A DNA stretch of 64,000 bases, from the NCBI GenBank assembly GCA_002449145.1, contig DKCG01000023.1, positions 237 through 64,236 of the forward strand, read 5' to 3'. Positions 1 through 64,000 of the stretch are shown one piece after another. The position numbers and the translations under genes were made by a program. The DNA is from Christensenella sp. UBA6880. Its GTDB lineage: Bacteria > Bacillota > Clostridia > Christensenellales > CAG-917. Within the stretch, counting starts at the first letter, position 1, and the number at the start of each line of letters is the position of its first letter. The notes under the pieces were generated by a model. That model ran no database searches. It had not been told where the DNA came from and was given only the letters and a program-made list of their open reading frames with translations.

Positions 1-265
1 ACTTTGATAAGACTATGTGCAATTCTCATTTGTTCTTTTTTCAAATCTCGGTCTGCTTGTGCCGTCGATATGCCGTTTCCGTATAATCCACATAAAAGGG
101 CGCAGACGCTTTATGCGCGCGCTTATAGTATACTTATATACTTTATTATTCATTATAATCAATATAATATCCGCAAAAATAGGCGGGGCGCGAGATAGGC
201 GATTCGCCGTTGAAAAAGATAAATAAAAATAACAAAAAAAATCTAAAAAATTTTTGCTAAAAGTA

Positions 266-294
266 TTGACAATTAGCAAAAGAGGACATATACT
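266..294 (+). promoter_or_regulatory. sigma-A type promoter of the hrcA operon
   Basis: TTGACA (266-271), 17-nt spacer, TATACT (289-294); immediately followed by the CIRCE-like palindrome. Confidence 0.6.
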
Positions 295-295
295 G

Positions 296-322
296 TTAGC
301 AATCAAAGCGAAAGACTGCTAA
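296..322 (+). promoter_or_regulatory. CIRCE-like HrcA operator (9-N9-9 inverted repeat)
   Basis: TTAGCAATC-AAAGCGAAA-GACTGCTAA versus the CIRCE consensus TTAGCACTC-N9-GAGTGCTAA; one deviation per arm; lies between the promoter and the hrcA RBS. Confidence 0.8.
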
Positions 323-345
323 AAGTCATAGCGAGGAAAGACGTT

Positions 346-1398
346 ATGAGAAAAGAGTTGACTGAAAGAAAAAAAAGAATACTGCACGCATTGGTTGACC
401 TGTATATATCTACGGGGCAGCCCGTGTCCAGTTCGGATATTCAAAGCAAGTATTTGCCCGAAGTCAGTTCTGCGACCGTGAGGTCGGAACTCAGCGCGCT
501 CGAAGCACTGGGATATATCGGACAACCGCATACATCATCAGGACGTATACCGCTTAAACAAGCATATAAGTTCTATGTGGAAACCGTCAGTGCTTCCGAT
601 AACGACAATATGCTTACCGATCAAGAAACAGCGCGTATCCGCAATAGGTTTATGAGCAAACTCGGCAAGATACAGAATATATCCAAAGAGGCGGCGAGAA
701 TAATAAGCGATGCGACAAATTACACATCGTTTGTTGTTAACAAAAACCTGCAAGACGTATTCATCGACGAGGTTAAACTCGTGCCGCTTAAAAACGGCAA
801 AGCACTTGTGCTTATCGTTACAAACAGAGGAATGATTACCGACAAGACGATAGACATTCCCGAGAATGTAAATGCGAAATACGTAGATACGGCAACAAAG
901 GTGCTGAACAAGGTTTTCCGAGGCAGAAACATCAAGGATATGGACAGATTCGACCTTACGGAAATCGATGTCGAACTCAAAGGTTTCGAGAGTATTCTCG
1001 ATGATGTGCTTGACATTCTGCGTGTTTACTTGTCGGAACATAAAGATAAAAACGTTTTCGTCGAAGGCGCGCTCAAAATGCTCGACTATCCCGAATACAA
1101 CAACGTCGAGGACGCAAAAAACTTCCTCTCGGTCATATCGGACAAGAAAAATATAGGCACTCTGCTTGCAGACAATGATAGTTCGATTGAGTTTTCTTTG
1201 CGAATAGGAAAGGAAGACAGGGGCGTCGATAAATGCGCAATCGTCACGGCTTCGTACAAAGTGGGCGACGAGGTGGTCGGCGAGGCGGGCGTTATAGGCC
1301 CCGAACGTATGGACTATAAAAAGGTTATCGGCGTGCTCGATTGTATGAAGAAAACAATCGCGAGCGTGGTGAAAGACAAAAAGAACAACGAGGACTGA
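346..1398 (+). CDS. hrcA: Heat-inducible transcription repressor HrcA
   Basis: 350 aa; N-terminal winged-helix region (ILHALVDLYISTGQPVSS) typical of HrcA; first gene of the hrcA-grpE-dnaK-dnaJ order; RBS GAGGAAAG upstream. Confidence 0.95.
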   Translation: MRKELTERKKRILHALVDLYISTGQPVSSSDIQSKYLPEVSSATVRSELSALEALGYIGQPHTSSGRIPLKQAYKFYVETVSASDNDNMLTDQETARIRNRFMSKLGKIQNISKEAARIISDATNYTSFVVNKNLQDVFIDEVKLVPLKNGKALVLIVTNRGMITDKTIDIPENVNAKYVDTATKVLNKVFRGRNIKDMDRFDLTEIDVELKGFESILDDVLDILRVYLSEHKDKNVFVEGALKMLDYPEYNNVEDAKNFLSVISDKKNIGTLLADNDSSIEFSLRIGKEDRGVDKCAIVTASYKVGDEVVGEAGVIGPERMDYKKVIGVLDCMKKTIASVVKDKKNNED

Positions 1399-1399
1399 A

Positions 1400-1996
1400 A
1401 TGAAAAACAAAGATAATTACGAAAACACAAACGAAAATAAAGTCGAAAGCCGAAACGACGAGCAATCGGAAGCGGAAGTCAAAGAGGACGAGAAAAAGTC
1501 CTTCGAGATAGAACGCGAGGGGCTGAGCGACGAGGAGTATATCGCCGCACTCGAAGAAAAACTCGGACAGGCAATCGCAGAGGCAGAAACCTGCAAAGGT
1601 TTGACTCAAAGACTGCAAGCGGATTTCGACAACTATCGCAAGCGCAACAATTCCATTGCCGAAGATATGAAGCAACTTGGACAATCCATAGTGATTGAAA
1701 AGATGCTTTCCGTGCTTGACAACTGCGACCTCGCAAGGAAGTACGTCAAAGACGAAGCGGCTCTTACGGGATTCAATATGATGGAAAGTCAGATTCTCGG
1801 CGCACTCGGCGGTTTCGGACTCTCCGAAGTGGACGCAATAGACAAAGACTTCGACGCAAAGTTTATGAGCGCGGTTGAAAGAGTCAAGGACGAAAAGAAA
1901 CAAGGCAAGGTGGTCGAAGTGCTTGCAAAAGGATATATGCTCGGAACGAAACTTTTAAGACCGGCAAGCGTAAAAGTCGGATATTGGGAAGAATAA
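1400..1996 (+). CDS. grpE: Nucleotide exchange factor GrpE
   Basis: 198 aa; acidic N-terminus, coiled-coil and GrpE C-terminal core ([16 protein letters not shown]); between hrcA and dnaK. Confidence 0.95.
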
Positions 1997-2130
1997 GCAA
2001 AGAGTATAGAAGCAAAACAACAAACAGAAAACAAAAAAATAAGACATTTCCGCAGCAATGCGAAAACATAAAAAACAAAAATAAGAAAAATTTTTATATT
2101 CCCGTTAAAGCGGGAGAAAGGAGAAACAAT

Positions 2131-3972
2131 ATGGGAAAGATTATCGGTATTGACCTTGGCACTACAAACTCGTGCGTAGCAGTTATGGAAGGCGGTGAAG
2201 CGGTGGTTATCCCCAACGCCGAAGGTATGAGAACGACCCCGTCCGTCGTGGCGTTCACAAAGGACGGCGAAAGACTCGTCGGCGAAATCGCTAAACGTCA
2301 GGCGGTCGCAAACCCCGAACATACGGTAAGTTCCATCAAGAGAGAGATGGGCTCCGATTACAAAGTAAAAATCGAAAACAAAGAATATACGCCGCAAGAA
2401 ATCTCGGCAATGATTTTGACCAAACTCAAAAACGACGCAGAGAAGTATCTCGGCGAAAAGGTTACGGAAGCGGTTATCACCGTTCCCGCATACTTCACGG
2501 ACTCTCAACGTCAAGCAACCAAAGACGCAGGTAAGATTGCGGGCTTGGAAGTGAAACGTATCATTAACGAGCCTACGGCGGCGGCACTCGCTTACGGTAT
2601 CGATAAGGACGAAAATAAGAATCAAAAAGTCCTCATCTTCGACCTTGGCGGCGGTACGTTCGACGTTTCTATCCTCGAACTCGGCGACGGCGTATTCGAA
2701 GTTCTTGCGACGGCAGGTAACAACCGTTTGGGCGGCGACGACTTCGATAAACGCATTATGGACTGGATCACCGGCGAATTCAAGAAAGAACACGGCGTTG
2801 ACCTCACCAAAGACAAGATGGCAATGCAACGTATCAAAGAAGCCGCAGAAAAGGCAAAGATCGACTTGTCCGGCGTGACCAAAGCAAAGATCTCGCTTCC
2901 GTTCATCGCAATGGAAAACGGCGTGCCTATGCACCTCGATATGGAACTTACCAGAGCAAAATTCGATTCGCTCACCGAAGATCTCGTCAAGGCAACGCAA
3001 GGTCCTATGCAACAGGCACTTAAAGACGCAGGACTCAGTTACAACGACATCGCAAAGGTCATTATGGTCGGCGGTTCGACTCGTATCCCCGCGGTTTACG
3101 AATCCGTCAAACGCATCACCGGCAAAGACCCGTATAAGGGAATCAACCCTGACGAGTGCGTGGCTCTCGGTGCGGCAATTCAAGGCGGCGTTCTCGCAGG
3201 CGAAGTGAAAGATATGCTCTTGCTCGACGTTACGCCGTTGTCACTCGGCATCGAAACTCTCGGCGGCGTTTGCACGAAACTCATCGACAGGAACACCACA
3301 ATTCCTACGAGCAAATCGCAAATATTCAGCACGGCAGCAGACAATCAAACCGCAGTCGACATTCACGTTTTGCAAGGCGAAAGACAATTTGCTCGCGACA
3401 ACAAGACTCTCGGCAGATTCGAACTTGTCGGTATCGCACCCGCACCGCGCGGTGTACCGCAAATCGAAGTCACCTTCGACATCGACGCAAACGGTATCGT
3501 ATCCGTCAAGGCTTGCGATAAGGCAACGGGCAAATCTCAATCCATCACCATCACCGCGTCTTCTAACCTCACCGAAGCGGACATCGACGCCGCTGTCAAG
3601 GACGCAGAGAAGTACGCAGAAGAGGATAAGAAGCGTAGAGCGGTCGTGGACGCAAAGAACAACGCCGAACAACTTATCTTCGCTGTCGATAAATTCGTAA
3701 GCGAAAACGGCGAGAAACTCGAAGAAGCAGACAAGACGCAAGTCACCGAAGCGACGAAGGCCGCAACCGAAGAACTTGCAAAGGCAGAAAGCGAAGACGA
3801 CGTGAAAGCGGTTGTCGAGAAATTGACGAAAGTCACCGACCCCATCTTCACGAAGTTCTATCAACAAAACCCCGAAGCGGCTGCAGAAGCGGCAAAGCAA
3901 GCGGGAATTAATCCCGAAGACTTCCAAGGCGGCGCAAATCCGGACGGCGGCGTAGACGGAACGGTTGAATGA
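2131..3972 (+). CDS. dnaK: Molecular chaperone DnaK (Hsp70)
   Basis: Hsp70 signatures [26 protein letters not shown]. Start moved from ORF-track 1984 to ATG 2131, which follows GGAGAAAGGAG. Confidence 0.97.
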
Positions 3973-3998
3973 TTAAGACCAAAACAATAACGAATCGA

Positions 3999-4022
3999 GG
4001 CGCAACGGGCAACCGTTGCGCC
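3999..4022 (+). other. 10-bp GC-rich hairpin with GCAA tetraloop between dnaK and dnaJ
   Basis: GGCGCAACGG-GCAA-CCGTTGCGCC; no U-tract follows, so it is more likely an attenuator or processing/stability element than a full terminator. Confidence 0.5.
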
Positions 4023-4135
4023 GAGACGTATAAAAAAGAAACTCGATTTATCGAATGTATTAAAGTTATCGAGATAACGTGCAAAAAGCACCTAAATACG
4101 AATAAAGGCAACCCGATAGGGTTGAAGAATAGATT

Positions 4136-5341
4136 ATGGCAGCAAAAAATTATTACGAAATACTCGGCGTCGAAAAGACGGCTACGGCAGACGAATTGAA
4201 AAACGCCTATCGTAAACTTGCAAAGAAATATCACCCCGATATGTACGTTTCGGCAAGCGAGCAGGAAAAGAAGGACGCAGAAACGAAGTTTAAGGACGTA
4301 AACCACGCCTACGAAGTGCTTTCCGATCCTCAAAAGCGTGCGGCATACGACACTTACGGTGATGAAAACGGACCGCAGGCCGGTGCGGGTTTCGGCGGTA
4401 ACGGATTTAGCGGTAGTGGATTTAGCGGTAATGGATTCAACGGATTTAGCGGATTCAGTACAGGTGGTATGGGCGCAGGCGGATTCGATATGGACGACAT
4501 TTTCTCGTCAATCTTTTCGGGATTCGGCGGTGGTTCGTCGAGAGCACAACGCGCAAATTCGCCTCAAAGAGGTCAGGATATTCTTGTCGGCGTTACAATA
4601 ACGTTCGAGGAAGCGGCATTCGGTACGCAAAAAACCATCAACGTCAAGAGAGTTGAAAACTGCCCCGACTGCAAAGGTACGGGCGCAAAGGACGGCACGG
4701 CGTTCAAGGTTTGTACGCAATGCAACGGCACGGGCAGAGTCACCACTACTCAACGTACGCCGTTCGGTCAGGTCAGCACGCAAGGCGTTTGTCCAACATG
4801 TCACGGCACGGGCAAGATTATCACGGAAAAGTGTCCGACTTGCGGTGGTGTAGGGCGTTTCGAAAAGGTGCGCGAAGTCAAGGTCAACATTCCTGCCGGT
4901 ATCGATTCGGGACAAAGAGTCAGATACGACAACGAAGGTCACGCAGGCTCGAACGGCGGTGAAAAGGGCGGCTTGTACGTCGAAGTCAGAGTCGCGCCGC
5001 ACAAACTCTTTTCCAGAAACGGGTTCGACGTGTTGCTCGAAGTGCCTATTTCAATCGTGGACGCAACGCTCGGCACGACTATAAAGGTTCCTACGCTTTA
5101 CGGCAATAAAGAAATCAAAATCCCCGAAGGTACGCAAAGCGGAACGGTCTTTACGATCAAGGGCTACGGCATTAAAAAACTCAAAGGCACGGGAAAGGGC
5201 GATATGTTCGTCAAGGTTGTCGTTGAAGTTCCCAAGAGTTTGAGTAAGGAACAAAAAGAACTTCTCAAACAATTCGATCAGGTTTCCGACCAGAAGAAAC
5301 AATATCCGCTCAAAAAAGCGTACGATGAGAAGGCAAAATAA
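4136..5341 (+). CDS. dnaJ: Co-chaperone DnaJ
   Basis: J domain with HPD (KKYHPD), G/F-rich linker, four CxxCxGxG zinc-finger repeats. Confidence 0.97.
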   Translation: MAAKNYYEILGVEKTATADELKNAYRKLAKKYHPDMYVSASEQEKKDAETKFKDVNHAYEVLSDPQKRAAYDTYGDENGPQAGAGFGGNGFSGSGFSGNGFNGFSGFSTGGMGAGGFDMDDIFSSIFSGFGGGSSRAQRANSPQRGQDILVGVTITFEEAAFGTQKTINVKRVENCPDCKGTGAKDGTAFKVCTQCNGTGRVTTTQRTPFGQVSTQGVCPTCHGTGKIITEKCPTCGGVGRFEKVREVKVNIPAGIDSGQRVRYDNEGHAGSNGGEKGGLYVEVRVAPHKLFSRNGFDVLLEVPISIVDATLGTTIKVPTLYGNKEIKIPEGTQSGTVFTIKGYGIKKLKGTGKGDMFVKVVVEVPKSLSKEQKELLKQFDQVSDQKKQYPLKKAYDEKAK

Positions 5342-5395
5342 GATAAATCACACAAAAGCGGCAATCTAAGCCGCTTAAATGCGAGAGTATAACGA

Positions 5396-6304
5396 ATGAA
5401 ATACAAAACTATTACGGTTTTTACAAACCATAACGACGCCGACCTCATCTCGTCAGCAATGTTTGACGCAGGTGCGGGCGGTGTTTCTATTTTGGACAAA
5501 CAAGACTTCCTCGACCTCGTAAAAAGCGACGTTATCTGGGACTACGTCGACGAAAGCGTTTTAAGTCAAAGCGAAGTGGTCAAAGTTTCCACGATGTACG
5601 AGCCCACCGACACGGGTTTTCTTGCCGCGCTCGAAGCGAATCTCGAAGAAATGAAGAAAAACGGCGTGCAATTCGGCGAAATACTGCTTGGCGAAATCGA
5701 CGCAGCGGATTACGAAAACGAGTGGAAAAAGTACTATAATCCCATAAAAACGAAGAATATAACCATAGTTCCCACTTGGATAGAATATAAGGCGAGCAAG
5801 GGCGAAAAGATTATGCGCCTTGACCCGGGAATGGCGTTTGGCACGGGTTCGCATGCAACGACGAAAATGTGCCTCGAACTTATGGACGTCGAGGGCAAAG
5901 ACGTCATCGACGTGGGGTGCGGAAGCGGCATTTTGGGTATTGCGGCAAAGATTTGCGGCGCAAAGAGCGTGTATATGTGCGACATCGACGAACAAGCGGT
6001 GGAATTTGCAAAGCGTAACGCCGAACTCAACAAAGTTGACGCAACAATAGAGAAAGCCGATTTGCTCGAAGGCGACCAACAAGCGGATTTTATATTTGCC
6101 AACATCACCGCCGACATACTTATGCGCTTTTCAAAGAGCATAGGCAAACATTTGCGCCCAAACGGAACTATCGTGTTGTCGGGTATAATTGACACGAGAC
6201 TCGACGAAGTGATACAATGTTATGAGGATGCGGGCTACGAAATCGTCGAACGTATGGCAATGGACGACTGGCGCGCGCTCAAACTCAAAAGAAAACAAAA
6301 TTAA
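5396..6304 (+). CDS. prmA: Ribosomal protein L11 methyltransferase
   Basis: 302 aa; SAM-binding DVGCGSGILG; conserved position after dnaJ. Confidence 0.9.
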   Translation: MKYKTITVFTNHNDADLISSAMFDAGAGGVSILDKQDFLDLVKSDVIWDYVDESVLSQSEVVKVSTMYEPTDTGFLAALEANLEEMKKNGVQFGEILLGEIDAADYENEWKKYYNPIKTKNITIVPTWIEYKASKGEKIMRLDPGMAFGTGSHATTKMCLELMDVEGKDVIDVGCGSGILGIAAKICGAKSVYMCDIDEQAVEFAKRNAELNKVDATIEKADLLEGDQQADFIFANITADILMRFSKSIGKHLRPNGTIVLSGIIDTRLDEVIQCYEDAGYEIVERMAMDDWRALKLKRKQN

Positions 6305-6316
6305 CCCGATTAGAAT

Positions 6317-7042
6317 ATGGAAATCAGAAGGTTTTTCGTCAATCCGCAAGACGTTTGCGCAAACGGTGAAATCGTCGTTTTTGGCGACGAGTTTTTGCAT
6401 ATGACGAAAGTTCTTCGCTACAAAACGGGTTACAAAGCGATTGTGTGCGCAAACGACGGCATAGAAAGATACTGCACGATAAAGCAAATCGACCGCGACA
6501 GAGCGATTTTGTCGGTGGACGATGAGAAAGTGCAGGACAAAAAGAGGGTGCACGTCACGCTGTTTGCAGGGCTTTTGAAGAACAATAAACTCGATTTTGC
6601 AATTCAAAAGGCGGTCGAACTCGGAATAGACGAAGTTTGTCCGTTTCTGTCGAGCAATACGGCGGAAACCAAGTTCGCAAAGGACAGGGCTGACAAAATC
6701 GCGCTCGAAGCCGCAAAACAGTGCGGTTCGGCGTATCTCACCAAAGTTTGCGAACTTTGCGATTTTCAAGACGTCGTAAAGTCGTTTGGCGACTTCGACA
6801 AAGTGCTGTTTGCCTACGAGGACGAGAAGAAAAACCGCATAAAAGATTGCGATTTGAGCGGCAAAAAGATTGCTTTGATTGTGGGCGCAGAGGGTGGTTT
6901 TACCCCCGAAGAAGCGAGAATCGCAAAAGAAGCGGGCGCGCAAATCGTGACGCTCGGCAGACGTATTTTGCGTGCGGAAACTGCCTCTATCGTGGCTTCC
7001 GCTTTACTTTTGGACACTCTGGGGGAACTTGATTATGAATGA
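6317..7042 (+). CDS. rsmE: 16S rRNA (uracil1498-N3)-methyltransferase RsmE
   Basis: 241 aa; RsmE-like with C-terminal LIVGAEGGFT motif; follows prmA as in many Firmicutes. Confidence 0.88.
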   Translation: MEIRRFFVNPQDVCANGEIVVFGDEFLHMTKVLRYKTGYKAIVCANDGIERYCTIKQIDRDRAILSVDDEKVQDKKRVHVTLFAGLLKNNKLDFAIQKAVELGIDEVCPFLSSNTAETKFAKDRADKIALEAAKQCGSAYLTKVCELCDFQDVVKSFGDFDKVLFAYEDEKKNRIKDCDLSGKKIALIVGAEGGFTPEEARIAKEAGAQIVTLGRRILRAETASIVASALLLDTLGELDYE

Positions 7043-8324
7043 CAAACTTCCCAAAATATCCGTATTTACGCTGGGTTGCAAGGTCAATCAGTACGACACG
7101 GACGCAATGCTCGCTATTTTCGAGCACTCTGGCTTCGAGATTGCAGAAGGGCTTGAATTTGCCGACGTTTACGTCATAAATTCTTGCGCCGTAACCGCCG
7201 AAGCAGAGAAAAAATCACGTCAATCGGTGGCGAGAATACTCAAAGTCAATCCCAACGCAAAGATTTTCGTGTGCGGTTGCGCTTCACAAAACAATTTTTC
7301 GCAATTTGCAAAAAACAACGTTCAATACATATCGGGTAGCGACGGAAAACTCGATTTCGCTCGCAAAATCGTCTCCGAATTTAAGGGCGAAGAAGAACAG
7401 TTCGACAAAATCGTTCCCGATAAGTTCGATATTAGTTCGGTTTTTGAGGATAACGACGGAATCGTGAATCTTCGCACGCGGCATTTTATCAAGGTTCAGG
7501 ACGGCTGCAACAACTTTTGCAGTTACTGCTTGATTCCTTACGTCAGAGGCAGAAGCCGCTCGCGCGCTATCGAGAGTATCGAAAGAGAACTCGACGACGT
7601 GCAAAACGTCGCAAAAGAGGTGGTCGTAACGGGCATAAATCTTTCCGCATACGGCAGAGATAACGGCTCGTCGCTCACCGAACTTATGAAAATGCTCTCG
7701 AAATACGATTTTGCCGTGCGACTCGGCTCGCTCGAAGTCGGCGTTGTGTCAAAAGAGTTTTTGGACGCGACGAAGGGCATAAAGAGATTTTGTCCGCATT
7801 TTCACTTGTCGTTGCAAAGCGGCGACGACAGAGTGCTTAAAGCGATGAATCGCCACTATACCTGCGACGAATACTATACGGCAGTGCAACTTATCAGAGA
7901 ATACTATCCCGACGCGGCGATTACGACGGACATCATCGTCGGTTTTCCGTGCGAAAGGGAAGAGGAATTTGAAAACTGTGTTGCTTTTGCAAGAAAAGTC
8001 GGATTTGCCGATATTCACGTTTTTCCGTATTCGTCGAGAAGGGGAACGGTTGCGGGGCGTATGCCCACACTTCCGCCCGAAGTGGTGCTCGACCGTCAAA
8101 AACGTATGAGCGCAGTCAAGCACGAACTTGTGCGCAACTACCTCAACAAGCAACTCGGTATGCCAACGAACGTGCTGTTTGAAACTCAAACGCACGGCGT
8201 TTGGTGCGGACATTCCCCGAACTACGTCAAAGTATACTCGAAAAACGGCGCGCATAACGAAATCCGTCTTATCACGCCCACGCACATCTATCTCGACGGC
8301 GTTGCAGACGACACCGTAAAATAA
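7035..8324 (+). CDS. mtaB: tRNA methylthiotransferase, MtaB/MiaB-like radical SAM enzyme
   Basis: N-terminal UPF0004-type domain (FTLGCKVNQYD), radical SAM CNNFCSYC, TRAM-like C-terminus. Start set at ATG 7035 rather than ORF-track 6972. Confidence 0.85.
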   Translation: MNDKLPKISVFTLGCKVNQYDTDAMLAIFEHSGFEIAEGLEFADVYVINSCAVTAEAEKKSRQSVARILKVNPNAKIFVCGCASQNNFSQFAKNNVQYISGSDGKLDFARKIVSEFKGEEEQFDKIVPDKFDISSVFEDNDGIVNLRTRHFIKVQDGCNNFCSYCLIPYVRGRSRSRAIESIERELDDVQNVAKEVVVTGINLSAYGRDNGSSLTELMKMLSKYDFAVRLGSLEVGVVSKEFLDATKGIKRFCPHFHLSLQSGDDRVLKAMNRHYTCDEYYTAVQLIREYYPDAAITTDIIVGFPCEREEEFENCVAFARKVGFADIHVFPYSSRRGTVAGRMPTLPPEVVLDRQKRMSAVKHELVRNYLNKQLGMPTNVLFETQTHGVWCGHSPNYVKVYSKNGAHNEIRLITPTHIYLDGVADDTVK

Positions 8325-8342
8325 AAAAAGGAAGAAATCGAT

Positions 8343-8684
8343 ATGGACAACTGCATTTTCTGCAAAATCGTAAAAGGCGATATCCCGTCTACGAAAGTCT
8401 ACGAAGACGACGATATGATTATCATAAAGGACTTGAATCCGCAAGCCCCCGTACATCTTTTGCTTATCCCCAAAGAGCATTACGCAAACATAATCGAGAT
8501 GACGGACTCTCAAGCGCAAACCCTCGCAAAATGCCTCAAAAAACTCTCTACGCTCACCGACGAATTGGGACTTCAAAACGGTTTCCGTCTCGTATCCAAC
8601 AAGGGTGAGGACGGTTGCCAGTCGGTCGGACATTTGCATATACATATACTTGGTGGACGAAAACTTAGTGATTCGATGTGCTAA
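8343..8684 (+). CDS. HIT-family (histidine triad) nucleotide hydrolase
   Basis: 113 aa; histidine triad HLHIHILGG. The last 5 codons and stop lie inside the 5' arm of repeat copy A. Confidence 0.9.
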   Translation: MDNCIFCKIVKGDIPSTKVYEDDDMIIIKDLNPQAPVHLLLIPKEHYANIIEMTDSQAQTLAKCLKKLSTLTDELGLQNGFRLVSNKGEDGCQSVGHLHIHILGGRKLSDSMC

Positions 8685-8798
8685 ATCGCGCCTAACTTTG
8701 TCAGAGGCACTCGCTCGACAACTCATTTACGATTAGTAAATTAGGGTTGCCGATCGAGTGCCTCTTTCGCGTTATGCATCGATTTAGCGCATCGAATC
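8670..8798 (+). repeat. Nested-hairpin repeat, copy A (type I loops, apical module 1)
   Basis: Outer stem 8670-8688/8780-8798 (18/19 bp, the mismatch is U.G); helix GCCTAAC:GTTATGC; loops TTTGTCA/TTTCGC; inner stem 8704-8717/8751-8764; apex CAACTCATTTACGATTAGTAAATTAGGGTTG. Confidence 0.85.
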
Positions 8799-8842
8799 TT
8801 GCAGATTTATATATAATCGGGTGTGGGCAGAGCCCACCCAAA

Positions 8843-8874
8843 ATTATTCATTATTAATTATTCATTATTAATTA
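8843..8874. repeat. AT-rich 14-bp tandem repeat (about 2.3 copies)
   Basis: ATTATTCATTATTA repeated head to tail between convergent genes. Confidence 0.6.
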
Positions 8875-8913
8875 AAAAAAACGCTCACCATTCGGTGAGC
8901 GCATTTTTTTTTT
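8874..8913. terminator. Bidirectional intrinsic terminator
   Basis: A-run, CGCTCACC-ATTC-GGTGAGCG, T-run; serves the + strand HIT region and the minus-strand 1524-aa gene. Confidence 0.8.
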
Positions 8914-8914
8914 A

Positions 8915-11900
8915 TTAAGCACTTATTTTTGCTTTTTTCTTCTTCGAGAAGTAGATGCCAAGTCCTGTGCCTACGCCTATCACTGCCACGCCCGGAATGA
9001 GGGTGGAAAGAAGGATAACCATAAGTTTGTTGTCCTTGACGGGCGTTGTGCCGAGAACGGTGCTATTGCCGATTTGATCGATCTTGCCGGTTGCTCTGTT
9101 GAAGTAGTAACCCGTGAAAGTGATCGTGTCGCCTTCGACTTTGACCTTGCCGAAAGTTTGAGAATCGAGCGTATGAAGAATGCTGTCGTCCTTGTTGAAT
9201 TTGTCGGTGGTCATATCGTTCTCTCTGTAGGTGTAGAACTTCGTTCCGAGTGTGCCGAGCGTGATGTAGAGAACGCCGTCGCCCGTGTAACGCACGCCGT
9301 CTTTGCTCGTCTTGTCAACGACGTTGCCGTCTTTGTCAACGAGATAAGTGGCGGTGTAGGTGTGGTCGTGGCCGCCGAATACGACGTTTACGCCTTGCTC
9401 TGCAAAGAGAGTGGTGAGTTGAGTTCTCATAGCCTTGACTTCGCCGTCGAACGCGTGCGAACCTGCGCTGTATAAACTCTTGTGCATAAGCACGAATTTC
9501 CATTTAGCGTCGGTGTTTGCAAGGTCGTTTTTGAGCCATTCGAGTTGAGTTGCGCCGAGTCCGTCGGTGGTCGCGTCGTTGGTGTCGAGAACGGTGAAGT
9601 GTGCGTTTGCGTAATCGAAGGAATAGTATTCGCCGCTTATGCCCTTAACTTCTTCGCCGACCTTTTCGGTGTAGTTGAAGTATCTGCTCATTGCGCCCGT
9701 TTTGTTCTCATGGTTGCCCGAAGCAAAGAACACGGAAGTGTTGAGAGTAAGGTCTTGATAGGTGTCGAGAGCCATGCCCCATTGATTGAAGTTCTTGCCG
9801 TTGTCGCACATATCGCCTGCGTTGAGAATGAAATCGAAGGTGTTGACTCTTTCGTCTTTAAGAAGTGCGTCGACTGCCTCGTGGCTGTTGTCGTACATAC
9901 TTTGAATCATACCTTGAATGTCAGCGATAGTGAGGAACTCGAAAGCGTCAACGTCTCTGCCGACAGCCGTCGTGAAGGTGAGGGTGTTGCCTTCATAGCC
10001 TTGAGTCTTGATGTATTCGACCAAAGAAAATTCGAGGGGTTCGCCGTCCGTTTCGTAGTTGCCGAGAATGTCGTAGTAGTAGGTTTTGCCTGCTTCGAGA
10101 CCGTTGATGGTGACGGTGTGGACGTTCCAGTATATAACGCTGTTTGCAACCGCTTTGTCGCGATCGCCGTAGATGTACGGGGTGTCATTGTCATCAACGA
10201 TTTGACCGTGAGTGAGACAGAGAAGTCCGAGGTCGATGAGCGGAATGTATTGCGGTTTGGTTTGAGTGAATACGGTCGCTTTCACGCCGTTTGAGAACTC
10301 TTTGTAAGCCGTCGTGTCGAGATAATCGGTCTTGTTCGTCGCATACGCTTTGAGTGCGGCGGATTTGGAAGTGCTTACGTCGCCGACTACGTTTCCGTTT
10401 TCGTCAAAGAGTCTGAACGTGCCGTACACGTTTTCTTCGGTGTAGAACTTAATCGTGTAGGACGTCGTAGAGTTGGTGGTATCGAAGTTTGCAGTCACGC
10501 GAGAGGGAACTCTGCCGTTGTCTTGCGTTGCTGCGTTGAACGTTGCGCCGACTTCCGAGCCTTTGTTGAGAGTGCTGAGGTAAGAGAGGCGCACGCCGTC
10601 CTTTTCATACGCTTTGTTGGGTTGATAATAGGAAGGCGCCTCGGGGTGTGCAAAGTCGTCCATATCGGGATAGACGTCGGTTGCAAACGCAATCACGATG
10701 TCGTCGGCAATGCCGCCGAGTCCCTTATAGAAACTGTCGACGAGATAACTGTCGAGGAAGTTTTGAACGATGGATATAACGTCAGGACCTTCGAGCGAGA
10801 ATCCGAGAAGTTTTGCAACGAGAGTCTTGATTGCGGGAAGCAAATCGTTGATGGTGTTAACGAGAACGAAGTTTTCCGCATCGATAGAGAAATCTGTCGG
10901 AAGTGAGAGCTCAATGCCGTAATTAGCGAGCAAATTTTTGACAAACGGCATATTCAATAAAGAGGGAAGTTGCGAGCCCAAACCTTTTTTGAGGTGAGCA
11001 AACGCCGCTTCGGTGATGTAGCCTTTGTCAACTGCGTCGCTGAAATCGAACTTATGATTGAGAACGGTTTTGAGCAACGAACCGTCTTCGGTGAAGATGG
11101 GATCGAGCAACGTCGTGAGCAATTTTTCAACGAATTTGCCGCTGACAAGTTGTTCGTGCATATCTTTGACTGCCGCCACCATGCGCAAACGATAGGTGGG
11201 GTTGTAGGGGTGTTTGAAAAGGTAATCTTTGCCTTCTTCGACCTTTTGTTCCTCACCGAAAATCGCTTTGATTGATTCTGCCGTTTCGTCGAGAGAAATC
11301 TCGATACCCATCGTGTGAGCGGTCATAATGAAGGAAGCGATGTCGGTAATCTGCATCTTGCCGCTGTTTTCGGGGTTGACTGCGGATACGATGCTGTCGT
11401 CGCCGAATTTCCAAGAAAGAACTTCGTTGACGACCGCTTTCACGAGGTCGAGTGCGGAATTGTAATTCGTGCCGTTATGGACGTATGTCACGCCTTCGAG
11501 AACGGTGTCGAGAATGTATTGAACGAGTCCGTTGAGGGCTTCGGTCTTTTCGTCGGAGTCCATATTGCCGTATTCTTTATACAATTTTTTCTCGTCGTCA
11601 TCGCCACTCTTTTTGAAGTCTGCAAACAAGGTGCTGCGGACGATTCCGAGAACCATTCCGTCGCCGCCGACCATATTCATAACCGTGTCGACGAGTCCGT
11701 CGATAGTGCTTTGATTGAGAAAATGATCGACGACTCTTTCGACAAGAATCGAATAGATTTGTTTGTTTATATAGTCGTTGTAGCCGAGCGTATTCATATC
11801 CTCGTAGTTAATCATATACGCGATATAGTCGGGGTTGGTTGCAACGACAGCCTGCCAGTTTTTCTCTGTTTTGTTGTCTTTATATGTTTTATACGCGGTT

Positions 11901-13489
11901 TGGAAAGCCTCGTCGTTAAATGCCGGTGCGGTGAACACGTTGTGGCTCGGCACTTCCTTAAACGGCGTTGCGCTGATGTCGTCGAGGCAGAATACGGAAG
12001 AAATGCAGGTTTCGCCGAGTTTGCCGTCAAAATTATATCTTTCGAGTGTGGTGTATCTTCTGGGTGAATAGTAACTTACGCAAGAACCCGTCTGAAAATC
12101 GTAGAGCGTTCTACCCTCGACGTCGGTGTAGGTCATAGCGTCGCAAACGTGCATATGTCCGGTGAAGACGTAGCGAGTGCCCATATCGAGCAAGCGTTTT
12201 GCGGTGTTTTCCCAGTTGTAAATAGTAAAGTCTTTGAGAATTTCGTCTTCCATTTCCCAGTGCGGAAGCGCATTTTGGTGGAAACAGGTGATGATTGTCT
12301 TTTCGCCGAGCGTGGGATTGGACGCGTTTTGAGATTCGCAGAATTCTTGCATCCAGTCAAGCACGCCTTCGGTGAGTCTGCCGCCGCAGAGGTGGTCGAG
12401 ACCCGTCGAACGGAACACGGTTTTACCTGCAGCGAAAGCGGCTTCGGCGTTGATTGTCGTCGATGTATCGACTGCGCCTTCTTCGGTTGCGCCGTAGAAA
12501 GTGTAGTCCGCGCCGTTTGCTTGCTTTTTGTTTTTGATAACGTTATATTCCGCTTCGTTCACTCTGACGTATGCGCCGACTTCTGCCGCCTCTCTGTCGT
12601 GAGCGTCGATAACCATAATCGCGTAATCGGTGTAGCCTTCGACTTTGATTTCCGCAGACAAGGAAAGAGCGTTGTTTACGTCGCCGATTTGATAGTATTC
12701 GTTGAGTTTGTCGGCGGTCGTTTTGGAAGCGTCCATATTGTTGACCGCTTCGAGATGTTCGTTGTAGTAGTGAATTTCAAGAGTATCCGCATTTTCGGAC
12801 GGAATATAGTTTGTCGTATACTCGCCGTACCAGTACTCTGCGGGCAAATATTCGGTGAGGTTGATTGCGCCGTCGCTTCCGTCAAGGTTTGCGTTCGGAT
12901 AGCCCAAGCCTGCAAAGACGAGAGCGAATTGCATAGTCGTCAATGCGTCGGAAACACGCTTAGAACCGTCGGTTTTCGAGTAGAGCGCACCCGACGTGTT
13001 GTAAAGGTCGTGGTTGCCCGGCGTTGCGAAAACTTGGAAGTTCTCATAACCCGATACCTTTCTTATCTCGTTTTGCATATAACGCAACGCGTTTGCAACG
13101 TCAACGAGCGCGGTGACTTCGCCGTTTTTGCTAAGGTCGCCCGAAGCGAAAACGTATTGCGGTGCTTTTCCTTTCTTCGCGTCGGCAATGTATTGCTCGA
13201 TTTGTTGTTTGAGGATCATACCGCTTTCCATAACGAGTTTGGTGTCGCCCGTCATAGAATTGTAGAAGTCGCTCGTTTTGTAGTCGGGACTTTGGATGTC
13301 TTGATAGCAATCGTCGACAGGGAAGTAGTGGATGTCGCTGAATTGACCGATCATAAGAGAGTTGGTCGGCGTCTTTTGACTGTCGGCGTTTGCAATGCCT
13401 GCAATCGAGAACGTCATAACGCTCGCAAGAACAATTGCGAGAGCGACGACGAACATCAAAGGCAGACGTCTTTGCATTTTGCTGCTCAT
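8915..13489 (-). CDS. Very large membrane-anchored extracytoplasmic protein with two calcineurin-like metallophosphoesterase domains
   Basis: 1524 aa; RBS AAGGAGGAAAT before the ATG; signal peptide (IAGIANA/DS). MPE motif set 1: SDIHY, GDLSKNG, GNHD, GHMHV. About 500 aa middle region with no recognisable motifs. Beta-rich PAP-N-like segment. MPE motif set 2: IADIQG, AGDMCDNG, GNHEN, MHKS, GGHDHTY. C-terminal TM helix plus KKKKAK. Confidence 0.85.
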   Translation of the reverse strand: MSSKMQRRLPLMFVVALAIVLASVMTFSIAGIANADSQKTPTNSLMIGQFSDIHYFPVDDCYQDIQSPDYKTSDFYNSMTGDTKLVMESGMILKQQIEQYIADAKKGKAPQYVFASGDLSKNGEVTALVDVANALRYMQNEIRKVSGYENFQVFATPGNHDLYNTSGALYSKTDGSKRVSDALTTMQFALVFAGLGYPNANLDGSDGAINLTEYLPAEYWYGEYTTNYIPSENADTLEIHYYNEHLEAVNNMDASKTTADKLNEYYQIGDVNNALSLSAEIKVEGYTDYAIMVIDAHDREAAEVGAYVRVNEAEYNVIKNKKQANGADYTFYGATEEGAVDTSTTINAEAAFAAGKTVFRSTGLDHLCGGRLTEGVLDWMQEFCESQNASNPTLGEKTIITCFHQNALPHWEMEDEILKDFTIYNWENTAKRLLDMGTRYVFTGHMHVCDAMTYTDVEGRTLYDFQTGSCVSYYSPRRYTTLERYNFDGKLGETCISSVFCLDDISATPFKEVPSHNVFTAPAFNDEAFQTAYKTYKDNKTEKNWQAVVATNPDYIAYMINYEDMNTLGYNDYINKQIYSILVERVVDHFLNQSTIDGLVDTVMNMVGGDGMVLGIVRSTLFADFKKSGDDDEKKLYKEYGNMDSDEKTEALNGLVQYILDTVLEGVTYVHNGTNYNSALDLVKAVVNEVLSWKFGDDSIVSAVNPENSGKMQITDIASFIMTAHTMGIEISLDETAESIKAIFGEEQKVEEGKDYLFKHPYNPTYRLRMVAAVKDMHEQLVSGKFVEKLLTTLLDPIFTEDGSLLKTVLNHKFDFSDAVDKGYITEAAFAHLKKGLGSQLPSLLNMPFVKNLLANYGIELSLPTDFSIDAENFVLVNTINDLLPAIKTLVAKLLGFSLEGPDVISIVQNFLDSYLVDSFYKGLGGIADDIVIAFATDVYPDMDDFAHPEAPSYYQPNKAYEKDGVRLSYLSTLNKGSEVGATFNAATQDNGRVPSRVTANFDTTNSTTSYTIKFYTEENVYGTFRLFDENGNVVGDVSTSKSAALKAYATNKTDYLDTTAYKEFSNGVKATVFTQTKPQYIPLIDLGLLCLTHGQIVDDNDTPYIYGDRDKAVANSVIYWNVHTVTINGLEAGKTYYYDILGNYETDGEPLEFSLVEYIKTQGYEGNTLTFTTAVGRDVDAFEFLTIADIQGMIQSMYDNSHEAVDALLKDERVNTFDFILNAGDMCDNGKNFNQWGMALDTYQDLTLNTSVFFASGNHENKTGAMSRYFNYTEKVGEEVKGISGEYYSFDYANAHFTVLDTNDATTDGLGATQLEWLKNDLANTDAKWKFVLMHKSLYSAGSHAFDGEVKAMRTQLTTLFAEQGVNVVFGGHDHTYTATYLVDKDGNVVDKTSKDGVRYTGDGVLYITLGTLGTKFYTYRENDMTTDKFNKDDSILHTLDSQTFGKVKVEGDTITFTGYYFNRATGKIDQIGNSTVLGTTPVKDNKLMVILLSTLIPGVAVIGVGTGLGIYFSKKKKAKISA

Positions 13490-13633
13490 ATTTCCTCCTT
13501 ATGCACGCATACGCGCGCAAATAATTCTTCTATACGATTGTACATTATACATAAATTAAAATCAATATTGCACGGGAAAAGTTTTTTGTTAAATTCGATT
13601 TTGTTCGATAGTTTACACTTTGATTGATATTGC

Positions 13634-13662
13634 GTGTCGAAAATCCGCCGCAGTGTCGAAAA
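13634..13662 (+). promoter_or_regulatory. Two direct GTGTCGAAAA repeats, each with a perfect Spo0A-box 7-mer TGTCGAA
   Basis: 13634-13643 and 13653-13662, 19 bp apart, in the divergent region between the 1524-aa gene and arsR. Confidence 0.4.
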
Positions 13663-13707
13663 ACGTAAAAATACCCGAAAAATATTTAATATTTTTGCAA
13701 ATATCCG

Positions 13708-13736
13708 TTGACAAACGACATAATCGGGAATAATAT
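13708..13736 (+). promoter_or_regulatory. sigma-A type promoter of the ArsR-family gene
   Basis: TTGACA (13708-13713), 17 nt, TAATAT (13731-13736). Confidence 0.6.
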
Positions 13737-13744
13737 ATAAATGA

Positions 13745-13768
13745 ACATTTGAATAACAGTTCAAATGT
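13745..13768 (+). promoter_or_regulatory. ArsR/SmtB-type operator palindrome 1
   Basis: ACATTTGAA-TAACAG-TTCAAATGT, a perfect 9-bp inverted repeat just downstream of the -10 and overlapping the leader. Confidence 0.65.
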
Positions 13769-13779
13769 CGGAGAGAAAA

Positions 13780-14109
13780 ATGACATTAGAAATCAAAGAC
13801 AAAACCCAAAATTCAACGCTTCCCGCCGACGACGTGGTATCAGCGCTTGCAGAATTGTTCAAGGCTCTTGGCGACCCGACCCGCGTGAAAATTTTGAGTT
13901 GCTTGCAAGCAAGCGATATGAACGTAGGGGACATCGCCGACAAACTCGGTATGACCACTTCCGCCGTATCTCACCAACTTCGCGTGCTTCGTGCAATCAA
14001 ACTCGTCAAAGGCACGAAAGAGGGCAAGGAAGTCAGATATTCTCTCGACGACGACCACGTTACGCTCATACTGCAATGCGGTCTGACTCACGTCAACGAG
14101 GAGAAATAA
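13780..14109 (+). CDS. ArsR/SmtB-family metal-sensing transcriptional repressor
   Basis: HTH core LGDPTRVKILSCL...VGDIADKLGMTTSAVSHQLRVL. Start preferred at ATG 13780 (GGAGAG 4 nt upstream); the ORF track starts at 13765. Confidence 0.9.
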   Translation: MTLEIKDKTQNSTLPADDVVSALAELFKALGDPTRVKILSCLQASDMNVGDIADKLGMTTSAVSHQLRVLRAIKLVKGTKEGKEVRYSLDDDHVTLILQCGLTHVNEEK

Positions 14110-14131
14110 TTCCTCTCGAATCTAAAAAACG

Positions 14132-14155
14132 CAGGGTGTAAAACCCTGATTTTTT
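14132..14155 (+). terminator. Intrinsic terminator after the ArsR gene
   Basis: CAGGGT-GTAAA-ACCCTG followed by ATTTTTT. Confidence 0.65.
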
Positions 14156-14163
14156 AGAAGCAA

Positions 14164-14199
14164 TATTTGAATAGTTGTTCAATAATCCAACTATTCAAC
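14164..14199 (+). promoter_or_regulatory. ArsR/SmtB-type operator palindrome 2 (upstream of the HMA/ATPase genes)
   Basis: TATTTGAATAGTTGTTCAATA has the same TTTGAA-N6-TTCAA core as operator 1; also an 11-bp perfect inverted repeat TTGAATAGTTG / CAACTATTCAA. Confidence 0.55.
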
Positions 14200-14262
14200 A
14201 AACAAACCGATATAGGATTTGACCCGAAAGGGAAGCATATAAATCGTTAAGGAGAAACGAAA

Positions 14263-14481
14263 ATGAAAAAAGTTTACAAACTCGAAGATCTCGATTGTGC
14301 AAATTGCGCCGCAAAAATGGAATGTGCCATTCAAAAACTTGACGGCGTCCAAAACGCGTCCGTCAGTTTTATGGCTCAACGTCTCACCATCGAAGCCGAT
14401 GACGCAAACTTTGACGAGATTATGAAGAAGGTTGTGAAGACTTGCCGTAAAATCGAACCCGACTGCACAATCGTTCTTTGA
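14263..14481 (+). CDS. Stand-alone heavy-metal-associated (HMA) domain protein
   Basis: 72 aa; CxxC metal site in LDCANCAAKME, ferredoxin-like HMA pattern; RBS GGAGAAACG; directly precedes the P1B ATPase. Confidence 0.85.
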   Translation: MKKVYKLEDLDCANCAAKMECAIQKLDGVQNASVSFMAQRLTIEADDANFDEIMKKVVKTCRKIEPDCTIVL

Positions 14482-14612
14482 GCGAATAACTGCGTCAGAC
14501 GCCACTGCACGACAACTCATTTACGTCAAGTAAATTAGGGTTGCCGTGCAGAAGCGTCTTCCTTGTTCTTCATCTCAAAGAACGATTGTGACCAAGTTCT
14601 TCATCCAAATAT
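14468..14612 (+). repeat. Nested-hairpin repeat, copy B (type II loops, apical module 1) plus a remnant 3' end
   Basis: Outer stem CAATCGTTCTTTGAG / CTCAAAGAACGATTG (15/15; 5' arm = T-I-V-L-stop of the HMA gene); helix GAATAAC:GTTCTTC; loops TGCGTCA/TTCCTT; inner stem GACGC..CTGCACG / CGTGCAG..GCGTC; then an orphan GTTCTTCATCCAAATAT at 14596-14612. Confidence 0.85.
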
Positions 14613-14672
14613 TACATTTTATGGGCGAGCGAACAAATCTTAATCTCAAACTCAATATAGACAAAGCGGATT

Positions 14673-16619
14673 ATGAAAAAAATCAAACTATCAAGAAAAG
14701 AAAAGAAGAACCTCATTCGCATAAGCGTTGCGCTGTGTTTGTTCTTCGTTATACTCATCGTTGACAAGACGATAGGACTTGCAAAGGCTGTCGGCGGACA
14801 GTACGGCTGGCTTTTGCCGTTCTTCCTCTATTTTGCCGTGTATATGGTCATCGGATACGACGTGCTGTTCAAGGCGGCAAGAGGAATCGTACACGGTCAA
14901 GTGCTTGACGAAAACTTGCTTATGTGCGTTGCATCTCTCGGCGCGTTCGCGCTCGGCATTTACACGAGCGTGACGGGTAGAGAACAAGAAGGCTTCGACG
15001 AAGGTTGCGCTGTGCTTTTGTTCTATCAAGTCGGCGAGTTCTTCCAAAGTTACGCAACCGGCAAATCGAGAAAATCAATTTCCGCACTTATGGACATCAG
15101 ACCCGATTATGCCAACGTCAAGAGGGAAGACGGGGTCGTCGAACAAGTCGACCCGAGCGAAGTTAAGGTTGGCGACGTCATCGTGGTTTACCCCGGTGAA
15201 AAAGTGCCTCTCGACGGTATCGTGACAAGCGGTTTAACCACTCTCGACACCAAAGCACTCACGGGCGAGTCCCTTCCCAGAGAACTTTCGGAAGGTGAAG
15301 AAATTATTAGCGGTTGCGTCAATTTGACGTCGCAAATCGAAGTTGAAGTGACAAAAGTATTCTACGATTCGACGGTTTCTAAAATACTTGACCTCGTTGA
15401 GAACGCTTCGAGCAAGAAATCCAAAGCGGAAAACTTTATATCGAGATTCGCAAAATACTACACGCCGAGCGTGGTCGTGGCGGCAATTTTGCTTATGGTT
15501 ATAGGCGGCGCTGTCACGAGAGACTGGTACACTTGGATATACAGAGGTTTGAGTTTCTTGGTCGTTTCCTGTCCTTGCGCACTCGTCGTTTCCGTGCCTC
15601 TTTCCTTCTTTGCGGGTATCGGCGCGGCTTCGAGATTCGGTATTCTTATCAAGGGTAGCAACTATCTCGAACTTATGAGTAAGGCAAACGTATTCGTGTT
15701 CGACAAGACGGGAACGCTCACAAAAGGCAACTTTGCCGTAACCGATGTTGCGCCCGCCGACAGAAAAGACGAGATTCTTCGCCTTGCCGCCATTGCGGAA
15801 AACGACTCGAATCACCCGATTGCACGCTCTATCGTGGCTTGCTACAACGGTGAAATAGAGGGTGGTTATACGCTTACGAACGTAGCGGGCTTCGGCGTGC
15901 TTGCGATAAAAGACGACGACGTCATCTATTGCGGCAACGAAAAACTTATGAAATCATACGATATTCCTTACGTTGCGCACAACGGAATAGGCACGGTAGT
16001 GTACGTTGCTCACAACAAAGAATACGTCGGTTCGCTTCTCATAAGCGACGAAATCAAGGACGAATCCGTATCCGCCGTCGGCGAACTCAACAAAATGGGT
16101 TGCAAAACGGTTATGCTCACGGGCGACAACGAGGCTATCGCTTCCGACGTGGCTGGAAAAATCGGACTTTCGGCATACAAAGCGTCCTTGCTTCCGCAAA
16201 ATAAAGTTGAAAACGTCGAGCAAATGCTTGCCGAAAAGAAGAAAGGCGACGTGCTGTGCTTTGTCGGTGACGGCATAAACGACGCACCAGTGCTTATGCG
16301 TTCGGATATAGGCATCGCAATGGGCGGCGTGGGCAGCGACGCGGCAATCGAAGCGAGCGACGTAGTGCTTATGCAAGACGATTTGACGGGTATATCCACT
16401 GCAAAACGTATTTCCAAAAAGACGATGAGAGTGGTGTACGAAAACATCGTCGGCTCTCTTGCCGTAAAACTTCTTATTATGGCGTTGAGCGCGACGGGCG
16501 TTCTCGGCAGCGCGACGATGTGGATTGCGGTTTGCGGCGACGTCGGCGTGGCAATAGTTGCGATTCTCAACGCAATGCGCGTCAACAAAGGCTACAAAAC
16601 GCTTATCAAACAAAAGTAA
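14673..16619 (+). CDS. Heavy-metal translocating P1B-type ATPase (CadA/ZntA-like)
   Basis: 648 aa; CPC transmembrane metal motif (SCPCALVVS), phosphorylation site DKTGTLT, hinge GDGINDAP; no N-terminal HMA domain (encoded separately upstream). Confidence 0.93.
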   Translation: MKKIKLSRKEKKNLIRISVALCLFFVILIVDKTIGLAKAVGGQYGWLLPFFLYFAVYMVIGYDVLFKAARGIVHGQVLDENLLMCVASLGAFALGIYTSVTGREQEGFDEGCAVLLFYQVGEFFQSYATGKSRKSISALMDIRPDYANVKREDGVVEQVDPSEVKVGDVIVVYPGEKVPLDGIVTSGLTTLDTKALTGESLPRELSEGEEIISGCVNLTSQIEVEVTKVFYDSTVSKILDLVENASSKKSKAENFISRFAKYYTPSVVVAAILLMVIGGAVTRDWYTWIYRGLSFLVVSCPCALVVSVPLSFFAGIGAASRFGILIKGSNYLELMSKANVFVFDKTGTLTKGNFAVTDVAPADRKDEILRLAAIAENDSNHPIARSIVACYNGEIEGGYTLTNVAGFGVLAIKDDDVIYCGNEKLMKSYDIPYVAHNGIGTVVYVAHNKEYVGSLLISDEIKDESVSAVGELNKMGCKTVMLTGDNEAIASDVAGKIGLSAYKASLLPQNKVENVEQMLAEKKKGDVLCFVGDGINDAPVLMRSDIGIAMGGVGSDAAIEASDVVLMQDDLTGISTAKRISKKTMRVVYENIVGSLAVKLLIMALSATGVLGSATMWIAVCGDVGVAIVAILNAMRVNKGYKTLIKQK

Positions 16620-16624
16620 AACAC

Positions 16625-16665
16625 CGCGTTAGATATTCAAAATTTTGCGATTTTGAATAAACGCG
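16625..16665 (+). other. Long imperfect palindrome right after the ATPase stop codon
   Basis: CGCGTT..ATTCAAAAT-TTTGCG-ATTTTGAAT..AACGCG; no U-tract; half-sites resemble the TTTGAA/TTCAAA operator words. Confidence 0.4.
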
Positions 16666-16726
16666 TATAAATACGCAATCATCTTAAAAAACGTAAAACA
16701 GTCATAATTTTCCCCTATTCTATAAG

Positions 16727-16760
16727 AAAAACGGATATGCGATTTGCAGTCCGTTTTTCT
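16727..16760. terminator. Bidirectional intrinsic terminator
   Basis: AAAAACGGA...TCCGTTTTT with flanking A and T runs, between the convergent ATPase and zinc-ribbon genes. Confidence 0.65.
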
Positions 16761-16769
16761 TTATGTTAG

Positions 16770-17237
16770 TTATTTTTCTTTGAGTTTGTATCCGCAATTC
16801 GGGCACTCGGTATCGTTCGGCGATATTTTTGCAAAACAGCAGGGACATTCGTCGTATTCGGGAAGATTAACATAATCGAAATCCTCATCTGTATCGTTTT
16901 TATTAAGTATTTCAATTTGTTTCAATATGTTTGCCTCTTTTGGTTGTTTATCACTTAATTTTGATTGTTGAATCATTAATGTTTTGTCGGTATTTGCTTT
17001 AATTACATAAATATTATGACAAGTTGTAACTGCCATTTTCCCCAAAATATAAAATACTGCAATGGATATTCCACCTAATGGAATAATAATCAAGAAAAGC
17101 CACCACATATTGTAAACAATACTTGAAATTACGCCGAGCAGCACAACCATTATACTGAGAATAATTGTTGCCACTGTGATAATTTTTGAGCCTGCGCTTA
17201 TATAACTATAAGAGTCTAAGTCGTTTCGTTGTCTCAT
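16770..17237 (-). CDS. Membrane protein with C-terminal zinc ribbon
   Basis: 155 aa from ATG 17237 (RBS GGAGGTAAAAAA); 2-3 hydrophobic helices, then a tail ending CPCC-x11-CPNC. Confidence 0.6.
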   Translation of the reverse strand: MRQRNDLDSYSYISAGSKIITVATIILSIMVVLLGVISSIVYNMWWLFLIIIPLGGISIAVFYILGKMAVTTCHNIYVIKANTDKTLMIQQSKLSDKQPKEANILKQIEILNKNDTDEDFDYVNLPEYDECPCCFAKISPNDTECPNCGYKLKEK

Positions 17238-17478
17238 TTTTTTACCTCCAAAATAAAAAATGTGCCATCCCGAGCGAGATGACACATACAGTTGTTCCTC
17301 GCTTAGTTGTCACACCAAATAACCCACAGATTATATGCGGAAACAAGACTGCCGTTAGTAGTCTGTGGATTTTTATTCAATTTGATGTGACGATGTGATT
17401 ATAGCATATAAGGCAAAATTGTCAAGTCAAGATCGGCAAGCGAATAGCATACTATATATTGTAAAAGAGAGGTGGATT

Positions 17479-17556
17479 ATGCATTTTATGGCGCTTATGC
17501 TTGCGATACTCGGATTGTTCGGTATGTTGGGATTCTTCGGCGGACTTTGGTTTTGA
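17479..17556 (+). CDS. Candidate 25-aa hydrophobic micro-protein
   Basis: AGAGAGGTGG SD 6 nt before the ATG; translation MHFMALMLAILGLFGMLGFFGGLWF. Below the ORF-track length cut-off; no homology assessed. Confidence 0.35.
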   Translation: MHFMALMLAILGLFGMLGFFGGLWF

Positions 17557-17640
17557 TTGTGGTGATACGATAAGTCAAATGCTTCCGTTTAAGTTAAGTA
17601 AAAACGTCCGTTCGATTCCCTAAATGCACTTATAAAAACG

Positions 17641-17670
17641 AAAAAGCACATCATTGAGATGTGCTTTTTT
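17641..17670. terminator. Bidirectional intrinsic terminator (ends tRNA-Glu on the minus strand)
   Basis: AAAAAGCACATC-ATTG-AGATGTGCTTTTTT. Confidence 0.8.
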
Positions 17671-17674
17671 CATT

Positions 17675-17750
17675 TGGTACCCCCATAGGGAATCGAACCC
17701 TAGTTTCCGCCGTGAGAGGGCGACGTCTTGAACCGCTTGACCATGAGGGC
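17675..17750 (-). tRNA. tRNA-Glu (anticodon CUC), CCA encoded
   Basis: The reverse complement folds as a 76-nt cloverleaf: acceptor GCCCTCA/TGGGGGT, D arm GTC/GAC, anticodon stem TCGCC/GGCGG with loop CT-CTC-AC, T arm TAGGG-TTCGATT-CCCTA, then ACCA. Closely resembles Firmicute tRNA-Glu. Confidence 0.85.
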
Positions 17751-17769
17751 AAATCGTTATTGCTTTGTG

Positions 17770-17798
17770 ATAATAGCATAATTTCTTGCCGTATGCAA
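17770..17798 (-). promoter_or_regulatory. sigma-A type promoter for tRNA-Glu
   Basis: On the minus strand: TTGCAT, 17 nt, TATTAT, ending about 20 nt upstream of the mature 5' end. Confidence 0.6.
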
Positions 17799-17963
17799 GC
17801 AAAAAAATATATATTTTCTCAAAAACCATCGCTTTTTCCGCGCCGTTACGTCTTTTTCAAAATTTCTTGTTTGTTTTGATAAAAAAATATCAAATTCGGT
17901 ATTGCTTTTTATTTTGTTATAATATAAAATACATTTGTATTAAAAATATTTAAGGAGAAAATT

Positions 17964-20024
17964 ATGGATCCTAAATATCAAAGTTTATTTACCCCTTGGA
18001 AGATAGGCAAATGCGAGATCAAAAACCGCATCGTGTTGACTTCTATGGGCGGAACTTCAATATTTGGCTGGATGGAACCGCATCATTTCGACAAAGAAGC
18101 CGCAAACTTCTTGCTCGATAGGGCAAAGAACAACGTCGGACTTATTTTGCCGGGTATCGCGCCCATCAGAAACGTTATCGGCGGAAACTGGCTCTACAAG
18201 AGCAAGAGTTCGTTCAAACACCTCAAACCATTTATGGAAGAAATCCACAAGACGGGCGCAAAGATGTTCGTGCAACTCACCGCAGGTTTCGGACGTTCTT
18301 TTGCAATCACCAAAATGATGGAAATGCTTGCCACAAACAAAGTTTTGGGTGCAATCGCAAAGCCGTTTATCAACATCGATCAACTCACGATGAGCGCGAG
18401 TCCCAATCCCAACAGATGGAGTGACAAAGTGCCGTCCAGAGCAATGACGATCGACGAGATTCACGAGTTTATCAAAGCGTTCGGCAAAACCGCAAAAATG
18501 TGCAAAGACGCAGGCGTAGACGGCGTTGAAATCCACGCAGTTCACGAAGGATATTTGCTCGACCAATTCACGATGAAATACACCAACCAACGTACCGACG
18601 AGTACGGCGGTTCAATCGAAAACAGATACCGTTTTCCCATCGAAATCGTCAAGGAAATCAAGAGAGTATGCGGCGAGGATTATCCCGTTTCGTTGAGATA
18701 TTCCGTCGTATCCAAGACCAAAGGTTTCCGCCAAGGCGCACTTCCCGGTGAAGACTACGTCGAAGTCGGTCGCGATATGGAAGAAAGCAAAATCGCAGCC
18801 AAAATGCTTCAAGACGCAGGCTACGATATGCTCAACTCGGACAACGGTACGTACGACGCGTGGTACTGGGCGCATCCGCCGGTATATATGCCGCAAAACT
18901 GCAACCTCGCAGATTGCGAAGAACTCAAAAAAGCAGTCGATATTCCCGTCGTTTGCGCAGGTCGTATGACCCCCGAAGCAGGCGCAAAGGCTATTGCGGA
19001 AGGCAAAATCGACGGTATGGGCGTCGCTCGTCAATTCCTCACCGATCCCGAATGGATCACCAAACTCATCCAAGGCAGAGAAGACGACATTATGCCTTGC
19101 ATTTGCTGCCATAACGCTTGCTTCAATATGGCACACTACAACGGCGTTGCAAACGATCAGGATTTGTCCGACACTGCAGGTATGGCTCGTTGCGCACTCA
19201 ATCCGCACACGATGCAATCCAAGAAATACAAGATCGTTCCCGCAACAAAATCCAAGAAGATTGCCGTCATCGGCGGTGGTATCGGCGGTATGGAAGTTGC
19301 AAGAGTCGCAACCTTGCGCGGCCATAAAGTCACCATTTACGAGAAATCCGACGATCTCGGCGGCATTTTCGTAGCGGCGGCAGCACCGTCTTTCAAAGAG
19401 AAAGATAAAGAACTTATCGAGTGGTACAAAAAGCAAATCAAAGATTTGGGTATCGAAGTGAAGTACGGCGTCAAAGTTGACGACGTGAACAAACTCGACG
19501 CAGACGAAGTCGTCGTTGCAACGGGCGCAGTTGCAAGACGTTTCAACGTCCCCGGCGTCGAAAAGACCGTCGAAGCGTGCGATTTCTTGCTCGGAAACAA
19601 AGAAGTCGGCGACAACGTCGTCATCATCGGCGGTGGCTTGACAGGTTGTGAAATCGCATACGAACTGCAACTTCAAGGCAAACATCCCGCAATCGTCGAG
19701 ATGAAGAACGACCTTATCGCCGTCAAGGGCGTATGCCTTGCAAACTCGTCCTATTTGAGAGAATACTTTGCGCTTCACAAAGTGCCCGTGTATCTCGAAA
19801 CCAAACTCGTTTCTGTCACCGACAACGGCGTTAAAGTTGCTTCGCTCAAAGAAAACGGCAAAGAATTTGAGATTCCCGCGGATTCCGTCATTATGTCCGT
19901 CGGTTACAGACCCGCACCCGTCGCGCAAGAGGGCAAACACGTCCACCTCGTCGGCGACAGCGCAAAAGTAGGCAATCTTCGCACTGTAATTTGGGGTGCT
20001 TGGGATGTTGCAATGAAACTGTAA
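17964..20024 (+). CDS. 2-enoate reductase / 2,4-dienoyl-CoA reductase family flavoprotein (OYE domain + Fe-S + FAD/NAD(P) domain)
   Basis: 686 aa; OYE-like TIM barrel N-half, Cys cluster CICCHNAC...C, Rossmann motifs VIGGGIGG and IIGGGLTG; RBS AAGGAGAAAA. Confidence 0.9.
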   Translation: MDPKYQSLFTPWKIGKCEIKNRIVLTSMGGTSIFGWMEPHHFDKEAANFLLDRAKNNVGLILPGIAPIRNVIGGNWLYKSKSSFKHLKPFMEEIHKTGAKMFVQLTAGFGRSFAITKMMEMLATNKVLGAIAKPFINIDQLTMSASPNPNRWSDKVPSRAMTIDEIHEFIKAFGKTAKMCKDAGVDGVEIHAVHEGYLLDQFTMKYTNQRTDEYGGSIENRYRFPIEIVKEIKRVCGEDYPVSLRYSVVSKTKGFRQGALPGEDYVEVGRDMEESKIAAKMLQDAGYDMLNSDNGTYDAWYWAHPPVYMPQNCNLADCEELKKAVDIPVVCAGRMTPEAGAKAIAEGKIDGMGVARQFLTDPEWITKLIQGREDDIMPCICCHNACFNMAHYNGVANDQDLSDTAGMARCALNPHTMQSKKYKIVPATKSKKIAVIGGGIGGMEVARVATLRGHKVTIYEKSDDLGGIFVAAAAPSFKEKDKELIEWYKKQIKDLGIEVKYGVKVDDVNKLDADEVVVATGAVARRFNVPGVEKTVEACDFLLGNKEVGDNVVIIGGGLTGCEIAYELQLQGKHPAIVEMKNDLIAVKGVCLANSSYLREYFALHKVPVYLETKLVSVTDNGVKVASLKENGKEFEIPADSVIMSVGYRPAPVAQEGKHVHLVGDSAKVGNLRTVIWGAWDVAMKL

Positions 20025-20037
20025 GTGTAAAGCGTTA

Positions 20038-20157
20038 AGCGCGCTATTTGGCGTGATACTTCGTCAGTCACATCTTGCCTCAAAATCGTGTACGTCTATG
20101 TACACTGGGTTTTGATTCAAGATGTGCCTTTCTTGTCTGACGCTCAAATATCGCGAT
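20038..20157 (+). repeat. Nested-hairpin repeat, copy D1 (type II ends, apical module 2)
   Basis: Ends CGCGCTATTTG / CAAATATCGCG; inner stem CACATCTTG / CAAGATGTG; apex AAAATCGTGTACGTCTATGTACACTGGGTTTT; starts 14 nt after the stop of the upstream gene. Confidence 0.8.
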
Positions 20158-20175
20158 TAAAATCTCTTGCACATT

Positions 20176-20274
20176 GGGCGAACAACGGTGTTAATGCCGT
20201 CCTTCCGTCAACTCATTTACGAATAGTAAATTAGGGTTCGGACGGTTCTTCCTTGTTCTTCATCATCTAAATAT
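20176..20274 (+). repeat. Nested-hairpin repeat, copy D2 (type II loops, apical module 1)
   Basis: GAACAAC:GTTCTTC helix, loops GGTGTTA/TTCCTT, inner stem CCGTCC/GGACGG, apex CAACTCATTTACGAATAGTAAATTAGGGTT. Confidence 0.8.
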
Positions 20275-20367
20275 TTGTTTTACAAATATATGGTGCAAAA
20301 TGTTGTTGAAATAACGGTAAAATATGATATAATATTCATATTAAACGAACACACAGAGGTGTAGTGT

Positions 20368-21594
20368 ATGAAAAAAACGACTATGCAAAAATATGCTCGT
20401 CTTATCGCTCAAAAAGGCGTGAACGTGCAGAAAAATCAAGAAGTAATTATCCGCGCAGGACTCGACCAACCCGAATTTGTAAAAATGGTTGCAGAGGAAT
20501 GCTATCGCAAGGGCGCAAAGAAAGTTACGGTCGAGTGGGATTATCAACCGCTCACGAAAGTCAATTATCGTTATCGTTCGCTCAAATCTCTTTCCACGAT
20601 GGAAGAGTGGCAAGTCGAAAAACTCAAACATCAGGTTGACGCGCTTCCCGCGGTCATCTATATCGAATCGGAAGACCCCGACGGACTTAAAGGCGTGGAC
20701 CAATCAAAAGTCGCAAAGGCTCAACGTGCGATTTATCCCATCGTAAAACCTCTTCGCGACAAAATGGACAACAAGTATCAATGGTGTATCGCCGCAGTAC
20801 CGGGCGAAGCGTGGGCAAAAAAAGTGTTTCCGAACGAAAGAGTCGGTAAGGCTGTCGAGAAACTTTGGAACGCCATTCTTTACACGTCCAGAGCGGACGG
20901 CAACGACCCCGTTCAGGCTTGGAACGAGCATAACGCCGACCTCAAGGCAAGATACGATTATCTCAATTCGCTCGGCATAGAATCCTTGCATTATACGTCA
21001 TCTAACGGCACTAATTTCACCGTAGGACTCATTCCCGACGCACTCTTTCTCGGCGGAAGCGAGTTTACGCTCGGCGGTGTAGAGTTCAATCCTAACATTC
21101 CGAGCGAGGAAGTTTTTACGTCGCCTATGAAGGGCAAAGCGGAAGGTATCGTCTATGCAACTCGTCCGCTTTCCTATCGCGGCGAACTCATCGAGAATTT
21201 TTCCGTGCGATTTGAAAACGGCAAAGCGGTCGAAGTACACGCCGAAAAGGGTGAGGAACTTCTCAAACAAATGATTTCTATGGACGAAAACGCCGCATAT
21301 CTCGGTGAATGTGCTCTCGTTCCTTACGATTCGCCCATTCGCAATTCCGAAATAACCTTCCTCAACACCTTGTTCGACGAGAACGCTTGTTGTCACCTCG
21401 CACTCGGTCGCGGTTTTGAGAATTGTATCAAAGATTACGACAAATACACTCTCGAAGAATGTCGTCAAAAAGGCATCAACGATTCCATCATACACGTAGA
21501 CTTTATGATCGGCTCGCAAGATCTTGACGTGACTGCGCATACGAGAGAGGGGGTGGATGTAGCCATTTTCCGCAACGGCAACTGGGCATTTTGA
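20368..21594 (+). CDS. Aminopeptidase, M29 (AmpS/PepS) family
   Basis: 408 aa, full-length resemblance to thermophilic metalloaminopeptidase family proteins; the stop codon lies inside the 5' arm of repeat E1. Confidence 0.88.
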   Translation: MKKTTMQKYARLIAQKGVNVQKNQEVIIRAGLDQPEFVKMVAEECYRKGAKKVTVEWDYQPLTKVNYRYRSLKSLSTMEEWQVEKLKHQVDALPAVIYIESEDPDGLKGVDQSKVAKAQRAIYPIVKPLRDKMDNKYQWCIAAVPGEAWAKKVFPNERVGKAVEKLWNAILYTSRADGNDPVQAWNEHNADLKARYDYLNSLGIESLHYTSSNGTNFTVGLIPDALFLGGSEFTLGGVEFNPNIPSEEVFTSPMKGKAEGIVYATRPLSYRGELIENFSVRFENGKAVEVHAEKGEELLKQMISMDENAAYLGECALVPYDSPIRNSEITFLNTLFDENACCHLALGRGFENCIKDYDKYTLEECRQKGINDSIIHVDFMIGSQDLDVTAHTREGVDVAIFRNGNWAF

Positions 21595-21720
21595 GAGGCT
21601 GCCAAATAGCACCTAACTTTGTCAGAGACACCCACTCATCAATTCGTGTACGTCTATGTACACTAGAATTGCTGTTTGGGTGTCTCTTTCGCGTTATGTA
21701 TCTATTTGGCAGCCTCTCAA
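21591..21720 (+). repeat. Nested-hairpin repeat, copy E1 (type I loops, apical module 2)
   Basis: Outer stem TTGAGAGGCTGCCAAATAG / CTATTTGGCAGCCTCTCAA (19/19, includes the TGA stop); helix ACCTAAC:GTTATGT; loops TTTGTCA/TTTCGC; inner stem GAGACACCCA/TGGGTGTCTC; apex AATTCGTGTACGTCTATGTACACTAGAATT. Confidence 0.88.
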
Positions 21721-21787
21721 GCGCGCTATTTTTGGCGAATAACTGTGTCAAAGACCTTTTGCTTGTTCTTCATTCAAATATCGCGCT
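21720..21787 (+). repeat. Nested-hairpin repeat, copy E2 (minimal type II, no inner stem or apex)
   Basis: AGCGCGCTATTTTTGG-CGAATAACTGTGTCA-AAGACC-TTTTGCTTGTTCTTCAT-TCAAATATCGCGCT. Confidence 0.75.
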
Positions 21788-21810
21788 TAAAATATATCGG
21801 CGATAGCAGT

Positions 21811-21911
21811 CTCTCAAGCGCGCTATTTTTGGCGTGAGTGACAAACGGTCGCTGTGGCAATGGCAACAGACAAGTTTGCCTATTGCCAAGAGCCACGCTT
21901 GTTTGTCACTC
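21811..21911 (+). repeat. Degenerate relative of the repeat family (copy E3)
   Basis: Begins with the same 24-nt CTCTCAAGCGCGCTATTTTTGGCG as 21714-21737; 11-bp stem GAGTGACAAAC / GTTTGTCACTC encloses a second imperfect hairpin GGCAATGGCAA / TTGCCTATTGCC. Confidence 0.6.
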
Positions 21912-22155
21912 TGCTAACCGCGCAAGCCCTCTTTACTCTCAAAATAAGACGGGCAAGAACTCAAACCGCAATTCCGTGCGAGTGCTTGCTTGGTGAATGC
22001 GTGCTACGCACGCAGGCGGATAAATAAAAATATCTTGCTAACCGCTTGCGCCATTGGCGCAATACCAAACAGATAATCTTGCGGAATTGTGGCTTGATTA
22101 TTTATCCATCTTGTTTTGATAGCAAAGATTCTCTGTGCGGTAGAAAGATTAAAAT

Positions 22156-22213
22156 AGCGATATAAAAAAGAAGACACGCAAATGCGTGTATTCTGCAAGA
22201 ATATCGCTTTTTT
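22156..22213. terminator. Compound hairpin with flanking A and T runs
   Basis: AGCGATAT...ATATCGCT encloses ACACGCA-AA-TGCGTGT; T-run follows on the + strand; the inner hairpin is followed by CTTCTTTTTT on the minus strand. Confidence 0.55.
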
Positions 22214-22239
22214 AATCGGCATTCGGCGCAAAGTATATC

Positions 22240-22272
22240 AAAAAACAGTCGCTCGATTGAGCGACTGTTTTT
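22240..22272. terminator. Bidirectional intrinsic terminator
   Basis: AAAAAA-CAGTCGCTC-GATT-GAGCGACTG-TTTTT. Confidence 0.75.
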
Positions 22273-22473
22273 CTCTTGATTGTCCCGCACCGCCGTGTGA
22301 TGCCATTTTATAAACCCGCCGTATAGCAGGGTGGGTAAAGACTGCCGTGCAGTTTCTGTCTTCCACTGAATTGCGAGGCCTGACATCTCTGCATATTGGT
22401 CGGACGCGTCATCCCGTATAAAATTTGTGGTTCAAAATAGAGCATCATCACAAACATAGCAGGAATCTTTCCT
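22240..22473 (-). ncRNA. Candidate orphan transcript (about 230 nt) of unknown class
   Basis: Bounded by a good minus-strand promoter (22480-22508) and the 22240-22272 terminator; GC-rich core; possible closing helices UGUGAUG/CAUCACA and AUUUUAUA/UAUAAAAU; no convincing SD-led ORF. Confidence 0.3.
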
Positions 22474-22479
22474 ATGTTC

Positions 22480-22508
22480 AATATACCATATACCGTTTTA
22501 TATTGCAA
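22480..22508 (-). promoter_or_regulatory. sigma-A type promoter (minus strand) for the orphan transcript
   Basis: Minus strand: TTGCAA, 17 nt, TATATT, with TGG immediately upstream of the -10 (extended -10 like). Confidence 0.5.
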
Positions 22509-22805
22509 TACCCAATTTTTGTCTGTGCGTTTCTTTTAATAAGTTTAGGGTGGCAGAATTTTGCCGCTCGGCATATTATATCCTCAAATCGTAAATCGTA
22601 CTTCGAGATTGCAAACTTGTGTCGATAATATAAAAAGTATTTTAAAATTCGGCAAATATGCGAATACTTTTGAGCAAAAATCGGACAAATTTACAATCGA
22701 AATACGTTTTACATATTATTTAAATGCAATTTTTGGGGTATGTATTGATAAAATCGCTGTTGTATGCTAAAATATGTAAAGTAATAAATCTATAGGGGTT
22801 ATTGT

Positions 22806-24077
22806 ATGAAATCTCTTAATATCAAATCAAGAACAATAATTGCGCTCTGCTTGTTTGCGGTGTTGTTCGTTTCTCTCGTTTTGGTTGCGACTTATTGCGA
22901 CTTTCAAGTGAGCAAAATTCTCACCAAAAACGCATTGAAACCCGGCGAATATCTTGCAAACGATTTGTTCGGCGTAGTGGGCGAGGTTGTCGGTACGTCG
23001 CCGATTTATATTCTTTTGAGTATATGCACGGTGATACTTTGCTGGTATTTCGCAAAATGCTTTGACAAAAAGAAATGGGCGATTGCTCTTGCCGTCATAT
23101 TTGCGCTTGCGGGAACTGTCGCTTGGTGGTTCTATATCAAAGACATTATGAAATACGTCATCGAGCACGCCGCAAACGAAATCGGCGCGGCAGGTTCGGC
23201 GGTGTATGAATATCGTCACAACGGCGCGGTGATTGCAAGTCAAGTTCTTGTCGCGCTCACGATTCAGGCTCTTACGGTGCTTGCGCTTCGTCCTTTGAAA
23301 GCGGAAACGCTCAAAAGGCTCGTATGGTGGGTGGTTGCGGCTCTTGCGGCTTGCGTGCTTGCAAATATTATTATCCTCATCGTCAAAGACCCCGTCGGTC
23401 GTATGAGATTCAGAGCAATCAACTCGAACGTCGGTCAACGTCTTATCAACGCAGGGTTGGTGCAAGGTTATACGCCTTGGTACGTGCGTAACGGTCAACC
23501 CGACGAGGCGATAATCAATTCGTTTATCGACGCATATCCCGGCGCAAGCGATGCGTTTAAGTCGTTCCCGTCAGGTCATACTTGCGCAGCAGGTATGTCG
23601 TATGCGCTTATTATGCTTCCCGATGTCGTGGACTTCAAGCATAAAAAAGCGGGCAAAATCGCTTGCTGGGTCACACCTGTCGTCATCACGATGCTCGTTG
23701 CAATCAGCCGTATCGTCGTTGGCGCTCACTATATGAGCGACGTCACGTTCGGCGGCACAATCGCATTCGTATCCTTCATTCTTATGCGCGAAATCTTCGT
23801 GTGTAAGGGAAGCCACTTCTTTGCATTGTTCCCGTGCCTCGCATCAAAGAAAGCGGTTACGCTTCCTATCGATATCGAGGTCGAAAATGCCGTCGAAACC
23901 GAGGATAAAGACACTCTCGACATTCTTACAGATGAAAGCGTAGAGGAAACCGAAATCGAAAACGGAGCCGAATGTTCCGATGATAAAAACGAGGAAATTG
24001 TACTTTGCAGCGAACAAGCCGACGAAATCGGCAAAGAAATCGCCGAAAATCTCAAAGACGGTGCGATTGTCGAATAA
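22806..24077 (+). CDS. PAP2-family membrane phosphatase with acidic C-terminal tail
   Basis: 423 aa; multiple TM helices; PAP2 motifs KSFPSGHT and SRIVVGAHYMSDV; E/D-rich C-terminus. Confidence 0.85.
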   Translation: MKSLNIKSRTIIALCLFAVLFVSLVLVATYCDFQVSKILTKNALKPGEYLANDLFGVVGEVVGTSPIYILLSICTVILCWYFAKCFDKKKWAIALAVIFALAGTVAWWFYIKDIMKYVIEHAANEIGAAGSAVYEYRHNGAVIASQVLVALTIQALTVLALRPLKAETLKRLVWWVVAALAACVLANIIILIVKDPVGRMRFRAINSNVGQRLINAGLVQGYTPWYVRNGQPDEAIINSFIDAYPGASDAFKSFPSGHTCAAGMSYALIMLPDVVDFKHKKAGKIACWVTPVVITMLVAISRIVVGAHYMSDVTFGGTIAFVSFILMREIFVCKGSHFFALFPCLASKKAVTLPIDIEVENAVETEDKDTLDILTDESVEETEIENGAECSDDKNEEIVLCSEQADEIGKEIAENLKDGAIVE

Positions 24078-24144
24078 CCTTTCGTGTAGAGAGGAAAACG
24101 TCGCCGCAACGTTTAGTTGTCGACAAAACTTCAAAATAACGTCG

Positions 24145-24172
24145 AAAAAGCCCGAAAAAATCGGGCTTTTGC
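24145..24172 (+). terminator. Intrinsic terminator after the PAP2 gene
   Basis: AGCCCGA-AAAAA-TCGGGCT followed by TTT. Confidence 0.7.
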
Positions 24173-24257
24173 GTATCAAATTGACATATAGCATTTACAA
24201 TGCTAAACTCAACGTGCAATCAATTTTTGCAAGTATATAAATCATTGAGGAACGACT

Positions 24258-24527
24258 ATGAAAGCGGTTGTATCTGTCATTGGTAAAGACCAAAGAGGCA
24301 TAATTTCAAGAGTCAGCACGAGGCTCTACGAGTTTGCAATCAACGTGCAAGACATTTCTCAAACCATTATGCAGGGCTATTTTACAATGATTATGCTTGT
24401 CGATTTGTCCGAGTCCAACGCGGATTTTGCGACGATAAGCAAATCTCTTTCAAAGCTCGGCGAGGAACTCGGCGTTGAAATCCGCATACAAAACGAGCAG
24501 GTTTTCACGTCGATGCACCGTATTTGA
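24258..24527 (+). CDS. ACT-domain protein (UPF0237 family)
   Basis: 89 aa; N-terminus AVVSVIGKDQRGII typical of the small ACT proteins that pair with UPF0210. Confidence 0.85.
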   Translation: MKAVVSVIGKDQRGIISRVSTRLYEFAINVQDISQTIMQGYFTMIMLVDLSESNADFATISKSLSKLGEELGVEIRIQNEQVFTSMHRI

Positions 24528-24536
24528 GGTTGAAAA

Positions 24537-25886
24537 ATGATAAACGCGAACGAAGTGGTTGAAACCAACAAAATGATATCTTTCGAACACCTTGACGTGC
24601 GCACGGTCACGATGGGAATATCCCTTCTCGACTGCGTGAGCGACGATATTGACGTTCTTTGCCAAAGGGTACACGACAAAATCGTGAGCAAGGCGAAAAA
24701 TCTCGTCAAGGTCTGCGACGACATCGCAAACGAAATAGGCATACCTATCGTCAACAAGCGAATCAGCGTGACGCCGGTAAGCATAATCACGGCTCGCACC
24801 GGCGATTCGATAAAGGTTGCAAAAGTCCTTGACGAGTGCGCCGACGAAATCGGCGTGGACTTTGTGGGCGGATATACCGCGCTCGTACACAAGGGTATGA
24901 CCGAGTACGAAAAGAAGTTTATCGAATCCATACCCGCCGCGCTCGCTTGCACGAAAAAAGTATGTTCGAGCGTAAACATCGGCTCGACCAAAGCGGGCAT
25001 AAATATGGACGCGGTTGCCCTTATGGGCAAAATTATCAAAGAAACCGCATATCTGACGAGGGAAAACGACAGCATAGGCTGTGCAAAACTCGTCGTGTTT
25101 GCAAACGCAGTCGAGGATAATCCGTTTATGGCGGGTGCGTTCCACGGCGTAGGCGAAAACGATTGCGTCATAAACGTAGGCGTAAGCGGACCGGGCGTAG
25201 TGGAAGAAGCGTTGAAACACGTCAAAGGCGAAAACTTGACCGTCGTTGCCGAAACCATAAAGAAAGTCGCTTACAAAATCACGAGAGTAGGGCAACTCGT
25301 CGCGCAAGAAGCGTCCAAACGCCTTGACGCTCATTTCGGAATCATAGATTTGAGCCTTGCTCCCACGCCCGTAAAAGGGGACAGCGTTGCGCATATTCTC
25401 GAAGAAATCGGCGTTGACGTAGTTGGCGGCTACGGAACGACCGCCGCTCTCGCATTGCTCAACGACGCCGTGAAAAAGGGCGGTATTATGGCTTCGTCGC
25501 ACGTCGGCGGACTCAGCGGCGCGTTTATTCCCGTCAGCGAGGACATCGGAATGATAGAATCCGCACAAAAAGGTGTTCTAACCCTCGAAAAACTCGAAGC
25601 GATGACCGCAATTTGTTCCGTCGGACTCGATATGATTGCAATCCCCGGCGACACTTCTGCCGACGTTATTTCCGCAATGATTGCAGACGAATCCGCAATC
25701 GGCGTAGTCAACAACAAAACCACCGCCGTCCGTGTAATTCCCGTTTACGGCAAAAATTCGGGCAGCGTATCTTTCGGCGGACTTCTCGGCACAGCACCCA
25801 TTATGCCTATCAATCAAACTTCGCCGTCGAGACTAATTGAGCGTGGGGGGAGAGTTCCTGCCCCTATATGGTCCAACAAAAATTAA
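24537..25886 (+). CDS. UPF0210 (DUF711) family protein
   Basis: 449 aa; conserved ACT + UPF0210 gene pair; repeat C1 starts 6 nt after the stop. Confidence 0.85.
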
Positions 25887-25891
25887 ACGCC

Positions 25892-26000
25892 GCTATTTGG
25901 CGAATAACTGCGTCAACGCCCATCGTCTGTCAACTCATTTACGCCTTGTAAATTAGGGTTGCCATCCGATGGGTGTTTCCTTGTTCTTCATCCAAATATC
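25892..26000 (+). repeat. Nested-hairpin repeat, copy C1 (type II, apical module 1)
   Basis: Ends GCTATTTGG / CCAAATATC; CGAATAACTGCGTCA ... TTCCTTGTTCTTCAT; inner stem CGCCCATCG / CGATGGGTG with one G.U (only when the + strand folds); apex CAACTCATTTACGCCTTGTAAATTAGGGTTG. Confidence 0.85.
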
Positions 26001-26024
26001 AACGTTTAAGAAATGTGTGAGTAT

Positions 26025-26150
26025 TCGCCTAACTTTGGACGCGATTGACGCAAGCGTAGCAATCGCTATTCCGTCACTTCGTTCCTTACAGCACCCCTTG
26101 ACTGTCAACTCATTTACGATTAGTAAATTAGGGTTGCCGTATATCGGCGT
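26025..26150 (+). repeat. Degenerate type I fragment plus a separate apical-module-1 hairpin (copy C2)
   Basis: CGCCTAACTTTGGAC, stem GCGATTG/CAATCGC, then CAACTCATTTACGATTAGTAAATTAGGGTTG at 26106-26136. Confidence 0.65.
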
Positions 26151-26220
26151 TTAATGTGTTTACTTGCTTATAAAATCAACTCTATTTTTTTTGTTTTTAA
26201 TATTTATAATTCACATACAA

Positions 26221-26248
26221 ATTAAAAACGCGCATTATTTGCGCGTTT
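26221..26248 (-). terminator. Intrinsic terminator overlapping the rqcH stop codon
   Basis: Minus strand AAACGCGCA-AATAA-TGCGCGTTT followed by TTTTT; the 5' arm contains the last codons and TAA of rqcH. Confidence 0.7.
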
Positions 26249-27953
26249 CGAGGTTTTTGTGCGGGTTCGGTTCGGACACCATAGTTTTGTAATTGACGTA
26301 TATCACTTGCCCCGGGTGTCCGTCGGGTTTGCGTTTGACGTTGCGGCGTTCGGTGTAGTCCACTTCGCAAGAGGCTTGCTTGGTGCTTGCCGTTATTTCG
26401 CCTGCGATTTTCAGCACTTTGTTGGGGACTTGTCGTCCTTCCGTAACGATTATCGTATGCGAGCCGTGTTCGTTTTTAAGGTGCAGCCAAATATCGTTTG
26501 ACGAGGCGATTTTGAACGTCAATTCGTCGTTTTGGATATTGTTTTTGCCTCTGTAAATATAGAATCCGTCCACAAAATAAACGTAGGGCGGTTCGGCTTT
26601 TTCTTTGCGGATTTTGTTCTTTGCGGACTTCTTTTTCGTGCCGCCGAGCATAGTCAACTCTTGTTCGATTGCGACCGTATCGCTTTCGTAGGGTAGATTT
26701 GCGATTTCGTCCTCTATCGACTTGACGTATTCGAGCAAATTTTTGTCCTTTTCGAGTTTTTGGCTCACAAATTCTTTGGTGCGTTTGAGTTTGTTGTATT
26801 TTGCGTAGTATGCAGTCGAGTTTTTGGACGGCGAAAGGCGCAAATCGAGTGGGATTTCCACTTGCGAGTTGTCGTAATAGTTGGTGCAAACGAGTTTTTC
26901 GTCGCCTTTTTTAATCAGATAGATGTAGTTTACGATAAGTTCGCCCCAAAGTCTGAACTTGTCCATATCCTCACATTCGGCGAGTTTTTGAAGGTCTATC
27001 GCAATGTTTTTCTCGACTTTTTGGCGCAAGTGTTTTGCAATTGTGGCAAGCGATTTGAGTCTTGCCTTGTTGCGAATATCCTTGTCGCAATCGGTGAAAA
27101 GGGAATCGTACGCCTCGCTCATACTCTCGAAGCGCACGACGTTGGATTCCGTCGAATCGGCAAGCGAGCGATAGAGAATAGGATAAACTTCCTTGTTGTT
27201 TATAATACAAGGTTGAATTTGAATTTTCGGCTCGTTTGAGTACACGCTCGCAAAATCCTTGACGGCTTTGCAAAGGCGTTCTTTTTCGTTTGCGGACAGT
27301 TTTTCGACGTTTGAATTTACGTTTGCCCGAAGCAACAATTCTTCAATCGTCGCGCCCGAAAATCCCGATATATTGTCTTGTATGAATCTGTGCAAATCGC
27401 CGCCGTTGAAATCGTCAAAAATCGAAAAACAATCGGTTAGATAACTGATTTTCTTTTGTTCGACGGGCGAATACGGCACGCCGCGAAGCACGACGTGATT
27501 GCGCTCGACGTCGAGGGGAAGATGTTTCACCGCGTCGAGAATGACAAGGTTTTCGTCGGTGAAAACGATGTTCGAGTATCTGTTCATAATCTCGACGAAA
27601 AGATAAAAAGTCGCCTCGTCGCGCATTTCGGTTTTAGCGTCGAAACGAACGCGTATTATGCGGTCGTAATCGTATATCGAAACGTCGCCTATCGTTGCCG
27701 AAAGCAAGTATTTGCGAAGAAGCATACAAAGGTTCGGCGCGACTTGCGGACTCGTTTTTTTGCTTTTGGTTAGGTGAATACGGGGCGCGCCGGCGTTGCA
27801 GGACACGACAAGGCATTGATTTTTGCCTTTTGCGCGCACGAAAAAGCGCAACTCGTCCGCTTCGGGTTGCTGAATTTTGTCTATTCTTGCGCCGACAAGT
27901 TCCTCTTTGAGTTCCTTTGCGAGCGCACTCAATGCGAAAAGGTCGCTTCCCAT
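26235..27953 (-). CDS. rqcH: Ribosome quality-control protein RqcH (NFACT / FbpA family)
   Basis: 572 aa; NFACT-N domain, coiled-coil middle, NFACT-R (DUF814) motif DIWLHLKNEHGSHTII. Confidence 0.88.
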   Translation of the reverse strand: MGSDLFALSALAKELKEELVGARIDKIQQPEADELRFFVRAKGKNQCLVVSCNAGAPRIHLTKSKKTSPQVAPNLCMLLRKYLLSATIGDVSIYDYDRIIRVRFDAKTEMRDEATFYLFVEIMNRYSNIVFTDENLVILDAVKHLPLDVERNHVVLRGVPYSPVEQKKISYLTDCFSIFDDFNGGDLHRFIQDNISGFSGATIEELLLRANVNSNVEKLSANEKERLCKAVKDFASVYSNEPKIQIQPCIINNKEVYPILYRSLADSTESNVVRFESMSEAYDSLFTDCDKDIRNKARLKSLATIAKHLRQKVEKNIAIDLQKLAECEDMDKFRLWGELIVNYIYLIKKGDEKLVCTNYYDNSQVEIPLDLRLSPSKNSTAYYAKYNKLKRTKEFVSQKLEKDKNLLEYVKSIEDEIANLPYESDTVAIEQELTMLGGTKKKSAKNKIRKEKAEPPYVYFVDGFYIYRGKNNIQNDELTFKIASSNDIWLHLKNEHGSHTIIVTEGRQVPNKVLKIAGEITASTKQASCEVDYTERRNVKRKPDGHPGQVIYVNYKTMVSEPNPHKNLETRK

Positions 27954-28092
27954 ACGGTCAGTATAGTATTTTTTGCCGCTAAAATCAATAAATTACGTCT
28001 TTTTAGGTCTTTCTTTTTTCTTGTGACATCGAAAGATAAGGCGCGCAAGCGGCGAGAGAATAAAAACTCGCAATCCTATGCGACAAAATTAA

Positions 28093-28121
28093 TTGATTTT
28101 TAATAATATCTATGTTATAAT
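28093..28121 (+). promoter_or_regulatory. sigma-A type promoter of tig
   Basis: TTGATT, 17 nt, TATAAT. Confidence 0.6.
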
Positions 28122-28190
28122 CATTATCACTTGTTAAGAAAACATATATCCGCTAGGCAATGACTTTGCTCGTGCGGACTTGGAGGACAA

Positions 28191-29600
28191 ATGAACTACA
28201 CAGCAGAAAAGTTGGAAAAGAGCCAAGTTAAGTTCAACTACACGGTTGACAAGGACGCTTTCAACGCAGCAATCAAGCAAGCCTACGAAAAAACCAAGCA
28301 TAAATATGCGGTTCCCGGTTTCAGAAAAGGTCACGCACCCCAAAAGGTTATCGAGGGTATGTATGGTCAAGGCGTATTCTTCAGCGACGCCGTAAACGAA
28401 CTCATCGATTCTTCTTTGTCGGAACTCGAAAAGAGTGCGGATTACGATTTCGTAGCGGTTGACAGCGTTTGCGACGTTGATATGACCGAAGACGGCGGCG
28501 TAAAATATTCCATCGTTATGGTTGTCAAACCCGAAGTTACACTCGGACAATATAAAGGTCTTTCCGTTGCAAAGAAAGCGGTCAAAGTCACCGCAAAAGA
28601 AGTTGACGAAAAGATTGCTCAAGAGCAAGAAAAACAAGCGCGTCTTATCGACGTCGACACCGCAGCCGAAAACGGCAACACCGTCACGATTGACTTCGTG
28701 GGCAGCGTAAACGGGGAAAAATTCGAGGGCGGCAGCGCGGAAAACTATGATCTCGAACTCGGAAGCAATACCTTTATTCCCGGTTTTGAAGAACAACTCG
28801 TCGGCGTAAAAGCAGGCGAAGTGAGGAACGTCAACGTCACTTTCCCCGAAAACTACCAAGCGGAACAACTCGCGGGCAAAGAAGCGGTGTTCGAGTGCAC
28901 GGTTAAAGCGGTCAAAGTCAAAGAACTTCCCGCAATCGACGACGAATTCGTGAAAGAAGTTTCCGAATTCAACACTCTTGCAGAGTACAAAGCGGACATC
29001 AAGGCAAACCTCACAAAAGAAGCCGAAGAAAAGGCAGAGCGTGATCTCGAAGACGAAATCGTAGAGAAGATCGTCGACGCGTCCACCGTCGAAATTCCGC
29101 AAGCAATGATCGATCACGAAGCGGAAGATATGGTTCACGAATTTGAATATCGTCTTATGTATCAAGGCTTGAAACTCGACGATTATCTCAAATATCTCAA
29201 TATGACCAGAGAGCAACTCGAAGATCAATACAAAGATCAAGCGCAAAAGACAGTTAAAGTACGTCTCGTTATGGAAGCGCTCATCAAAGCGGAAGATCTC
29301 AAGATCGAAGACAAGGACATCGACGAAAAGCTCGAGAAATTCGCAAGCGATTCTTCTCAAACCGTCGAGGAATTCAAGAAGACTTTGCACAAAGAGCAAA
29401 TCGATTATATCGTCAACTCTATTATGAACGAAAAATTGCTCGCATTCCTCGTAAAAGAGAACGTTGCGGCAAAGAAATCCACCAAGAAAGCCGAAGGCGA
29501 AGCGGAAGTCAAAGCCGATGACGCAAAAGTCGAAGAAAAGAAGCCTGCTGCCAAAAAAACAACCAAAAAGACAGCAAAATCCGCAACCGACGCAGAATAA
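28191..29600 (+). CDS. tig: Trigger factor
   Basis: 469 aa; ribosome-binding GFRKGHAP motif, FKBP-type PPIase middle, Lys/Ala-rich tail; upstream of clpP-clpX. Confidence 0.95.
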   Translation: MNYTAEKLEKSQVKFNYTVDKDAFNAAIKQAYEKTKHKYAVPGFRKGHAPQKVIEGMYGQGVFFSDAVNELIDSSLSELEKSADYDFVAVDSVCDVDMTEDGGVKYSIVMVVKPEVTLGQYKGLSVAKKAVKVTAKEVDEKIAQEQEKQARLIDVDTAAENGNTVTIDFVGSVNGEKFEGGSAENYDLELGSNTFIPGFEEQLVGVKAGEVRNVNVTFPENYQAEQLAGKEAVFECTVKAVKVKELPAIDDEFVKEVSEFNTLAEYKADIKANLTKEAEEKAERDLEDEIVEKIVDASTVEIPQAMIDHEAEDMVHEFEYRLMYQGLKLDDYLKYLNMTREQLEDQYKDQAQKTVKVRLVMEALIKAEDLKIEDKDIDEKLEKFASDSSQTVEEFKKTLHKEQIDYIVNSIMNEKLLAFLVKENVAAKKSTKKAEGEAEVKADDAKVEEKKPAAKKTTKKTAKSATDAE

Positions 29601-29798
29601 TCGATTGAAATTTTGTGTAGAATAAGAGTGCCGTTGCACTTGAAAACAACGTTTTAGGCTTTCCGCTTGCTTATCGCAGGCGGAAAGCGCATAAAATCGG
29701 CTTTTGCAATATCGAAAACTCGGAAATTTGCAAAAGCGCAAATCCGTCGCGAAAATCGGCTCTGAAAAATCCGTATATCGCGGCGAACGGAGGATATA

Positions 29799-30395
29799 AT
29801 GAACATCAGAAATCAACTTATACCCATGGTTGTCGAGCAAACCGGCAGAGGCGAACGCTCATACGATATTTACTCTCGCTTGCTCGAAGACAGAATCATC
29901 TTCCTCACAGGTGAAATCGACGATAGCGTTGCCGACCTCGTCGTCGCGCAACTCATATATCTCGAAGGCAAGGATTCCACGAAGGACATCAGCCTTTATA
30001 TCAACAGCCCCGGCGGCTCGGTTTCCGCAGGTTTTGCAATCTACGACACGATGAACTACATCAAGTGCGACGTATCCACGATTTGTATCGGTATGGCGGC
30101 TTCGATGGGCGCGTTCTTGCTTTCGTCGGGCGCAAAAGGCAAGAGATTCTCTTTGCCTAACGCAAAAATTATGATTCACCAACCGCTCGGCGGTGCGCAA
30201 GGTCAAGCGAGCGATATTGCGATTCAGGCAAACGAAATCCTCAAAACCAAAAAGCGTATCAACGATATTCTTGCTCAAAACACGTCGCAACCTCTTTCTA
30301 AAATCGAGGTTGACACCGACCGAGACTTCTATATGAACGCCGAAGAAGCGGAAAAATACGGTCTTGTCGACAAAATCTTTTATTCTAGAAAGTAA
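29799..30395 (+). CDS. clpP: ATP-dependent Clp protease proteolytic subunit
   Basis: 198 aa; catalytic region [18 protein letters not shown]; RBS GGAGGA. Confidence 0.97.
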
Positions 30396-30485
30396 AGAGC
30401 AAAAATAACGATACGAGAATACGCCTCGTTTGCGCCGCGGACGAAGCGGGCAGAAATCTGCCAAACAAGGAGTATAATCAAGTAT

Positions 30486-31742
30486 ATGGAAAACTATCAT
30501 AAAGAACAACATTGCAGTTTTTGCGGCAGGGGCGCAAGCGAGGTTGAAAAAATCATCAGCGGCCCGAACGGCATAAATATCTGCAACGAATGTATCGACG
30601 AGTGCGTCTACTTGCTCGGAAAAGACGAAAAAACCGCAAACGACGGTATGAGTCTTTATACGCCCAAAGAGATAAAAGAGAAACTCGACGAATACATTAT
30701 CGGTCAGGACAGCGCAAAACGCGTATTGTCCGTTGCCGTGTACAATCACTACAAGCGTATAAATCAAATGCGCTCCAAGTCCAACGACGACGTCGTAATC
30801 GAAAAGAGCAACGTGCTTTTGCTCGGTCCTACGGGTTCGGGTAAAACCTTGCTTGCAAAAACGCTTGCGCAAATTCTCAACGTGCCTTTTGCGGTTGCGG
30901 ACGCAACGACGCTCACCGAAGCGGGTTACGTAGGCGAGGACGTCGAAAATATCCTTTTGAAACTCATTCAATCGGCAAACGGCGATTTGAAGCGCGCCGA
31001 AATCGGCATCGTGTACATCGACGAAATCGACAAAATCGCAAAGAAAGGCGAAAACGTGTCCATTACGCGCGACGTAAGCGGTGAAGGCGTGCAACAAGCG
31101 TTGCTCAAAATAATCGAAGGTACGGTTGCAAACGTTCCGCCTCAAGGCGGAAGAAAGCACCCCAATCAAGAGTGCTATCAACTCGATACGACGAATATCT
31201 TGTTCCTTTGCGGCGGCGCATTCGTGGATTTGGACAAGATTATCGACCAAAGAAAGGACAATTCAAAACTCGGTTTCGGCTCTGCCGTAAAAGGCACCGT
31301 CGATTATCGTTACGACGAACTTATCAAAGCGTTGCAACCCGCCGACCTCATCAAATACGGTCTTATCCCCGAATTTGTCGGTCGTGTGCCTATCGTAGTT
31401 GGTTTGAACGCGCTTGACGAGAACGCGCTCGTGAAAATCCTTTCCGAGCCGAAGAACGCACTCGTAAAGCAATACAAATATCAATTTGCCCTCGACGGCG
31501 TTACGCTCGAATTCGAGGACGACGCGTTGAGAGCGGTTGCGGCAAAGGCAATTCAACTCAACACCGGCGCAAGAGGATTGAGAGCAATTCTCGAAGACGT
31601 GTTGCTCGAACTTATGTTTGAGATTCCGTCCGAGAAAGACATCGAGAAAGTTATCGTCACAAAGGCTTCCATCGACAAGACGGAAAAGCCTATCGTGGTG
31701 AGAAAACAAATCGAAGAAAAAACAACAGATTGTATCGCATAA
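30486..31742 (+). CDS. clpX: ATP-dependent Clp protease ATP-binding subunit ClpX
   Basis: 418 aa; N-terminal zinc-binding CSFCG...CNEC, Walker A GPTGSGKT, Walker B VYIDEIDK. Confidence 0.97.
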
Positions 31743-31748
31743 CAAACG

Positions 31749-31776
31749 AAAATAGCGCATCTAATGCGCTATTTTT
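31749..31776 (+). terminator. Intrinsic terminator after clpX
   Basis: AATAGCGCAT-CTA-ATGCGCTATT followed by TTTT. Confidence 0.75.
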
Positions 31777-31823
31777 ATAGTTTTTGCGTCGAAAACGACG
31801 TCAAAAACGGCAGAGAATAACAG

Positions 31824-32435
31824 GTGCAAAAGATGATAAAACAAGCAAAATTCGTAACGTCCGTCGCAGACGCGAGCAAGTTGCCCGACTACGGCGTGCC
31901 CGAAATCGCGATTGCGGGCAAATCCAACGTCGGCAAGTCCTCGTTTATCAATTTTATGGTGAACCAAAACAAACTTGCCAAGACCTCGCAAGAACCCGGC
32001 AGAACTCGTTTGCTCAACTATTTCGAGATAAACAACGGCGAGTATTATTTCGTTGACCTTCCCGGATACGGCTATGCGAAAGTAAACAAGCAAGAAAAGC
32101 AAAAGTGGGGCGGACTTATCGAAAACTATTTGCGCACGAGCAATCGCCTCATAAACGTGTTCGTGCTTGTCGATATGCGCCACGAACCAACCGACGACGA
32201 TAAAATGCTTATCAACTATTTGTACTCATACAATATTCCTTTTACGATTATAGCAACGAAAGCGGACAAACTCTCAAGAGCGCAACAACAAAAGTGTTTG
32301 AGCGTCATTGCAACTGCTCTTTGCGTCGGGACGAAAGATATTCTCGTCACGTCGGCGTCTGCAAAAACGGGTAAGGAAAACGTACTAACTAGAATAGAAA
32401 CGTTGCTTGCCAATGCCAAGCAAATTAATAATTAA
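31824..32435 (+). CDS. engB: Ribosome biogenesis GTPase EngB/YsxC
   Basis: 203 aa; G1 GKSNVGKSS, G3 DLPGYG, G4 TKADK. GTG start at 31824; an ATG at 31833 is also possible. Confidence 0.92.
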   Translation: MQKMIKQAKFVTSVADASKLPDYGVPEIAIAGKSNVGKSSFINFMVNQNKLAKTSQEPGRTRLLNYFEINNGEYYFVDLPGYGYAKVNKQEKQKWGGLIENYLRTSNRLINVFVLVDMRHEPTDDDKMLINYLYSYNIPFTIIATKADKLSRAQQQKCLSVIATALCVGTKDILVTSASAKTGKENVLTRIETLLANAKQINN

Positions 32436-32476
32436 TAATTGAGGGCGGGGTTTTGACCCCGCACCCCAAAAGAAAA

Positions 32477-32514
32477 TAACGCTTGCAAACAAAGTTTTGC
32501 AAGCGTTACTTTTT
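32477..32514. terminator. Bidirectional intrinsic terminator
   Basis: TAACGCTTGCAAA-CAAAGT-TTTGCAAGCGTTA followed by CTTTTT; between convergent engB and the 238-aa phosphoesterase gene. Confidence 0.75.
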
Positions 32515-32598
32515 ATAATATATCAACATATTTTTTTAATTTTTACTCTAAAAATCGATAAATTTTAGAATACTTTGGTCAAAAATACGTCTGTTTAG

Positions 32599-33315
32599 TT
32601 ATATTTCACACACTTCTATGAGTTTGTTGTCAACAAGGTCGCAAGACGTTAAGATATAGGTTATGCCGTGCTTTTTGAGTGTCGGCGTTACCCTTGCACT
32701 CTTGCCGTGCAAGTGTCCGTACAGCACGACGTTCACGCCGTATTTTTCAAGAAGCGCGGTAACTTCGGTGTCTTGATAAGTTGCTTCAAACGGCGGATAG
32801 TGAAGCATCGCGATGAGAACGTCGCCTTCTTTTTGCATAGTTTTTGCGTAGGACAAAGAAAGTTCGAGGCGTATCAATTCTCTTTTGTAAATTTTCAAAT
32901 CCTCTTCTGCCGTGTCCTTTTGCGGAATATTCCAACCGCGAGAGCCGGCGATGACAACCGCTTTTTGCGGATTGCTTTCCGATTCCACTCTATACGCGTT
33001 GTTTTGAATGAAGTTGAAAGTGGGGAATGTCGCGCGCATTTTGCCGAGCGAGCCCCAGTAATAGTCGTGATTGCCCTTTACGACGTACTTTTTGCCTTTG
33101 AGTTTCGCAATTTCGTCGTAGTCGGGTTTTGCTTGTTCGATTGTCAATCCCCACGACATATCGCCACCAAGCAAAACGAGGTCGCCGTCGGCAACCTTTC
33201 GCTCCCAATCCTCGCTGATTTTTGCGAAGTGGTTTTGCCAGCCGTCGCCGAAAATATCCATAGGTTTTTCGACGGCAGAGGATAGATGTAAATCGCTTAT
33301 TGCAAAAACTTTCAT
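32599..33315 (-). CDS. Metallophosphoesterase (calcineurin-like)
   Basis: 238 aa; motifs SDLHL, GGDMSW, GNHDYYW, LHYPP, GHLHG. Confidence 0.82.
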   Translation of the reverse strand: MKVFAISDLHLSSAVEKPMDIFGDGWQNHFAKISEDWERKVADGDLVLLGGDMSWGLTIEQAKPDYDEIAKLKGKKYVVKGNHDYYWGSLGKMRATFPTFNFIQNNAYRVESESNPQKAVVIAGSRGWNIPQKDTAEEDLKIYKRELIRLELSLSYAKTMQKEGDVLIAMLHYPPFEATYQDTEVTALLEKYGVNVVLYGHLHGKSARVTPTLKKHGITYILTSCDLVDNKLIEVCEI

Positions 33316-33574
33316 ATGGATAATATATCATATAAATTATTATTTATCAATTATTGACGTGAAATCGAAAAAATACGAATGAAAAAATGCGGAACAGCAA
33401 AAAGCGTGATATGCCGTAGAATTGGGATAATGAGAGAGCGTGTGCAAATTGTGAAAACTCGATAAATCGGAAAACGGCAGAATGAAAATAAGCGGCTGAA
33501 TTTTGACGAGTGACAAATCATAAAAAATCATAGAAGAAATGAAACGTTTTTGATAATCAAACTACGGATTTTGT

Positions 33575-33603
33575 AAAAGGCGCGGAATTTTTCCGCGCCT
33601 TTT
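33575..33603. terminator. Bidirectional intrinsic terminator
   Basis: AAAAGGCGCGGAA-TTT-TTCCGCGCCTTTT; downstream of the minus-strand 210-aa gene. Confidence 0.8.
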
Positions 33604-33650
33604 AAGTCAATTCGATTATATCGAATTGTATGTTCAATCACCCTTATTCG

Positions 33651-34283
33651 TCAAGACGGGAATAAGGGCAAATCGAACACGCCTTGACAAGCGTCTTGGC
33701 TGAATTCCGTGCAGGGCGGAATCTTACAGTAGCCGTATGACGGTACGAGAAGATTGACGGGTGCTTGCACGCTGAGAATGACAGTAACGCAACAAGTTAT
33801 CGAGAACGTGTAGTCGCTCACGTAAGTACCTCTCGGCGAAGCCATATTGACGGTTGCCGCGATGACGGGCGAAATTACGCTGCCCGACGGCACGCACATA
33901 ACCACGTCTTGGGCGATACTCACGGTGCTCGTGCCCGTGCCTGCAACGCCGTTTGCATCGGTGTAGGCGATTTGAACGGGTATCGAAATCGTTGCGGTTA
34001 CTCTTGAAAGTCCCGCTCTGTCGGCAATCGGGGTTATCGTGAGGGCGGTAATCGTGCCGACCGACGAGGTTGACGAGCCGCTGACGAAGGTGAGCGGAAG
34101 CGTGGGGTTTGCAGGCGAAATGTTCGTGAGAGTCACCGTTGAATCTATGCTTGTCTGCATCATACAGGCGTCGAAGATTTTGGTGGTCTGGATGCAAACT
34201 TTTTCACACAAGCCGTTCATCGGATTGCCGTTGATGTTCCCGGGACATCTGTCTATTGTAGAGTTGTTGTTGCAAAAAGACAT
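33651..34283 (-). CDS. Cys-flanked, Thr/Ser/Val-rich beta-type protein (possible spore surface/coat component)
   Basis: 210 aa from ATG 34283 (perfect RBS AAGGAGGTAAAAAG; the ORF track extends to 34382). Cys-rich N-terminal (CNNN..C..C..C..C) and C-terminal (CC..C..C..C) ends around a low-complexity beta core. No family recognised. Confidence 0.6.
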   Translation of the reverse strand: MSFCNNNSTIDRCPGNINGNPMNGLCEKVCIQTTKIFDACMMQTSIDSTVTLTNISPANPTLPLTFVSGSSTSSVGTITALTITPIADRAGLSRVTATISIPVQIAYTDANGVAGTGTSTVSIAQDVVMCVPSGSVISPVIAATVNMASPRGTYVSDYTFSITCCVTVILSVQAPVNLLVPSYGYCKIPPCTEFSQDACQGVFDLPLFPS

Positions 34284-34309
34284 CTTTTTACCTCCTTTTA
34301 TATTTGCCA

Positions 34310-34336
34310 CAATATATGCGAGATGAGATTTTTTGT
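34310..34336 (-). promoter_or_regulatory. Possible sigma-K type promoter for the Cys-flanked protein gene
   Basis: Minus strand AC, 16 nt, CATATATTG versus the sigma-K consensus AC-N16/17-CATANNNTA; about 25 nt upstream of the RBS. Confidence 0.3.
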
Positions 34337-34625
34337 TGCGAGCGGAAAATTTTTCTGATCGAAAAGCGGTATAAAGTGGCAAAAATCAACGAATGTGTAA
34401 CGGAAAAATAGGGGATAACAGACGTCGAATCGAGCGAAAATTTATAAAAATCTTGCGCGTTTTTATGGCAAAATCCACTGAAAAGACGGCTTTTGCGAAA
34501 GCGATTATACGGTGAAAATTGCGTTTTGCATATAGTTTACTTGTGAACATAATCAAAATTGCATAAAGTCTAAAATCTATACTAAATACTTGAAAAAATT
34601 TTGGGTCAAAATTGGAAAATTTCCG

Positions 34626-34654
34626 TTGACAAGTCGTTTATATTGTTATACAAT
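34626..34654 (+). promoter_or_regulatory. sigma-A type promoter of the dcw cluster (mraZ)
   Basis: TTGACA, 17 nt, TACAAT; followed by the GTGAAG GGTGAAG repeats. Confidence 0.65.
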
Positions 34655-34696
34655 AACAAGCGTGAAGGGTGAAGTGCCCTCAAAAAGGAAAAGCAA

Positions 34697-35140
34697 ATGC
34701 CGAAATTTATGCTTGGAAACGCTCGTCATCAACTCGACGAGAGAAATAGGTTCAGGATTCCCGTCAAGTTCCGCGAAGGGCTTGGCTCGAACCCGTATTA
34801 CCTTCCGGGCAAGAACGGTTGCTTGTACATCGTCCCCGAAGAAAGGTTCGAGGAAATGTTTGCACCTTTCATCAACCAAAATCCGTACACGTCGGACACG
34901 GACGAATTTACATCGACGGTGTTCTCGTTCAGCGGACCTCTCGAAGAAGACGCACAGGGCAGAGTTTCTCTCGACAAAAACATAAAAGAGAAATTCGGCA
35001 TCGACAAGGAAATGGTTTTCGTCGGAAAGGCAACTTACCTCGAAGTTTGGCCTGCAGAGGCTTGGGACGCGAGATACGGCGTGCTCGATCCGAGCAAGAT
35101 CGACAAGATGATTCAAGACCTCAAAAAGTACGGGGTGTAA
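34697..35140 (+). CDS. mraZ: Transcriptional regulator MraZ
   Basis: 147 aa; two SpoVT/AbrB-like repeats with (D/E)xxNR(F)xIP (DERNRFRIP) and DAQGRVSL; first gene of the dcw cluster. Confidence 0.95.
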   Translation: MPKFMLGNARHQLDERNRFRIPVKFREGLGSNPYYLPGKNGCLYIVPEERFEEMFAPFINQNPYTSDTDEFTSTVFSFSGPLEEDAQGRVSLDKNIKEKFGIDKEMVFVGKATYLEVWPAEAWDARYGVLDPSKIDKMIQDLKKYGV

Positions 35141-35142
35141 AA

Positions 35143-36078
35143 ATGGAATTTGCACACGTACCCGTGATGTTGAACGAATGTCTCGACGGACTGAAAATCA
35201 AGAGCGACGGAATCTACGTCGACGGCACGGTCGGCGGCGCGGGACACTCGATTGAAATCGTCAAGAGGCTCGGCGAGGGCGGAAGGCTCGTTGCTGTGGA
35301 CCGCGACAGCGACGCACTGAAAGCCGCTTCCGAAAGACTCGCACCGTACAAAGACAAAGTTACGTTCGTACACGACGACTACAAAAACCTCATATCCGAA
35401 CTCGATTCGCTCGGGATAGGCGAGGTTGACGGAATCCTGCTCGACCTCGGCGTAAGCAGTTATCAACTGGACAATGCCGAAAGAGGATTCAGTTATATGA
35501 AAGACGCACCGCTCGATATGCGTATGGACAGAGAGCAACCGCTCACCGCCTACGACATCGTGAACGGATACGACGAAAGAGAAATCGCAAACATCCTTTT
35601 CGATTACGGCGAAGAAAAACTTGCAAGAGTGATTGCAAAAAACATAGTCGCAAGAAGAAAGGAAAAACCGATTGAAACCACGCTCGAACTTGCAAAGATA
35701 GTCGAAGACAGTTACCCCGCAAAGACGAGATGGAAATTCGGACACCCGGCAAAGCGCACGTTTCAAGCGATACGCATTGCGGTGAACGGCGAACTCAACG
35801 CTTTGGACGAAGCAATCATGCAAATGGCGCGACGTCTGAAAAAGGGCGGTAGAATGGCGGTTATCACCTTTCATTCGCTCGAAGACAGAATCGTCAAATC
35901 GGCGTTTCGAGAACTCAATCTCTCTTGCACTTGTCCGCCCGACTTTCCCGTGTGTGTATGCGGAAAGGTAAAGGAAGTCGAGTTGGTCAACAAAAAACCG
36001 ATCGTCGCAAGCGAAGAAGAGATGAAAAACAATTCGCGCTCGCAAAGTGCGAAACTCAGAATCGTCGAGCGAGTGTAG
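35143..36078 (+). CDS. rsmH: 16S rRNA (cytosine1402-N4)-methyltransferase RsmH
   Basis: Starts MEFAHVPVML; motifs DGTVGGAGHS, DLGVSS, SLEDR. Start at ATG 35143 rather than ORF-track 34819. Confidence 0.95.
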   Translation: MEFAHVPVMLNECLDGLKIKSDGIYVDGTVGGAGHSIEIVKRLGEGGRLVAVDRDSDALKAASERLAPYKDKVTFVHDDYKNLISELDSLGIGEVDGILLDLGVSSYQLDNAERGFSYMKDAPLDMRMDREQPLTAYDIVNGYDEREIANILFDYGEEKLARVIAKNIVARRKEKPIETTLELAKIVEDSYPAKTRWKFGHPAKRTFQAIRIAVNGELNALDEAIMQMARRLKKGGRMAVITFHSLEDRIVKSAFRELNLSCTCPPDFPVCVCGKVKEVELVNKKPIVASEEEMKNNSRSQSAKLRIVERV

Positions 36079-36211
36079 ACGATAAAGCGGCAAAAGCGAC
36101 AACGAAAAACAAACAAAAACAAAGATAAAAAACTATAAAATTAAAGAGAAGGGAAATCGATATTCTATCAGGGTTAAAAAAAAGAAAATCGATAATCTAA
36201 AAGGGGTAGAT

Positions 36212-36994
36212 ATGGCAATCACATTAGACGAATTGTTGGGCAGAAACACAAGAGAAGTCGCAAGCGGCAGCGTTGAGAGTTTTCCCTCTTACGAAGACTT
36301 CAAGACTTCGCGCGCAAATCAATATACGCAAGCGCAACCCGTTCAAAACTCGCGTTACAATTTCGATATGGCACCTGCAAGGGAAGTCCGTTCGACCGAG
36401 AGTGTGAGAAACTACGAAGCGTCGCGTCCTTACGTCGCGCCGCAAGCCGTCGAATACCAACAAAGAGAATATCCCTTCTACGATTCTTTGCAACAAAGAG
36501 CGCAATACGCGCCCGTTCAATATCAAGAGCAAGCACCCGTTCAAACTTACGACCAAGTGCAATACGCCGAGCCGCAAGTTCGTCAATCCGCACCCGCACA
36601 CCAAGGTTTCTACGAGTTCACGGCTCAGGACACCGAGAGAGCGAGCGATCATGAACTTTACGCAAGACTTGCTCACACCGATATGAGCAACACGCCCGTA
36701 TTCGAGGATAACGCTCAACAAGCGGCAGGGCGCATGGGACTTTTTGCTCGTAAGGCTCAAAAAACGCAAAACGTCAGCGAACAAAAACAACGCGCTCGTC
36801 TCAACACGAAAGGCAAAATCATACTCGGCGTATATCTTGCCGTAATCGCGCTCGTTGCGTCGCTCATCATCGTAAACGCAACCAAAATCAATCAAGGCAA
36901 GGCGGTTACGCCAACTTCGCAAATAAAAGCGAGCCAAGAAGCGAATAATACGGAATCTTTTGCAATAGATTCTCAATATGAAGTTCGCGTATAA
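36212..36994 (+). CDS. Single-pass membrane protein in the ftsL position (long Q/Y/P-rich cytoplasmic N-region)
   Basis: 260 aa; RBS AAAGGGG; about 200 aa low-complexity N-region (repeated Y..Q.. motifs), one TM helix (ILGVYLAVIALVASLIIV), about 45-aa external tail. Positional analogue of FtsL, but the architecture is atypical. Confidence 0.55.
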   Translation: MAITLDELLGRNTREVASGSVESFPSYEDFKTSRANQYTQAQPVQNSRYNFDMAPAREVRSTESVRNYEASRPYVAPQAVEYQQREYPFYDSLQQRAQYAPVQYQEQAPVQTYDQVQYAEPQVRQSAPAHQGFYEFTAQDTERASDHELYARLAHTDMSNTPVFEDNAQQAAGRMGLFARKAQKTQNVSEQKQRARLNTKGKIILGVYLAVIALVASLIIVNATKINQGKAVTPTSQIKASQEANNTESFAIDSQYEVRV

Positions 36995-38912
36995 ATCAAA
37001 AAAGCATACAAAACCCAATCTTCTTTATAATCCAACAAAAAGGCTGTCGGCAATTCTATTGCTGATGGTCTTTTTGTTTGTGGGAATATTCGCCAAAATG
37101 TTTGCGGTGATAGTTGTCGAGGGCGAATCCTTGCAAGTTAAAGCGGTGGATCAATGGCTTCGCGACGTGCCTACCGACGCGCCGAGAGGGCAGATTCTCG
37201 ACAAAAACGGAAAGGTGCTTGCTTCGACTTCCACGAGATACAATCTGTACGTTCGCCCGAGCAGCACGCCCGACAAAGAAGCGGTTGCAACCTTATTGTG
37301 CGACGTTTTCGGCTATCCTTACGACAGCACTCTCGAAAAGATTTCAAAGCGCACGAGCGAAGTTGCCGTAGCAACGAAAGCGACCAAAGAGCAACTCAAC
37401 AGAATATACGAGTCGGGACTCAAAGGAATCTACTATTCAGAGGACAACTATCGCTATTATCCCTACGGCGATTTTATGACGCAAGTGCTGGGATTTTGTT
37501 CGAGCGACGGATTCGGACAGACGGGACTGGAAGCCTACTACGACAAATATCTGACAGGTGTAAACGGCAAGATTTTGACGGAAACCGACCTCGTGGGGCG
37601 GTCGCTCGACAAGGAATCGGGATATTATTTGCCCGCGGTTGCGGGACTCGACGTGAAAACCACGCTCGACGCAGGCATACAGAGCATAGTCGAAGGCGCG
37701 GTGCGCAACGCGGTTGCTAAATTCAATCCCAAAGGGGTTGCCTGCATAGTTATGGACTATTCAAACGGCGGAATTGCCGCGCTTTGCGAATATCCGTCTT
37801 TCGACTTAAACAACGTGCCGCGCGACGATTTGACGTTGCTGTTTGAAAGTTCAAAGAGCCGCATAATTTCAACGGTATACGAACCGGGGTCTACGTTCAA
37901 AATTCTGACGTCTGCCGCCGCACTCGATTCGGGCAAAGTACACACGAGCGACAGATTCTATTGCGCGGGGTCGAAAGTGGTGGACGGCAAGAAAATCCGA
38001 TGTTGGAAAGCGAAAGGTCACGGCTCAATCGATTTCGGACAAGGGGTCGAGGGCAGTTGCAACTGCGTGTTTATGGAATGTGCTTTGCGAATGGGGACGA
38101 ACTCGTTTTACGACTATTTGTCCGCGTTCGGTCTTACTCGAAAAACGGGCGTGGATATGACGGGTGAAACGAGCGGAATATTCATTGACCGCAATCTCGT
38201 CAAAAACGTAGACCTTGCTCGTATAGGCTTCGGACAAGCGGTCGCGGTTACGCCGATAGGGCTTTTGGCTTCGACTTCGAGCGTGATAAACGGCGGAATC
38301 AAGGTTACGCCGCACGTTATGAGCGAGGTGAAATCAAATTCGCAAACGATTGCGAGTTACTCGCTTTTTAGCGGCGATAGGGTTATATCCGAATCCGCAT
38401 CGAACACTATGCGCGAACTTTTGCAACGCGTCGTCACGACGGGAAGCGGTAAGGGCGCGTACGTTCCCGGGTATAAGATACTCGGCAAAACGGGTACGGC
38501 GCAAAAGTACGAAAACGGTCAGATTGCAAGAGGAAAGTATATATCGTCCTTTCTCGGATTTTCGGTGAGCGAGGGAGCGAATTACGGCGTGCTTTTTATA
38601 GTTGACGAGCCGCAAGGGTATATCTATTACGGTTCGCTCGTTGCCGCGCCAATGGTGGGCGACATATTCGAGAGCGTGTTCGCCTACCTCGGAATCGAGC
38701 CGCAGTATACGGGCGAGGAAAAAGAGGTTATCGGCGAGGAATTTATCCTTCCGTCCTTTGCGGGTATGAGCGTAAACGAAGCGAAAAATCAACTTCGCAA
38801 ACTCGGATTGTACTGCGAAACGGACGGCGAGGGCAACGTCGTTACGGGGCAATATCCGCTCGCGGGGGTGAAAGTGGACAAGCGAAACGCCGTGCTGTTG
38901 CTGACCGAATAA
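36978..38912 (+). CDS. Class B penicillin-binding protein (FtsI / SpoVD / PBP2B-like) with one PASTA domain
   Basis: 644 aa; N-terminal TM anchor, dimerisation domain, transpeptidase motifs STFK, SCN, KTGT, C-terminal PASTA. Confidence 0.92.
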   Translation: MKFAYKSKKHTKPNLLYNPTKRLSAILLLMVFLFVGIFAKMFAVIVVEGESLQVKAVDQWLRDVPTDAPRGQILDKNGKVLASTSTRYNLYVRPSSTPDKEAVATLLCDVFGYPYDSTLEKISKRTSEVAVATKATKEQLNRIYESGLKGIYYSEDNYRYYPYGDFMTQVLGFCSSDGFGQTGLEAYYDKYLTGVNGKILTETDLVGRSLDKESGYYLPAVAGLDVKTTLDAGIQSIVEGAVRNAVAKFNPKGVACIVMDYSNGGIAALCEYPSFDLNNVPRDDLTLLFESSKSRIISTVYEPGSTFKILTSAAALDSGKVHTSDRFYCAGSKVVDGKKIRCWKAKGHGSIDFGQGVEGSCNCVFMECALRMGTNSFYDYLSAFGLTRKTGVDMTGETSGIFIDRNLVKNVDLARIGFGQAVAVTPIGLLASTSSVINGGIKVTPHVMSEVKSNSQTIASYSLFSGDRVISESASNTMRELLQRVVTTGSGKGAYVPGYKILGKTGTAQKYENGQIARGKYISSFLGFSVSEGANYGVLFIVDEPQGYIYYGSLVAAPMVGDIFESVFAYLGIEPQYTGEEKEVIGEEFILPSFAGMSVNEAKNQLRKLGLYCETDGEGNVVTGQYPLAGVKVDKRNAVLLLTE

Positions 38913-38950
38913 AGCGAAAAGATTTTCCGTTTTTGTCTAAGATTGCGGTT

Positions 38951-38996
38951 GGGTTGATAATGTTTTCTACACTCATTATTATGAGTGTATCAACCC
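38951..38996 (+). other. Stable hairpin immediately 5' of the murE Shine-Dalgarno
   Basis: GGGTTGAT/ATCAACCC stacked on ACACTCAT-TATT-ATGAGTGT, with a 10-nt 5' bulge; GGAGGA starts 4 nt downstream; no U-tract. Confidence 0.45.
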
Positions 38997-39012
38997 TTGG
39001 AGGACGCAACTT

Positions 39013-40446
39013 ATGAAACTTGAAAACTTGCTTTACGGCGTAGAGATTCAAAAGACGAACGCGGATTTGAGCGCGGAAATAAAAGAGATAAAAATCGATT
39101 CGAGAAAGGTTGAGGACGGCGATTTGTTCGTATGTCTCGAGGGCGTGAACGACGACGGCAACAACCATCTTTGCGAAATAGATTGCGATTTTATCGCGCT
39201 CACTCAAAAAGAACCCGAAAGCGGAAAATACGTTCTCGTAACCGACGCGCGCAAAGCGTACGCGCAAGTTTGTCAGAACCGTTTTTTGCGCCCGATGGAA
39301 GGTATGAAATTCATTGCGGTCGTGGGTACGAACGGCAAAACCTCGACGGCGCATTATATAGATTCCGTTCTGACGTTCGCGGGCGTAAAAACGGGACTTA
39401 TCGGCACGGAAGGTCACTATATTCTCGGCGAAAAGGTGGGACAGAGCCTCACAACGCCCGACCCGTACGAACTCAACGAACTGTTTTTCAAAATGCGCAC
39501 GAGGGGCATCGAAGTTGTGATTGCCGAAGTCAGCGCGCACGCCATATATCTCGAAAAACTCGGCGATTTGAAAGCGGACGTTGCGATTTTGACGAACGTA
39601 TCGCAAGACCATCTCGACTATTTCAAAGATTTTTCCAACTATCAAAGCGTAAAAATGTCCTATTTCGAAAACGGCAACGCAAAGACGGCGATAGTAAACG
39701 TAGACGACGAAAGCGGTCGCATACTTTTGTCGAGGTTGGAAGGAAGAAAGGATATAAAAACCCTAAGTTACGGCTTGTACAATCCCGCCGATTGTTTTGC
39801 GGTGAACGTCGTCGAGGACATAGATGGCGTGAAGTTCGTCGCAAATCTCAACGACGAGATAATCGACGTCAAATCCTCGCTTTTCGGCGAGTTTAACGTA
39901 TACAATCTTTTGGGCGCGATGAGCGTTGCCTACGAACTCGGCATAGACGGCGAAACCATAATGCACGCGGTGAGGAAAATCAAGGCGGTAAAGGGCAGGT
40001 TTTCCGTTTTACACACCGAAAAAGGCACGATAATAGTCGATTTTGCACATACTCCCGAGGGGTTGAAGAATCTTTTGTCAACGGCGAGAACGATTACCAA
40101 ATCGAGGCTTATAACCTTGTTCGGTTGCGGCGGCGAGCGCGACAAAACAAAGCGCGCGGCAATGGGTAAAATCGCCTCGAAATACAGCGATTATATAATT
40201 TTGACGAGCGACAATCCCCGAAGCGAGGACGCTTTCGACATAATCAAGCAAATCGAGTGGGGCGTGACGATAAAGGACGTAAAGTGTATCGTCGACAGAC
40301 CCGAAGCGGTCAGATTCGCACTTTCGGAAATGGAAGAAGGCGACACCCTCGTGCTTGCGGGCAAGGGCAACGAAAACTATCTCGAAATTAAGGGTAAAAA
40401 GATTCCGTACAGCGATTTCGATATGATTGCGAGGTACGCAAGGTGA
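39013..40446 (+). CDS. murE: UDP-N-acetylmuramoyl-L-alanyl-D-glutamate--2,6-diaminopimelate ligase
   Basis: 477 aa; P-loop GTNGKTST; DNPR motif (TSDNPRSED) characteristic of meso-DAP-adding MurE. Confidence 0.93.
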   Translation: MKLENLLYGVEIQKTNADLSAEIKEIKIDSRKVEDGDLFVCLEGVNDDGNNHLCEIDCDFIALTQKEPESGKYVLVTDARKAYAQVCQNRFLRPMEGMKFIAVVGTNGKTSTAHYIDSVLTFAGVKTGLIGTEGHYILGEKVGQSLTTPDPYELNELFFKMRTRGIEVVIAEVSAHAIYLEKLGDLKADVAILTNVSQDHLDYFKDFSNYQSVKMSYFENGNAKTAIVNVDDESGRILLSRLEGRKDIKTLSYGLYNPADCFAVNVVEDIDGVKFVANLNDEIIDVKSSLFGEFNVYNLLGAMSVAYELGIDGETIMHAVRKIKAVKGRFSVLHTEKGTIIVDFAHTPEGLKNLLSTARTITKSRLITLFGCGGERDKTKRAAMGKIASKYSDYIILTSDNPRSEDAFDIIKQIEWGVTIKDVKCIVDRPEAVRFALSEMEEGDTLVLAGKGNENYLEIKGKKIPYSDFDMIARYAR

Positions 40447-41444
40447 GCGCGCTCGTAAAGATTTTGTTGTATTTTATATCGTCGGTCGCGCTCTCGCTTA
40501 TGGTTGCGCCGCTCGTCATAAAACTGATGAGCAAACTGAAAGCAAAGCAAACCGTTCTCGGCTACGTCAAACAGCACGAGTACAAGAGCGGAACGCCCAC
40601 TATGGGCGGATTTATATTTTTGCTTCCGACGCTCGTGTTTTCCCTCGTGGAATTTCAGCGATTCTCGCTCGTGGCGATAGCGGTCACGTTCGGTTTTTGC
40701 GTGTTGGGATTTCTCGACGATTTCATAAAAATCCGCTACGCCCGCAATCTCGGCTTAAAGCCCTATCAGAAGATAATCGGGCAACTCGGACTCAGTTTTG
40801 CAGCGGGTTGGTTCGTGTACGCGTCAAAGGACATCGGCGCGGCAATAAATTTGCCGTTTACGACCTGTACGCTGAATATGAGTTGGGGGATAATTCCTTT
40901 CGTCGTGCTTGCCTACGTCGCAACGACTAATTGCGTGAATCTCACCGACGGACTGGACGGACTTGCGGGCTATTCGTCGGTGGCGTACTTTTTGTGGTTT
41001 GCTATGCTCTTGTACTTCGTTTACGACGACGCGATAAAGAGCGGCGACGGCGATTACGCAAAAGAAATTCTGTCACTTTGCGTTTTCTGCGTGTCTATTT
41101 TGGGCGGATTGCTCGGATATTTGGTGTTCAACGGATTCCCCGCAAAGATAATGATGGGCGACACGGGTTCGCTTGCTTTGGGCGCGGCGTGCGCAACGGT
41201 CGCGATTTTTTCAAAAAATCCGCTTTTAATCGTCACATCGGGCATAATGTACGTCGTATCGGGCATATCAGTTATATTGCAGGTGCTTTACTACAAACTC
41301 ACGAAGAAACGCATTTTTCTTATGGCGCCGTTTCATCACCATTTAGAGATGAAAGGCTACCATGAGTCTAAAATCGTGACGATATATTTTGTGGCGAGTA
41401 TGGTAGGGGGCGCGCTGACGCTGATATTTGCGAGGGCAATATGA
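40443..41444 (+). CDS. mraY: Phospho-N-acetylmuramoyl-pentapeptide transferase
   Basis: 333 aa; polytopic; motifs TPTMGG, NLTDGLDGLA, MGDTGSLALG. GTG start overlaps the murE stop. Confidence 0.95.
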   Translation: MSALVKILLYFISSVALSLMVAPLVIKLMSKLKAKQTVLGYVKQHEYKSGTPTMGGFIFLLPTLVFSLVEFQRFSLVAIAVTFGFCVLGFLDDFIKIRYARNLGLKPYQKIIGQLGLSFAAGWFVYASKDIGAAINLPFTTCTLNMSWGIIPFVVLAYVATTNCVNLTDGLDGLAGYSSVAYFLWFAMLLYFVYDDAIKSGDGDYAKEILSLCVFCVSILGGLLGYLVFNGFPAKIMMGDTGSLALGAACATVAIFSKNPLLIVTSGIMYVVSGISVILQVLYYKLTKKRIFLMAPFHHHLEMKGYHESKIVTIYFVASMVGGALTLIFARAI

Positions 41445-42745
41445 AACTTGTCGGCAGAAACGTCGTTGTATACGGCGCGGGAGCGAGCGGTATTTCCGCA
41501 TACGAATTGTTGATAGAAAAGGGCGCGAGGGCGATAGTTTACGACGACGATCCGACGCGCGAGCGAGCGACGAGCAGCATAAGCGTATTCAAGGACGCCG
41601 ATTTAATCGTGTTGAGCCCGGGGGTAAATCCCGACAAAGATTTCCTTTTGGACGCGAGGCTTGAAAACAAAACCGTCACGAGCGAGTTGAATCTCGCTTC
41701 GAGCGTGTGCGTTGCCGAGCAAATCGCAATCACGGGAACGAACGGCAAAACCACTACTACGCTGCTTATCGACCACATTCTCAAAAGAGCGGGAATACAC
41801 TCGCACGCCGTAGGCAATATAGGCGTGCCGTTTTCCTCGATTGCCGACAAACTCGACGCAACCGAAACGGCTGTTATCGAAGCGAGCAGTTACCAACTCG
41901 AAAACAGCGCGGGATTTTCGCCGGATATTGCGGTGTTGCTCAACATAAAACCCGACCATTTGACCCGCCACGCGACGATGAAAAACTACGTCAACGCAAA
42001 GGCAAATATTTTCCGCGCGCAGAGCGAGAGCGACTATCTCGTGTTCAACGCCGACGACGAAGAAGTTGCAAACGTCGTTTGCGAGGCGGTATCTCGAAAA
42101 GTGCCGTTTTCGATTGAGCATACCGAGCCGAGCGGCGCGTACATTTCGTCGGGATTCGTATGCTTCAGAGGCAATCCCGTCATACCCGTCGAGGAAATCG
42201 ACTTCAAGGGCGACGAACTTCAAAACGTACTCGCGGCGGTTGCGGTGTGTATGATAAAGGGCGTGTCGGCTTTCTGCACGGCTTCCGCGCTTGCCGACTT
42301 CAAACGTCCGCATTATCGCAGACAACTCATAGCGATTGCCGAGGGCGTGTACGTCTACAACGACAGCAAGTCCACCAACGTGTCCGCGTGCTTGTGCGCG
42401 TGTTCGAGCGTGGGCGATTGCGTGCTTATGCTCGGCGGACAAAAGGGCGGCGAGGACTTTGTAAACTTGTTTTCCCACTTGCCGAGCAACGTCAAAGCGG
42501 TCACGGCGCAAGGCGAAAACGCAGACGTCATATACGAGGCGGCAAAAACTTGCGGCTTTGCCGACGTGCGAGTTTGCGACAGCCTTGAAAGCGCAATATC
42601 CGAAGCGTTCGAGGCGGCAAAAGAACTCAAATGCGAAAGCATACTTTTCTCGCCCGCAAGCAAGAGTTTCGATTTGTACGAAAACTTCGAAGAACGAGCG
42701 GAAAAATTCGATTCGCAGATAGCGAATTATCTCTCGAAAAGATGA
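41441..42745 (+). CDS. murD: UDP-N-acetylmuramoylalanine--D-glutamate ligase
   Basis: 434 aa; N-terminal Rossmann VYGAGASG, P-loop GTNGKTTT; start overlaps the mraY stop. Confidence 0.93.
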   Translation: MKLVGRNVVVYGAGASGISAYELLIEKGARAIVYDDDPTRERATSSISVFKDADLIVLSPGVNPDKDFLLDARLENKTVTSELNLASSVCVAEQIAITGTNGKTTTTLLIDHILKRAGIHSHAVGNIGVPFSSIADKLDATETAVIEASSYQLENSAGFSPDIAVLLNIKPDHLTRHATMKNYVNAKANIFRAQSESDYLVFNADDEEVANVVCEAVSRKVPFSIEHTEPSGAYISSGFVCFRGNPVIPVEEIDFKGDELQNVLAAVAVCMIKGVSAFCTASALADFKRPHYRRQLIAIAEGVYVYNDSKSTNVSACLCACSSVGDCVLMLGGQKGGEDFVNLFSHLPSNVKAVTAQGENADVIYEAAKTCGFADVRVCDSLESAISEAFEAAKELKCESILFSPASKSFDLYENFEERAEKFDSQIANYLSKR

Positions 42746-44208
42746 ATCGCGCAAACGCTTTCGACACGCACTCGCAAGTCGCGAGCGCAAGCGAGCGCGC
42801 ATACCCGAGTGTGAGCGAACATACGAGCGTTCATACAAGCGCAATCACGTATGCGAGCGATACTGCACGTGCGGGCAATCACGCAAACGCAAGTTCGGGC
42901 GAGCGCACGCGCAATTCACGTGCGCATAGCGCAGATACCCGTAGCGCACGCGCCGAAAGTGCGCACGCAGAGCGAGCATATGCGGACGAGCGGGCGCGCG
43001 CTTTGCGCACGCCTCGCACACACTCTCGCGCAAGAGAGAAGCGCGCATACGGCAGACTCGGCAAGGCGGAACGTGTGCCGTCGCTTTCCTTTGTCGGAAA
43101 CGGCAGAGGGGATTACGTTCTTTCGATAGTTGCGATATTGCTCAGTCTTTTGGGGCTTTTGTTCATATATTCCGCTTCTTGCTACTCGGCAAAAGTGCAG
43201 ACGGGCGACGCTTTTCATTATGTCAAAACGCAAGCGGTCGCATTGATTATCGGCGTATTTTCGAGCGTGCTTTTGTCGAACGTCAAATCCTCGACTCTCA
43301 AAAAGGTTTCGCCGCTTTTGTATCTCGTCGGACTCGCGCTTCTCGGTATGGTTTTTCTTCCCGTGTTGGGCGTTGAAAGTTACGGCGCGAAAAGATGGCT
43401 CGATCTCGGATTTTTCACCATACAACCAAGCGAATACGCCAAGTTTTTTATGGTTATGGCGATTGCACGATTCGCAAGCGAAGCGGATATGAAAAAGTTT
43501 GTCAACGTGCTGTTCGTCTTGTTTTCGGGCGGCGCGGTGTGCGTGCTTATTATGCTCGAACCCAATATGTCCATAACTATGTGTGTGGTGGCGGTGGTGT
43601 TCGCAATGCTGTTCGCAAGCGGCGCGAGGATAAAACATCTTGCGCTTTTAATCGTGCCCGTCGTACTCGGCGCGGTCGCTCTGATACTCGTCGAACCCTA
43701 TCGTATGCAACGGCTTTTGGCGTTTCTCGACCCGTGGCAATCGCCGCTCGAGGAAGGCTATCAACTCATTCAATCCTACTATGCGCTCGGAAGCGGCGGA
43801 CTTTTCGGCGTAGGACTGTTTCAATCGAGGCAAAAGTATCTGTTTTTGCCTTTTGCGGAAAGCGATTTCATCTTGTCGATAGTTGGCGAGGAAACGGGCA
43901 TATTCGGCATAGCGGCGATTATGATTTTGTTTTTCGTATTCGCAAAGCGAGGGCTGAAAATCGCAAGAGAGGCGTCTAACAGATATTCGTGCTATCTCGC
44001 GCTCGGCATAACTGCGGTTACGAGCATACAGGCAATGCTCAATATGGCGGTGGTATGCGGCGCGATACCGCCGACGGGACTTCCGTTGCCGTTTATGAGC
44101 GCGGGGGGAAGTTCGCTCGTAGCGTACTTGTGCGCGGTGGGCGTATTGCAGAGTATCGCAAGAAATTCCGCACCGTATCTTCAACCGACTTCGTTTGCGA
44201 AACCATAA
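42742..44208 (+). CDS. ftsW: SEDS-family peptidoglycan glycosyltransferase FtsW/SpoVE (with a questionable 111-aa N-terminal extension)
   Basis: Core from about 43075 is a typical 10-TM FtsW/RodA/SpoVE (YSASCY..., PEFAK-like SEYAKF, GLPLPFMSAGGSS). ATG 42742 overlaps the murD stop (ATGA). An alternative GTG at 43075 behind AAGGCGGA would give a normal 377-aa protein. Confidence 0.85.
   Translation: MNRANAFDTHSQVASASERAYPSVSEHTSVHTSAITYASDTARAGNHANASSGERTRNSRAHSADTRSARAESAHAERAYADERARALRTPRTHSRAREKRAYGRLGKAERVPSLSFVGNGRGDYVLSIVAILLSLLGLLFIYSASCYSAKVQTGDAFHYVKTQAVALIIGVFSSVLLSNVKSSTLKKVSPLLYLVGLALLGMVFLPVLGVESYGAKRWLDLGFFTIQPSEYAKFFMVMAIARFASEADMKKFVNVLFVLFSGGAVCVLIMLEPNMSITMCVVAVVFAMLFASGARIKHLALLIVPVVLGAVALILVEPYRMQRLLAFLDPWQSPLEEGYQLIQSYYALGSGGLFGVGLFQSRQKYLFLPFAESDFILSIVGEETGIFGIAAIMILFFVFAKRGLKIAREASNRYSCYLALGITAVTSIQAMLNMAVVCGAIPPTGLPLPFMSAGGSSLVAYLCAVGVLQSIARNSAPYLQPTSFAKP
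42746..43074 (+). other. GC-rich low-complexity tract made of short GCGCAC/CGTGCG palindromes, open in all six frames
   Basis: The ORF track shows overlapping ORFs in several frames on both strands. Multiple 6-9 bp hairpins, e.g. GCGCACG-N9-CGTGCGC, GCGCAC-N9-GTGCGC, CTCTC-N6-GAGAG. Confidence 0.6.
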
Positions 44209-44237
44209 CACGACCAACGGTCGAAATGCGAGGAATT

Positions 44238-45515
44238 ATGTCAAATCAACACTTAAAAATTATCGGCGGCAATCAACTTTTCGGCGCGTACGAGGTGCAT
44301 GCGGCAAAGAATGCGGTTTTGCCAATACTTGCTGCGGGACTTTTGACCAAAGAGGACTTAATCGTCGAAAACTGTCCCTACATAACCGACGTAGAAGCAA
44401 TGTCGAAAATGCTTGCCGCTTTGGGCGCGGACGTCGCGCGCGACGGCAGGAGCATAATCGTGCGAGGGCAAGCGCGCACGTCGCGCGTGAACGACGAACT
44501 TTGCAAGGATATGCGCTCGTCTATGTTTATGCTCGGCGCACTTTTGGCAACGGTGGGCGAGGTGGAAACTTCGCTTCCCGGCGGTTGCGACATAGGAAGC
44601 CGACCCCTCGACATTCACCTTGACGGACTTGAAAAAATGGGGGCGGAAATAACCGTTGACCAAAGCGGCATAAAATGCAGGGCGGCAAAACTCATCGGCG
44701 CGAAAATTCTTATGAAATATCCGTCCGTCGGCGCAACCGAAAATTTGCTTATGTGCGCGGCTTTGGCAAAGGGAAGAACCACGCTCGTGAATTGCGCAAG
44801 AGAACCCGAAATCGTGTCGCTCGTCGAGTGCTTGCGAGCAATGGGCGCGCGCATACGCGGCGAGGGTACGTCGGTTATCGAGATAGAGGGGGTAAAGGAA
44901 CTGTCGGGCACGAGGTTTACGCCCGTCGACGACAGAATCGTTGCGGGAACTTTGCTTTGCGCGGCTTCGGTATGCGGCGGCGACGTTCAGATATACGGCG
45001 CAAATAAAAAGCATTTGGGGGCGGTGATAAACGCGCTTCAAAACAAGGACTGCAAAATCGAGGGCGACGACAACTATCTTCGCGTGCGCTCTAACGGGCG
45101 TATGCATGCGGTGCGCGTATCGACCGCGCCATATCCGCTTTTTCCCACCGATATGCAACCGCAACTTTTGAGCGCGGCTTGTTTTTCGGACGGTGTGAGC
45201 GTAATCGACGAAACCGTGTTTGAAAACCGCTTTGCCCACGCGCGCGAACTTGCAAAACTCGGCGCGAGAATAAAGATAACCGACAACACGGCGCTTGTCG
45301 AGGGTTGCTGCAAATCCGATTCGCCGTATATGATAAGCGGCGGACAAATGAGCGCGAGCGACTTGCGAGGGGGCGCGGCTCTTTGTATCGCCGCACTCAA
45401 AATATCGGGGGAAAGCCGCGTGTACGGACTCGAATATATAGACAGAGGCTACGAGAATATCGAGGATATGTTCTGCTCGCTCGGCGGCTACGTTCTGCGC
45501 ACGAAAGACAGATAA
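44238..45515 (+). CDS. murA: UDP-N-acetylglucosamine 1-carboxyvinyltransferase
   Basis: About 425 aa from ATG 44238 (44226 also possible; the ORF track starts at 43989); starts LKIIGGNQLFGAYEVHAAKNAVLP, active-site region LPGGCDIGSRPLDIH. Confidence 0.93.
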   Translation: MSNQHLKIIGGNQLFGAYEVHAAKNAVLPILAAGLLTKEDLIVENCPYITDVEAMSKMLAALGADVARDGRSIIVRGQARTSRVNDELCKDMRSSMFMLGALLATVGEVETSLPGGCDIGSRPLDIHLDGLEKMGAEITVDQSGIKCRAAKLIGAKILMKYPSVGATENLLMCAALAKGRTTLVNCAREPEIVSLVECLRAMGARIRGEGTSVIEIEGVKELSGTRFTPVDDRIVAGTLLCAASVCGGDVQIYGANKKHLGAVINALQNKDCKIEGDDNYLRVRSNGRMHAVRVSTAPYPLFPTDMQPQLLSAACFSDGVSVIDETVFENRFAHARELAKLGARIKITDNTALVEGCCKSDSPYMISGGQMSASDLRGGAALCIAALKISGESRVYGLEYIDRGYENIEDMFCSLGGYVLRTKDR

Positions 45516-45591
45516 ACGCGCCTATTTTTACGATAAAACGCCTTTATAGACAAAAAATAGGCGGATTCTGCAAATTTTTGATAAAAATCCG

Positions 45592-45619
45592 TTGACACGA
45601 TAAGTATTTTTAATATAAT
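45592..45619 (+). promoter_or_regulatory. sigma-A type promoter upstream of ftsA-ftsZ
   Basis: TTGACA, 16 nt, TATAAT. Confidence 0.6.
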
Positions 45620-45673
45620 TATATTATAAATAATACGCGCGATAGCGTGTTTTTTAGAAAAAAGAGGAAGAAT

Positions 45674-46843
45674 ATGGGTTCGATTTTCACAAAAGACATA
45701 GCCGTTTTGGACGTCAACTCTCGCCTTGTGAGCGCAATCGTAGGCTCAAAGAGGGCGCAGAGCGTTTTCGGCATTAAGTCTGTTGTCGAAAAACAACATC
45801 AAGGCTACGAAAACGGCGAGTGGTTCGACGGCAAGGAAACCGTGCAAATCGCAAAAGAGGTTCTTCTGGAAGCAATGAAGAACGCGGACTCTCGCACCAA
45901 ACGTCTTTTTATCGGCGTACCTGCCGAATTCGTCACCGTCGTCACCAAAGAAGTTTCCGTGAGACTTGACAGACAACGCAGAGTCATCGACGACGACATT
46001 TCTTATCTTCTCAAAAAAGGCGACGATTTCGACCAAAGCAAATATCTGACAATCAACACTTCGGCAATCTATTTTGCCATCGACGGGCAAGACAAGATAT
46101 ACAGCGACGTAAGGGATATGGACGCTCAACAAGTCGAGGCTTGCGTGAGTTATATGCTTTGCGAAAGAGCGTTCGTCGAGATGTTCGACACCGTTGCAAG
46201 CGAACTCGGATTCACCGACGTCAGATACGTTGCGACTTGCTGGGCAGAGTGTATGGCTTTGCTTGAAAAGGAACAGCGCGACAACGTGTATATGCTCATC
46301 GACATCGGATATTTGTCCTCGTCGGTCAGCATTGCAAAGGGCGACGGAATCCTCGAAATGAAGTCGTTTTCTATGGGCGGCGCGCACATCTGCGCGGATA
46401 TATTCGAGGCTTTGGACGTGCCTTTCGATATGGCGGAAGAAGCAAAACGCCTCGTTGACCTCAATCTCAATTACAGCGACGAAGCGGTGCTTGTCAGCGA
46501 CGGCGAAAACGCCGTATACGCACAAGATGCTTGCGAAATTGCAAAGAACAGACTCGACGTGTTTGCCGACATCATCGGCGACATTCTCAAAAGCGTCGAA
46601 GAAGACGCACCGTCGTATATGCCCGTATATCTCACGGGCGAGGGCGTTGCCTCTATGCGCGGCGCAAAGAAGTATCTGAGCGAACAACTCGGAAAAAATA
46701 TTGAAATCATCACTCCGAAACTTCCCGGATTCGTCAAACCGGACGACTGCTCGAAAGCGTCGCTTCTAATTATGGCGGACAATCTGTCGAAGTTCGACTT
46801 CGGAGCGTTTATAAAAAAGTTATTCAACGGAGGTAAAAAATGA
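45674..46843 (+). CDS. ftsA: FtsA-like actin-family cell division protein
   Basis: 389 aa from ATG 45674 (RBS AAGAGGAAG; the ORF-track start 45647 is a GTG); actin/Hsp70-fold motifs (DIGYLSSSVSI, GGAHI, LTGEGV); directly upstream of ftsZ. Confidence 0.8.
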   Translation: MGSIFTKDIAVLDVNSRLVSAIVGSKRAQSVFGIKSVVEKQHQGYENGEWFDGKETVQIAKEVLLEAMKNADSRTKRLFIGVPAEFVTVVTKEVSVRLDRQRRVIDDDISYLLKKGDDFDQSKYLTINTSAIYFAIDGQDKIYSDVRDMDAQQVEACVSYMLCERAFVEMFDTVASELGFTDVRYVATCWAECMALLEKEQRDNVYMLIDIGYLSSSVSIAKGDGILEMKSFSMGGAHICADIFEALDVPFDMAEEAKRLVDLNLNYSDEAVLVSDGENAVYAQDACEIAKNRLDVFADIIGDILKSVEEDAPSYMPVYLTGEGVASMRGAKKYLSEQLGKNIEIITPKLPGFVKPDDCSKASLLIMADNLSKFDFGAFIKKLFNGGKK

Positions 46844-48279
46844 TAGATTTTGAAAAATTCGGTTGGACGCCGAGCGACGAAACTTCCCAAGAGGAAGAAG
46901 AAACCGTGCAAGAAGCCACGCAAGAGGAAGTTCAACAAGCCGTAGAGGAAATTGAACAAGAAGAAACTCACGAACAGTTCCAACCCGTTTCTCAAAAGAA
47001 ACCCGGCAAGGCGAACATCGTCGTAGTCGGCGTGGGCGGTGGCGGAAACAACGCCGTCAACAACATGATTAGAGCAGGCATCAAGAGCGCAAGTTTCGTT
47101 GTTATGAACACGGATATGCAAGCACTCAATATGTCCCTTGTTCCTCCGCATTGCAAAATTCAACTCGGCGCGAATATGACGGGCGGTTTGGGCGCAGGCT
47201 CTGACCCCGAAATCGGCAGAAAGGCCGCCGAGGAATCTCGCGAACGTATCAAAGCCGCTCTCAAAGACATCGACCTTTTGTTTATCACCGCAGGTATGGG
47301 CGGTGGAACGGGTACGGGTGCGGCCCCCGTCATCGCAGAGATTGCAAAATCCATGAACATTCTCACCGTCGCGGTTGTCACCAAACCGTTCAACTTCGAG
47401 GGTGCGCAACGTATGAAAAACGCCGAAGAAGGCATCAAAAACCTCAAAAACTTCGTCGATACGCTCTTGGTTATCCCCAACCAAAAACTCATCGAAGTGC
47501 TTGACAAGAACATTTCCTTCAAACGTGCGTTCGAAATCGCTGACGACGTGCTTCGTCAAGGCGTTCAGGGCGTAAGCGACGTCATCGCAAATCCCGAACT
47601 TATCAACCTCGACTTTGCAGACGTTCGCACGATTCTTTCCAACAAAGGTCTTGCCCATATGGGTATCGGCTACGGCAAGGGAGAAAAGAGAGTCATCGAA
47701 GCAGTGCGCGGCGCAGTGTTCAGTCCGCTTCTCGAAACGGACATCGAGGGCGCAACCGGCATCATCGTCAACATCACCGGCGGCGAGGATATGCTTTTGG
47801 GCGAAGTCACCGAAGCGTGCGACATCGTAAAACAGGTCGTAGACCCCAGCGCAAACATCATTCTCGGCACGGCGTTCGTTCCCGACAAGAAAGACATCGA
47901 AATCACGATTATCGCAACCGGATTTGTGGACAGAAACCTTGCGCCTGCAAGAAGCAGCGCGCCGCAACCGCCCAAATCCTTTGCAACCGCGCTTTCGCAA
48001 GCGGCTTCCAACGTTGAAGAAGACGAAAAGGAAGAAGAACAACAAGCGGAAGTAGAGCAACCCGTGTTCAACCAAAATATCTTTGCAAACAGACCCACGT
48101 TCGGACAAATGCAAAGACCGGTTGCACCCGCAGAGCCCGTTCAACCCGTAGTACAACCCCAAGTCGCACCGACGCCGCAACCCGTTACGCAAGAAAACGA
48201 AGTTCAATCTTCGAGAATCGACGTCACCAAAAAGCAAGTCCCCGCATTCCTTCGCAGATTGAAAAGGGACAGAGACTGA
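46840..48279 (+). CDS. ftsZ: Cell division protein FtsZ (with about 55-aa acidic N-terminal extension)
   Basis: 479 aa; RBS GGAGGTAAAAA; tubulin signature GGGTGTGAAPVIA, VGVGGGGNNAV; long Q/P-rich linker and conserved C-terminal peptide (VPAFLRR). Confidence 0.97.
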   Translation: MIDFEKFGWTPSDETSQEEEETVQEATQEEVQQAVEEIEQEETHEQFQPVSQKKPGKANIVVVGVGGGGNNAVNNMIRAGIKSASFVVMNTDMQALNMSLVPPHCKIQLGANMTGGLGAGSDPEIGRKAAEESRERIKAALKDIDLLFITAGMGGGTGTGAAPVIAEIAKSMNILTVAVVTKPFNFEGAQRMKNAEEGIKNLKNFVDTLLVIPNQKLIEVLDKNISFKRAFEIADDVLRQGVQGVSDVIANPELINLDFADVRTILSNKGLAHMGIGYGKGEKRVIEAVRGAVFSPLLETDIEGATGIIVNITGGEDMLLGEVTEACDIVKQVVDPSANIILGTAFVPDKKDIEITIIATGFVDRNLAPARSSAPQPPKSFATALSQAASNVEEDEKEEEQQAEVEQPVFNQNIFANRPTFGQMQRPVAPAEPVQPVVQPQVAPTPQPVTQENEVQSSRIDVTKKQVPAFLRRLKRDRD

Positions 48280-48360
48280 TTGAGGCGAAAAGCGCAGATT
48301 TGCACAAAATCGCCAATCTAACCGCTTAAAATCTAAAAATTAATTGGAGTTATCAAACAA

Positions 48361-48396
48361 AATCCTCGCAAATTTTTGCGAGGATTTTTGCTTTTT
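48361..48396 (+). terminator. Intrinsic terminator after ftsZ
   Basis: AATCCTCGCAAA-TT-TTTGCGAGGATT followed by TTTGCTTTTT; overlaps the ORF-track start of spoIIGA (48376). Confidence 0.75.
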
Positions 48397-48447
48397 CATC
48401 GACACGGAAGGAAAGAAATTTCATTTGATTTACGCTATTTTGTTTTC

Positions 48448-49209
48448 GTGAACGTATACGTAGAACTCGTCGTTTTCAACAATCTCGCAGTGGATTTGTG
48501 CATATCTCTTTCAACGCTTGCGATAAGGCGAAAGAGAGTGGGCAAAATCCGCCTCGCTGTTACGTCGATAATCGGCGCGGCGGTGGCGACTGCGTTTGCG
48601 ATTGCGCCCAAATGGGGACAAATCCTCGTCAAAGTTTTGCTTGCGCCGATTATGTGCGTGTTGCTTTCAAAATGCGACGGCGATAAGGCAAAAGAGAAGA
48701 TATGCGACTATCTCAAAACGCTTGCATGCTTCTGTCTCGTAACGTACTTCGTCGGCGGTATCGTGTACGGTTTGTTGTATGCGTTTAACGTCGATATAAA
48801 GTTGTATGCGATTCTCGGTATCGTCGCAACGGCGGCGTTCGTATGTATCGCCGTAGGGCTCGTAATCGCCAAAAAGAGAAGCGCGAGCGGAAAAGTCTTA
48901 AAAGACGTCGAAATCGACGTTGACGGCGTTAGTTTCAAACTCAAAGGCTTGTGCGACAGCGGAAATCTGCTCACCGACGATTTGAGCGGTTTGCCCGTAG
49001 TTATACTGTCAAAATCCGCTTGTGAAAAAATAGGCAAGCGCACCATAGAAGGATTTGTAAATGCGCACACCGTAAGCGGCGATAAGTGTATGCCCGTCGT
49101 GCGCTTCGATGCGGTTAAGGTAGGCGAAAAAGCACAAAACGCACTCGGCGCACTCTGCGAACAAAACTTCGGCGACTACGACGTAATATTGCAAAATTCG
49201 ATGTTCTAA
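48448..49209 (+). CDS. spoIIGA: Sigma-E processing aspartic peptidase SpoIIGA
   Basis: Membrane N-half, C-terminal protease with the DSGN motif (GLCDSGNLLTD); upstream of sigE. Start uncertain: GTG 48448 preferred because 48376 lies inside the ftsZ terminator. Confidence 0.83.
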   Translation: MNVYVELVVFNNLAVDLCISLSTLAIRRKRVGKIRLAVTSIIGAAVATAFAIAPKWGQILVKVLLAPIMCVLLSKCDGDKAKEKICDYLKTLACFCLVTYFVGGIVYGLLYAFNVDIKLYAILGIVATAAFVCIAVGLVIAKKRSASGKVLKDVEIDVDGVSFKLKGLCDSGNLLTDDLSGLPVVILSKSACEKIGKRTIEGFVNAHTVSGDKCMPVVRFDAVKVGEKAQNALGALCEQNFGDYDVILQNSMF

Positions 49210-49302
49210 ACGGTTTTTTTGCAATATTCGACGGAGTGGAAAAGAGCGTTCGATAAAAAATATCGTTTCTGCTCATAAAAACGTAAATAACGGAGAAAAT
49301 AT

Positions 49303-50016
49303 ATGAAAAGCAAAATCAAAGCGTTGTTTCAAAAGTTGCTCGAGAAACTCGGACTGAAAGAGAAATCGTTTGTCAACTACATATCGCAAGGCAATTCGTT
49401 GCCGTCGCCGCTCACGCCCGACGAGGAAACGGAAACCGTAAAAAAGTACCTTGCAGGCGACGAGGAAGCGAGATTGTCGCTCATCGAGCATAATTTGCGC
49501 CTTGTCGTGTACATTGCCAAGCGATTCGACAACACGGGCGTGGATATGGACGACCTCGTGTCAATCGGCACGATAGGGCTTATCAAGGCGGTGGGAAGTT
49601 ACAATCCCGACAAGAACATAAAACTTGCCACGTTCGCTTCTCGGTGCATAGAAAACGAAATCCTTATGCACCTAAGAAAGACGGGTAAGCAACGCGCCGA
49701 AGTGTCGCTCGACGAGCCGCTGAACGTGGACTGGGAAGGGAATATGCTTCTTCTTTGCGACATAATCGGCACAGACCCCGACGCCGTATACGACAAAGTC
49801 GAGGCGTGCGACGAAAAGAAGATATTGAAGGACACTTTCGACAAGTTGCCCGACCGCGAAAAGCAGATTCTCGAACTTCGTTTCGGACTTTACGGCAAAG
49901 ATGAAATGACTCAAAAAGAAATTGCGGATATGATGGGAATATCGCAGTCCTACATATCGCGGCTCGAAAAGAAAATCGTAGACAACTTGAAGCGAGATAT
50001 GCAAAAACTCGGCTAA
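49303..50016 (+). CDS. sigE: Sporulation sigma factor SigE (pro-sigma-E)
   Basis: 237 aa; pro-sequence then LPSPLTPDEE, HNLRLVVYIAKRF, ATFASRCIENEILMHLR, close to B. subtilis SigE; RBS GGAGAAAA. Confidence 0.93.
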   Translation: MKSKIKALFQKLLEKLGLKEKSFVNYISQGNSLPSPLTPDEETETVKKYLAGDEEARLSLIEHNLRLVVYIAKRFDNTGVDMDDLVSIGTIGLIKAVGSYNPDKNIKLATFASRCIENEILMHLRKTGKQRAEVSLDEPLNVDWEGNMLLLCDIIGTDPDAVYDKVEACDEKKILKDTFDKLPDREKQILELRFGLYGKDEMTQKEIADMMGISQSYISRLEKKIVDNLKRDMQKLG

Positions 50017-50080
50017 AACTCGTTGGAATCGGCTAAACTCGGTCGTAATCCGTCGGAATCGGCTGAACTCGGTCGGAATC
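50006..50080 (+). repeat. Tandem 20-bp repeat (about 3.5 copies, 10-bp sub-period) starting at the sigE stop codon
   Basis: GGCTAAAACTCGTTGGAATC / GGCTAAACTCGGTCGTAATC / CGTCGGAATC / GGCTGAACTCGGTCGGAATC; the first unit contains the last sigE codon and TAA. Confidence 0.8.
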
Positions 50081-50140
50081 AGTTATATTTCGTTAAGAAT
50101 ATCGAAAAATCGCATATCTAACGCACTGAATTTAATTTAC

Positions 50141-50175
50141 CCGTACAAGTACATACTCAAAGGAGGCTTGTATGG
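50141..50175 (+). promoter_or_regulatory. Hairpin sequestering the sigG start codon (RBS in the loop)
   Basis: CCGTACAAG (50141-50149) pairs with CTTGTATGG (50167-50175; 8 WC + 1 G.U); the loop contains AAAGGAGG; the ATG at 50172-50174 is inside the 3' arm. Confidence 0.5.
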
Positions 50176-50942
50176 GCAAAGTTCAAATATGCGGAATCGA
50201 CACCGCAACGCTACCCAAGATAAGCGCAAAAGAATGCGACGAATTGCTTTTGAAAATCAAGCGCGGCGACGGTGAAGCGCGTGATTTGTTTTTGCGTGCG
50301 AATATGCGACTCGTTTTGTCTTGCGTGGGCAGATTTTCAAAGTCGTCGGAAAGCGCGGACGATTTGTTTCAAGTCGGTATGGTCGGACTTTTGAAGGCTC
50401 TCGACAATTTCGACGTAAATCTCGACGTCAGATTTTCAACGTATGCCGTGCCTATGATAATAGGCGAGATGAGGCGCGCAATACGCGACCGCACCACGAT
50501 TAAAGTGTCGAGAAGTATGCGCGATACGGCGTACAAGGCGTTGAAAGCGAGAGAGGATTTGTCAAAACTCAACGCAAACGACCCGACGATGACGGAAATC
50601 GCCGAAGAAATCGGCGTACCGCTTTGCGAAGTTGCTTGCGCGCTCGACGCGGTGAGCGAACCCGTATCTTTTTACGAACCCGTTTATAACGACGCGGAGG
50701 AAGGACAGGAACTCATCGACCAACTTGCCGACAAGAAAGAAACGAGCGAAAACTGGACGGAAAAAATCGCTTTGCACGAAGCGTTGAAAAACGTTCCCGA
50801 ACGCGAAATGGAAGTCGTGCGATTGCGCTATTTCGACGGCAAAACGCAAATAGAGATAAGCAAAATCGTTGGCATATCGCAAGCGCAGGTATCACGCCTT
50901 GAAAAATCCGCGATAAAGCGCATAAAATCGTGTATGAATTGA
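50172..50942 (+). CDS. sigG: Sporulation sigma factor SigG
   Basis: 256 aa; starts KVQICGIDT..LP; NMRLVLSCVGRF, FSTYAVPMIIGEMRR; follows sigE as in spoIIGA-sigE-sigG operons. Confidence 0.93.
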   Translation: MGKVQICGIDTATLPKISAKECDELLLKIKRGDGEARDLFLRANMRLVLSCVGRFSKSSESADDLFQVGMVGLLKALDNFDVNLDVRFSTYAVPMIIGEMRRAIRDRTTIKVSRSMRDTAYKALKAREDLSKLNANDPTMTEIAEEIGVPLCEVACALDAVSEPVSFYEPVYNDAEEGQELIDQLADKKETSENWTEKIALHEALKNVPEREMEVVRLRYFDGKTQIEISKIVGISQAQVSRLEKSAIKRIKSCMN

Positions 50943-50998
50943 TTTTCGGCGGTGTTATATCAGCCGTCAAAACTCTAAAAATTGTTGCGAAAACCAAT

Positions 50999-51027
50999 AA
51001 AAAATACGGCGAATCGCCGTATTTTTT
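50999..51027 (+). terminator. Intrinsic terminator after sigG
   Basis: ATACGGCG-AAT-CGCCGTAT followed by TTTTT. Confidence 0.8.
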
Positions 51028-51174
51028 ATATCGATTGAAGTTGCAATGTCAATGTTCAATAGAAATGACGTTTCGATTGCATTGAGGTTTCGATTACAAT
51101 AAAGTTCCATTAACAATGAGGTTTCGATAACAACGATAACAACAGCGAATAATATTTATATATATTTTAATTTA

Positions 51175-51486
51175 TCAATAAGATATATCCTTGTTTTGCT
51201 CGTTGGTTTGGGCGGAGTCTTCCGCCATCGTCATTGCGTAGTTGCCAACGAGTTCCACCAAAACCGCGTCCGCGCCGATTTTCATAATCCGATTCCAAGG
51301 GATAAATATGGTTTCCGCGCTCGTAATGCTTTTCAAAAGGCTCTTTTTGCCGGGCACGACGATTCCGCAAACGTTTCCGCAATTCGTAAAAATAATGTCG
51401 CACGCCTTGCCGAGTTCCTTGCCGTCGGCAACGTTTATCACGGTCTTTCTTGATAGTTCCGCAAACGAGTATTGTCTTTGTGCCAT
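51175..51486 (-). CDS. YlmC/YmxH-family sporulation protein (PRC-barrel)
   Basis: 103 aa; pattern V..ADGKELG...D......G.....VVPG......IPW..I.KIG.D..LV typical of YlmC/YmxH. Confidence 0.85.
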   Translation of the reverse strand: MAQRQYSFAELSRKTVINVADGKELGKACDIIFTNCGNVCGIVVPGKKSLLKSITSAETIFIPWNRIMKIGADAVLVELVGNYAMTMAEDSAQTNEQNKDISY

Positions 51487-51634
51487 ACTAAATGATATTC
51501 CGCGTCGCCTTTTTTATTCCGACAAAATCCGCTTTGAAACATAAAAAATGTATAAAATGCGCAAAAACCGTCCGCTCGTTGTGCTTAATTGACCTATAAA
51601 CCCACTAAATATGGTATTTTTTCATAAATTAAGG

Positions 51635-51663
51635 TTTACATTTTTTACAATATATTGTATAAT
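51635..51663 (+). promoter_or_regulatory. nrdR promoter with embedded NrdR-box-like palindrome
   Basis: TTTACA, 17 nt, TATAAT; the spacer and -10 contain the perfect 14-bp palindrome TACAATATATTGTA (51646-51659). Confidence 0.55.
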
Positions 51664-51694
51664 ATTCGCAATAAAAGTCGAGGTATGTAGACAA

Positions 51695-52174
51695 ATGAAA
51701 TGTATATATTGCGGTAGTATGGACAGCAAAGTTGTAGATTCCCGCCAAAACGAGGACGGCACTTCCATTCGCCGTCGCAGAGAGTGTGTGGTTTGCGGCA
51801 AGCGTTTCACGACTTATGAAACCGTCGAATCGACGCCCGTAATGGTCATCAAAAAAGACGGTTCTCGCCAAGCGTTCGACCTCAATAAAATCAAAATCGG
51901 CATTATGAAAGCGTGCGAAAAACGCCCCATTTCGATGTCGTCAATCGACAGACTCGTAGGCGATATTCAACGCAAGGTGCTCAATTCGCTCGACCAAGAG
52001 ATTTCTTCCACCGCGCTCGGCGATATGGTTATGGAAGGCTTAAAGAGCATAGACGAAGTTGCTTACGTCCGTTATGCGTCCGTCCACCGTCAATTCAAGG
52101 ACATCAACACCTTGCTCGACGAAATCGAAAGCCTTGTCAAACTCAAAGAGGAAATGACCAAGAAAAACGACTGA
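51695..52174 (+). CDS. nrdR: Transcriptional repressor NrdR
   Basis: 159 aa from ATG 51695; zinc ribbon CIYCGS...CVVCGKRFTTYE and ATP-cone. The ORF-track start 51611 is rejected. Confidence 0.95.
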   Translation: MKCIYCGSMDSKVVDSRQNEDGTSIRRRRECVVCGKRFTTYETVESTPVMVIKKDGSRQAFDLNKIKIGIMKACEKRPISMSSIDRLVGDIQRKVLNSLDQEISSTALGDMVMEGLKSIDEVAYVRYASVHRQFKDINTLLDEIESLVKLKEEMTKKND

Positions 52175-52272
52175 TTTTGATAAAAACGTCGGATTCAAAA
52201 CGAACGATTGCTTAAAGAAAAGCGATTTATTTGAATAAGAAGTTTTTGTTAAGTTAAAAAATGAAAATCGTC

Positions 52273-52308
52273 AACGCAAAGCGTAACTCGTTTCGCTTTG
52301 CGTTTTTT
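52273..52308. terminator. Bidirectional intrinsic terminator between nrdR and sigK
   Basis: AACGCAAAGCG-N10-CGCTTTGCGTT followed by TTTT. Confidence 0.75.
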
Positions 52309-52318
52309 AATGTGCGAT

Positions 52319-53014
52319 TTACATCAAATCGTCTTTGTTGACGGTTTTTTTGATTTTTTCGAGGGCTTTTTTCTCGATTCGTGAAACGTACGAGCGTGAA
52401 ATATTGAATTTTTTTGCAACTTCGCGCTGGGTGAGCGCGCCCGTGTTTTCAAGTCCGTAGCGCAGTTTGATTATCTGATACTCTCTTTCGTCAAGCGCGG
52501 AGTTGGTGATTTGCGACAGTTTTTCCATCATTATCGAGTTTTCCACGTCCTCGATGACGTTCTGGTCGGATTCGAGCATATCCATAATCACGAGTTCGTT
52601 GCCGTCCTTGTCAACGCCTATGGGTTCGTTGAGCGACACGTTCGAGCGGTGCTTTTTGCTCGTGCGCATAGTCATAAGGATTTCGTTTTCGATACAGCGC
52701 GAAGCGTAGGTGGCAAGGGAAGTGCCTTTGTCGCTTTTGAAACTCTCGATTGCTTTCATAAGTCCTATCGAGCCTATGGATATAAGTTCGTCGTTGTCGC
52801 CGTAGTTGGCGTATTTTTTTGCGATATGCGCCACGAGGCGAAGATTGTGCTTTACGAGGATTTCCTTTGCATCCTTGTCGCCGTTCGCGCTTTTTTTGAG
52901 GTATTCTTGCTCCTTTTCTTTGGACAACGGCTTTGGAAAAGAACTCTTTTCCGTCATATAGGAAGAAAATATGATAAGATTTTTCAAAAGAGTCAGCAAG
53001 TTTTCCAAAGCCAT
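52319..53014 (-). CDS. sigK: Sporulation sigma factor SigK (pro-sigma-K), uninterrupted
   Basis: 231 aa from ATG 53014 (RBS GGAGGA); SSFPKPLSKEKEQEYL, HNLRLVAHIAKKY, ATYASRCIENEILM, close to B. subtilis SigK; no intervening (skin-like) element. Confidence 0.85.
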   Translation of the reverse strand: MALENLLTLLKNLIIFSSYMTEKSSFPKPLSKEKEQEYLKKSANGDKDAKEILVKHNLRLVAHIAKKYANYGDNDELISIGSIGLMKAIESFKSDKGTSLATYASRCIENEILMTMRTSKKHRSNVSLNEPIGVDKDGNELVIMDMLESDQNVIEDVENSIMMEKLSQITNSALDEREYQIIKLRYGLENTGALTQREVAKKFNISRSYVSRIEKKALEKIKKTVNKDDLM

Positions 53015-53113
53015 TAAAGTCCTCCGAGTTGTATATTTTATGGCGCAGGCTTGCAAAAATTGACAATTATCGACAAAGCGTAAAAAACATTTTGTCAAAA
53101 CGAACTCGAAGTG

Positions 53114-53142
53114 TTGACAATGCGGCGATTTGGCATTATAAT
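53114..53142 (+). promoter_or_regulatory. Consensus sigma-A promoter of the FAD-protein gene
   Basis: TTGACA, 17 nt, TATAAT. Confidence 0.7.
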
Positions 53143-53249
53143 CCAACAGGTCGCGGGGGTGCAAAACTTTTCGCGACGGAAAAAACGAGGCGTAAAATAA
53201 TAAATTATTTTATACGTTCGTTTGAAAAATACGACATTCAGAGGTTGAA

Positions 53250-54659
53250 ATGAGAAAATACGATATTTGTATCGTCGGTGCAGGCCCAGCGGGAATCTTT
53301 ACCGCAATCGAACTTTTGCGCAACGGAAGCAAGAAAAAAATGTGCATAATCGAAAAAGGACAACCTGTCGAAAAGCGCGTATGTCCAAAGACGTTCGGCG
53401 GCGAGTGCCGCAACTGCAAGCCCTATTGCCATATTACGACGGGTTTTTCGGGCGCGGGCGCGTTTTCGGACGGTAAACTTTCTCTTTCATACGAAGTCGG
53501 CGGCGAACTTCCGCAACTCATCGGCGCGGATAAGGCGCAGGAACTCATCGATTACACCGACAAGATATATCTCGAATTCGGCGCGGACGAGCATATCGAA
53601 GGTCTCGGAAACGAGCAAAAAGTCAAGGAAATCCGCAGAAAAGCGATTCAGGCAGGCTTGAAACTCGTAGATTGCCCCATTCGACACCTCGGCACGGAAA
53701 AAGCGCACGATTTGTACCTTGCAATCGAAAACTATTTGAGAGATAACGGCGTCGATCTCATTTTCGCAAGGCAATGCGACAACATCATTCTCGAAGGCGA
53801 CGAGTGCAAAGGCGTGTATATCGAGGACAGCAAGGGCGGCAACAAAGAGGAAATCTTTGCGGACAAAACCATTATCGCAACGGGCAGACGCGGCGCGGAC
53901 TGGCTTGAAAAGATGTGTGCCGAACACAACATCGCGCACGCCCCGGGCGTCGTCGACATCGGCGTGAGAGTCGAAGTGCGCAACGAGATTATGGAAGAAG
54001 TCAACGACGTGCTTTACGAGTCCAAACTCATCGGTTATCCCGAACCGTTCAAGAACAAAGTGCGCATTTTCTGCCAAAACCCAGGCGGATTCGTGTCGCA
54101 AGAGAACTACGACAACGATTTGGCAGTCGTCAACGGACACAGTTACAAGGAAAAGAAAAGCGATAATACGAACCTTGCGATTCTTTGCTCGCATTCCTTC
54201 ACAGAGCCGTTCAAAGAGCCTATAGCGTACGCACAGCGCGTGGGCGAACTCACGAATATGCTCGGCGCAGGCAAGATTATGGTGCAACGCTACGGCGATA
54301 TATTGAGCGGAAAGCGTACTTGGCAAAGGGAACTCGGCTTCTCGAACGTCCGTCCCACGCTCAAAGACGCGGTTGCGGGCGACATCACCGCGGGTATGCC
54401 GTACAGAGCAATGCTCAACATCATCAACTTCATTCAAGCGGTGGATAAGGTCGTTCCCGGTTTTGCAGGTTATGAAACGTTGCTCTACAGTCCCGAACTC
54501 AAATTTTACAGCAACAAAATCAAAATGGACGACAAACTCAACACATCCATTCACGGTTTGCATTGCCTCGGCGACAGCAGCGGTTGGACGAGAGGTCTTA
54601 TGATGGCTTCGGTTATGGGCGTATATATGGCGCGCAACATACTCGAGTCCGAAAAATAA
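53250..54659 (+). CDS. FAD-dependent oxidoreductase-like protein (COG2509-type)
   Basis: 469 aa; N-terminal dinucleotide fold ICIVGAGPAGIF; C-terminal GDSSGWTRG motif. Confidence 0.82.
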   Translation: MRKYDICIVGAGPAGIFTAIELLRNGSKKKMCIIEKGQPVEKRVCPKTFGGECRNCKPYCHITTGFSGAGAFSDGKLSLSYEVGGELPQLIGADKAQELIDYTDKIYLEFGADEHIEGLGNEQKVKEIRRKAIQAGLKLVDCPIRHLGTEKAHDLYLAIENYLRDNGVDLIFARQCDNIILEGDECKGVYIEDSKGGNKEEIFADKTIIATGRRGADWLEKMCAEHNIAHAPGVVDIGVRVEVRNEIMEEVNDVLYESKLIGYPEPFKNKVRIFCQNPGGFVSQENYDNDLAVVNGHSYKEKKSDNTNLAILCSHSFTEPFKEPIAYAQRVGELTNMLGAGKIMVQRYGDILSGKRTWQRELGFSNVRPTLKDAVAGDITAGMPYRAMLNIINFIQAVDKVVPGFAGYETLLYSPELKFYSNKIKMDDKLNTSIHGLHCLGDSSGWTRGLMMASVMGVYMARNILESEK

Positions 54660-54748
54660 CGTATGACAATTTAATAATAGTAAATAAACCGCCAGAGTGA
54701 ATTTTTGATAGGTTTTTTTGGTTTCCCGATTTAAAGGGTTGGCAGTGA

Positions 54749-54780
54749 AGCGAACGTCGATTGGCGTTCGTTTTTCTTTT
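54749..54780 (+). terminator. Intrinsic terminator
   Basis: GCGAACG-TCGATTGG-CGTTCG followed by TTTTTCTTTT. Confidence 0.65.
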
Positions 54781-54828
54781 ACATAAATTTACAAGCAAAC
54801 GAATTTTCTTTTTGCTCAACATAGAAGT

Positions 54829-56016
54829 ATGCAGAATGAAGACAAACAAAAGTATATCGAAACGCAAAGAAGGGTGTTTTTGGCAATAACGCTGATTTTG
54901 CTGTTTTGCGCTTTTTGTGCATTGATTTGCAATATGAGCGTTCTAAAAAACATCGAAATCAAGAATACATTTGTCGAAAATCAAGCGGTTTTGCACGACA
55001 ATTCGTTTTTTGACAAAATGCAGACTTGCGCAAATAGCGACAAGAATTACGTCAGAATAGGCGGCAAACCTATTGGCATAAGTATTCGGGCGCAAGGTCT
55101 TATCGTTGCGGCAAAAGGAAGTGTAACAACACAAAACGGCGACGTATATCCGCTTGAAAAATCGCAAATAGATAGGGGCGACGTGCTTCTTTCGCTCAAC
55201 GGCGAAAAGGTGGATTCGCTCTACAAACTCAAAAAAACGTTATCCGAACTTACGAATCCGAGAATCACTTTTCAATATTTGCACGGCAACGTAATCAAAA
55301 AAGATACCGCCGTTCTGGCAAAGGACAAAGCGGACGGAAAGTATAAACTCGGTCTTGCGCTCAAAGAGGACGTCGGAGGCGTTGGCACGTTGACATTCGT
55401 CACGCAAGACGGCAAGTTTGCCGCACTCGGACATAAAATCTCCGACGCAGACACGGGGCTTGAAAAGGAACTCAACGAAGGCAAGATATACAACGCAACC
55501 GTCAGCGGCGTCGAAAAAGGGGAAAGAGGCAAAGCGGGCGGCTTGATTGCGGACGTAAACAGACTTTCAAAGAGTATAGGCGAGATTTGCGACAACACCG
55601 AAATAGGTTTGTACGGCAAATATACCGCGACTGCCGACGGCGATTTGTATAGAATTGCCGCAAAAGGCGAAGCAAGAGTGGGCAAGGCGCAAGTTTTGAC
55701 CACCGTTGACGGGTCGTCGCCCAAGTTCTACGACGTGGAAATAGTCAAAGTCGTGTCGCAAAGCGAAGCGGCTGAAAAGGGTATGGTCGTCAAGGTGAGC
55801 GACAAGGAACTTATCGCAAAAACGGGCGGAATCGTGCAAGGTATGAGCGGAAGTCCCATCGTGCAAGACGGCATTTTGATAGGTGCGATAACCCACGTTT
55901 TCGTGCAAGATCCGACGAGAGGCTACGCCGTTCATTCGAGATTTATGTTTGAAAAGGCGCAAAGTATAGAGTGTTTCGGCGATTTGCGAATCGAAGACTT
56001 CAAGTTGGTTGCATAA
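54829..56016 (+). CDS. spoIVB: SpoIVB signalling serine peptidase (S55)
   Basis: 395 aa; N-terminal TM, PDZ region (GDVLLSLNGEKV), S55 catalytic region GTLTF...GHKI...QGMSGSPIV. Confidence 0.9.
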   Translation: MQNEDKQKYIETQRRVFLAITLILLFCAFCALICNMSVLKNIEIKNTFVENQAVLHDNSFFDKMQTCANSDKNYVRIGGKPIGISIRAQGLIVAAKGSVTTQNGDVYPLEKSQIDRGDVLLSLNGEKVDSLYKLKKTLSELTNPRITFQYLHGNVIKKDTAVLAKDKADGKYKLGLALKEDVGGVGTLTFVTQDGKFAALGHKISDADTGLEKELNEGKIYNATVSGVEKGERGKAGGLIADVNRLSKSIGEICDNTEIGLYGKYTATADGDLYRIAAKGEARVGKAQVLTTVDGSSPKFYDVEIVKVVSQSEAAEKGMVVKVSDKELIAKTGGIVQGMSGSPIVQDGILIGAITHVFVQDPTRGYAVHSRFMFEKAQSIECFGDLRIEDFKLVA

Positions 56017-56311
56017 CGTTTGAAACGATTGCGCAAACGGTTATAAATCCGTTGCGTAAAGTGAATATTAATCAAGCGGTTATATATAAAATCGTTGAAT
56101 AAAGCGATTTGAAAAAGCGATTGAATAAAGAGGTTTACTCGTTGCACTCGTGCGACGTATAAATATAGGGTGGATTTATCCGCCCGTCTTGCTTTTTTAG
56201 CCCGTAACGGCTGCTGTCGTTTCGGGTGTTTTTTGTTGCTATTTGATAAAACGATTTGTTTTCGATGTTCTAACGCACTATATTGCGAAAATGCGCCGTT
56301 AAGTTTGCGTT

Positions 56312-56647
56312 CTATTTTATCCGTTCGAGAGCGGTGAGAACGAACTGTTTGTTTGTGGGTTTGCCCTTGTTTTCGTCGAGAGTTTCGCCAAATTCCGTAT
56401 AAAGCACGTCAACTTGTCCGCGCAAAAACGCCGCCGAAATTGCGTTTTGTATGTCTTTTTCCACGCTCGCTTTCGAGGCGGCAAAATCCGTAGACAGCGT
56501 CTCATAGCCTTTATACTTCAAGGGAAGTATGTCTTGTCCGTCAAGCGCGTAACATATGAGTTTTGCAAGCAGTCTGTACCCTTTGAGGTTGGGTTGAAAT
56601 CCGAGTTTCAAAAGATATTCTTTGGTTTTGATTTCGTTTTCTTTCAC
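56312..56647 (-). CDS. Stand-alone Spo0A C-terminal (DNA-binding) domain protein, no receiver domain
   Basis: 111 aa; alignable by eye to B. subtilis Spo0A residues about 155-260 (LKGY, ASKASVEKDIQNAISAAFLRG, FG...KGKPTNKQF). GTG start, no obvious SD, in-frame stop 4 codons upstream. Confidence 0.68.
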   Translation of the reverse strand: MKENEIKTKEYLLKLGFQPNLKGYRLLAKLICYALDGQDILPLKYKGYETLSTDFAASKASVEKDIQNAISAAFLRGQVDVLYTEFGETLDENKGKPTNKQFVLTALERIK

Positions 56648-56757
56648 AAGCGCATATTAGCATTTTTATCGTCGGTTTATTTGGCAAATTCCTACCAAAC
56701 GTCACGCAAAATTGCTTTTTTTGTCATATCGGCGTTTGCGCTTCATATGCTTTATAT

Positions 56758-57348
56758 ATGCGAGGCTCTCTCAGAACGAAGTCGATTATATCCGCTTTGA
56801 AAACTTTTGTTTCGGACAATAAAAAGGTTATTATTTGCGCGAGTATTATCTTCGTTTTGGGCATTACCGTCGGCATAATATCGGCGTTCAGGTCGGTGGG
56901 CGAAGACGGATTCGACAGAGTTGCGCGCGCGGATATGGAATTCGGCGCGGTGAAAGTGTTTTTCATATCATTGCTTGCGCTTGTGGGATGCTACGCCGTA
57001 TTTTTGCTTGCGGGAATCAACGACAAAACAGTGTTTTTGATCGTGATACCGTTTTTCGCGCTAGGTTTTGCGACGGGGTGGTATTCCGTCGCGCTGATAG
57101 GTAGATATGAAACGACGGGACTCGTCAACTTGCTTTTGATTTATCTGCCGTTTTTCCTCTGTACTTTTTGCTGTTTCGTGCTTTGCGCCACGGTTACGGT
57201 TGCGCCCGATTGCGGCTGCAAAAACGGCGGTCTCAAACCCTCGTTTGTCAACACGCTGAAGATTTTTGCGATAAACGTCGCGATTGCTTTCGTGCTGTTT
57301 GTCATCGTCGGTTCGATTTTCAAAGTTATCGTCGTCACGCTATATTAG
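56758..57348 (+). CDS. Polytopic membrane protein of unknown function
   Basis: 196 aa; 5-6 hydrophobic helices; lies among sporulation genes, but no family recognised with confidence. Confidence 0.5.
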   Translation: MRGSLRTKSIISALKTFVSDNKKVIICASIIFVLGITVGIISAFRSVGEDGFDRVARADMEFGAVKVFFISLLALVGCYAVFLLAGINDKTVFLIVIPFFALGFATGWYSVALIGRYETTGLVNLLLIYLPFFLCTFCCFVLCATVTVAPDCGCKNGGLKPSFVNTLKIFAINVAIAFVLFVIVGSIFKVIVVTLY

Positions 57349-57481
57349 ACCGAAAACCGTGCTTCTAACGCTGTTTGCGAGCGATTTTTCACTGAAAATC
57401 CGCCGTATTTTTGCGAATACAGCGCGTTTTTGCATACTTTTCGACTTTTTATACACGCTAACGAAAAGCGTGAGGTGAAAA

Positions 57482-58705
57482 ATGAAAAACAATACCTTTA
57501 ATACACAATCCGAAAAATACGGCGTGATTAAAAGCGTTTGCGCAATCCTGCTTTGCGTTATGCTGGTGTCCGCATTTGTTTTGGCGTCTGTATTTGCGAC
57601 GAATACGTCGGTATGCGAAGCCGCAACCGACTTCAAAACCGTCGGTAAATCCGCGTATATGGTGGATTACGCAACGGGCACGGTGCTTTACGCACGCAAC
57701 GAAAACGAAAGACTGCCTATTGCGAGTATGGTGAAGATTATGACGTCGCTTTTGACCCTCGAAGCGGTCGAAAGAGGGAATATATCCCTTGACGACGACG
57801 TGGAAATAAGCCAAAACTCGGCAAGTATGGGCGGCTCGCAAGTGTTTTTGGACGCGGGAACGACGCATAAGGCGGGTGAACTTCTCAAAACCGTTATCGT
57901 CGCTTCTGCAAACGACTCGTGCGTCGCGCTTGCCGAACACATATCGGGCAGCATCGAGAATTTCGTCGCGAAAATGAACGCGAGGGCAAAAGAACTCGGT
58001 ATGAACGACACGTCTTTCAAAAATTGTACCGGTTTGCCTGCCGCGGAAAGTTTTTCGAGCGCAAAGGACGTTTCGGTTATGTTCCGTCAACTCGTCAAGC
58101 ATAAAGAGTATTTCGAGTACGCGAAAATTTGGCTCGAAGACTACAAGCACCCCGACGGCAGAACCACGACAATAACCAACACCAATAAACTCGTGCGCTT
58201 CTATCAAGGTTGCGACGGCGGTAAAACGGGATTCACGAGCGAGGCGAAATTCTGCCTTTGCGCAACGGCTAAAAAGAGCGATATGCGCGTAGTGGCGGTC
58301 GTTATCGGCGCGGAAAGTTCAAAAGTCAGAAACGCCGCGATAAGTTCGATGTTCGACTATGCGTTTTCGAACTTCGCAAACGAAATTATGCTCAAATCGG
58401 GTGAAAATCTCGACGTAAGACTCGCCGTTTCGGGCGGCAAGAGCAAGAATATTGCGCTCGGTGTGGAACGCGACGTGGCAAGATTCGTAGCGCGCGACGA
58501 CAGTGCGAAATACGAAATCAAATTCGATTTGCCCTCGTCCGTCAAAGCACCCGTAAAGAAGGGCGACAAGGTCGGCGAAGCGTATCTGCTTAAAGACGGC
58601 GTGGTTATCGACAGAGTGGGCGTAGTCGCAAACGAGGACGTGGCAAGACTCAACTTGTTCGACGCAATCGGCGAAATCGCAAAGAACTGGTCAACCTCAA
58701 AATAA
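57482..58705 (+). CDS. D-alanyl-D-alanine carboxypeptidase (PBP5 family, S11)
   Basis: 407 aa; signal/anchor, SMVK (SxxK), SAND (SxN), KTGFT (KTG), PBP5 C-terminal domain; RBS GAGGTGAAAA. Confidence 0.9.
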   Translation: MKNNTFNTQSEKYGVIKSVCAILLCVMLVSAFVLASVFATNTSVCEAATDFKTVGKSAYMVDYATGTVLYARNENERLPIASMVKIMTSLLTLEAVERGNISLDDDVEISQNSASMGGSQVFLDAGTTHKAGELLKTVIVASANDSCVALAEHISGSIENFVAKMNARAKELGMNDTSFKNCTGLPAAESFSSAKDVSVMFRQLVKHKEYFEYAKIWLEDYKHPDGRTTTITNTNKLVRFYQGCDGGKTGFTSEAKFCLCATAKKSDMRVVAVVIGAESSKVRNAAISSMFDYAFSNFANEIMLKSGENLDVRLAVSGGKSKNIALGVERDVARFVARDDSAKYEIKFDLPSSVKAPVKKGDKVGEAYLLKDGVVIDRVGVVANEDVARLNLFDAIGEIAKNWSTSK

Positions 58706-58806
58706 ACGATTTGCAGAGCGTAGAGAAAGAATTAGTCGAAAAGCAAATTCAATCGATAACGATTGAAAATCTAAACTAAAATTGTTTTGACAAATAACAA
58801 AAGCTA

Positions 58807-58835
58807 CGAAAACCGCTTGTTTTAAGCGGTTTTCG
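58807..58835 (+). terminator. 12-bp hairpin after the carboxypeptidase gene
   Basis: CGAAAACCGCTT-GTTTT-AAGCGGTTTTCG; the U-run is inside the stem rather than after it. Confidence 0.5.
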
Positions 58836-58926
58836 GCGTGTGTGGCGCATTATTTCGATTTGTTTTGACTTTTTTGCGTGCGCGTGTTAATATCTATACG
58901 TTATTTATCTTATAAAAGGATTTCGT

Positions 58927-59868
58927 ATGCAAGAGGAAGTTTTGCAATCCGAATCCGTCGAAAACGAATCAGTTTCCGAATCCCAAAGTAATTCGGAAGC
59001 GACGGCAAACGAGCAGACCGTTTCGACGAATCAAAACGCCGCAAATGCGGAAATAATCGAGCCCGAGGCAATCGAGGGCGATTTTGTCGTTGCAAAACCC
59101 GAAATAGTCTACCATTTGAGCGACTTTGACGGGCCTATTCCTTTGCTTTACGAACTTATAAAGAGTGCGAAAATCGCAATCGAGGATATATTTATATCCG
59201 AAGTTACGAGCCAGTACGTCGAGATAATTCGCAATACGCCGAAAGAGGAACTCGACTTCGACTATGCGGGCGAGTTTATAACGATGGCGGCAGAACTCGT
59301 GTACCTCAAATCCATTCGCACGTTGCCAAAAGACGACGAGGAAATCACCGAGGACGACCCAGAATACGAGCGTCAACTGCTTATCAACAAAATCAAGGAA
59401 TACGCCTTGCTCGTCGAACAGAGCGACAAGTTGCGCGAAATCGAAACAATCAACCGTTTCTACCGCGCGCCCGTGTTTACGGACAAGGATTATCGAGTCG
59501 CACTCGTCAATTTTTCGCTTCCCAAACTCGTCGAAGCCTTTGCAAGAGTGCTTGCCAACGCCGCCATACACGAGCAAGAGATTATTCCGAAAAAGGTCGT
59601 CAAGGACAGATTTTCCGTGCACGAGCAAATGGAAAATATACGCCTTATGATAAGCGTACGCAAGCAGATGAAGTTTACCGATTTGTTCGAGCCGGACTAC
59701 GACAAGGGCGACATCGTGACGACGTTCCTTGCGGTGCTTGAACTTCTCAAATACGGCAGACTTCGCGCCGAGCAAGAGGAAGTTTTCGGCGAAATAACGA
59801 TATTTGCGATAGAAGGTACGGAAGACGTGCCGATTGACTTCGAGGAGGGTGACGATGGAAAATATTGA
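58927..59868 (+). CDS. scpA: Segregation and condensation protein A
   Basis: 313 aa; acidic N-extension then the ScpA kleisin core (FDGPIPLLYELIKSAKI...); followed by scpB. Confidence 0.9.
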   Translation: MQEEVLQSESVENESVSESQSNSEATANEQTVSTNQNAANAEIIEPEAIEGDFVVAKPEIVYHLSDFDGPIPLLYELIKSAKIAIEDIFISEVTSQYVEIIRNTPKEELDFDYAGEFITMAAELVYLKSIRTLPKDDEEITEDDPEYERQLLINKIKEYALLVEQSDKLREIETINRFYRAPVFTDKDYRVALVNFSLPKLVEAFARVLANAAIHEQEIIPKKVVKDRFSVHEQMENIRLMISVRKQMKFTDLFEPDYDKGDIVTTFLAVLELLKYGRLRAEQEEVFGEITIFAIEGTEDVPIDFEEGDDGKY

Positions 59869-60544
59869 AAACGTTGTCGAGGCTATTATTTTTGCAAGCG
59901 GTTCGGCGATACTCAAAAGCGACATTTGCGAAAAAGTGCCTGAACTCACCACGCAAAAACTCAATTCTATCATCAAGTCTTTGCAAAAACGATACAGCAA
60001 CGATTCGGGTATCGTGCTTTTGGAATTTAACGGAAAGGTTCAGTTTTCCTCGAATCCGAAGTACGGCGACACCGTCGCGGACGTGCTGACGCCGTTGCGT
60101 GAAAAGGAACTCACCAAAACGCTTCTCGAAGTGCTTGCAACAATCGCGTACAAACAGCCGATAACTCGTCTTGAAATCGACGAAATGAGAAGCAACAAAA
60201 ACTCGGAATACGCTCTCACCGGACTTTTGAAAGCGGGACTTATCGAGGCGGTCGGAAGAAAGGAAACCGTCGGTCGTCCGCTTCTTTACGGCACGACGGA
60301 CGAGTTTTTGAAGAAATTTCAAATCGAAAACATTGACGAATTGCCCGACTACGACGAAGTGCTTGAAAAACTTATGCTTATCAATGCGCCTTCGCAAGAA
60401 ACGCTTTTCCACAATCGCACCATTATGGACGAAGACGAAGTGGACAACGAAACTCTTTCGCTTGCGGCGGCTGCCGACGTTGACGAGGAGGAGGAAGAAA
60501 TCCCCGAATTTTTGGAAGGCGAACAATTTGAAGTGTTCGATTGA
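59855..60544 (+). CDS. scpB: Segregation and condensation protein B
   Basis: Starts MENIENVVEAIIFASG; winged-helix repeats, GRPLLYGTT motif; ATG 59855 behind GAGGAGGG (the ORF track starts at 59834). Confidence 0.92.
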   Translation: MENIENVVEAIIFASGSAILKSDICEKVPELTTQKLNSIIKSLQKRYSNDSGIVLLEFNGKVQFSSNPKYGDTVADVLTPLREKELTKTLLEVLATIAYKQPITRLEIDEMRSNKNSEYALTGLLKAGLIEAVGRKETVGRPLLYGTTDEFLKKFQIENIDELPDYDEVLEKLMLINAPSQETLFHNRTIMDEDEVDNETLSLAAAADVDEEEEEIPEFLEGEQFEVFD

Positions 60545-60592
60545 CAAAATCCTTTCGGCAATCTAATTGCAAAACATCGAAAAATCAATCTT

Positions 60593-60633
60593 ATACAAAA
60601 CGGCTTGTTTATTGGAAACAAGCCGTTTTGTAT
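60593..60633 (+). terminator. Strong intrinsic terminator after scpB
   Basis: 18-bp perfect stem ATACAAAACGGCTTGTTT-ATTGG-AAACAAGCCGTTTTGTAT followed by ATTTCTT. Confidence 0.8.
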
Positions 60634-60789
60634 ATTTCTTATAATGTTTAACCGTTTACGGTTATCCCGCGTTTTATGTCCTTTTTAACTTTGTAACGAC
60701 TTTTCGATAACTTTTTCGACGATTTCTTAAGTTTTTTTCTATCGCTTTTCGTTGTACATAAAAAGAAAGATAATACGCAAAATAGATTT

Positions 60790-61272
60790 ATGGCGGTTGC
60801 TGTCGTATTGATTTGCGCGCAAGCGTTGCTCATCGCACTCATATTTCCCGTAAAACTGTCTTGTTTGGTGCATTTTTCGCTTGCAAGCGAAGCGTTGAAC
60901 GTGCAATTCAAATTTGCGGGCATATCGATTGCGAGAATCAAGGTTTGCGTGCGAGAAGGTCTTAAAGTGCAAATAAACGGCAAGACGCTCAAAAATTTCG
61001 ACAACGGCGTAAGCGTGACCCAAATTGGCAAAATCGCGCGTTTCTTGTTTGAAAACGGGATTGTCGATATAAACGGCTTGATTGCCTACGTCGGTGCAAA
61101 CGACGCAAAAAACGGCGCGATACTGTGCGCGCTCGTACAGATGTTGCCGATTTTTGCAAAAACGGTGATTCAGGACGAAAGCAAAGACAGATTCGACGCA
61201 GAGTGCGGAATAAGAATAAGGATAAACGCCGTTCAAGTTGCAAGAGCGATTGCAATCGGCAAGGGAAGGTAA
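60790..61272 (+). CDS. YtfI-like (DUF2953) sporulation protein
   Basis: 160 aa; N-terminal TM then beta-rich region; assignment rests mainly on the position directly upstream of ytfJ. Confidence 0.6.
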   Translation: MAVAVVLICAQALLIALIFPVKLSCLVHFSLASEALNVQFKFAGISIARIKVCVREGLKVQINGKTLKNFDNGVSVTQIGKIARFLFENGIVDINGLIAYVGANDAKNGAILCALVQMLPIFAKTVIQDESKDRFDAECGIRIRINAVQVARAIAIGKGR

Positions 61273-61273
61273 T

Positions 61274-61609
61274 ATGCAAAGTTTTGAAGAAATATTGCGA
61301 CAAACTATAGACAGTTTGAAAAAGTCGGCAGAATTTAACGAGATTGTCGGAAAGCCTATCGTAAACGGCGACGGCACGCTCGTTTTGCCCGTGAGCAAAA
61401 TCAGCGTGGGTTTCGTCGCGGGCGGTGCGGACTACGAGAGCGAAAAGAAAGTGAAATCGCCCGTAGGCATAAGCGGCGGTGGGGTGAGCGTAACCCCGAT
61501 TGGCTTTCTCGTCTGCGGCGCGCAAAAGAAATTCGTGAGGGTAGACGGCGAAGAAAACAAGTGGCTCGAACTTCTCAAGAGCGTTGCCAACGTTATGAAA
61601 AAGGATTGA
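61274..61609 (+). CDS. ytfJ: Sporulation protein YtfJ (GerW family)
   Basis: 111 aa from ATG 61274; IVGKPIVNGDGTLVLPVSKISVGFVAGG...GGGVSVTPIGFLV, typical of YtfJ. Confidence 0.88.
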   Translation: MQSFEEILRQTIDSLKKSAEFNEIVGKPIVNGDGTLVLPVSKISVGFVAGGADYESEKKVKSPVGISGGGVSVTPIGFLVCGAQKKFVRVDGEENKWLELLKSVANVMKKD

Positions 61610-61623
61610 AAAGGGGGAAGAAT

Positions 61624-62691
61624 ATGGACGATTTTTCAAAAAAAGCGGTCGTTATGGCGATTGCTGTCGTGTGTTTGACGATTGCAATAATTTCTTCTTT
61701 TTCGATAGGAAACGTCGTTTATCCTATCAAAAGTATTCTAAAAAACGACAAAAACGAGAATTATATTAGCAAAAACATCGAAGAAAACGCGCAAAATGCG
61801 ATTGACGATGAAATTTTGCAAACGGTGAAAAGAGGCGCGAGCGGCGCGGTGTGTATCGAGGCGTCGTCAAGGCGCGTTTTGTACGAGGACGGAAAAGATG
61901 AGGTGTGCTACCCTGCAAGTACGACCAAAGTTTTGACGGCGCTGATTGCACTCGAACGTTTGCCGCTCGACAATATCGTAACCGTGCCCGAAATTGCGGA
62001 AGGTGTGGAAGGCTCGTCCATATATCTGAAAGCAGGCGATACGATAACCGTTGAAGATTTGCTTTTCGGTCTTATGCTCAGAAGCGGGAACGACGCCGCG
62101 GTTACGCTTGCAACGGAAGTTGCGGGCGGTATAGACGAGTTTGCCTCGCTTATGAACGAAAAAGCGGTCGTACTCGGTGCGCATAACTCGCATTTTGTAA
62201 ATCCGCACGGGCTTCACGACGAAAACCACTATACGACGGCGTACGATTTGGCACTTATTTGCGCGACGGCATACGAAAATCCCGATTTCGTGCGTATCGT
62301 CGGCACTAAACAGAGAAAAATCGAAGTGAGCGGCGAGGCGAGATATATTGCTAACAAAAACAAACTTTTGAAACTTTTTGAGGGCGCAAACGGCGTGAAA
62401 ACCGGCTTCACCAAAAAGAGCGGCAGATGTCTCGTGGGCGGCGCAAAAAGAGGGGATATGCAACTTATAACCGTTGTGTTGAATCACGGCGATATGTGGA
62501 ACGATACGGTTAGAATATTGAATTTCGGCTTTGGCAACTACGAGATGATACCGCTTGACAACGCACTTTTGACAAACGGAAGCAACGTCGTAAAAGTCAA
62601 AGTCAATCAAACCGTAACGCCGAACTGGCAAAACGTCAAATATCCGCTCAAAAAGGACGGAAGCGAAAAACTCATCGTGGAATTCGTTTAA
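61624..62691 (+). CDS. D-alanyl-D-alanine carboxypeptidase (S11, DacF-like)
   Basis: 355 aa from ATG 61624 (RBS AAGGGGGAAG); STTK, SGND, KTGFT motifs. Confidence 0.88.
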   Translation: MDDFSKKAVVMAIAVVCLTIAIISSFSIGNVVYPIKSILKNDKNENYISKNIEENAQNAIDDEILQTVKRGASGAVCIEASSRRVLYEDGKDEVCYPASTTKVLTALIALERLPLDNIVTVPEIAEGVEGSSIYLKAGDTITVEDLLFGLMLRSGNDAAVTLATEVAGGIDEFASLMNEKAVVLGAHNSHFVNPHGLHDENHYTTAYDLALICATAYENPDFVRIVGTKQRKIEVSGEARYIANKNKLLKLFEGANGVKTGFTKKSGRCLVGGAKRGDMQLITVVLNHGDMWNDTVRILNFGFGNYEMIPLDNALLTNGSNVVKVKVNQTVTPNWQNVKYPLKKDGSEKLIVEFV

Positions 62692-62882
62692 GCGAAACCG
62701 AAATAAAACGATAAATTCGACTAAGGAAAAACTGAATAAAAGCAGTTAAAAACAGCCAAAATCGACGTAAAAACGACGTGAAATCTGCGCAAAAACGACG
62801 AATAATTGGCAAATAATCGGCAAAAAAAACCGCCTAAATTTAACAAAAATCGCAGTAAAAGCGGCAATAAAATCGTTTTTTG

Positions 62883-62908
62883 AAAAGGCAGACCGCCTTT
62901 TCTTTTTT
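62883..62908 (+). terminator. Intrinsic terminator
   Basis: AAAAGGC-AGACC-GCCTTTT followed by CTTTTTT. Confidence 0.65.
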
Positions 62909-63013
62909 AATGCGCTTTTAAGGATTTTGCGCATTTGCTTGCTCTTTTAGTATTTTTTTTGTATACTTTGATTAATTTATGTGCGCTTGCCACGTGCGAG
63001 CGCGTGAGGACTT

Positions 63014-63940
63014 ATGAGAATCAACAAATATCTTGCAGAATGCGGCGTATGTTCTCGTCGCAAGGCGGACGAACTCGTCAAAGAAGGACGCGTGAGCGTC
63101 AACAAAAAAGTCGTCAGAGAAGTCGGCACGGACGTCGACGAAACCAAAGACGTCGTCTTTGTGGACGGAAAAAAGGTCGTTAGAGTCACACACTACGACT
63201 ATCTTTTGTTTTACAAGCCGAAGAATTGCGTGACCACTCTCAACGAGGACAACGACAACAAGAGCGGCCGCAAAAAGACGGATAAAGAACTTGAAGAAAT
63301 CAAGAATCGCGCCGAAAAACTTGCCGCAAAGGGCATCGTAGAGGAATTGAAGGAACATTCCAAACCGCGCAAAATCGTCACCGATTTTATCGGTGACGAC
63401 TACAAAAACAAGCGTTTGTATCCCGTCGGCAGACTCGATTACGACAGCGAAGGCTTGCTTCTTTTGACCAACGACGGCGATTTGACGTACAAACTCACGC
63501 ACCCGTCGAGCGAGATTCCAAAAACCTACGTCGTAAAAATCGAAGGCACTATCGAGGAAAGCGACCTCGCCGCGCTCAGAAAGGGCGTCACTATTGACGG
63601 CGTAAAGTACGGCAGAAGCAAGGTTAAAATCACGGGTATCGAAAAGGTTAAGGATGCGAAAAAAGCGGTCATCGACCCCAAAGACATTCTCGCAAGAGAG
63701 GCGATAGAGTGCAACGAGGACACGAGCGGCGTGTTTACCCGTCTCGAAGTTATCATTTTCGAGGGCAAAAACAGAGAAATCCGCCGTATGTTCGAGGCGG
63801 TCGAAAAGAAAGTCGTATTTTTGAAGCGCGTTGCTATCGGCGAATTGCGCCTCGGCGGTCTTGCAAGAGGTGCGTATCGCCCCTTAAACGAGGCTGAGAT
63901 TGCATACTTGTATGCAATCGCAAATAAACAACAACAATAA
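63014..63940 (+). CDS. rluB: 23S rRNA pseudouridine synthase, RsuA/RluB family
   Basis: 308 aa; S4 domain (RINKYLAECGVCSRRKADELV), catalytic GRLDYDSEGLLLLTNDG, EGKNREIRRMF; contains Lys/Glu-rich insertions. Confidence 0.88.
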   Translation: MRINKYLAECGVCSRRKADELVKEGRVSVNKKVVREVGTDVDETKDVVFVDGKKVVRVTHYDYLLFYKPKNCVTTLNEDNDNKSGRKKTDKELEEIKNRAEKLAAKGIVEELKEHSKPRKIVTDFIGDDYKNKRLYPVGRLDYDSEGLLLLTNDGDLTYKLTHPSSEIPKTYVVKIEGTIEESDLAALRKGVTIDGVKYGRSKVKITGIEKVKDAKKAVIDPKDILAREAIECNEDTSGVFTRLEVIIFEGKNREIRRMFEAVEKKVVFLKRVAIGELRLGGLARGAYRPLNEAEIAYLYAIANKQQQ

Positions 63941-64000
63941 ATTGAACGAGACGGAACACGAGCCGCAACGGCGGCGAGAAAGCGAGCGTCGAGCTTGACG

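Follow-up and report, generated by a model that had tools for sequence, protein, structure and literature searches.

A stop-codon-anchored family of imperfect palindromes in gut Clostridia, probably a REPIN- or MITE-like mobile DNA element

The 64,000-nt stretch of Christensenella sp. UBA6880 analyzed here (contig DKCG01000023.1; hereafter the window) carries a nested-hairpin repeat at the 3′ ends of several genes, which raises the question of whether the repeat is a structured RNA or a mobile DNA sequence that folds. The original prediction, made from the letters of the window alone, left room for both and counted nine copies. A covariance model (R1; 97-copy alignment), applied unfiltered to the entire window, confirmed a real repeat family, recovering eight of the nine (five full and three partial), all on the + strand. 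No significant match fell outside 8.6–26.2 kb, and − strand echoes reached only 19–66 bits, bearing out the predicted strand uniformity and confinement. The full copies lie at 8668–8804 (copy 1; 141 bits, predicted fold −70.9 kcal/mol), 14462–14598 (copy 2; 128 bits), 20031–20168 (copy 3; 76 bits), 21589–21726 (copy 5; 118 bits), and 25880–26016 (copy 8; 139 bits). The partial ones are copy 4 (20178–20264; 54 bits, model positions 21–113), short copy 6 (21729–21781; 27 bits, E = 6e-4), and composite copy 9 (26025–26150; 46 bits for its apical part only, 26099–26143). The apical motif TCATTTACGNNNNGTAAATTAGGGTT occurs five times in the window, always on the + strand, with 0 expected, and every claimed copy is predicted to fold into a long hairpin (−16 to −72 kcal/mol). 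Claimed copy 7 (21811–21911) did not hold up as a family member: It consists of a + strand left-arm fragment (CAAGCGCGCTATTTTTGGCG, about 21811–21840) that has no match to the covariance model, fused to a different dispersed repeat (21848–22030) with matches in 16 loci.

The predicted architecture of outer stem, 7-bp helix, internal loop, inner stem, and apex is visible both in the window sequence and in the 97-copy alignment. Both also show the pyrimidine–pyrimidine mismatch kept within the AAC/GTT helix, conservation of the asymmetric internal loop, variation in the inner stem, and two alternative apical modules. On its left side this loop has the sequence T-N-CGTC-A or T-N-TGTC-A, and an A-T pair comes next in 96 of the 97 copies; the apical stem contains an invariant U.G pair and a bulge that make the two strands unequal. 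The fold is clearly maintained (95.1% of cells paired, versus 75.3% when shuffled; 899 cells changed on both sides, versus 272; such changes at 34 of 47 pairs), but its interpretation as selection on RNA fared less well. The argument that mismatches become G.U only if the + strand folds does not generalize, as G.T (64) is rarer than A.C (94) among variable pairs over the 97 copies. Likewise, the bottom strand is the more stable one in 92/97 copies with DNA parameters and in 69/97 with RNA parameters, which lends no support to a + strand, RNA-level fold. Gradual compensatory evolution is not supported either; orthologous copies are near-identical or wholly replaced.

The relation of the element to its host genes can be followed copy by copy. 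The copy 1 palindrome (8670–8798) takes the stop codon of a HinT gene (assigned by family match; TAA, 8682–8684) into its left TAAATCG box, and its outer stem GATTCGATGTGC/GCGCATCGAATC mirrors the final 4 HinT codons. A canonical bidirectional intrinsic terminator lies farther 3′ (8881–8902); the element is therefore in the 3′ UTR and is not itself the terminator. Copy 2 sits between a 72-aa HMA ORF (14263–14481), whose TGA falls inside the left box, and a P-type ATPase gene (14673–16619); its right arm CTCAAAGAACGATTGTG is the native HMA coding end, inverted, and an orphan + strand right-arm fragment 3′ of it (GTTCTTCATCCAAATAT, 14590–14612) is also found between tandem copies in L103. Copy 3, which comes after a 686-aa Fe-S flavoenzyme-like gene (stop 20022–20024), combines the variant box pair CGTGATAC/GTCTGACG with the alternative apical module AATCGTGTACGTCTATGTACAC, and copy 4, the distal unit of a two-copy array, lacks the outer left arm. 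The alternative apical module recurs in copy 5, together with ACCTAAC/GTTATGT boxes, and the TGA (21592–21594) of an M29 peptidase gene (Pfam Peptidase_M29) lies within its outer stem TTGAGAGGCTGCC/GGCAGCCTCTCAA. Copy 6 retains the outer stem, boxes, and internal loop, with the inner stem and apex reduced to a few bases, and is probably a deletion derivative, judging from its sequence. Copy 8 begins at the native TAA (25884–25886) of a UPF0210/DUF711 gene (NCBIfam PRK05313) whose C-terminus, NKN*, is conserved also in element-free orthologs. In copy 9, a 51-nt foreign hairpin module (26038–26088) is inserted in the left internal loop, between the left box GCCTAAC (26027–26033) and the inner-left stem plus apical module (26091–26143), and the right arm is missing; the same module occupies the same position in L003, L004, L006, L010, L049, L106, and L110, and elsewhere belongs to a larger repeat. 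Copies 8 and 9 are likewise followed by a canonical bidirectional terminator (AAAACGCGCA..TGCGCGTTTT, 26225–26249), which overlaps the stop codon of a convergent RqcH-like gene (ORF end 26235). Often, the outer stem of the family repeats the 3′ end of the gene itself in inverted orientation, a feature that the original prediction had missed.

Beyond the window, the apical motif is carried by at least 114 contigs from about 20 uncultured human-gut Clostridia MAGs, and 129 full-length copies were found in about 0.9 Mb of element-bearing loci. Their gene neighbors are core genes (the dnaK operon, tig-clpPX, the dcw cluster, sigE/sigG). At the UPF0210 locus, the element is confined to relatives whose amino-acid identity is 90% or higher, and 77 more distant UPF0210 loci have none. 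No match was found among the Rfam families searched, consistent with the initial view that this is no named repeat or RNA family, and annotated phage and plasmid records showed no sequence similarity to it. The partner transposase initially suggested (RAYT or IS200/IS605 TnpA) did not materialize: In 1.7 Mb (about 40 kb per genome), we found no integrase, Y1 transposase, or IS200/RAYT/IntI homolog. There was also no long element bounded by both palindrome arms.

Copies come and go, are exchanged whole, and pile up into arrays, even among strains of one species. Between non-orthologous copies, an identity of 91%–93% runs exactly from TAAAAC to GTTTTA, and the flanks are unrelated; one 17-nt outer stem is present at two loci; and modules (outer stem, AAC/GTT box helix, inner stem, apex) reassort among copies. 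Orthologous sites hold either the same element or a wholly different one, even though their flanks are 96%–100% identical. Between the window and L115–117, divergence begins at the stop codon, even to TGA versus TAA; there the M29 peptidase gene ends in an entirely different element, and the Fe-S flavoenzyme-like gene bears another arrangement. Among ten strains whose HinT proteins are identical, the intergenic region ranges from 299 to 1254 nt, the gap between HMA ORF and ATPase gene is 37, 181, or 386 nt among strains, and strains of a single species vary in element presence, absence, and array content. Arm-to-arm copying is seen directly in L074, where the two arms are exactly complementary over 34 nt, the right having been rewritten from the left. 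More broadly, flank mirroring amounts to 7.1 of 10, versus 3.8 for swapped controls (82 distinct flanks); the mirrored coding sequence is native, and an element-free allele has no pre-existing palindrome. Comparison of orthologous loci for empty sites did yield element-free alleles, as in sister-species strains at the copy 2 site, where HMA ORF length is unchanged, but neither a clean empty-versus-filled junction nor a clean target-site duplication; at this locus, about 18 nt are replaced in the element-free allele and the spacer has diverged. Because of the wholesale replacement and the arm copying in L074, most of the apparent covariation is subfamily turnover plus DNA-templated symmetry, and the pairing pattern looks like DNA-level behavior rather than RNA selection.

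A typical copy (T-A-A-A-A-C ... G-T-T-T-T-A) starts at the stop codon of a gene and points in the same direction as that gene. Co-orientation with upstream genes, noted at the outset, is supported by 104/125 copies (83%), whose left tip contains the end of an ORF running the same way; in 73 of these 104 anchored copies (70%), the ORF ends at the terminal TAA position. A converging ORF reaches the right end of only 11/97 copies, and the element strand has a positive GC skew at only 91/129 loci, so that orientation, tabulated as originally proposed, follows the gene and not replication. Neighboring copies share orientation in 30 cases, with 2 convergent and 0 divergent, and at convergent gene pairs each gene has its own copy.

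We favor, with a probability of roughly 0.6, a clade-specific REPIN/BIME/MITE-like family of non-autonomous mobile imperfect DNA palindromes, about 125–135 bp long, in the 3′ UTRs of chromosomal genes, which supports the MITE-like character first suggested. Such elements would spread at the DNA level, either through a structure-recognizing enzyme that works on the folded single strand or by repair of breaks with ectopic copies as template. Their symmetry would be kept and extended by snap-back (intramolecular template-switch) synthesis, in which left arm and flank serve as template for the right side. The conserved internal loops and mismatches may survive as recognition features of the mobilizing protein or, alternatively, because any copy turned into a perfect long palindrome is destroyed. 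A REP-like role as a 3′-end hairpin, stabilizing the mRNA or forming an obstacle beside the terminating ribosome, is probable because the element is transcribed with the upstream gene, and would putatively account for the sense-orientation bias. Counting against this reading, the 1.7 Mb contained no mobilizing enzyme, and the allele comparisons gave no clean target-site duplication or junction. A purely DNA-level selfish model, moreover, does not explain the gene-following orientation (83% versus 11%), since both palindrome ends begin with TAAAAC, nor the exact stop-codon start in 70% of anchored copies; the sequence-conserved loops of 96/97 copies also suggest a function that is possibly RNA-level.

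Correia/CREE, ERIC/IRU, pneumococcal BOX, and RUP are small non-autonomous intergenic repeats (bacterial MITEs) that are co-transcribed and form stable hairpins; BOX is modular (A-B-C), and Correia ends are TA-flanked. The palindrome element differs in having no demonstrable direct target duplication, and stop-codon anchoring and mirrored flanks are not known from these families. With REPs, BIMEs, and REPINs, the last being RAYT-mobilized REP doublets (PMC3116915), it shares the form of a high-copy extragenic palindrome whose two inverted arms make one long hairpin, a size of about 100–130 nt, a location downstream of genes and often near stop codons, clusters and mosaics, subfamily populations, and persistence at orthologous sites. 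Unlike them, it has no GTAG tag, bears an AAC/GTT box helix and a conserved asymmetric internal loop in its arms, lies strictly sense to the gene with its start at the stop codon, mirrors the locus-specific flank in its right arms, and has no RAYT within the 1.7 Mb (about 40 kb per genome). Its host is, moreover, a Firmicute, whereas a REP survey reported none in Firmicutes (PMC3733652). The CGTC-tagged REPs, which include Neisseria dRS3/NIME arrays and Rickettsia RPEs, resemble it in an unpaired CGTC/TGTC directly 5′ of a stem that opens with an A-T pair, in having no known associated transposase, and in forming hypervariable intergenic mosaics (PMC3733652). However, their described stems are 8–9 bp with 4–5-nt loops and a CCA tail (PMC3733652), whereas the stem here has 11 bp, with another conserved hairpin inside it and two more helices around it; many copies also have CGGC as the tag.

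Among the alternatives, a cis-acting structured RNA of the 3′ UTR, a sense transcript folded into the nested hairpin, with conserved internal and apical loops that bind a protein or RNase and a base that encloses the stop codon and so brings the structure into contact with the terminating ribosome, could control mRNA stability, translation termination, or attenuation, and RNA selection would keep its pairing. This would fit an orientation that tracks the gene rather than replication, the separate copies of convergent genes, the fixed register of the stop codon, conserved loops amid variable stems, and an apical U.G pair and bulge that distinguish the strands. The elements also lie upstream of canonical terminators and are therefore transcribed, and REPs no more than 15 nt from a stop codon are reported to stall ribosomes, according to a passage in PMC12306157 citing Liang et al. 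2015. We nevertheless regard this reading as unlikely, given that G.U shows no excess over A.C, the antisense strand folds more stably, ortholog stems differ by wholesale replacement without stepwise compensation, presence varies among strains at the same gene, copies decay to half-elements and arrays, Rfam gives no match, and one copy is intra-operonic, between the HMA ORF and the ATPase gene. That last copy weighs also on the very improbable proposal that the elements are the clade's native intrinsic terminators, or insertions preserving them, with A-tract, GC clamp, and T-tract as the terminator and the core as an enlarged loop: The element-free allele at that site has no hairpin. The outer clamp is indeed 70% GC, operon ends host most window copies, the hairpin at 26225–26249 resembles the outer shell of the element and overlaps a stop codon, and the element-free ortholog L118 has a small hairpin across its own stop codon. 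Left AAAA and right TTTT each occur in 41/97 copies, but TTTT is absent from the other 56, no window copy has a following T-run, separate canonical terminators lie downstream, and the outer stems move with the element to new loci.

Least probable of all is that these are attC-like single-strand recombination sites, a CALIN-like set in which an integron-type or other tyrosine recombinase recognizes the folded strand, probably the bottom one, by its AAC/GTT boxes and unpaired spacer. An attC site has a 7-bp box pair, an unpaired spacer, a second stem, and a variable terminal structure (PMC4889954). Here the R″-like box GCCTAAC fits RYYYAAC and pairs across the site with a box starting in GTT; beyond them lie an unpaired spacer (6–7 nt per side), a second stem, and a terminal structure that varies. 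Like cassette attC, the copies lie 3′ of ORFs in fixed orientation with the AAC box first, conserve structure above sequence, and fold better on the bottom strand, and their order permutation and gene-proximal renewal recall cassette shuffling. Yet the pairing extends at least 20 bp past the boxes, which chimeric attC sites should lack, extrahelical bases are missing from the second stem (94.9% paired), and the commonest boxes, GAATAAC/GTTCTTC, misfit RYYYAAC/GTTRRRY. Copies are, moreover, dispersed genome-wide behind core genes rather than in a cassette array, with spacings of 5.5–5.8 kb and a tRNA in between; no IntI-like ORF occurs in the 1.7 Mb, and Firmicutes genomes yielded no complete integrons (PMC4889954). 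On the extended pairing, the missing extrahelical bases, the dispersed core-gene sites, and the lack of a detected integrase in the 1.7 Mb, we rejected integron membership; the attC-like layout is a resemblance. That layout, an RNNTAAC/GTTNNNY helix beside an unpaired spacer, had escaped notice in the original prediction.

The element family in the window is real and highly non-random. Scanning all 64 kb with filters off, using a covariance model built from an alignment of 97 copies, we recovered five full copies (8668-8804, 14462-14598, 20031-20168, 21589-21726, and 25880-26016) and three partial ones (20178-20264, 21729-21781, and 26099-26143). As the original prediction had it, every copy lies on the + strand and none falls outside 8.6-26.2 kb; the palindromic echo on the minus strand scores far below the + strand (e.g., 66 vs 141 bits). 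The apical motif TCATTTACGNNNNGTAAATTAGGGTT occurs five times in the window, on the + strand each time, and in none of 100 shuffles. A long-hairpin fold was found for each of the nine stretches originally named as copies, and the model bears out all of them except the seventh (21811-21911), which has no match and consists of a left-arm fragment fused to a different dispersed repeat at 21848-22030. The genes preceding the copies encode the histidine-triad protein HinT, a 72-aa HMA metal-binding protein, an Fe-S flavoenzyme, an M29 aminopeptidase, and a UPF0210/DUF711 protein. Spacings between copies are 5.8, 5.5, 1.4, and 4.2 kb, with core genes and one tRNA in between, and the rest of the window is likewise core chromosome (hrcA-grpE-dnaK-dnaJ-prmA-rsmE-mtaB, tig-clpP-clpX, the dcw cell-wall cluster, and spoIIGA-sigE-sigG).

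The repeat at 21848-22030, which makes up most of the claimed seventh copy, is a second dispersed noncoding sequence of ~180 nt, unrelated to the hairpin family and present also at loci L022, L026, L037, L084, L046, L032, L114, and L196 outside the window. A short-read contig of the same species (L195) starts inside it, at window position 21966.

The consensus element reads TAAAAC-nGCGC-[7-mer, e.g. TATTTAG]-C-GAATAAC-TnCGnCA-[11-nt stem]-nn-GT-CAACTC-ATTTAC-loop5-GTAAAT-TA-GGGTTG-CCn-nn-[stem']-TTTCTT-GTTCTTC-AT-[7-mer']-nCGCn-GTTTTA. Two inverted REP-like arms, each containing a small GCGC-N6/7-GCG palindrome, fold into a hairpin that exists in many extragenic copies. RNAalifold predicts 47 pairs, with changes on both sides in 34. 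Standard pairs make up 95.1% of 4549 cells, compared with 75.3% in shuffled alignments and 37-44% when partners are slid, and compensatory cells number 899 against 272 in shuffles, 0 of 500 shuffles reaching the observed figure. At the boxes (the halves of the 7-bp helix), the AAC and GTT are retained in 83-92 of the 97 copies and the helix covaries, one pair being A-U in 71 copies, C-G in 12, and U-A in 7. Inward of the boxes follow an internal loop of 6-7 unpaired, sequence-conserved nucleotides per side (alignment columns 33-38 and 106-110) and an inner stem that is an unbroken 11-bp helix (94.9% of cells paired); outward, helix 1 runs 17 pairs past the boxes with 92.4% of cells paired. Bulges are confined to the apical hairpin and the region outside the boxes. 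The apical module covaries in relatives (ATTTAC/GTAAAT to ATGTAC/GTACAT; CAAC/GTTG to CTCG/CGAG).

Beyond the window, a scan with 20 fixed bases of the apical motif placed the family on at least 114 contigs, with ~20 uncultured gut MAGs (labeled Clostridiales, Christensenella sp., Firmicutes CAG:238, and similar) among the matches listed, which are species-representative genomes. In the listed loci plus the window, the covariance model and an nhmmer profile together yield 169 non-overlapping copies, 129 of them full-length. At the UPF0210 locus the element is present in only three metagenome relatives, each with at least 90% protein identity, and absent from a relative at 83% identity and from 76 more distant ones, so the family is young or clade-restricted. 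We reject a phage or plasmid origin, as there was no match in IMG/VR viral contigs, INPHARED phages, or PLSDB plasmids. We likewise reject a known RNA family, in keeping with the original failure to recognize one: a scan of the window against Rfam 15 at gathering thresholds gives a tRNA alone, and E-value scans of the copies return chance-level miRNA-type hairpin matches and nothing else.

An architectural likeness unnoticed in the original prediction is to integron attC sites, whose layout as described for IntegronFinder (PMC4889954) comprises an AAC/GTT box helix, an unpaired spacer, a second stem, and a variable apex. The element reproduces all four, including the unpaired central spacer, and its GCCTAAC variant fits the attC boxes RYYYAAC/GTTRRRY, whereas the commonest pair, GAATAAC/GTTCTTC, does not. 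The inner stem is without the extrahelical bases that set strand choice in the attC L-box stem, and pairing continues beyond the boxes into mirrored flanks, whereas an attC site ends at its R boxes with flanks drawn from different cassettes. Integron and CALIN arrays place sites less than 4 kb apart among promoterless cassettes, usually near intI, whereas the element is dispersed behind core genes. An integron cassette array is therefore rejected on its core-gene neighbors, genome-wide dispersal, and pairing past the boxes, together with a tblastn search (approximate IntI1 query) that found no IntI in the element-bearing loci. In function the element comes nearest to REP/BIME elements and REPINs (PMC3116915), and to the CGTC-tagged REPs that have no transposase, among them the Neisseria dRS3/NIME mosaics (PMC3733652). 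REPs feature an unpaired GTAG or CGTC tag at the stem foot (PMC3733652). The element is without GTAG; many copies carry CGTC or TGTC before the inner stem (TTCGTCA, TGCGTCA, TTTGTCA) and others CGGC, and as in CGTC REPs the tag often directly precedes a stem starting with A-T, but the dimensions differ and the tag is inconstant. An IS200/IS605 PATE or a RAYT REPIN, still a candidate identity, has two direct hairpin ends, whereas the element is one large palindrome, and no homolog was found in the sampled element-bearing loci. We place the element among the intergenic palindromes of the REP/REPIN/MITE class, as a new form restricted to one clade; it is neither a known RNA nor an integron. It is distinguished by its sense orientation, start at stop codons, attC-like layout, de novo flank mirroring with arm conversion, and strain-level dynamism in a common gut lineage. 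Elements of the REP/REPIN type are textbook material for Proteobacteria; to our knowledge they are scarcely documented in Firmicutes.

The fold was originally proposed to be a selected single-strand (RNA or ssDNA) structure. The conserved pairing stands, but wobble counts, strand stability, and ortholog comparison speak against the RNA-specific part of that proposal. At variable pairs in the 97 copies there are 3097 Watson-Crick cells, 64 G.T, 94 A.C, and 130 other mismatches, so that wobble pairs are not tolerated above A.C mismatches, which are wobbles on the other strand. When the copies are folded with RNA parameters, the reverse-complement strand is the more stable one in 69 of 97; DNA parameters bring that count to 92. 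Differences within 23 orthologous copy pairs are bimodal: some pairs show 0 compensatory and 0-3 single changes, whereas others show 6-14 compensatory changes and differ at many loop positions as well, including pairs with 96-100% identity over the 90 nt upstream. Covariation thus mostly reflects replacement by another subfamily member rather than stepwise compensation in place.

The position of the elements relative to genes is strongly constrained. Among 125 full copies with testable upstream sequence, 104 carry in their left tip the stop codon (TAA 90, TGA 10, TAG 4) of a co-oriented ORF at least 80 aa long, and 73 of these ORFs end at the palindrome's own terminal TAA; a converging ORF at the right end occurs in only 11 of 97 testable copies. 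The exact-motif copy set gives the same picture. Sequence comparison indicates that the stop codon at the element is native; the UPF0210 C-terminus (...NKN*) is identical in species with and without the element, and the HMA ORF has 72 aa in either case. Only 91 of 129 loci show positive GC skew on the strand that bears the element, and of the pairs of adjacent copies 30 share a strand, 2 converge, and none diverges; orientation therefore follows the gene and not the direction of replication. Where copies form arrays, the one nearer the gene is the better of the two in 23 of 30 cases, and the left arm is lost in 11 of 30 distal copies and never in proximal ones. REPs at most 15 nt from a stop codon reportedly stall ribosomes (PMC12306157), and by analogy stalling would be a plausible consequence of the stop-codon position here. 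A metagenomic HinT variant of 133 aa (P0013) has the HinT stop TAA changed to GAA, and its ORF runs 20 codons into the element (...SDSMCEIAPNFVRGTRSTTHLRLVN), so the element is able to donate C-terminal tails. The HinT homologs retrieved, all with at least 93% identity and ending ...SD(S/T)MC, included no element-free outgroup.

An intrinsic (Rho-independent) terminator is a GC-rich stem followed immediately by a U-tract. TTTT stands at the right edge of only 41 of 97 copies and of none in the window, and canonical bidirectional terminators lie downstream of elements at 8881-8902 and 26225-26249; the elements thus reside in 3' UTRs and are generally not terminators. A related idea has the element always inserting into the loop of an existing terminator, whose stem then becomes the outer stem. 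This is only partly tenable, since the HMA allele that lacks the element shows no palindrome and unrelated loci can share the same outer stem.

How the palindrome comes to extend into its surroundings is suggested by the flanks. Over the 10 nt to the left and right of the conserved core, 7.1 positions are complementary on average, against 3.8 with right flanks swapped, in a comparison that took in 82 different left flanks. (Palindrome extent was taken from ungapped mirror counts; MFE folding of 245-nt windows over-extends with spurious outer pairs.) In several copies the mirrored segment is coding sequence: the final four codons of HinT in copy 1, 14 nt from the end of the HMA gene in copy 2, and 22 nt and 14 nt in copies at two loci outside the window (L088 and L094, respectively). 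For copy 2 the HMA coding end is native and the element-free allele of a sister species has no palindrome, which argues that its right arm was made by inverted copying of the left flank. A copy at another locus (L074, 5239-5375) is a direct example of arm-to-arm templated copying: for 34 nt its right arm matches the complement of the left without a single difference, with the TTTCTT-GTTCTTC-AT motifs overwritten and the internal loop and box mismatch erased, and it scores nearly equally on both strands. Taken together, the flank mirroring and the L074 copy make snap-back DNA synthesis on a folded strand (intramolecular template switching) the probable source of the symmetry. Such synthesis, reportedly familiar from quasi-palindrome mutagenesis (Ripley; the Lovett laboratory), would keep the arms paired and would extend the palindrome outward until sequence under selection is reached.

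The copies also turn over between loci and strains. Eight non-orthologous pairs share 91-93% identity over the whole element with random flanks, the similarity running from TAAAAC, or from a point one base within the stop codon, to GTTTTA, and one 17-nt outer stem, AAAACCGTCTGATTGAG, stands behind two different genes within one lineage. Relatives with ~94% aa identity at UPF0210 and ~80-87% nt identity across shared genes carry different elements from the window at the same gene ends. At the M29 gene, divergence starts at the stop codon itself (TGA vs TAA, window vs relatives); at the flavoenzyme gene, two element types are shared and differ in order and decay state. In ten strains whose HinT proteins are identical, the spacer between HinT and the following gene measures 299-1254 nt and is filled by varied combinations of the element and other repeats. 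In ten sister-species strains, the gap between the HMA ORF and the P-type ATPase gene is 37 nt without an element (two strains), 181 nt with one element (seven), or 386 nt with a truncated element and another repeat (one). This locus provides the only empty-versus-filled comparison, and it reveals ~18 nt replaced plus spacer divergence, not a clean insertion. That copy 2 split an HMA-ATPase fusion gene is ruled out, since the element-free strains have the separate 72-aa HMA ORF and the 37-nt gap. Loci L024, L044, and L055 outside the window were discarded as empty-site orthologs because the flank they have in common is a repeat in its own right. In the window's own species, one short-read contig is interrupted at both ends by the repeat arrays.

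As to what moves the element, tblastn with IS608 TnpA and E. coli RAYT (approximate queries) found neither in the element-bearing loci, ~40 kb per genome, a sample in which a single-copy gene such as RAYT was probably missed; the tblastn searches of these loci did give two weak tyrosine-recombinase-like fragments. There is no transposase or integrase among the window ORFs scanned, up to 51 kb. The search for an autonomous parent element gave none: where a left and a right arm lie 0.3-3.5 kb from each other, no transposase stands between them, and the candidates (GAPDH and DegV genes) are false positives. The ends, TA-AAAC...GTTT-TA, are compatible with a TA duplication, but TA is self-complementary, and the informative flanks are inverted, not direct (TGA...TCA at 21592/21718).

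We infer the element's function and mobilizing machinery from these patterns, and two routes may be considered. A structure-recognizing enzyme could work on the single-stranded hairpin, or breaks at the fragile palindromes could be repaired using ectopic copies as templates. Such repair would also account for the observed chimeric copies, joined at conserved modules, and for gene-proximal renewal. Neither route alone explains the gene-following orientation, as both ends begin with TAAAAC; this is the main unexplained fact, and it keeps alive an RNA-level role or a transcription-coupled mechanism. A bolder proposal is that the elements are substrates of an undescribed structure-specific ssDNA recombination or transposition system outside integrons, whose enzyme would read the attC-like fold (AAC/GTT box helix, unpaired spacer, and apical hairpin), insert copies in sense orientation precisely where coding sequences end, perhaps through a link to the termination of transcription or translation, and yield inverted rather than direct flank duplications. 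We consider this unlikely, at a probability of roughly 0.12.

The family is a rich and active one in very common human-gut Clostridia; one HinT variant alone is found on at least 1000 contigs. Through it, intergenic regions become hypervariable from one strain to another and short-read assemblies are interrupted, and its copies are usable as strain markers as well as being a source of annotation errors, such as ORFs running into the element. It offers a natural system for asking how long palindromes arise, stay symmetric, and are tolerated in bacterial chromosomes, what mobilizes transposase-less REP-like elements, and why these cluster at stop codons, and its attC-like layout bears on the unsolved origin of integron attC sites.

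Several other features were noted along the way. A 51-nt hairpin module (GACGCGATTGAC..CAATCGCTATTCCGTCACTTCGTTCCTTA; window 26038-26088) is inserted in several elements at a fixed point of the left internal loop (TTTG^), and occurs also in L003, L004, L006, L010, L049, L086, L106, and L110, in L115 (11600-12350), and in L039 (about 3500-4130). It belongs in addition to a hairpin-rich noncoding mosaic repeat of ~0.5-0.7 kb, pieces of which are present in 32 loci; the mosaic has no Rfam match and no conserved ORF was seen in it, and it lies between UPF0210 and rqcH in the close relative L115 and is absent from the window. Downstream of UPF0210 in L118, the element-free ortholog locus (about 4190-4330), and in the close relative L117 (about 8200-8330), four to six tandem hairpins of ~20-25 nt each, framed by ATGA/GATATCA-like spacers, represent another kind of intergenic repeat in this group.

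Within the window, the surroundings of the tRNA gene at 17678-17750 (- strand, 58.5 bits) are rearranged between window 16772-17668 and L115 1793-3272, with ~600 nt in the window, including a 171-aa ORF without Pfam match, and ~1.2 kb of different sequence in L115. Convergent with HinT, and conserved in every strain examined, is a gene at 8915-13489 (- strand) for a 1524-aa protein. Its matches are all weak and to calcineurin-like phosphoesterases, including an anti-phage phosphoesterase model (E=1.6e-5). Finally, window 22278-22468 (- strand) has a sub-threshold match to 6S/SsrS RNA (35 bits vs a gathering score of 46.4, E=2e-4) and adjoins a strong bidirectional terminator at 22240-22273; the stretch 22236-22537 is the best conserved between the window and the close relatives L115-117 (90.5% nt identity vs 80-87% in flanking genes), and 22278-22468 is probably the 6S RNA gene of this lineage.

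Follow-up and report, generated by a model that had tools for sequence, protein, structure and literature searches.

A family of hairpin repeats at gene ends in gut Clostridia, with outer arms that can pair with the last codons of the upstream gene

Hairpins overlapping stop codons in a Christensenella contig

The window analyzed here is the whole 64,000-nt stretch taken from contig DKCG01000023.1 of Christensenella sp. UBA6880. A covariance model (CM R1) locates eight copies of a single hairpin repeat in the window, all on the + strand and all within 18 kb. The core pattern occurs five times against zero expected, and eight long-range inverted 15-mer seeds (60-125 nt spacer) are present, compared to a mean of 0.56 in simulated sequence even for 12-mers. 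The repeat is an imperfect DNA palindrome consisting of an outer arm, box1, an asymmetric R box, a variable inner stem, a conserved apical hairpin, and the matching 3' half; the conserved part is about 115 nt long, and a whole copy, including the outer arms, about 130 nt. Copy A lies at the end of a HIT-family gene.

8343..8684, + strand: HIT-family (HinT-like) gene, stop TAA at 8682-8684 (ORF list; Pfam HIT/DcpS_C on the identical protein)
8670..8688, + strand: copy A 5' outer arm, GATTCGATGTGCTAAATCG, comprising codons D-S-M-C, TAA and ATCG; the last 8 nt, CTAAATCG, are box1
8689..8779, + strand: copy A inner part, with R box CGCCTAAC, variable inner stem, apical hairpin (8719-8751) and R' box GTTATGCAT (core pattern, alignment and consensus fold)
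8780..8798, + strand: copy A 3' outer arm, comprising box1' CGATTTAG, GCGCA and TCGAATC
8799..8810, + strand: TTGCAGATTTAT, a probable remnant of an older, ordinary 3' arm (by sequence comparison with GCGCAGTTTTAT in L061 and L075)

The initial annotation of this DNA had described outer stems made from the last codons and the stop codon of the upstream gene, and for copy A this is borne out: the arms pair at 18 of 19 positions with a single T.G, and the TCGAATC of the 3' arm is the inverted copy of the coding GATTCGA. The copy scores 138 bits under CM R1 (over 8669-8799), and its TGTGC is similar to the family consensus TGCGC. Folded as DNA, the hairpin reaches -41.2 kcal/mol (z -9.7, with 0 of 200 shuffles as stable), and the minus strand is its equal.

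Copy B is found at the end of a gene for a small HMA-domain protein, upstream of a P-type ATPase gene.

14263..14481, + strand: HMA (CopZ-like) gene, stop TGA at 14479-14481 (Pfam HMA on the identical protein)
14466..14482, + strand: copy B 5' outer arm, comprising codons (C)T-I-V-L, TGA and G; CTTTGAG is box1 minus one base
14483..14573, + strand: copy B inner part, with R box CGAATAAC, inner stem, apical hairpin (14513-14545) and R' box GTTCTTCAT; CM score 123.9 bits
14574..14590, + strand: copy B 3' outer arm, reproducing the gene end exactly in inverted orientation
14596..14621, + strand: orphan 3' end left over from an older element, comprising a duplicated R' box GTTCTTCAT, box1' CCAAATAT and arm TACATTTTA
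from 14673, downstream of the HMA gene: P-type ATPase gene (Pfam E1-E2_ATPase on the identical protein)

Here the stem of T-I-V-L and TGA proves longer than the 15 of 15 pairs first noted, as the arms pair at 17 of 17 positions (14466-14482 with 14574-14590). The hairpin is again stable as DNA (-38.5 kcal/mol, z -10.3, 0 of 200 shuffles as stable, minus strand equal). The 5' partner of the orphan at 14596-14621 is missing in the window and present in strain L133.

The remaining copies flank an FMN oxidoreductase gene, an M29 aminopeptidase gene, and a 449-aa ORF.

20032..20163, + strand: copy C1, second apical type, 11 nt past the stop of a 686-aa FMN oxidoreductase gene; CM score 77 bits
20178..20264, + strand: copy C2, partial, apical type 1; CM score 51.3 bits over model positions 20-112
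20368..21594, + strand: M29 aminopeptidase gene, stop TGA at 21592-21594 (Pfam Peptidase_M29)
21591..21720, + strand: copy E1, second apical type, CGTGTACGTCTATGTACAC at 21645-21663; CM score 119.2 bits
21722..21785, + strand: copy E2, a mini element without the apical module; CM score 31.1 bits
21796..21807, + strand: second inverted copy of the M29 gene end (GCAGTCTCTCAA)
25881..26011, + strand: copy D1, outer arm TTAAACGCCGCTATTTGG including the TAA (25884-25886) of the 449-aa ORF; CM score 132.6 bits
26036..26155, + strand: copy D2, rearranged, with a nested 52-nt sub-module (26048-26099) and a core (26099-26143), the normal 3' half being absent
26227..26247, - strand: native rqcH terminator with the stop codon (26235-26237) in its loop; no CM match, outside the family

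The arms of E1 (21591-21609 and 21702-21720) pair at 19 of 19 positions and contain the TGA, as described previously, but this stem is not built from the last codons, because the gene contributes a single coding base, T, in addition to TGA. The E1 hairpin is the most stable of the three as DNA (-42.6 kcal/mol, z -12.1, 0 of 200 shuffles as stable, minus strand equal). E2 sits within a 93-nt segment bounded by 26-nt direct repeats, and the segment is missing from strain L136. The rqcH terminator overlaps its stop codon as the initial annotation had it, and a second native hairpin overlapping a stop codon is found at 31736-31788.

An abundant repeat family placed on stop codons

The stems of A, B, and E1 belong to an abundant family of hairpin repeats in gut Clostridia that has not been described previously. 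A core scan recovered more than 114 loci among the matches listed, in about 17 uncultured gut Clostridia assemblies. Rfam 15 gave only a tRNA at the gathering score, the elements remaining unmatched and E<=1 adding chance hairpin matches alone. The literature searched contains neither the core sequence nor a Clostridia family of this kind, and a 2026 paper on metagenome 3' stem-loops does not cover the family.

An alignment of 81 copies has near-constant length, with double compensatory changes at 33 of 47 pairs. The three arm pairs of the window had been considered unrelated to each other; this holds for their outer 7-11 nt, the only locus-specific part of the arms, but the inner 7-8 nt are box1, which is common to the family and covaries throughout it (CTAAATCG in A, CTTTGAG in B, CCAAATAG in E1). 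The internal loops and the bulge are conserved and asymmetric, and a T.G in the apical stem is invariant (81 of 81). Inner elements are 93-99% conserved compared to 83-96% for neighboring coding DNA, which hints at a selected function or a dedicated machinery. Truncated copies have variable breakpoints, and sub-modules are nested by insertion at fixed places.

In its ordinary state, the 5' arm consists of TAA, an A-run, about six GC-rich bases and box1, and pairs with box1', GC-rich bases and a T-run; such arms look like a bidirectional terminator. None of A, B, and E1 is followed by a T-tract, in agreement with the initial annotation, but this does not extend to the family: the distal 3' arm carries a T-tract, paired with an A-tract that starts at the TAA stop, in 56 of 117 copies.

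The family is strongly tied to gene ends. Of the 89 copies with an upstream ORF, 77 have its stop codon within the 5' outer arm, and 7 to 22 coding bases are paired in 23 of 85 copies. Co-orientation with the gene upstream holds for 64 of 88 copies, against six copies with a convergent gene (binomial p=2e-13). The replication strand was set aside as the cause of this polarity: GC skew is positive at 65 of 86 loci (76%), below the 64 of 70 for gene co-orientation, although skew at the 8-kb scale is too noisy to settle the matter. Neighboring genes are syntenic housekeeping genes (HIT, CopZ/CopA, FMN oxidoreductase, M29 peptidase), and copies are spaced 1.4-5.8 kb apart.

At a few loci, the sequence would fit a tail or stop codon supplied by the element; these are L114, L046/L104, and the RTK* tail common to L036 and L026.

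Strain states and the origin of the coding-complementary arms

The HIT site exists in other states in strains encoding an identical protein. In state A2/A3, the 5' arm is TAAAAAACCGCGCTAAATCG, an ordinary arm from the TAA stop. The state of the window (A1) corresponds to A2 minus 13 nt, with breakpoints at the short direct repeats GCTAA...GCTAA, and its stop codon thereby lies within box1. The A2 strains retain the coding-complementary 3' arm as a non-pairing fossil; their inner module and 5' arm were replaced and the 3' arm was not re-matched. Element replacement and flank copying are therefore separable. All proteins returned by the HIT homolog search are at least 93% identical, and empty sites were taken from strain look-ups and the loci already collected.

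A similar picture emerges at the HMA site. State B2 (L133, with an identical 72-aa HMA protein) has an ordinary arm, TAAAATGCACTATTTGG, and a 3' arm that matches the window's orphan at 14596-14621 with few substitutions. State B3 (L125, L126, and L129, again with the identical 72-aa protein) has a new element at the stop and the old CTCAAAGAACGATTGTG about 150 nt downstream; the 3' outer arm of copy B is present in these strains as a displaced fossil. The TGA of copy B replaces the TAA of other strains. A 13-nt deletion, with breakpoints at the short direct repeats CTA...CTA, relates B1 to an arm like that of B3. Their R boxes are not the same, however (CGAATAAC versus CGCATAGC); hence no sampled strain state is the direct ancestor of B1, and B2 and B3 account for one half each. 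An element-free HMA ortholog (L012) has neither a complement of the gene end nor a 3' arm.

Three origins had been proposed for the coding arms, and these strain states bear on each. For A and B, the other strain states, the orphan older 3' arms downstream, and the armless element-free ortholog all support inverted copying of the flank, although the copy was not necessarily made at insertion. Element-derived C-terminal tails account for the stop codons, which in A and B lie in box1 (with TGA in B as opposed to TAA elsewhere), but not for the last sense codons of HIT and HMA; these are native, since strains with a different element state encode the same proteins. Insertion of the core into a pre-existing stop-proximal hairpin is not borne out for A and B, and is possible for ordinary members, which have terminator-like arms. 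The comparison of orthologous 3' ends that had been suggested could be made for HIT and HMA in relatives, the latter including an element-free site that lacks the 3' arm.

The last of these origins can be generalized: a module with a preference for native stop-codon terminators would insert into their loops, so that both arms would be older than the element. This agrees with the native bidirectional terminator form of ordinary arms (A-run, GC-rich stem, T-run; T-tract as counted above), with the stop-overlapping hairpins native to this genome (rqcH and 31736-31788), with the near-identical arms that surround different inner modules at orthologous sites such as L011 and L112, and with the position of Bacillus subtilis terminators a few nt past stop codons, as given in the part of PMC7858274 that cites Johnson et al. 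2020. However, the arms of A and B are coding sequence with no T-tract after them, sister strains with identical proteins lack the pairing or have the 3' arm only as a displaced fossil, and the element-free L012 ortholog has no 3' arm. Among the orthologous pairs, none consisted of a plain terminator and the same terminator with an element in its loop. We consider such a target-site preference very unlikely.

Instead, we propose that fold-back template switching during DNA synthesis extends the DNA palindrome into the coding flank, with the buried stop codon as a by-product; our confidence in this is somewhat better than even. Copies A and B lack 13 nt that separate the stop from box1 in the sister strains, with breakpoints at the short direct repeats, and the ORF therefore continues directly into box1 and terminates there. 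The 3' arm would then have been re-made as an inverted copy of the new, coding, flank, most likely by intrastrand (fold-back) template switching, which is known to perfect and extend quasi-palindromes, and the older 3' arm would have been displaced downstream, to survive as an orphan. We infer both the copying mechanism and the order of these events.

Several observations are in keeping with fold-back copying. Perfect stems are reported to arise, and to be repaired, through template switching (PMC8794818, PMC5453318), which has also been held responsible for mutations that lengthen quasi-palindromes (PMC3820800). The 3' arms of A, B, L087, and L037 consist of new sequence that is the reverse complement extending an existing inverted repeat, and states that appear to precede the repeat, with the footprints of switch points, are seen in B2/B3, A2/A3, the element-free L012, and the orphan at 14596-14621. 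The process seems to recur: comparison of L037 with L079 reveals a 19-bp arm with 14 coding nt in addition to an orphan old arm, and 22 coding nt are paired in L087. L073 is a perfect palindrome with its core inverted, exactly the product expected of a template switch. The way in which arm differences between orthologs are compensated and the excess of A.C mismatches, both detailed below, point in the same direction. Template switching by itself does not account for the gene-sense polarity or for the position on stop codons, and the high conservation of the inner element likewise falls outside it.

These last features would suit a dedicated mobility system, in which a hypothetical hairpin-specific enzyme (HUH/RAYT-like or tyrosine recombinase-like) integrates elements in sense orientation at stop codons, the inverted copy of the flank being made during integration, for example by hairpin-primed fill-in, as an "inverted target-site duplication". 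New elements are always gene-proximal, with older 3' halves pushed downstream; gene polarity is strong and exceeds that of GC skew (64 of 70 versus 76%); the conserved asymmetric loops and bulge and the invariant apical T.G would be appropriate for a protein recognition site; sub-modules are nested at fixed places; the inner sequence is highly conserved; and re-matching of the arms accompanies element change. On the other hand, A2 strains swapped the inner module and 5' arm and left the 3' arm as it was, the breakpoints of truncated copies vary, and the coding copy at a single orthologous site can be anything between 0 and 22 nt long (window, L002, and L087). When all ORFs of 120 aa or longer from about 900 kb of loci were clustered, a weak test, only orthologous sets emerged, with no multicopy transposase or other multicopy or element-flanked ORF as a candidate partner. 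A mobility system of this kind is unlikely in our estimation. The more specific proposal, that the hairpins are the cis sites of an integration system that puts a module on stop codons in sense orientation and copies the upstream flank, inverted, while integrating, we regard as distinctly unlikely. If true, inverted target-site duplication would be an insertion mode not described for bacterial elements, and the enzyme, or else an RNA-binding protein with the modules as its 3' UTR tags, would recognize the conserved apex and internal loops.

Burial of the stop codon in a helix had also been suggested to affect termination or ribosome release. An mRNA 3' hairpin that sequesters the stop codon and is kept by compensation could tune translation termination, ribosome release, transcription termination, or 3' end stability. 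The extensive covariation (33 of 47 pairs), the sense orientation of elements that start at the stop codon, the conservation of the inner sequence above neighboring coding DNA, and the invariant sense-strand T.G wobble are what such selection would leave, as are three compensated synonymous changes between L058 and L099. However, A.C mismatches exceed G.U (G.T in the DNA) in the variable stems (71 versus 45), few one-sided G.U intermediates occur, the two strands are equally stable when folded, and the repeat has no match to an Rfam family even at E<=1. Neither the count of G.U versus A.C nor the opposite-strand fold provides a sense-strand signature, and we rejected RNA-level selection on this basis. 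In sister strains with an identical protein, 13 nt interrupt the coding part of stem A, so that strains of a single species already fail to preserve the pairing.

There is no ongoing compensation where the element stays the same. Arm differences between orthologs are compensated in 19 of 26 cases if the inner element differs and in four of 22 if it does not (Fisher p=1.8e-4), a comparison of few, non-independent pairs that is confounded with divergence time. The 18 uncompensated differences beside an unchanged element include three mismatches in L025. The suggested effect on termination is at odds with the unpaired sister strains, the uncompensated changes in coding arms, and the lack of G.U tolerance; a regulatory role for burial of the stop codon is not supported, and we consider a selected RNA structure quite improbable.

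If fold-back copying is correct, the family provides a natural case, repeated at many loci, in which copying enlarges a palindrome into coding sequence, and strains of a common human gut bacterium still differ in which intermediate state they carry. Covariation that looks cleanly "compensatory", down to synonymous codon changes, would then be obtainable without RNA selection, a caution for structure-based discovery of ncRNAs. Apart from mechanism, the analysis reveals an abundant repeat family, absent from Rfam and the literature searched, with strict gene-end polarity and unusually high conservation, that remodels gene 3' ends at the strain level through stop codon choice, short tails, and spacer length.

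Comparison with known systems

Integron attC sites are hairpins of 60-140 nt with a fixed orientation, placed directly after the preceding ORF and often overlapping its stop codon; their structure is conserved above sequence, and they have conserved unpaired bases and AAC...GTT basal boxes; these boxes (R''/R') read RYYYAAC...GTTRRRY, with GTT invariant, and the apex is the most variable part. The family resembles attC in its position after or overlapping the stop, its fixed orientation, its conservation of structure above sequence, and the basal boxes of copy A (GCCTAAC...GTTATGC). However, these A-type boxes only nearly fit, the G-type boxes GAATAAC/GTTCTTC do not, and AAC/GTT is changed to AGC/GCT (A:T to G:C, columns 29/109) in 11 of 81 copies. 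Moreover, the apex is the most conserved part of the family, its stems reach beyond the boxes, and its copies follow syntenic housekeeping genes at the spacing given above and not promoterless cassette arrays; an integron integrase was not seen. Box covariation, gene content, and spacing led us to reject an identity with attC.

REP, BIME, and REPIN sequences are found in Enterobacteria and Pseudomonas and are mobilized by RAYT/TnpA-REP. They are high-copy extragenic imperfect palindromes at gene 3' ends, mosaic and modular, with compensated hairpins, and are inherited vertically, persisting across species (PMC3116915, PMC8266576). The family is likewise high-copy, extragenic, and imperfectly palindromic, with stable hairpins (z -10 to -12). 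It differs in being a single 130-nt hairpin with asymmetric boxes, as opposed to two inverted REPs of 20-40 nt, and has no GTAG-type head; its outer arms are locus-specific, contain the stop codon and sometimes coding sequence, its gene polarity is strict, and its hosts are Clostridia. Among the ORFs clustered at the loci, a RAYT was not identified.

Intrinsic terminators abutting stop codons in Firmicutes, the "runaway transcription" signature treated in the part of PMC7858274 that cites Johnson et al. 2020, are similar in having the stop in or next to the 5' arm and a T-run after the hairpin. The family hairpin differs from them in its length of about 55 bp and its conserved internal loops and apex, and about half of the copies are without a T-run. 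ERIC/RU elements and Coxiella MITEs are intergenic repeats that give adjacent genes stop codons or short C-terminal tails (PMC2759123, PMC5896051), which L114, L046/L104, and the tail of L036/L026 fit by sequence. A and B depart from this, the repeat holding just the stop codon and the last sense codons belonging to the gene itself. The outermost arms also vary by locus and are inverted, unlike the fixed terminal inverted repeats with direct target duplication of MITEs; the only direct repeat seen in the family is the 26-nt repeat around E2.

A parallel to our preferred reading is quasi-palindrome template switching (Ripley; the four-point model of Loytynoja and Goldman), in which a palindrome is perfected or lengthened in one step by copying an arm or its flank. 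It leaves behind inverted spacers, small duplications at the return point, and "compensatory" changes that cover several bases at once (PMC8794818, PMC5453318, PMC3820800). What sets the present case apart is that the events, as we infer them, recur at many loci of one family and take the end of a protein-coding gene as template, the product being a non-coding inverted copy of its last codons.

A repeat family at gene ends

The hairpins at the ends of the HIT (copy A), HMA (copy B), and M29 (copy E1) genes belong to a repeat family whose core, CAACTCATTTACGNNNNGTAAATTAGGGTTGCC, occurs five times in the window, on the + strand every time (none expected); a second apical type, CGTGTACGTCTATGTACAC, occurs twice. 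A core scan over one genome per species returned more than 114 family loci among the matches listed, all in about 17 assemblies of uncultured gut Clostridia labeled Christensenella sp. UBA767/7571/7588, UMGS1042/1170/1331/1366, or Firmicutes bacterium CAG:238; several of these bins are evidently misnamed. In an alignment of 81 copies, length is nearly constant (131 nt counting 20-nt arms), and the consensus runs from the outer arm through an 8-nt box1, an asymmetric R box (CGAATAAC or CGCCTAAC, facing GTTCTTCAT or GTTATGCAT), and a variable inner stem to a conserved apical hairpin (2-nt bulge, invariant T.G), followed by the 3' half. Double compensatory changes are found in 33 of the 47 consensus pairs. 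A covariance model derived from this alignment was used to search the window and identified eight copies, all on the + strand, spanning 8.6-26.2 kb.

Family copies (covariance model) and nested sub-module in the window
8669-8799, + strand, copy A
14463-14593, + strand, copy B
20032-20163, + strand, copy C1
20178-20264, + strand, copy C2
21590-21721, + strand, copy E1
21722-21785, + strand, copy E2
25881-26011, + strand, copy D1
26099-26143, + strand, core of copy D2
26048-26099, 52-nt sub-module, also in L010, L049, L106, L110, and L085 (L-numbers denote loci from other assemblies or strains)

The polarity of the family is well defined, because the model scores only about half as much on the reverse strand. 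All eight copies lie within one 18-kb stretch; the other 46 kb (1-8600, 26200-64000) hold plain terminators only, so the repeats are clustered and not present at each gene end. Rfam has no family matching the elements, nor was the core sequence found in the literature searched; the repeat family appears to be undescribed.

In some copies, the 5' internal loop holds the 52-nt sub-module (GACGCGATTGAC...CAATCGC...CCTTAC), which forms a small hairpin of its own; a shorter form lies on the 3' side of another copy (L085). This nesting indicates that the repeats insert into each other. Stacks of 5'-truncated elements are found at L142 (~1070-1330), L013, L028, and L063. Their members start at AATTAGGG, the 3' half of the apical hairpin, directly past the T-run of the preceding arm, which suggests recurrent breakage or recombination within the conserved core. 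Near the repeats, 22278-22468 (- strand) is probably a divergent 6S RNA gene: it gives a sub-threshold Rfam 6S/SsrS match over the full model (35 bits vs. a gathering threshold of 46.4, E=5.6e-4), directly followed on that strand by a perfect terminator hairpin (22241-22272).

Stop codons in the outer stems

The observation of three outer inverted repeats, made in the initial annotation, is confirmed, with adjustments. The stops of HIT (8343..8684), HMA (14263..14481), and M29 (20368..21594) fall within the 5' arms. The stem of copy A is as described (8670-8688 with 8780-8798, 18/19, a single T.G), and that of copy B is two pairs longer than claimed (14466-14482 with 14574-14590, 17/17). The E1 stem pairs 19/19 (21591-21609 with 21702-21720), but its coding share amounts to one coding base plus the TGA. 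The arms had been called unrelated; this applies to their outer 7-11 nt, which are locus-specific, but not to the inner 7-8 nt, which are box1 and covary family-wide. Folded as single-stranded DNA, hairpins A, B, and E1 reach -41.2, -38.5, and -42.6 kcal/mol (z-scores -9.7 to -12.1), and inverted repeats at this spacing are far more frequent than expected by chance.

The stop-codon association is a property of the whole family. Among the 89 copies preceded by an ORF of at least 70 aa, 77 have its stop within the 5' outer arm, and a co-oriented ORF of at least 100 aa terminates in or beside that arm in 64 of 88, while a convergent ORF terminates in the 3' arm in only 6 (64 vs. 6, p=2e-13). The stop is TAA in 54 of the 64. 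In 39/64 it lies 14-18 nt ahead of the inner end of the arm, where it opens an A-run whose partner is a T-run at the distal end of the 3' arm, making the hairpin base look like a bidirectional terminator; 56 of 117 copies have a T-tract. Two smaller groups, of 8 copies each, have the stop within box1 (offsets 2-3 and 6-7), and copies A and B are among them. Coding bases, 7 to 22 in number, are paired in 23/85 copies.

Outside the family, a native hairpin with 25-nt arms (31736-31788) holds the stops of both convergent ORFs (30486..31742, + strand; 31761..32183, - strand); together with rqcH, it shows that this genome generally tends to place hairpins over stop codons.

Strain states and the origin of the arms

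Contigs encoding an identical 72-aa HMA protein show three states of the HMA-ATPase spacer, the window being B1. In B2 (L133), an ordinary element reads ...GTT CTA TAA AATGCACTATTTGG, R box ... R' box (R' being the 3' side), TCAAATATTATATTTTA. Its 3' arm matches, with few substitutions, an orphan arm in the window (14596-14621; GTTCTTCAT CCAAATAT TACATTTTA) that lies shortly past the 3' arm of copy B without a 5' partner. B3 (L125, L126, L129) has another ordinary element at the stop, CTA TAA AGCACGCTATTGAG, and then a 5'-truncated B1 element keeping CTCAAAGAACGATTGTG, ~150 nt from the gene end complementary to it. The window 5' junction, GTTCT/TTGAG, is a B3-like arm less 13 nt (GTTCT[ATAAAGCACGCTA]TTGAG); this loss shifts the stop from TAA to TGA within box1 and alters the last Leu codon synonymously.

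The HIT site likewise has several states among contigs with an identical HIT protein. A2 reads GTGC TAA AAAACCGCGCTAAATCG and has a different inner module, with the same 3' arm, CGATTTAGCGCATCGAATC, as the window state A1; this arm is unable to pair with the 5' arm of A2 past 11 bp. A1 equals A2 less 13 nt, lost between direct repeats GCTAA...GCTAA. In A3 (L142), the first element has a 3' arm, CGATTTATCGCGGTTTTT, that fits its own 5' arm; older 5'-truncated 3' halves are stacked behind it, the last bearing the coding-complementary arm. A sister species (HIT 94% identical) has an ordinary arm (TAAAACCGCACCAAATCG / CGATTTGGTGCGGTTTTT) at the site, and there stacked repeats make the distance to the next gene range from ~300 to 1250 nt among strains. 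Species differ in how far the coding copy extends at the HIT site: the window has 7 nt, L087 has 17 nt (for a total of 22 paired coding bases, with three later uncompensated transitions), and L002 ~0. The HIT-metallophosphoesterase spacer ranges from 230 to ~1250 nt among strains of the same or sister species (L115-L124 ~1842-3100; L138-L147) because hairpin halves are stacked in it along with further recurrent non-coding repeats, such as ...AACTTATTCAAGGCGTACTTATAAACGGAATGTGC...GAGCCGCAAGGCGGCGAG.... In a metagenomic HIT variant (P0013), the stop is changed from TAA to GAA, and the frame reads 20 more codons across the hairpin to a TAG in the apical stem.

Three explanations had been offered for the coding arms: insertion into pre-existing hairpins, inverted copying of the flank, or element-derived protein tails. 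The first would place both arms at element-free sites. The HMA ortholog of L012 has no family element at the gene end, and the sequence past its stop holds no complement of that end; the 3' arm is absent, which speaks against pre-existing arms for A and B. Unrelated genes repeat the architecture, in which a new arm complements the coding end and an older arm lies orphaned after it. L037 and L079 have a common gene end (MSRV*), and L037 carries a 19-bp arm including 14 coding nt, then an orphan ...CTGTTTGGCGCACTTAG that is the 3' arm of L079; L020 and L087 show it as well. Two inverted copies of the M29 end are present at E1. A 93-nt segment within 21715-21830, flanked by 26-nt direct repeats (CAGYCTCTCAAGCGCGCTATTTTTGG) and comprising mini element E2 and one copy of the repeat, is found in the window, L135, and L137 and is missing from L136. 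Inverted copying is thus best supported, by the strain states, the orphan arms, and L012.

Element-derived tails apply to A and B in a narrow sense: box1 holds the stop codon, but the final sense codons are native, as identical proteins are found alongside other states of the element. Sequence comparison points to real element-derived tails or stops at other loci. The TAAAAAC of the L114 arm terminates the ORF 7 codons short of the L088/L101 ortholog ends, the ORF of L046/L104 continues through the arm up to the R-box TAA, the arm-plus-box1 consensus encodes the RTK* tail that L036 and L026 have in common, and the HIT variant P0013 runs past its lost stop into the element.

Copying, selection, and known systems

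The alternative that the buried stop has a regulatory meaning predicts selection on a sense-strand RNA helix. Five observations favor copying instead. In L073 the palindrome is perfect: the 3' half reproduces the 5' half as its exact reverse complement, even at the normally asymmetric R box, and the core is inverted; this form would be expected if synthesis took the opposite arm as its template. For orthologous pairs sharing a stop offset, a change in the 5' arm is compensated in 19/26 cases where the inner element differs and in just 4/22 where it is the same (Fisher p=1.8e-4, with divergence time as a confounder), indicating that pairing is reset in events and not continuously maintained; in L025, for example, the B arm carries three uncompensated changes in an element otherwise 99% identical. 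In variable stems, A.C mismatches (71) exceed G.T (45), the opposite of the prediction from such selection, and one-sided G.U intermediates are rare. The opposite strands of hairpins A, B, and E1 fold with equal stability, and sister strains encoding the same protein have an interruption in the coding part of stem A. The evidence does not support the regulatory reading. Replication template switching is known to create perfect stems, fix mismatches in one step, and extend quasi-palindromes (PMC8794818, PMC5453318, PMC3820800).

Most likely, an ordinary copy would first lose 13 nt between stop and box1 by slippage between short repeats, joining the ORF to box1. The nascent strand could then fold back at the now unpaired hairpin base, copy the coding flank, and rejoin the template a few bases upstream, which would leave a duplicate of the R' box or of GCA, with the old arm orphaned. 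Template switching does not account for the sense-orientation placement on stop codons. Gene polarity (64/70) exceeds GC-skew polarity (65/86), and new elements are on the gene-proximal side in every case. Between species, identity is 93-99% over the inner 91 nt and 83-96% in the adjoining coding DNA, and the DNA past the 3' arm is unalignable; this pattern could reflect selection, concerted evolution within the family, or dedicated integration machinery. Clustering of the ORFs at the loci, a weak test, yielded no partner protein.

The repeat family itself merits follow-up, and the growth of stems into coding DNA is best classed with quasi-palindrome template-switch mutations, as a new and recurrent variant. 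Terminators near stop codons have been reported in B. subtilis (PMC7858274), and the family's ordinary arms resemble these. Integron attC sites are similar in position, polarity, and 'structure over sequence', but the family does not match their box and cassette pattern. The closest in working are REP/BIME/REPIN elements, likewise high-copy structured palindromes at gene ends, although the Clostridia family does not share the anatomy that defines them and has no known RAYT.
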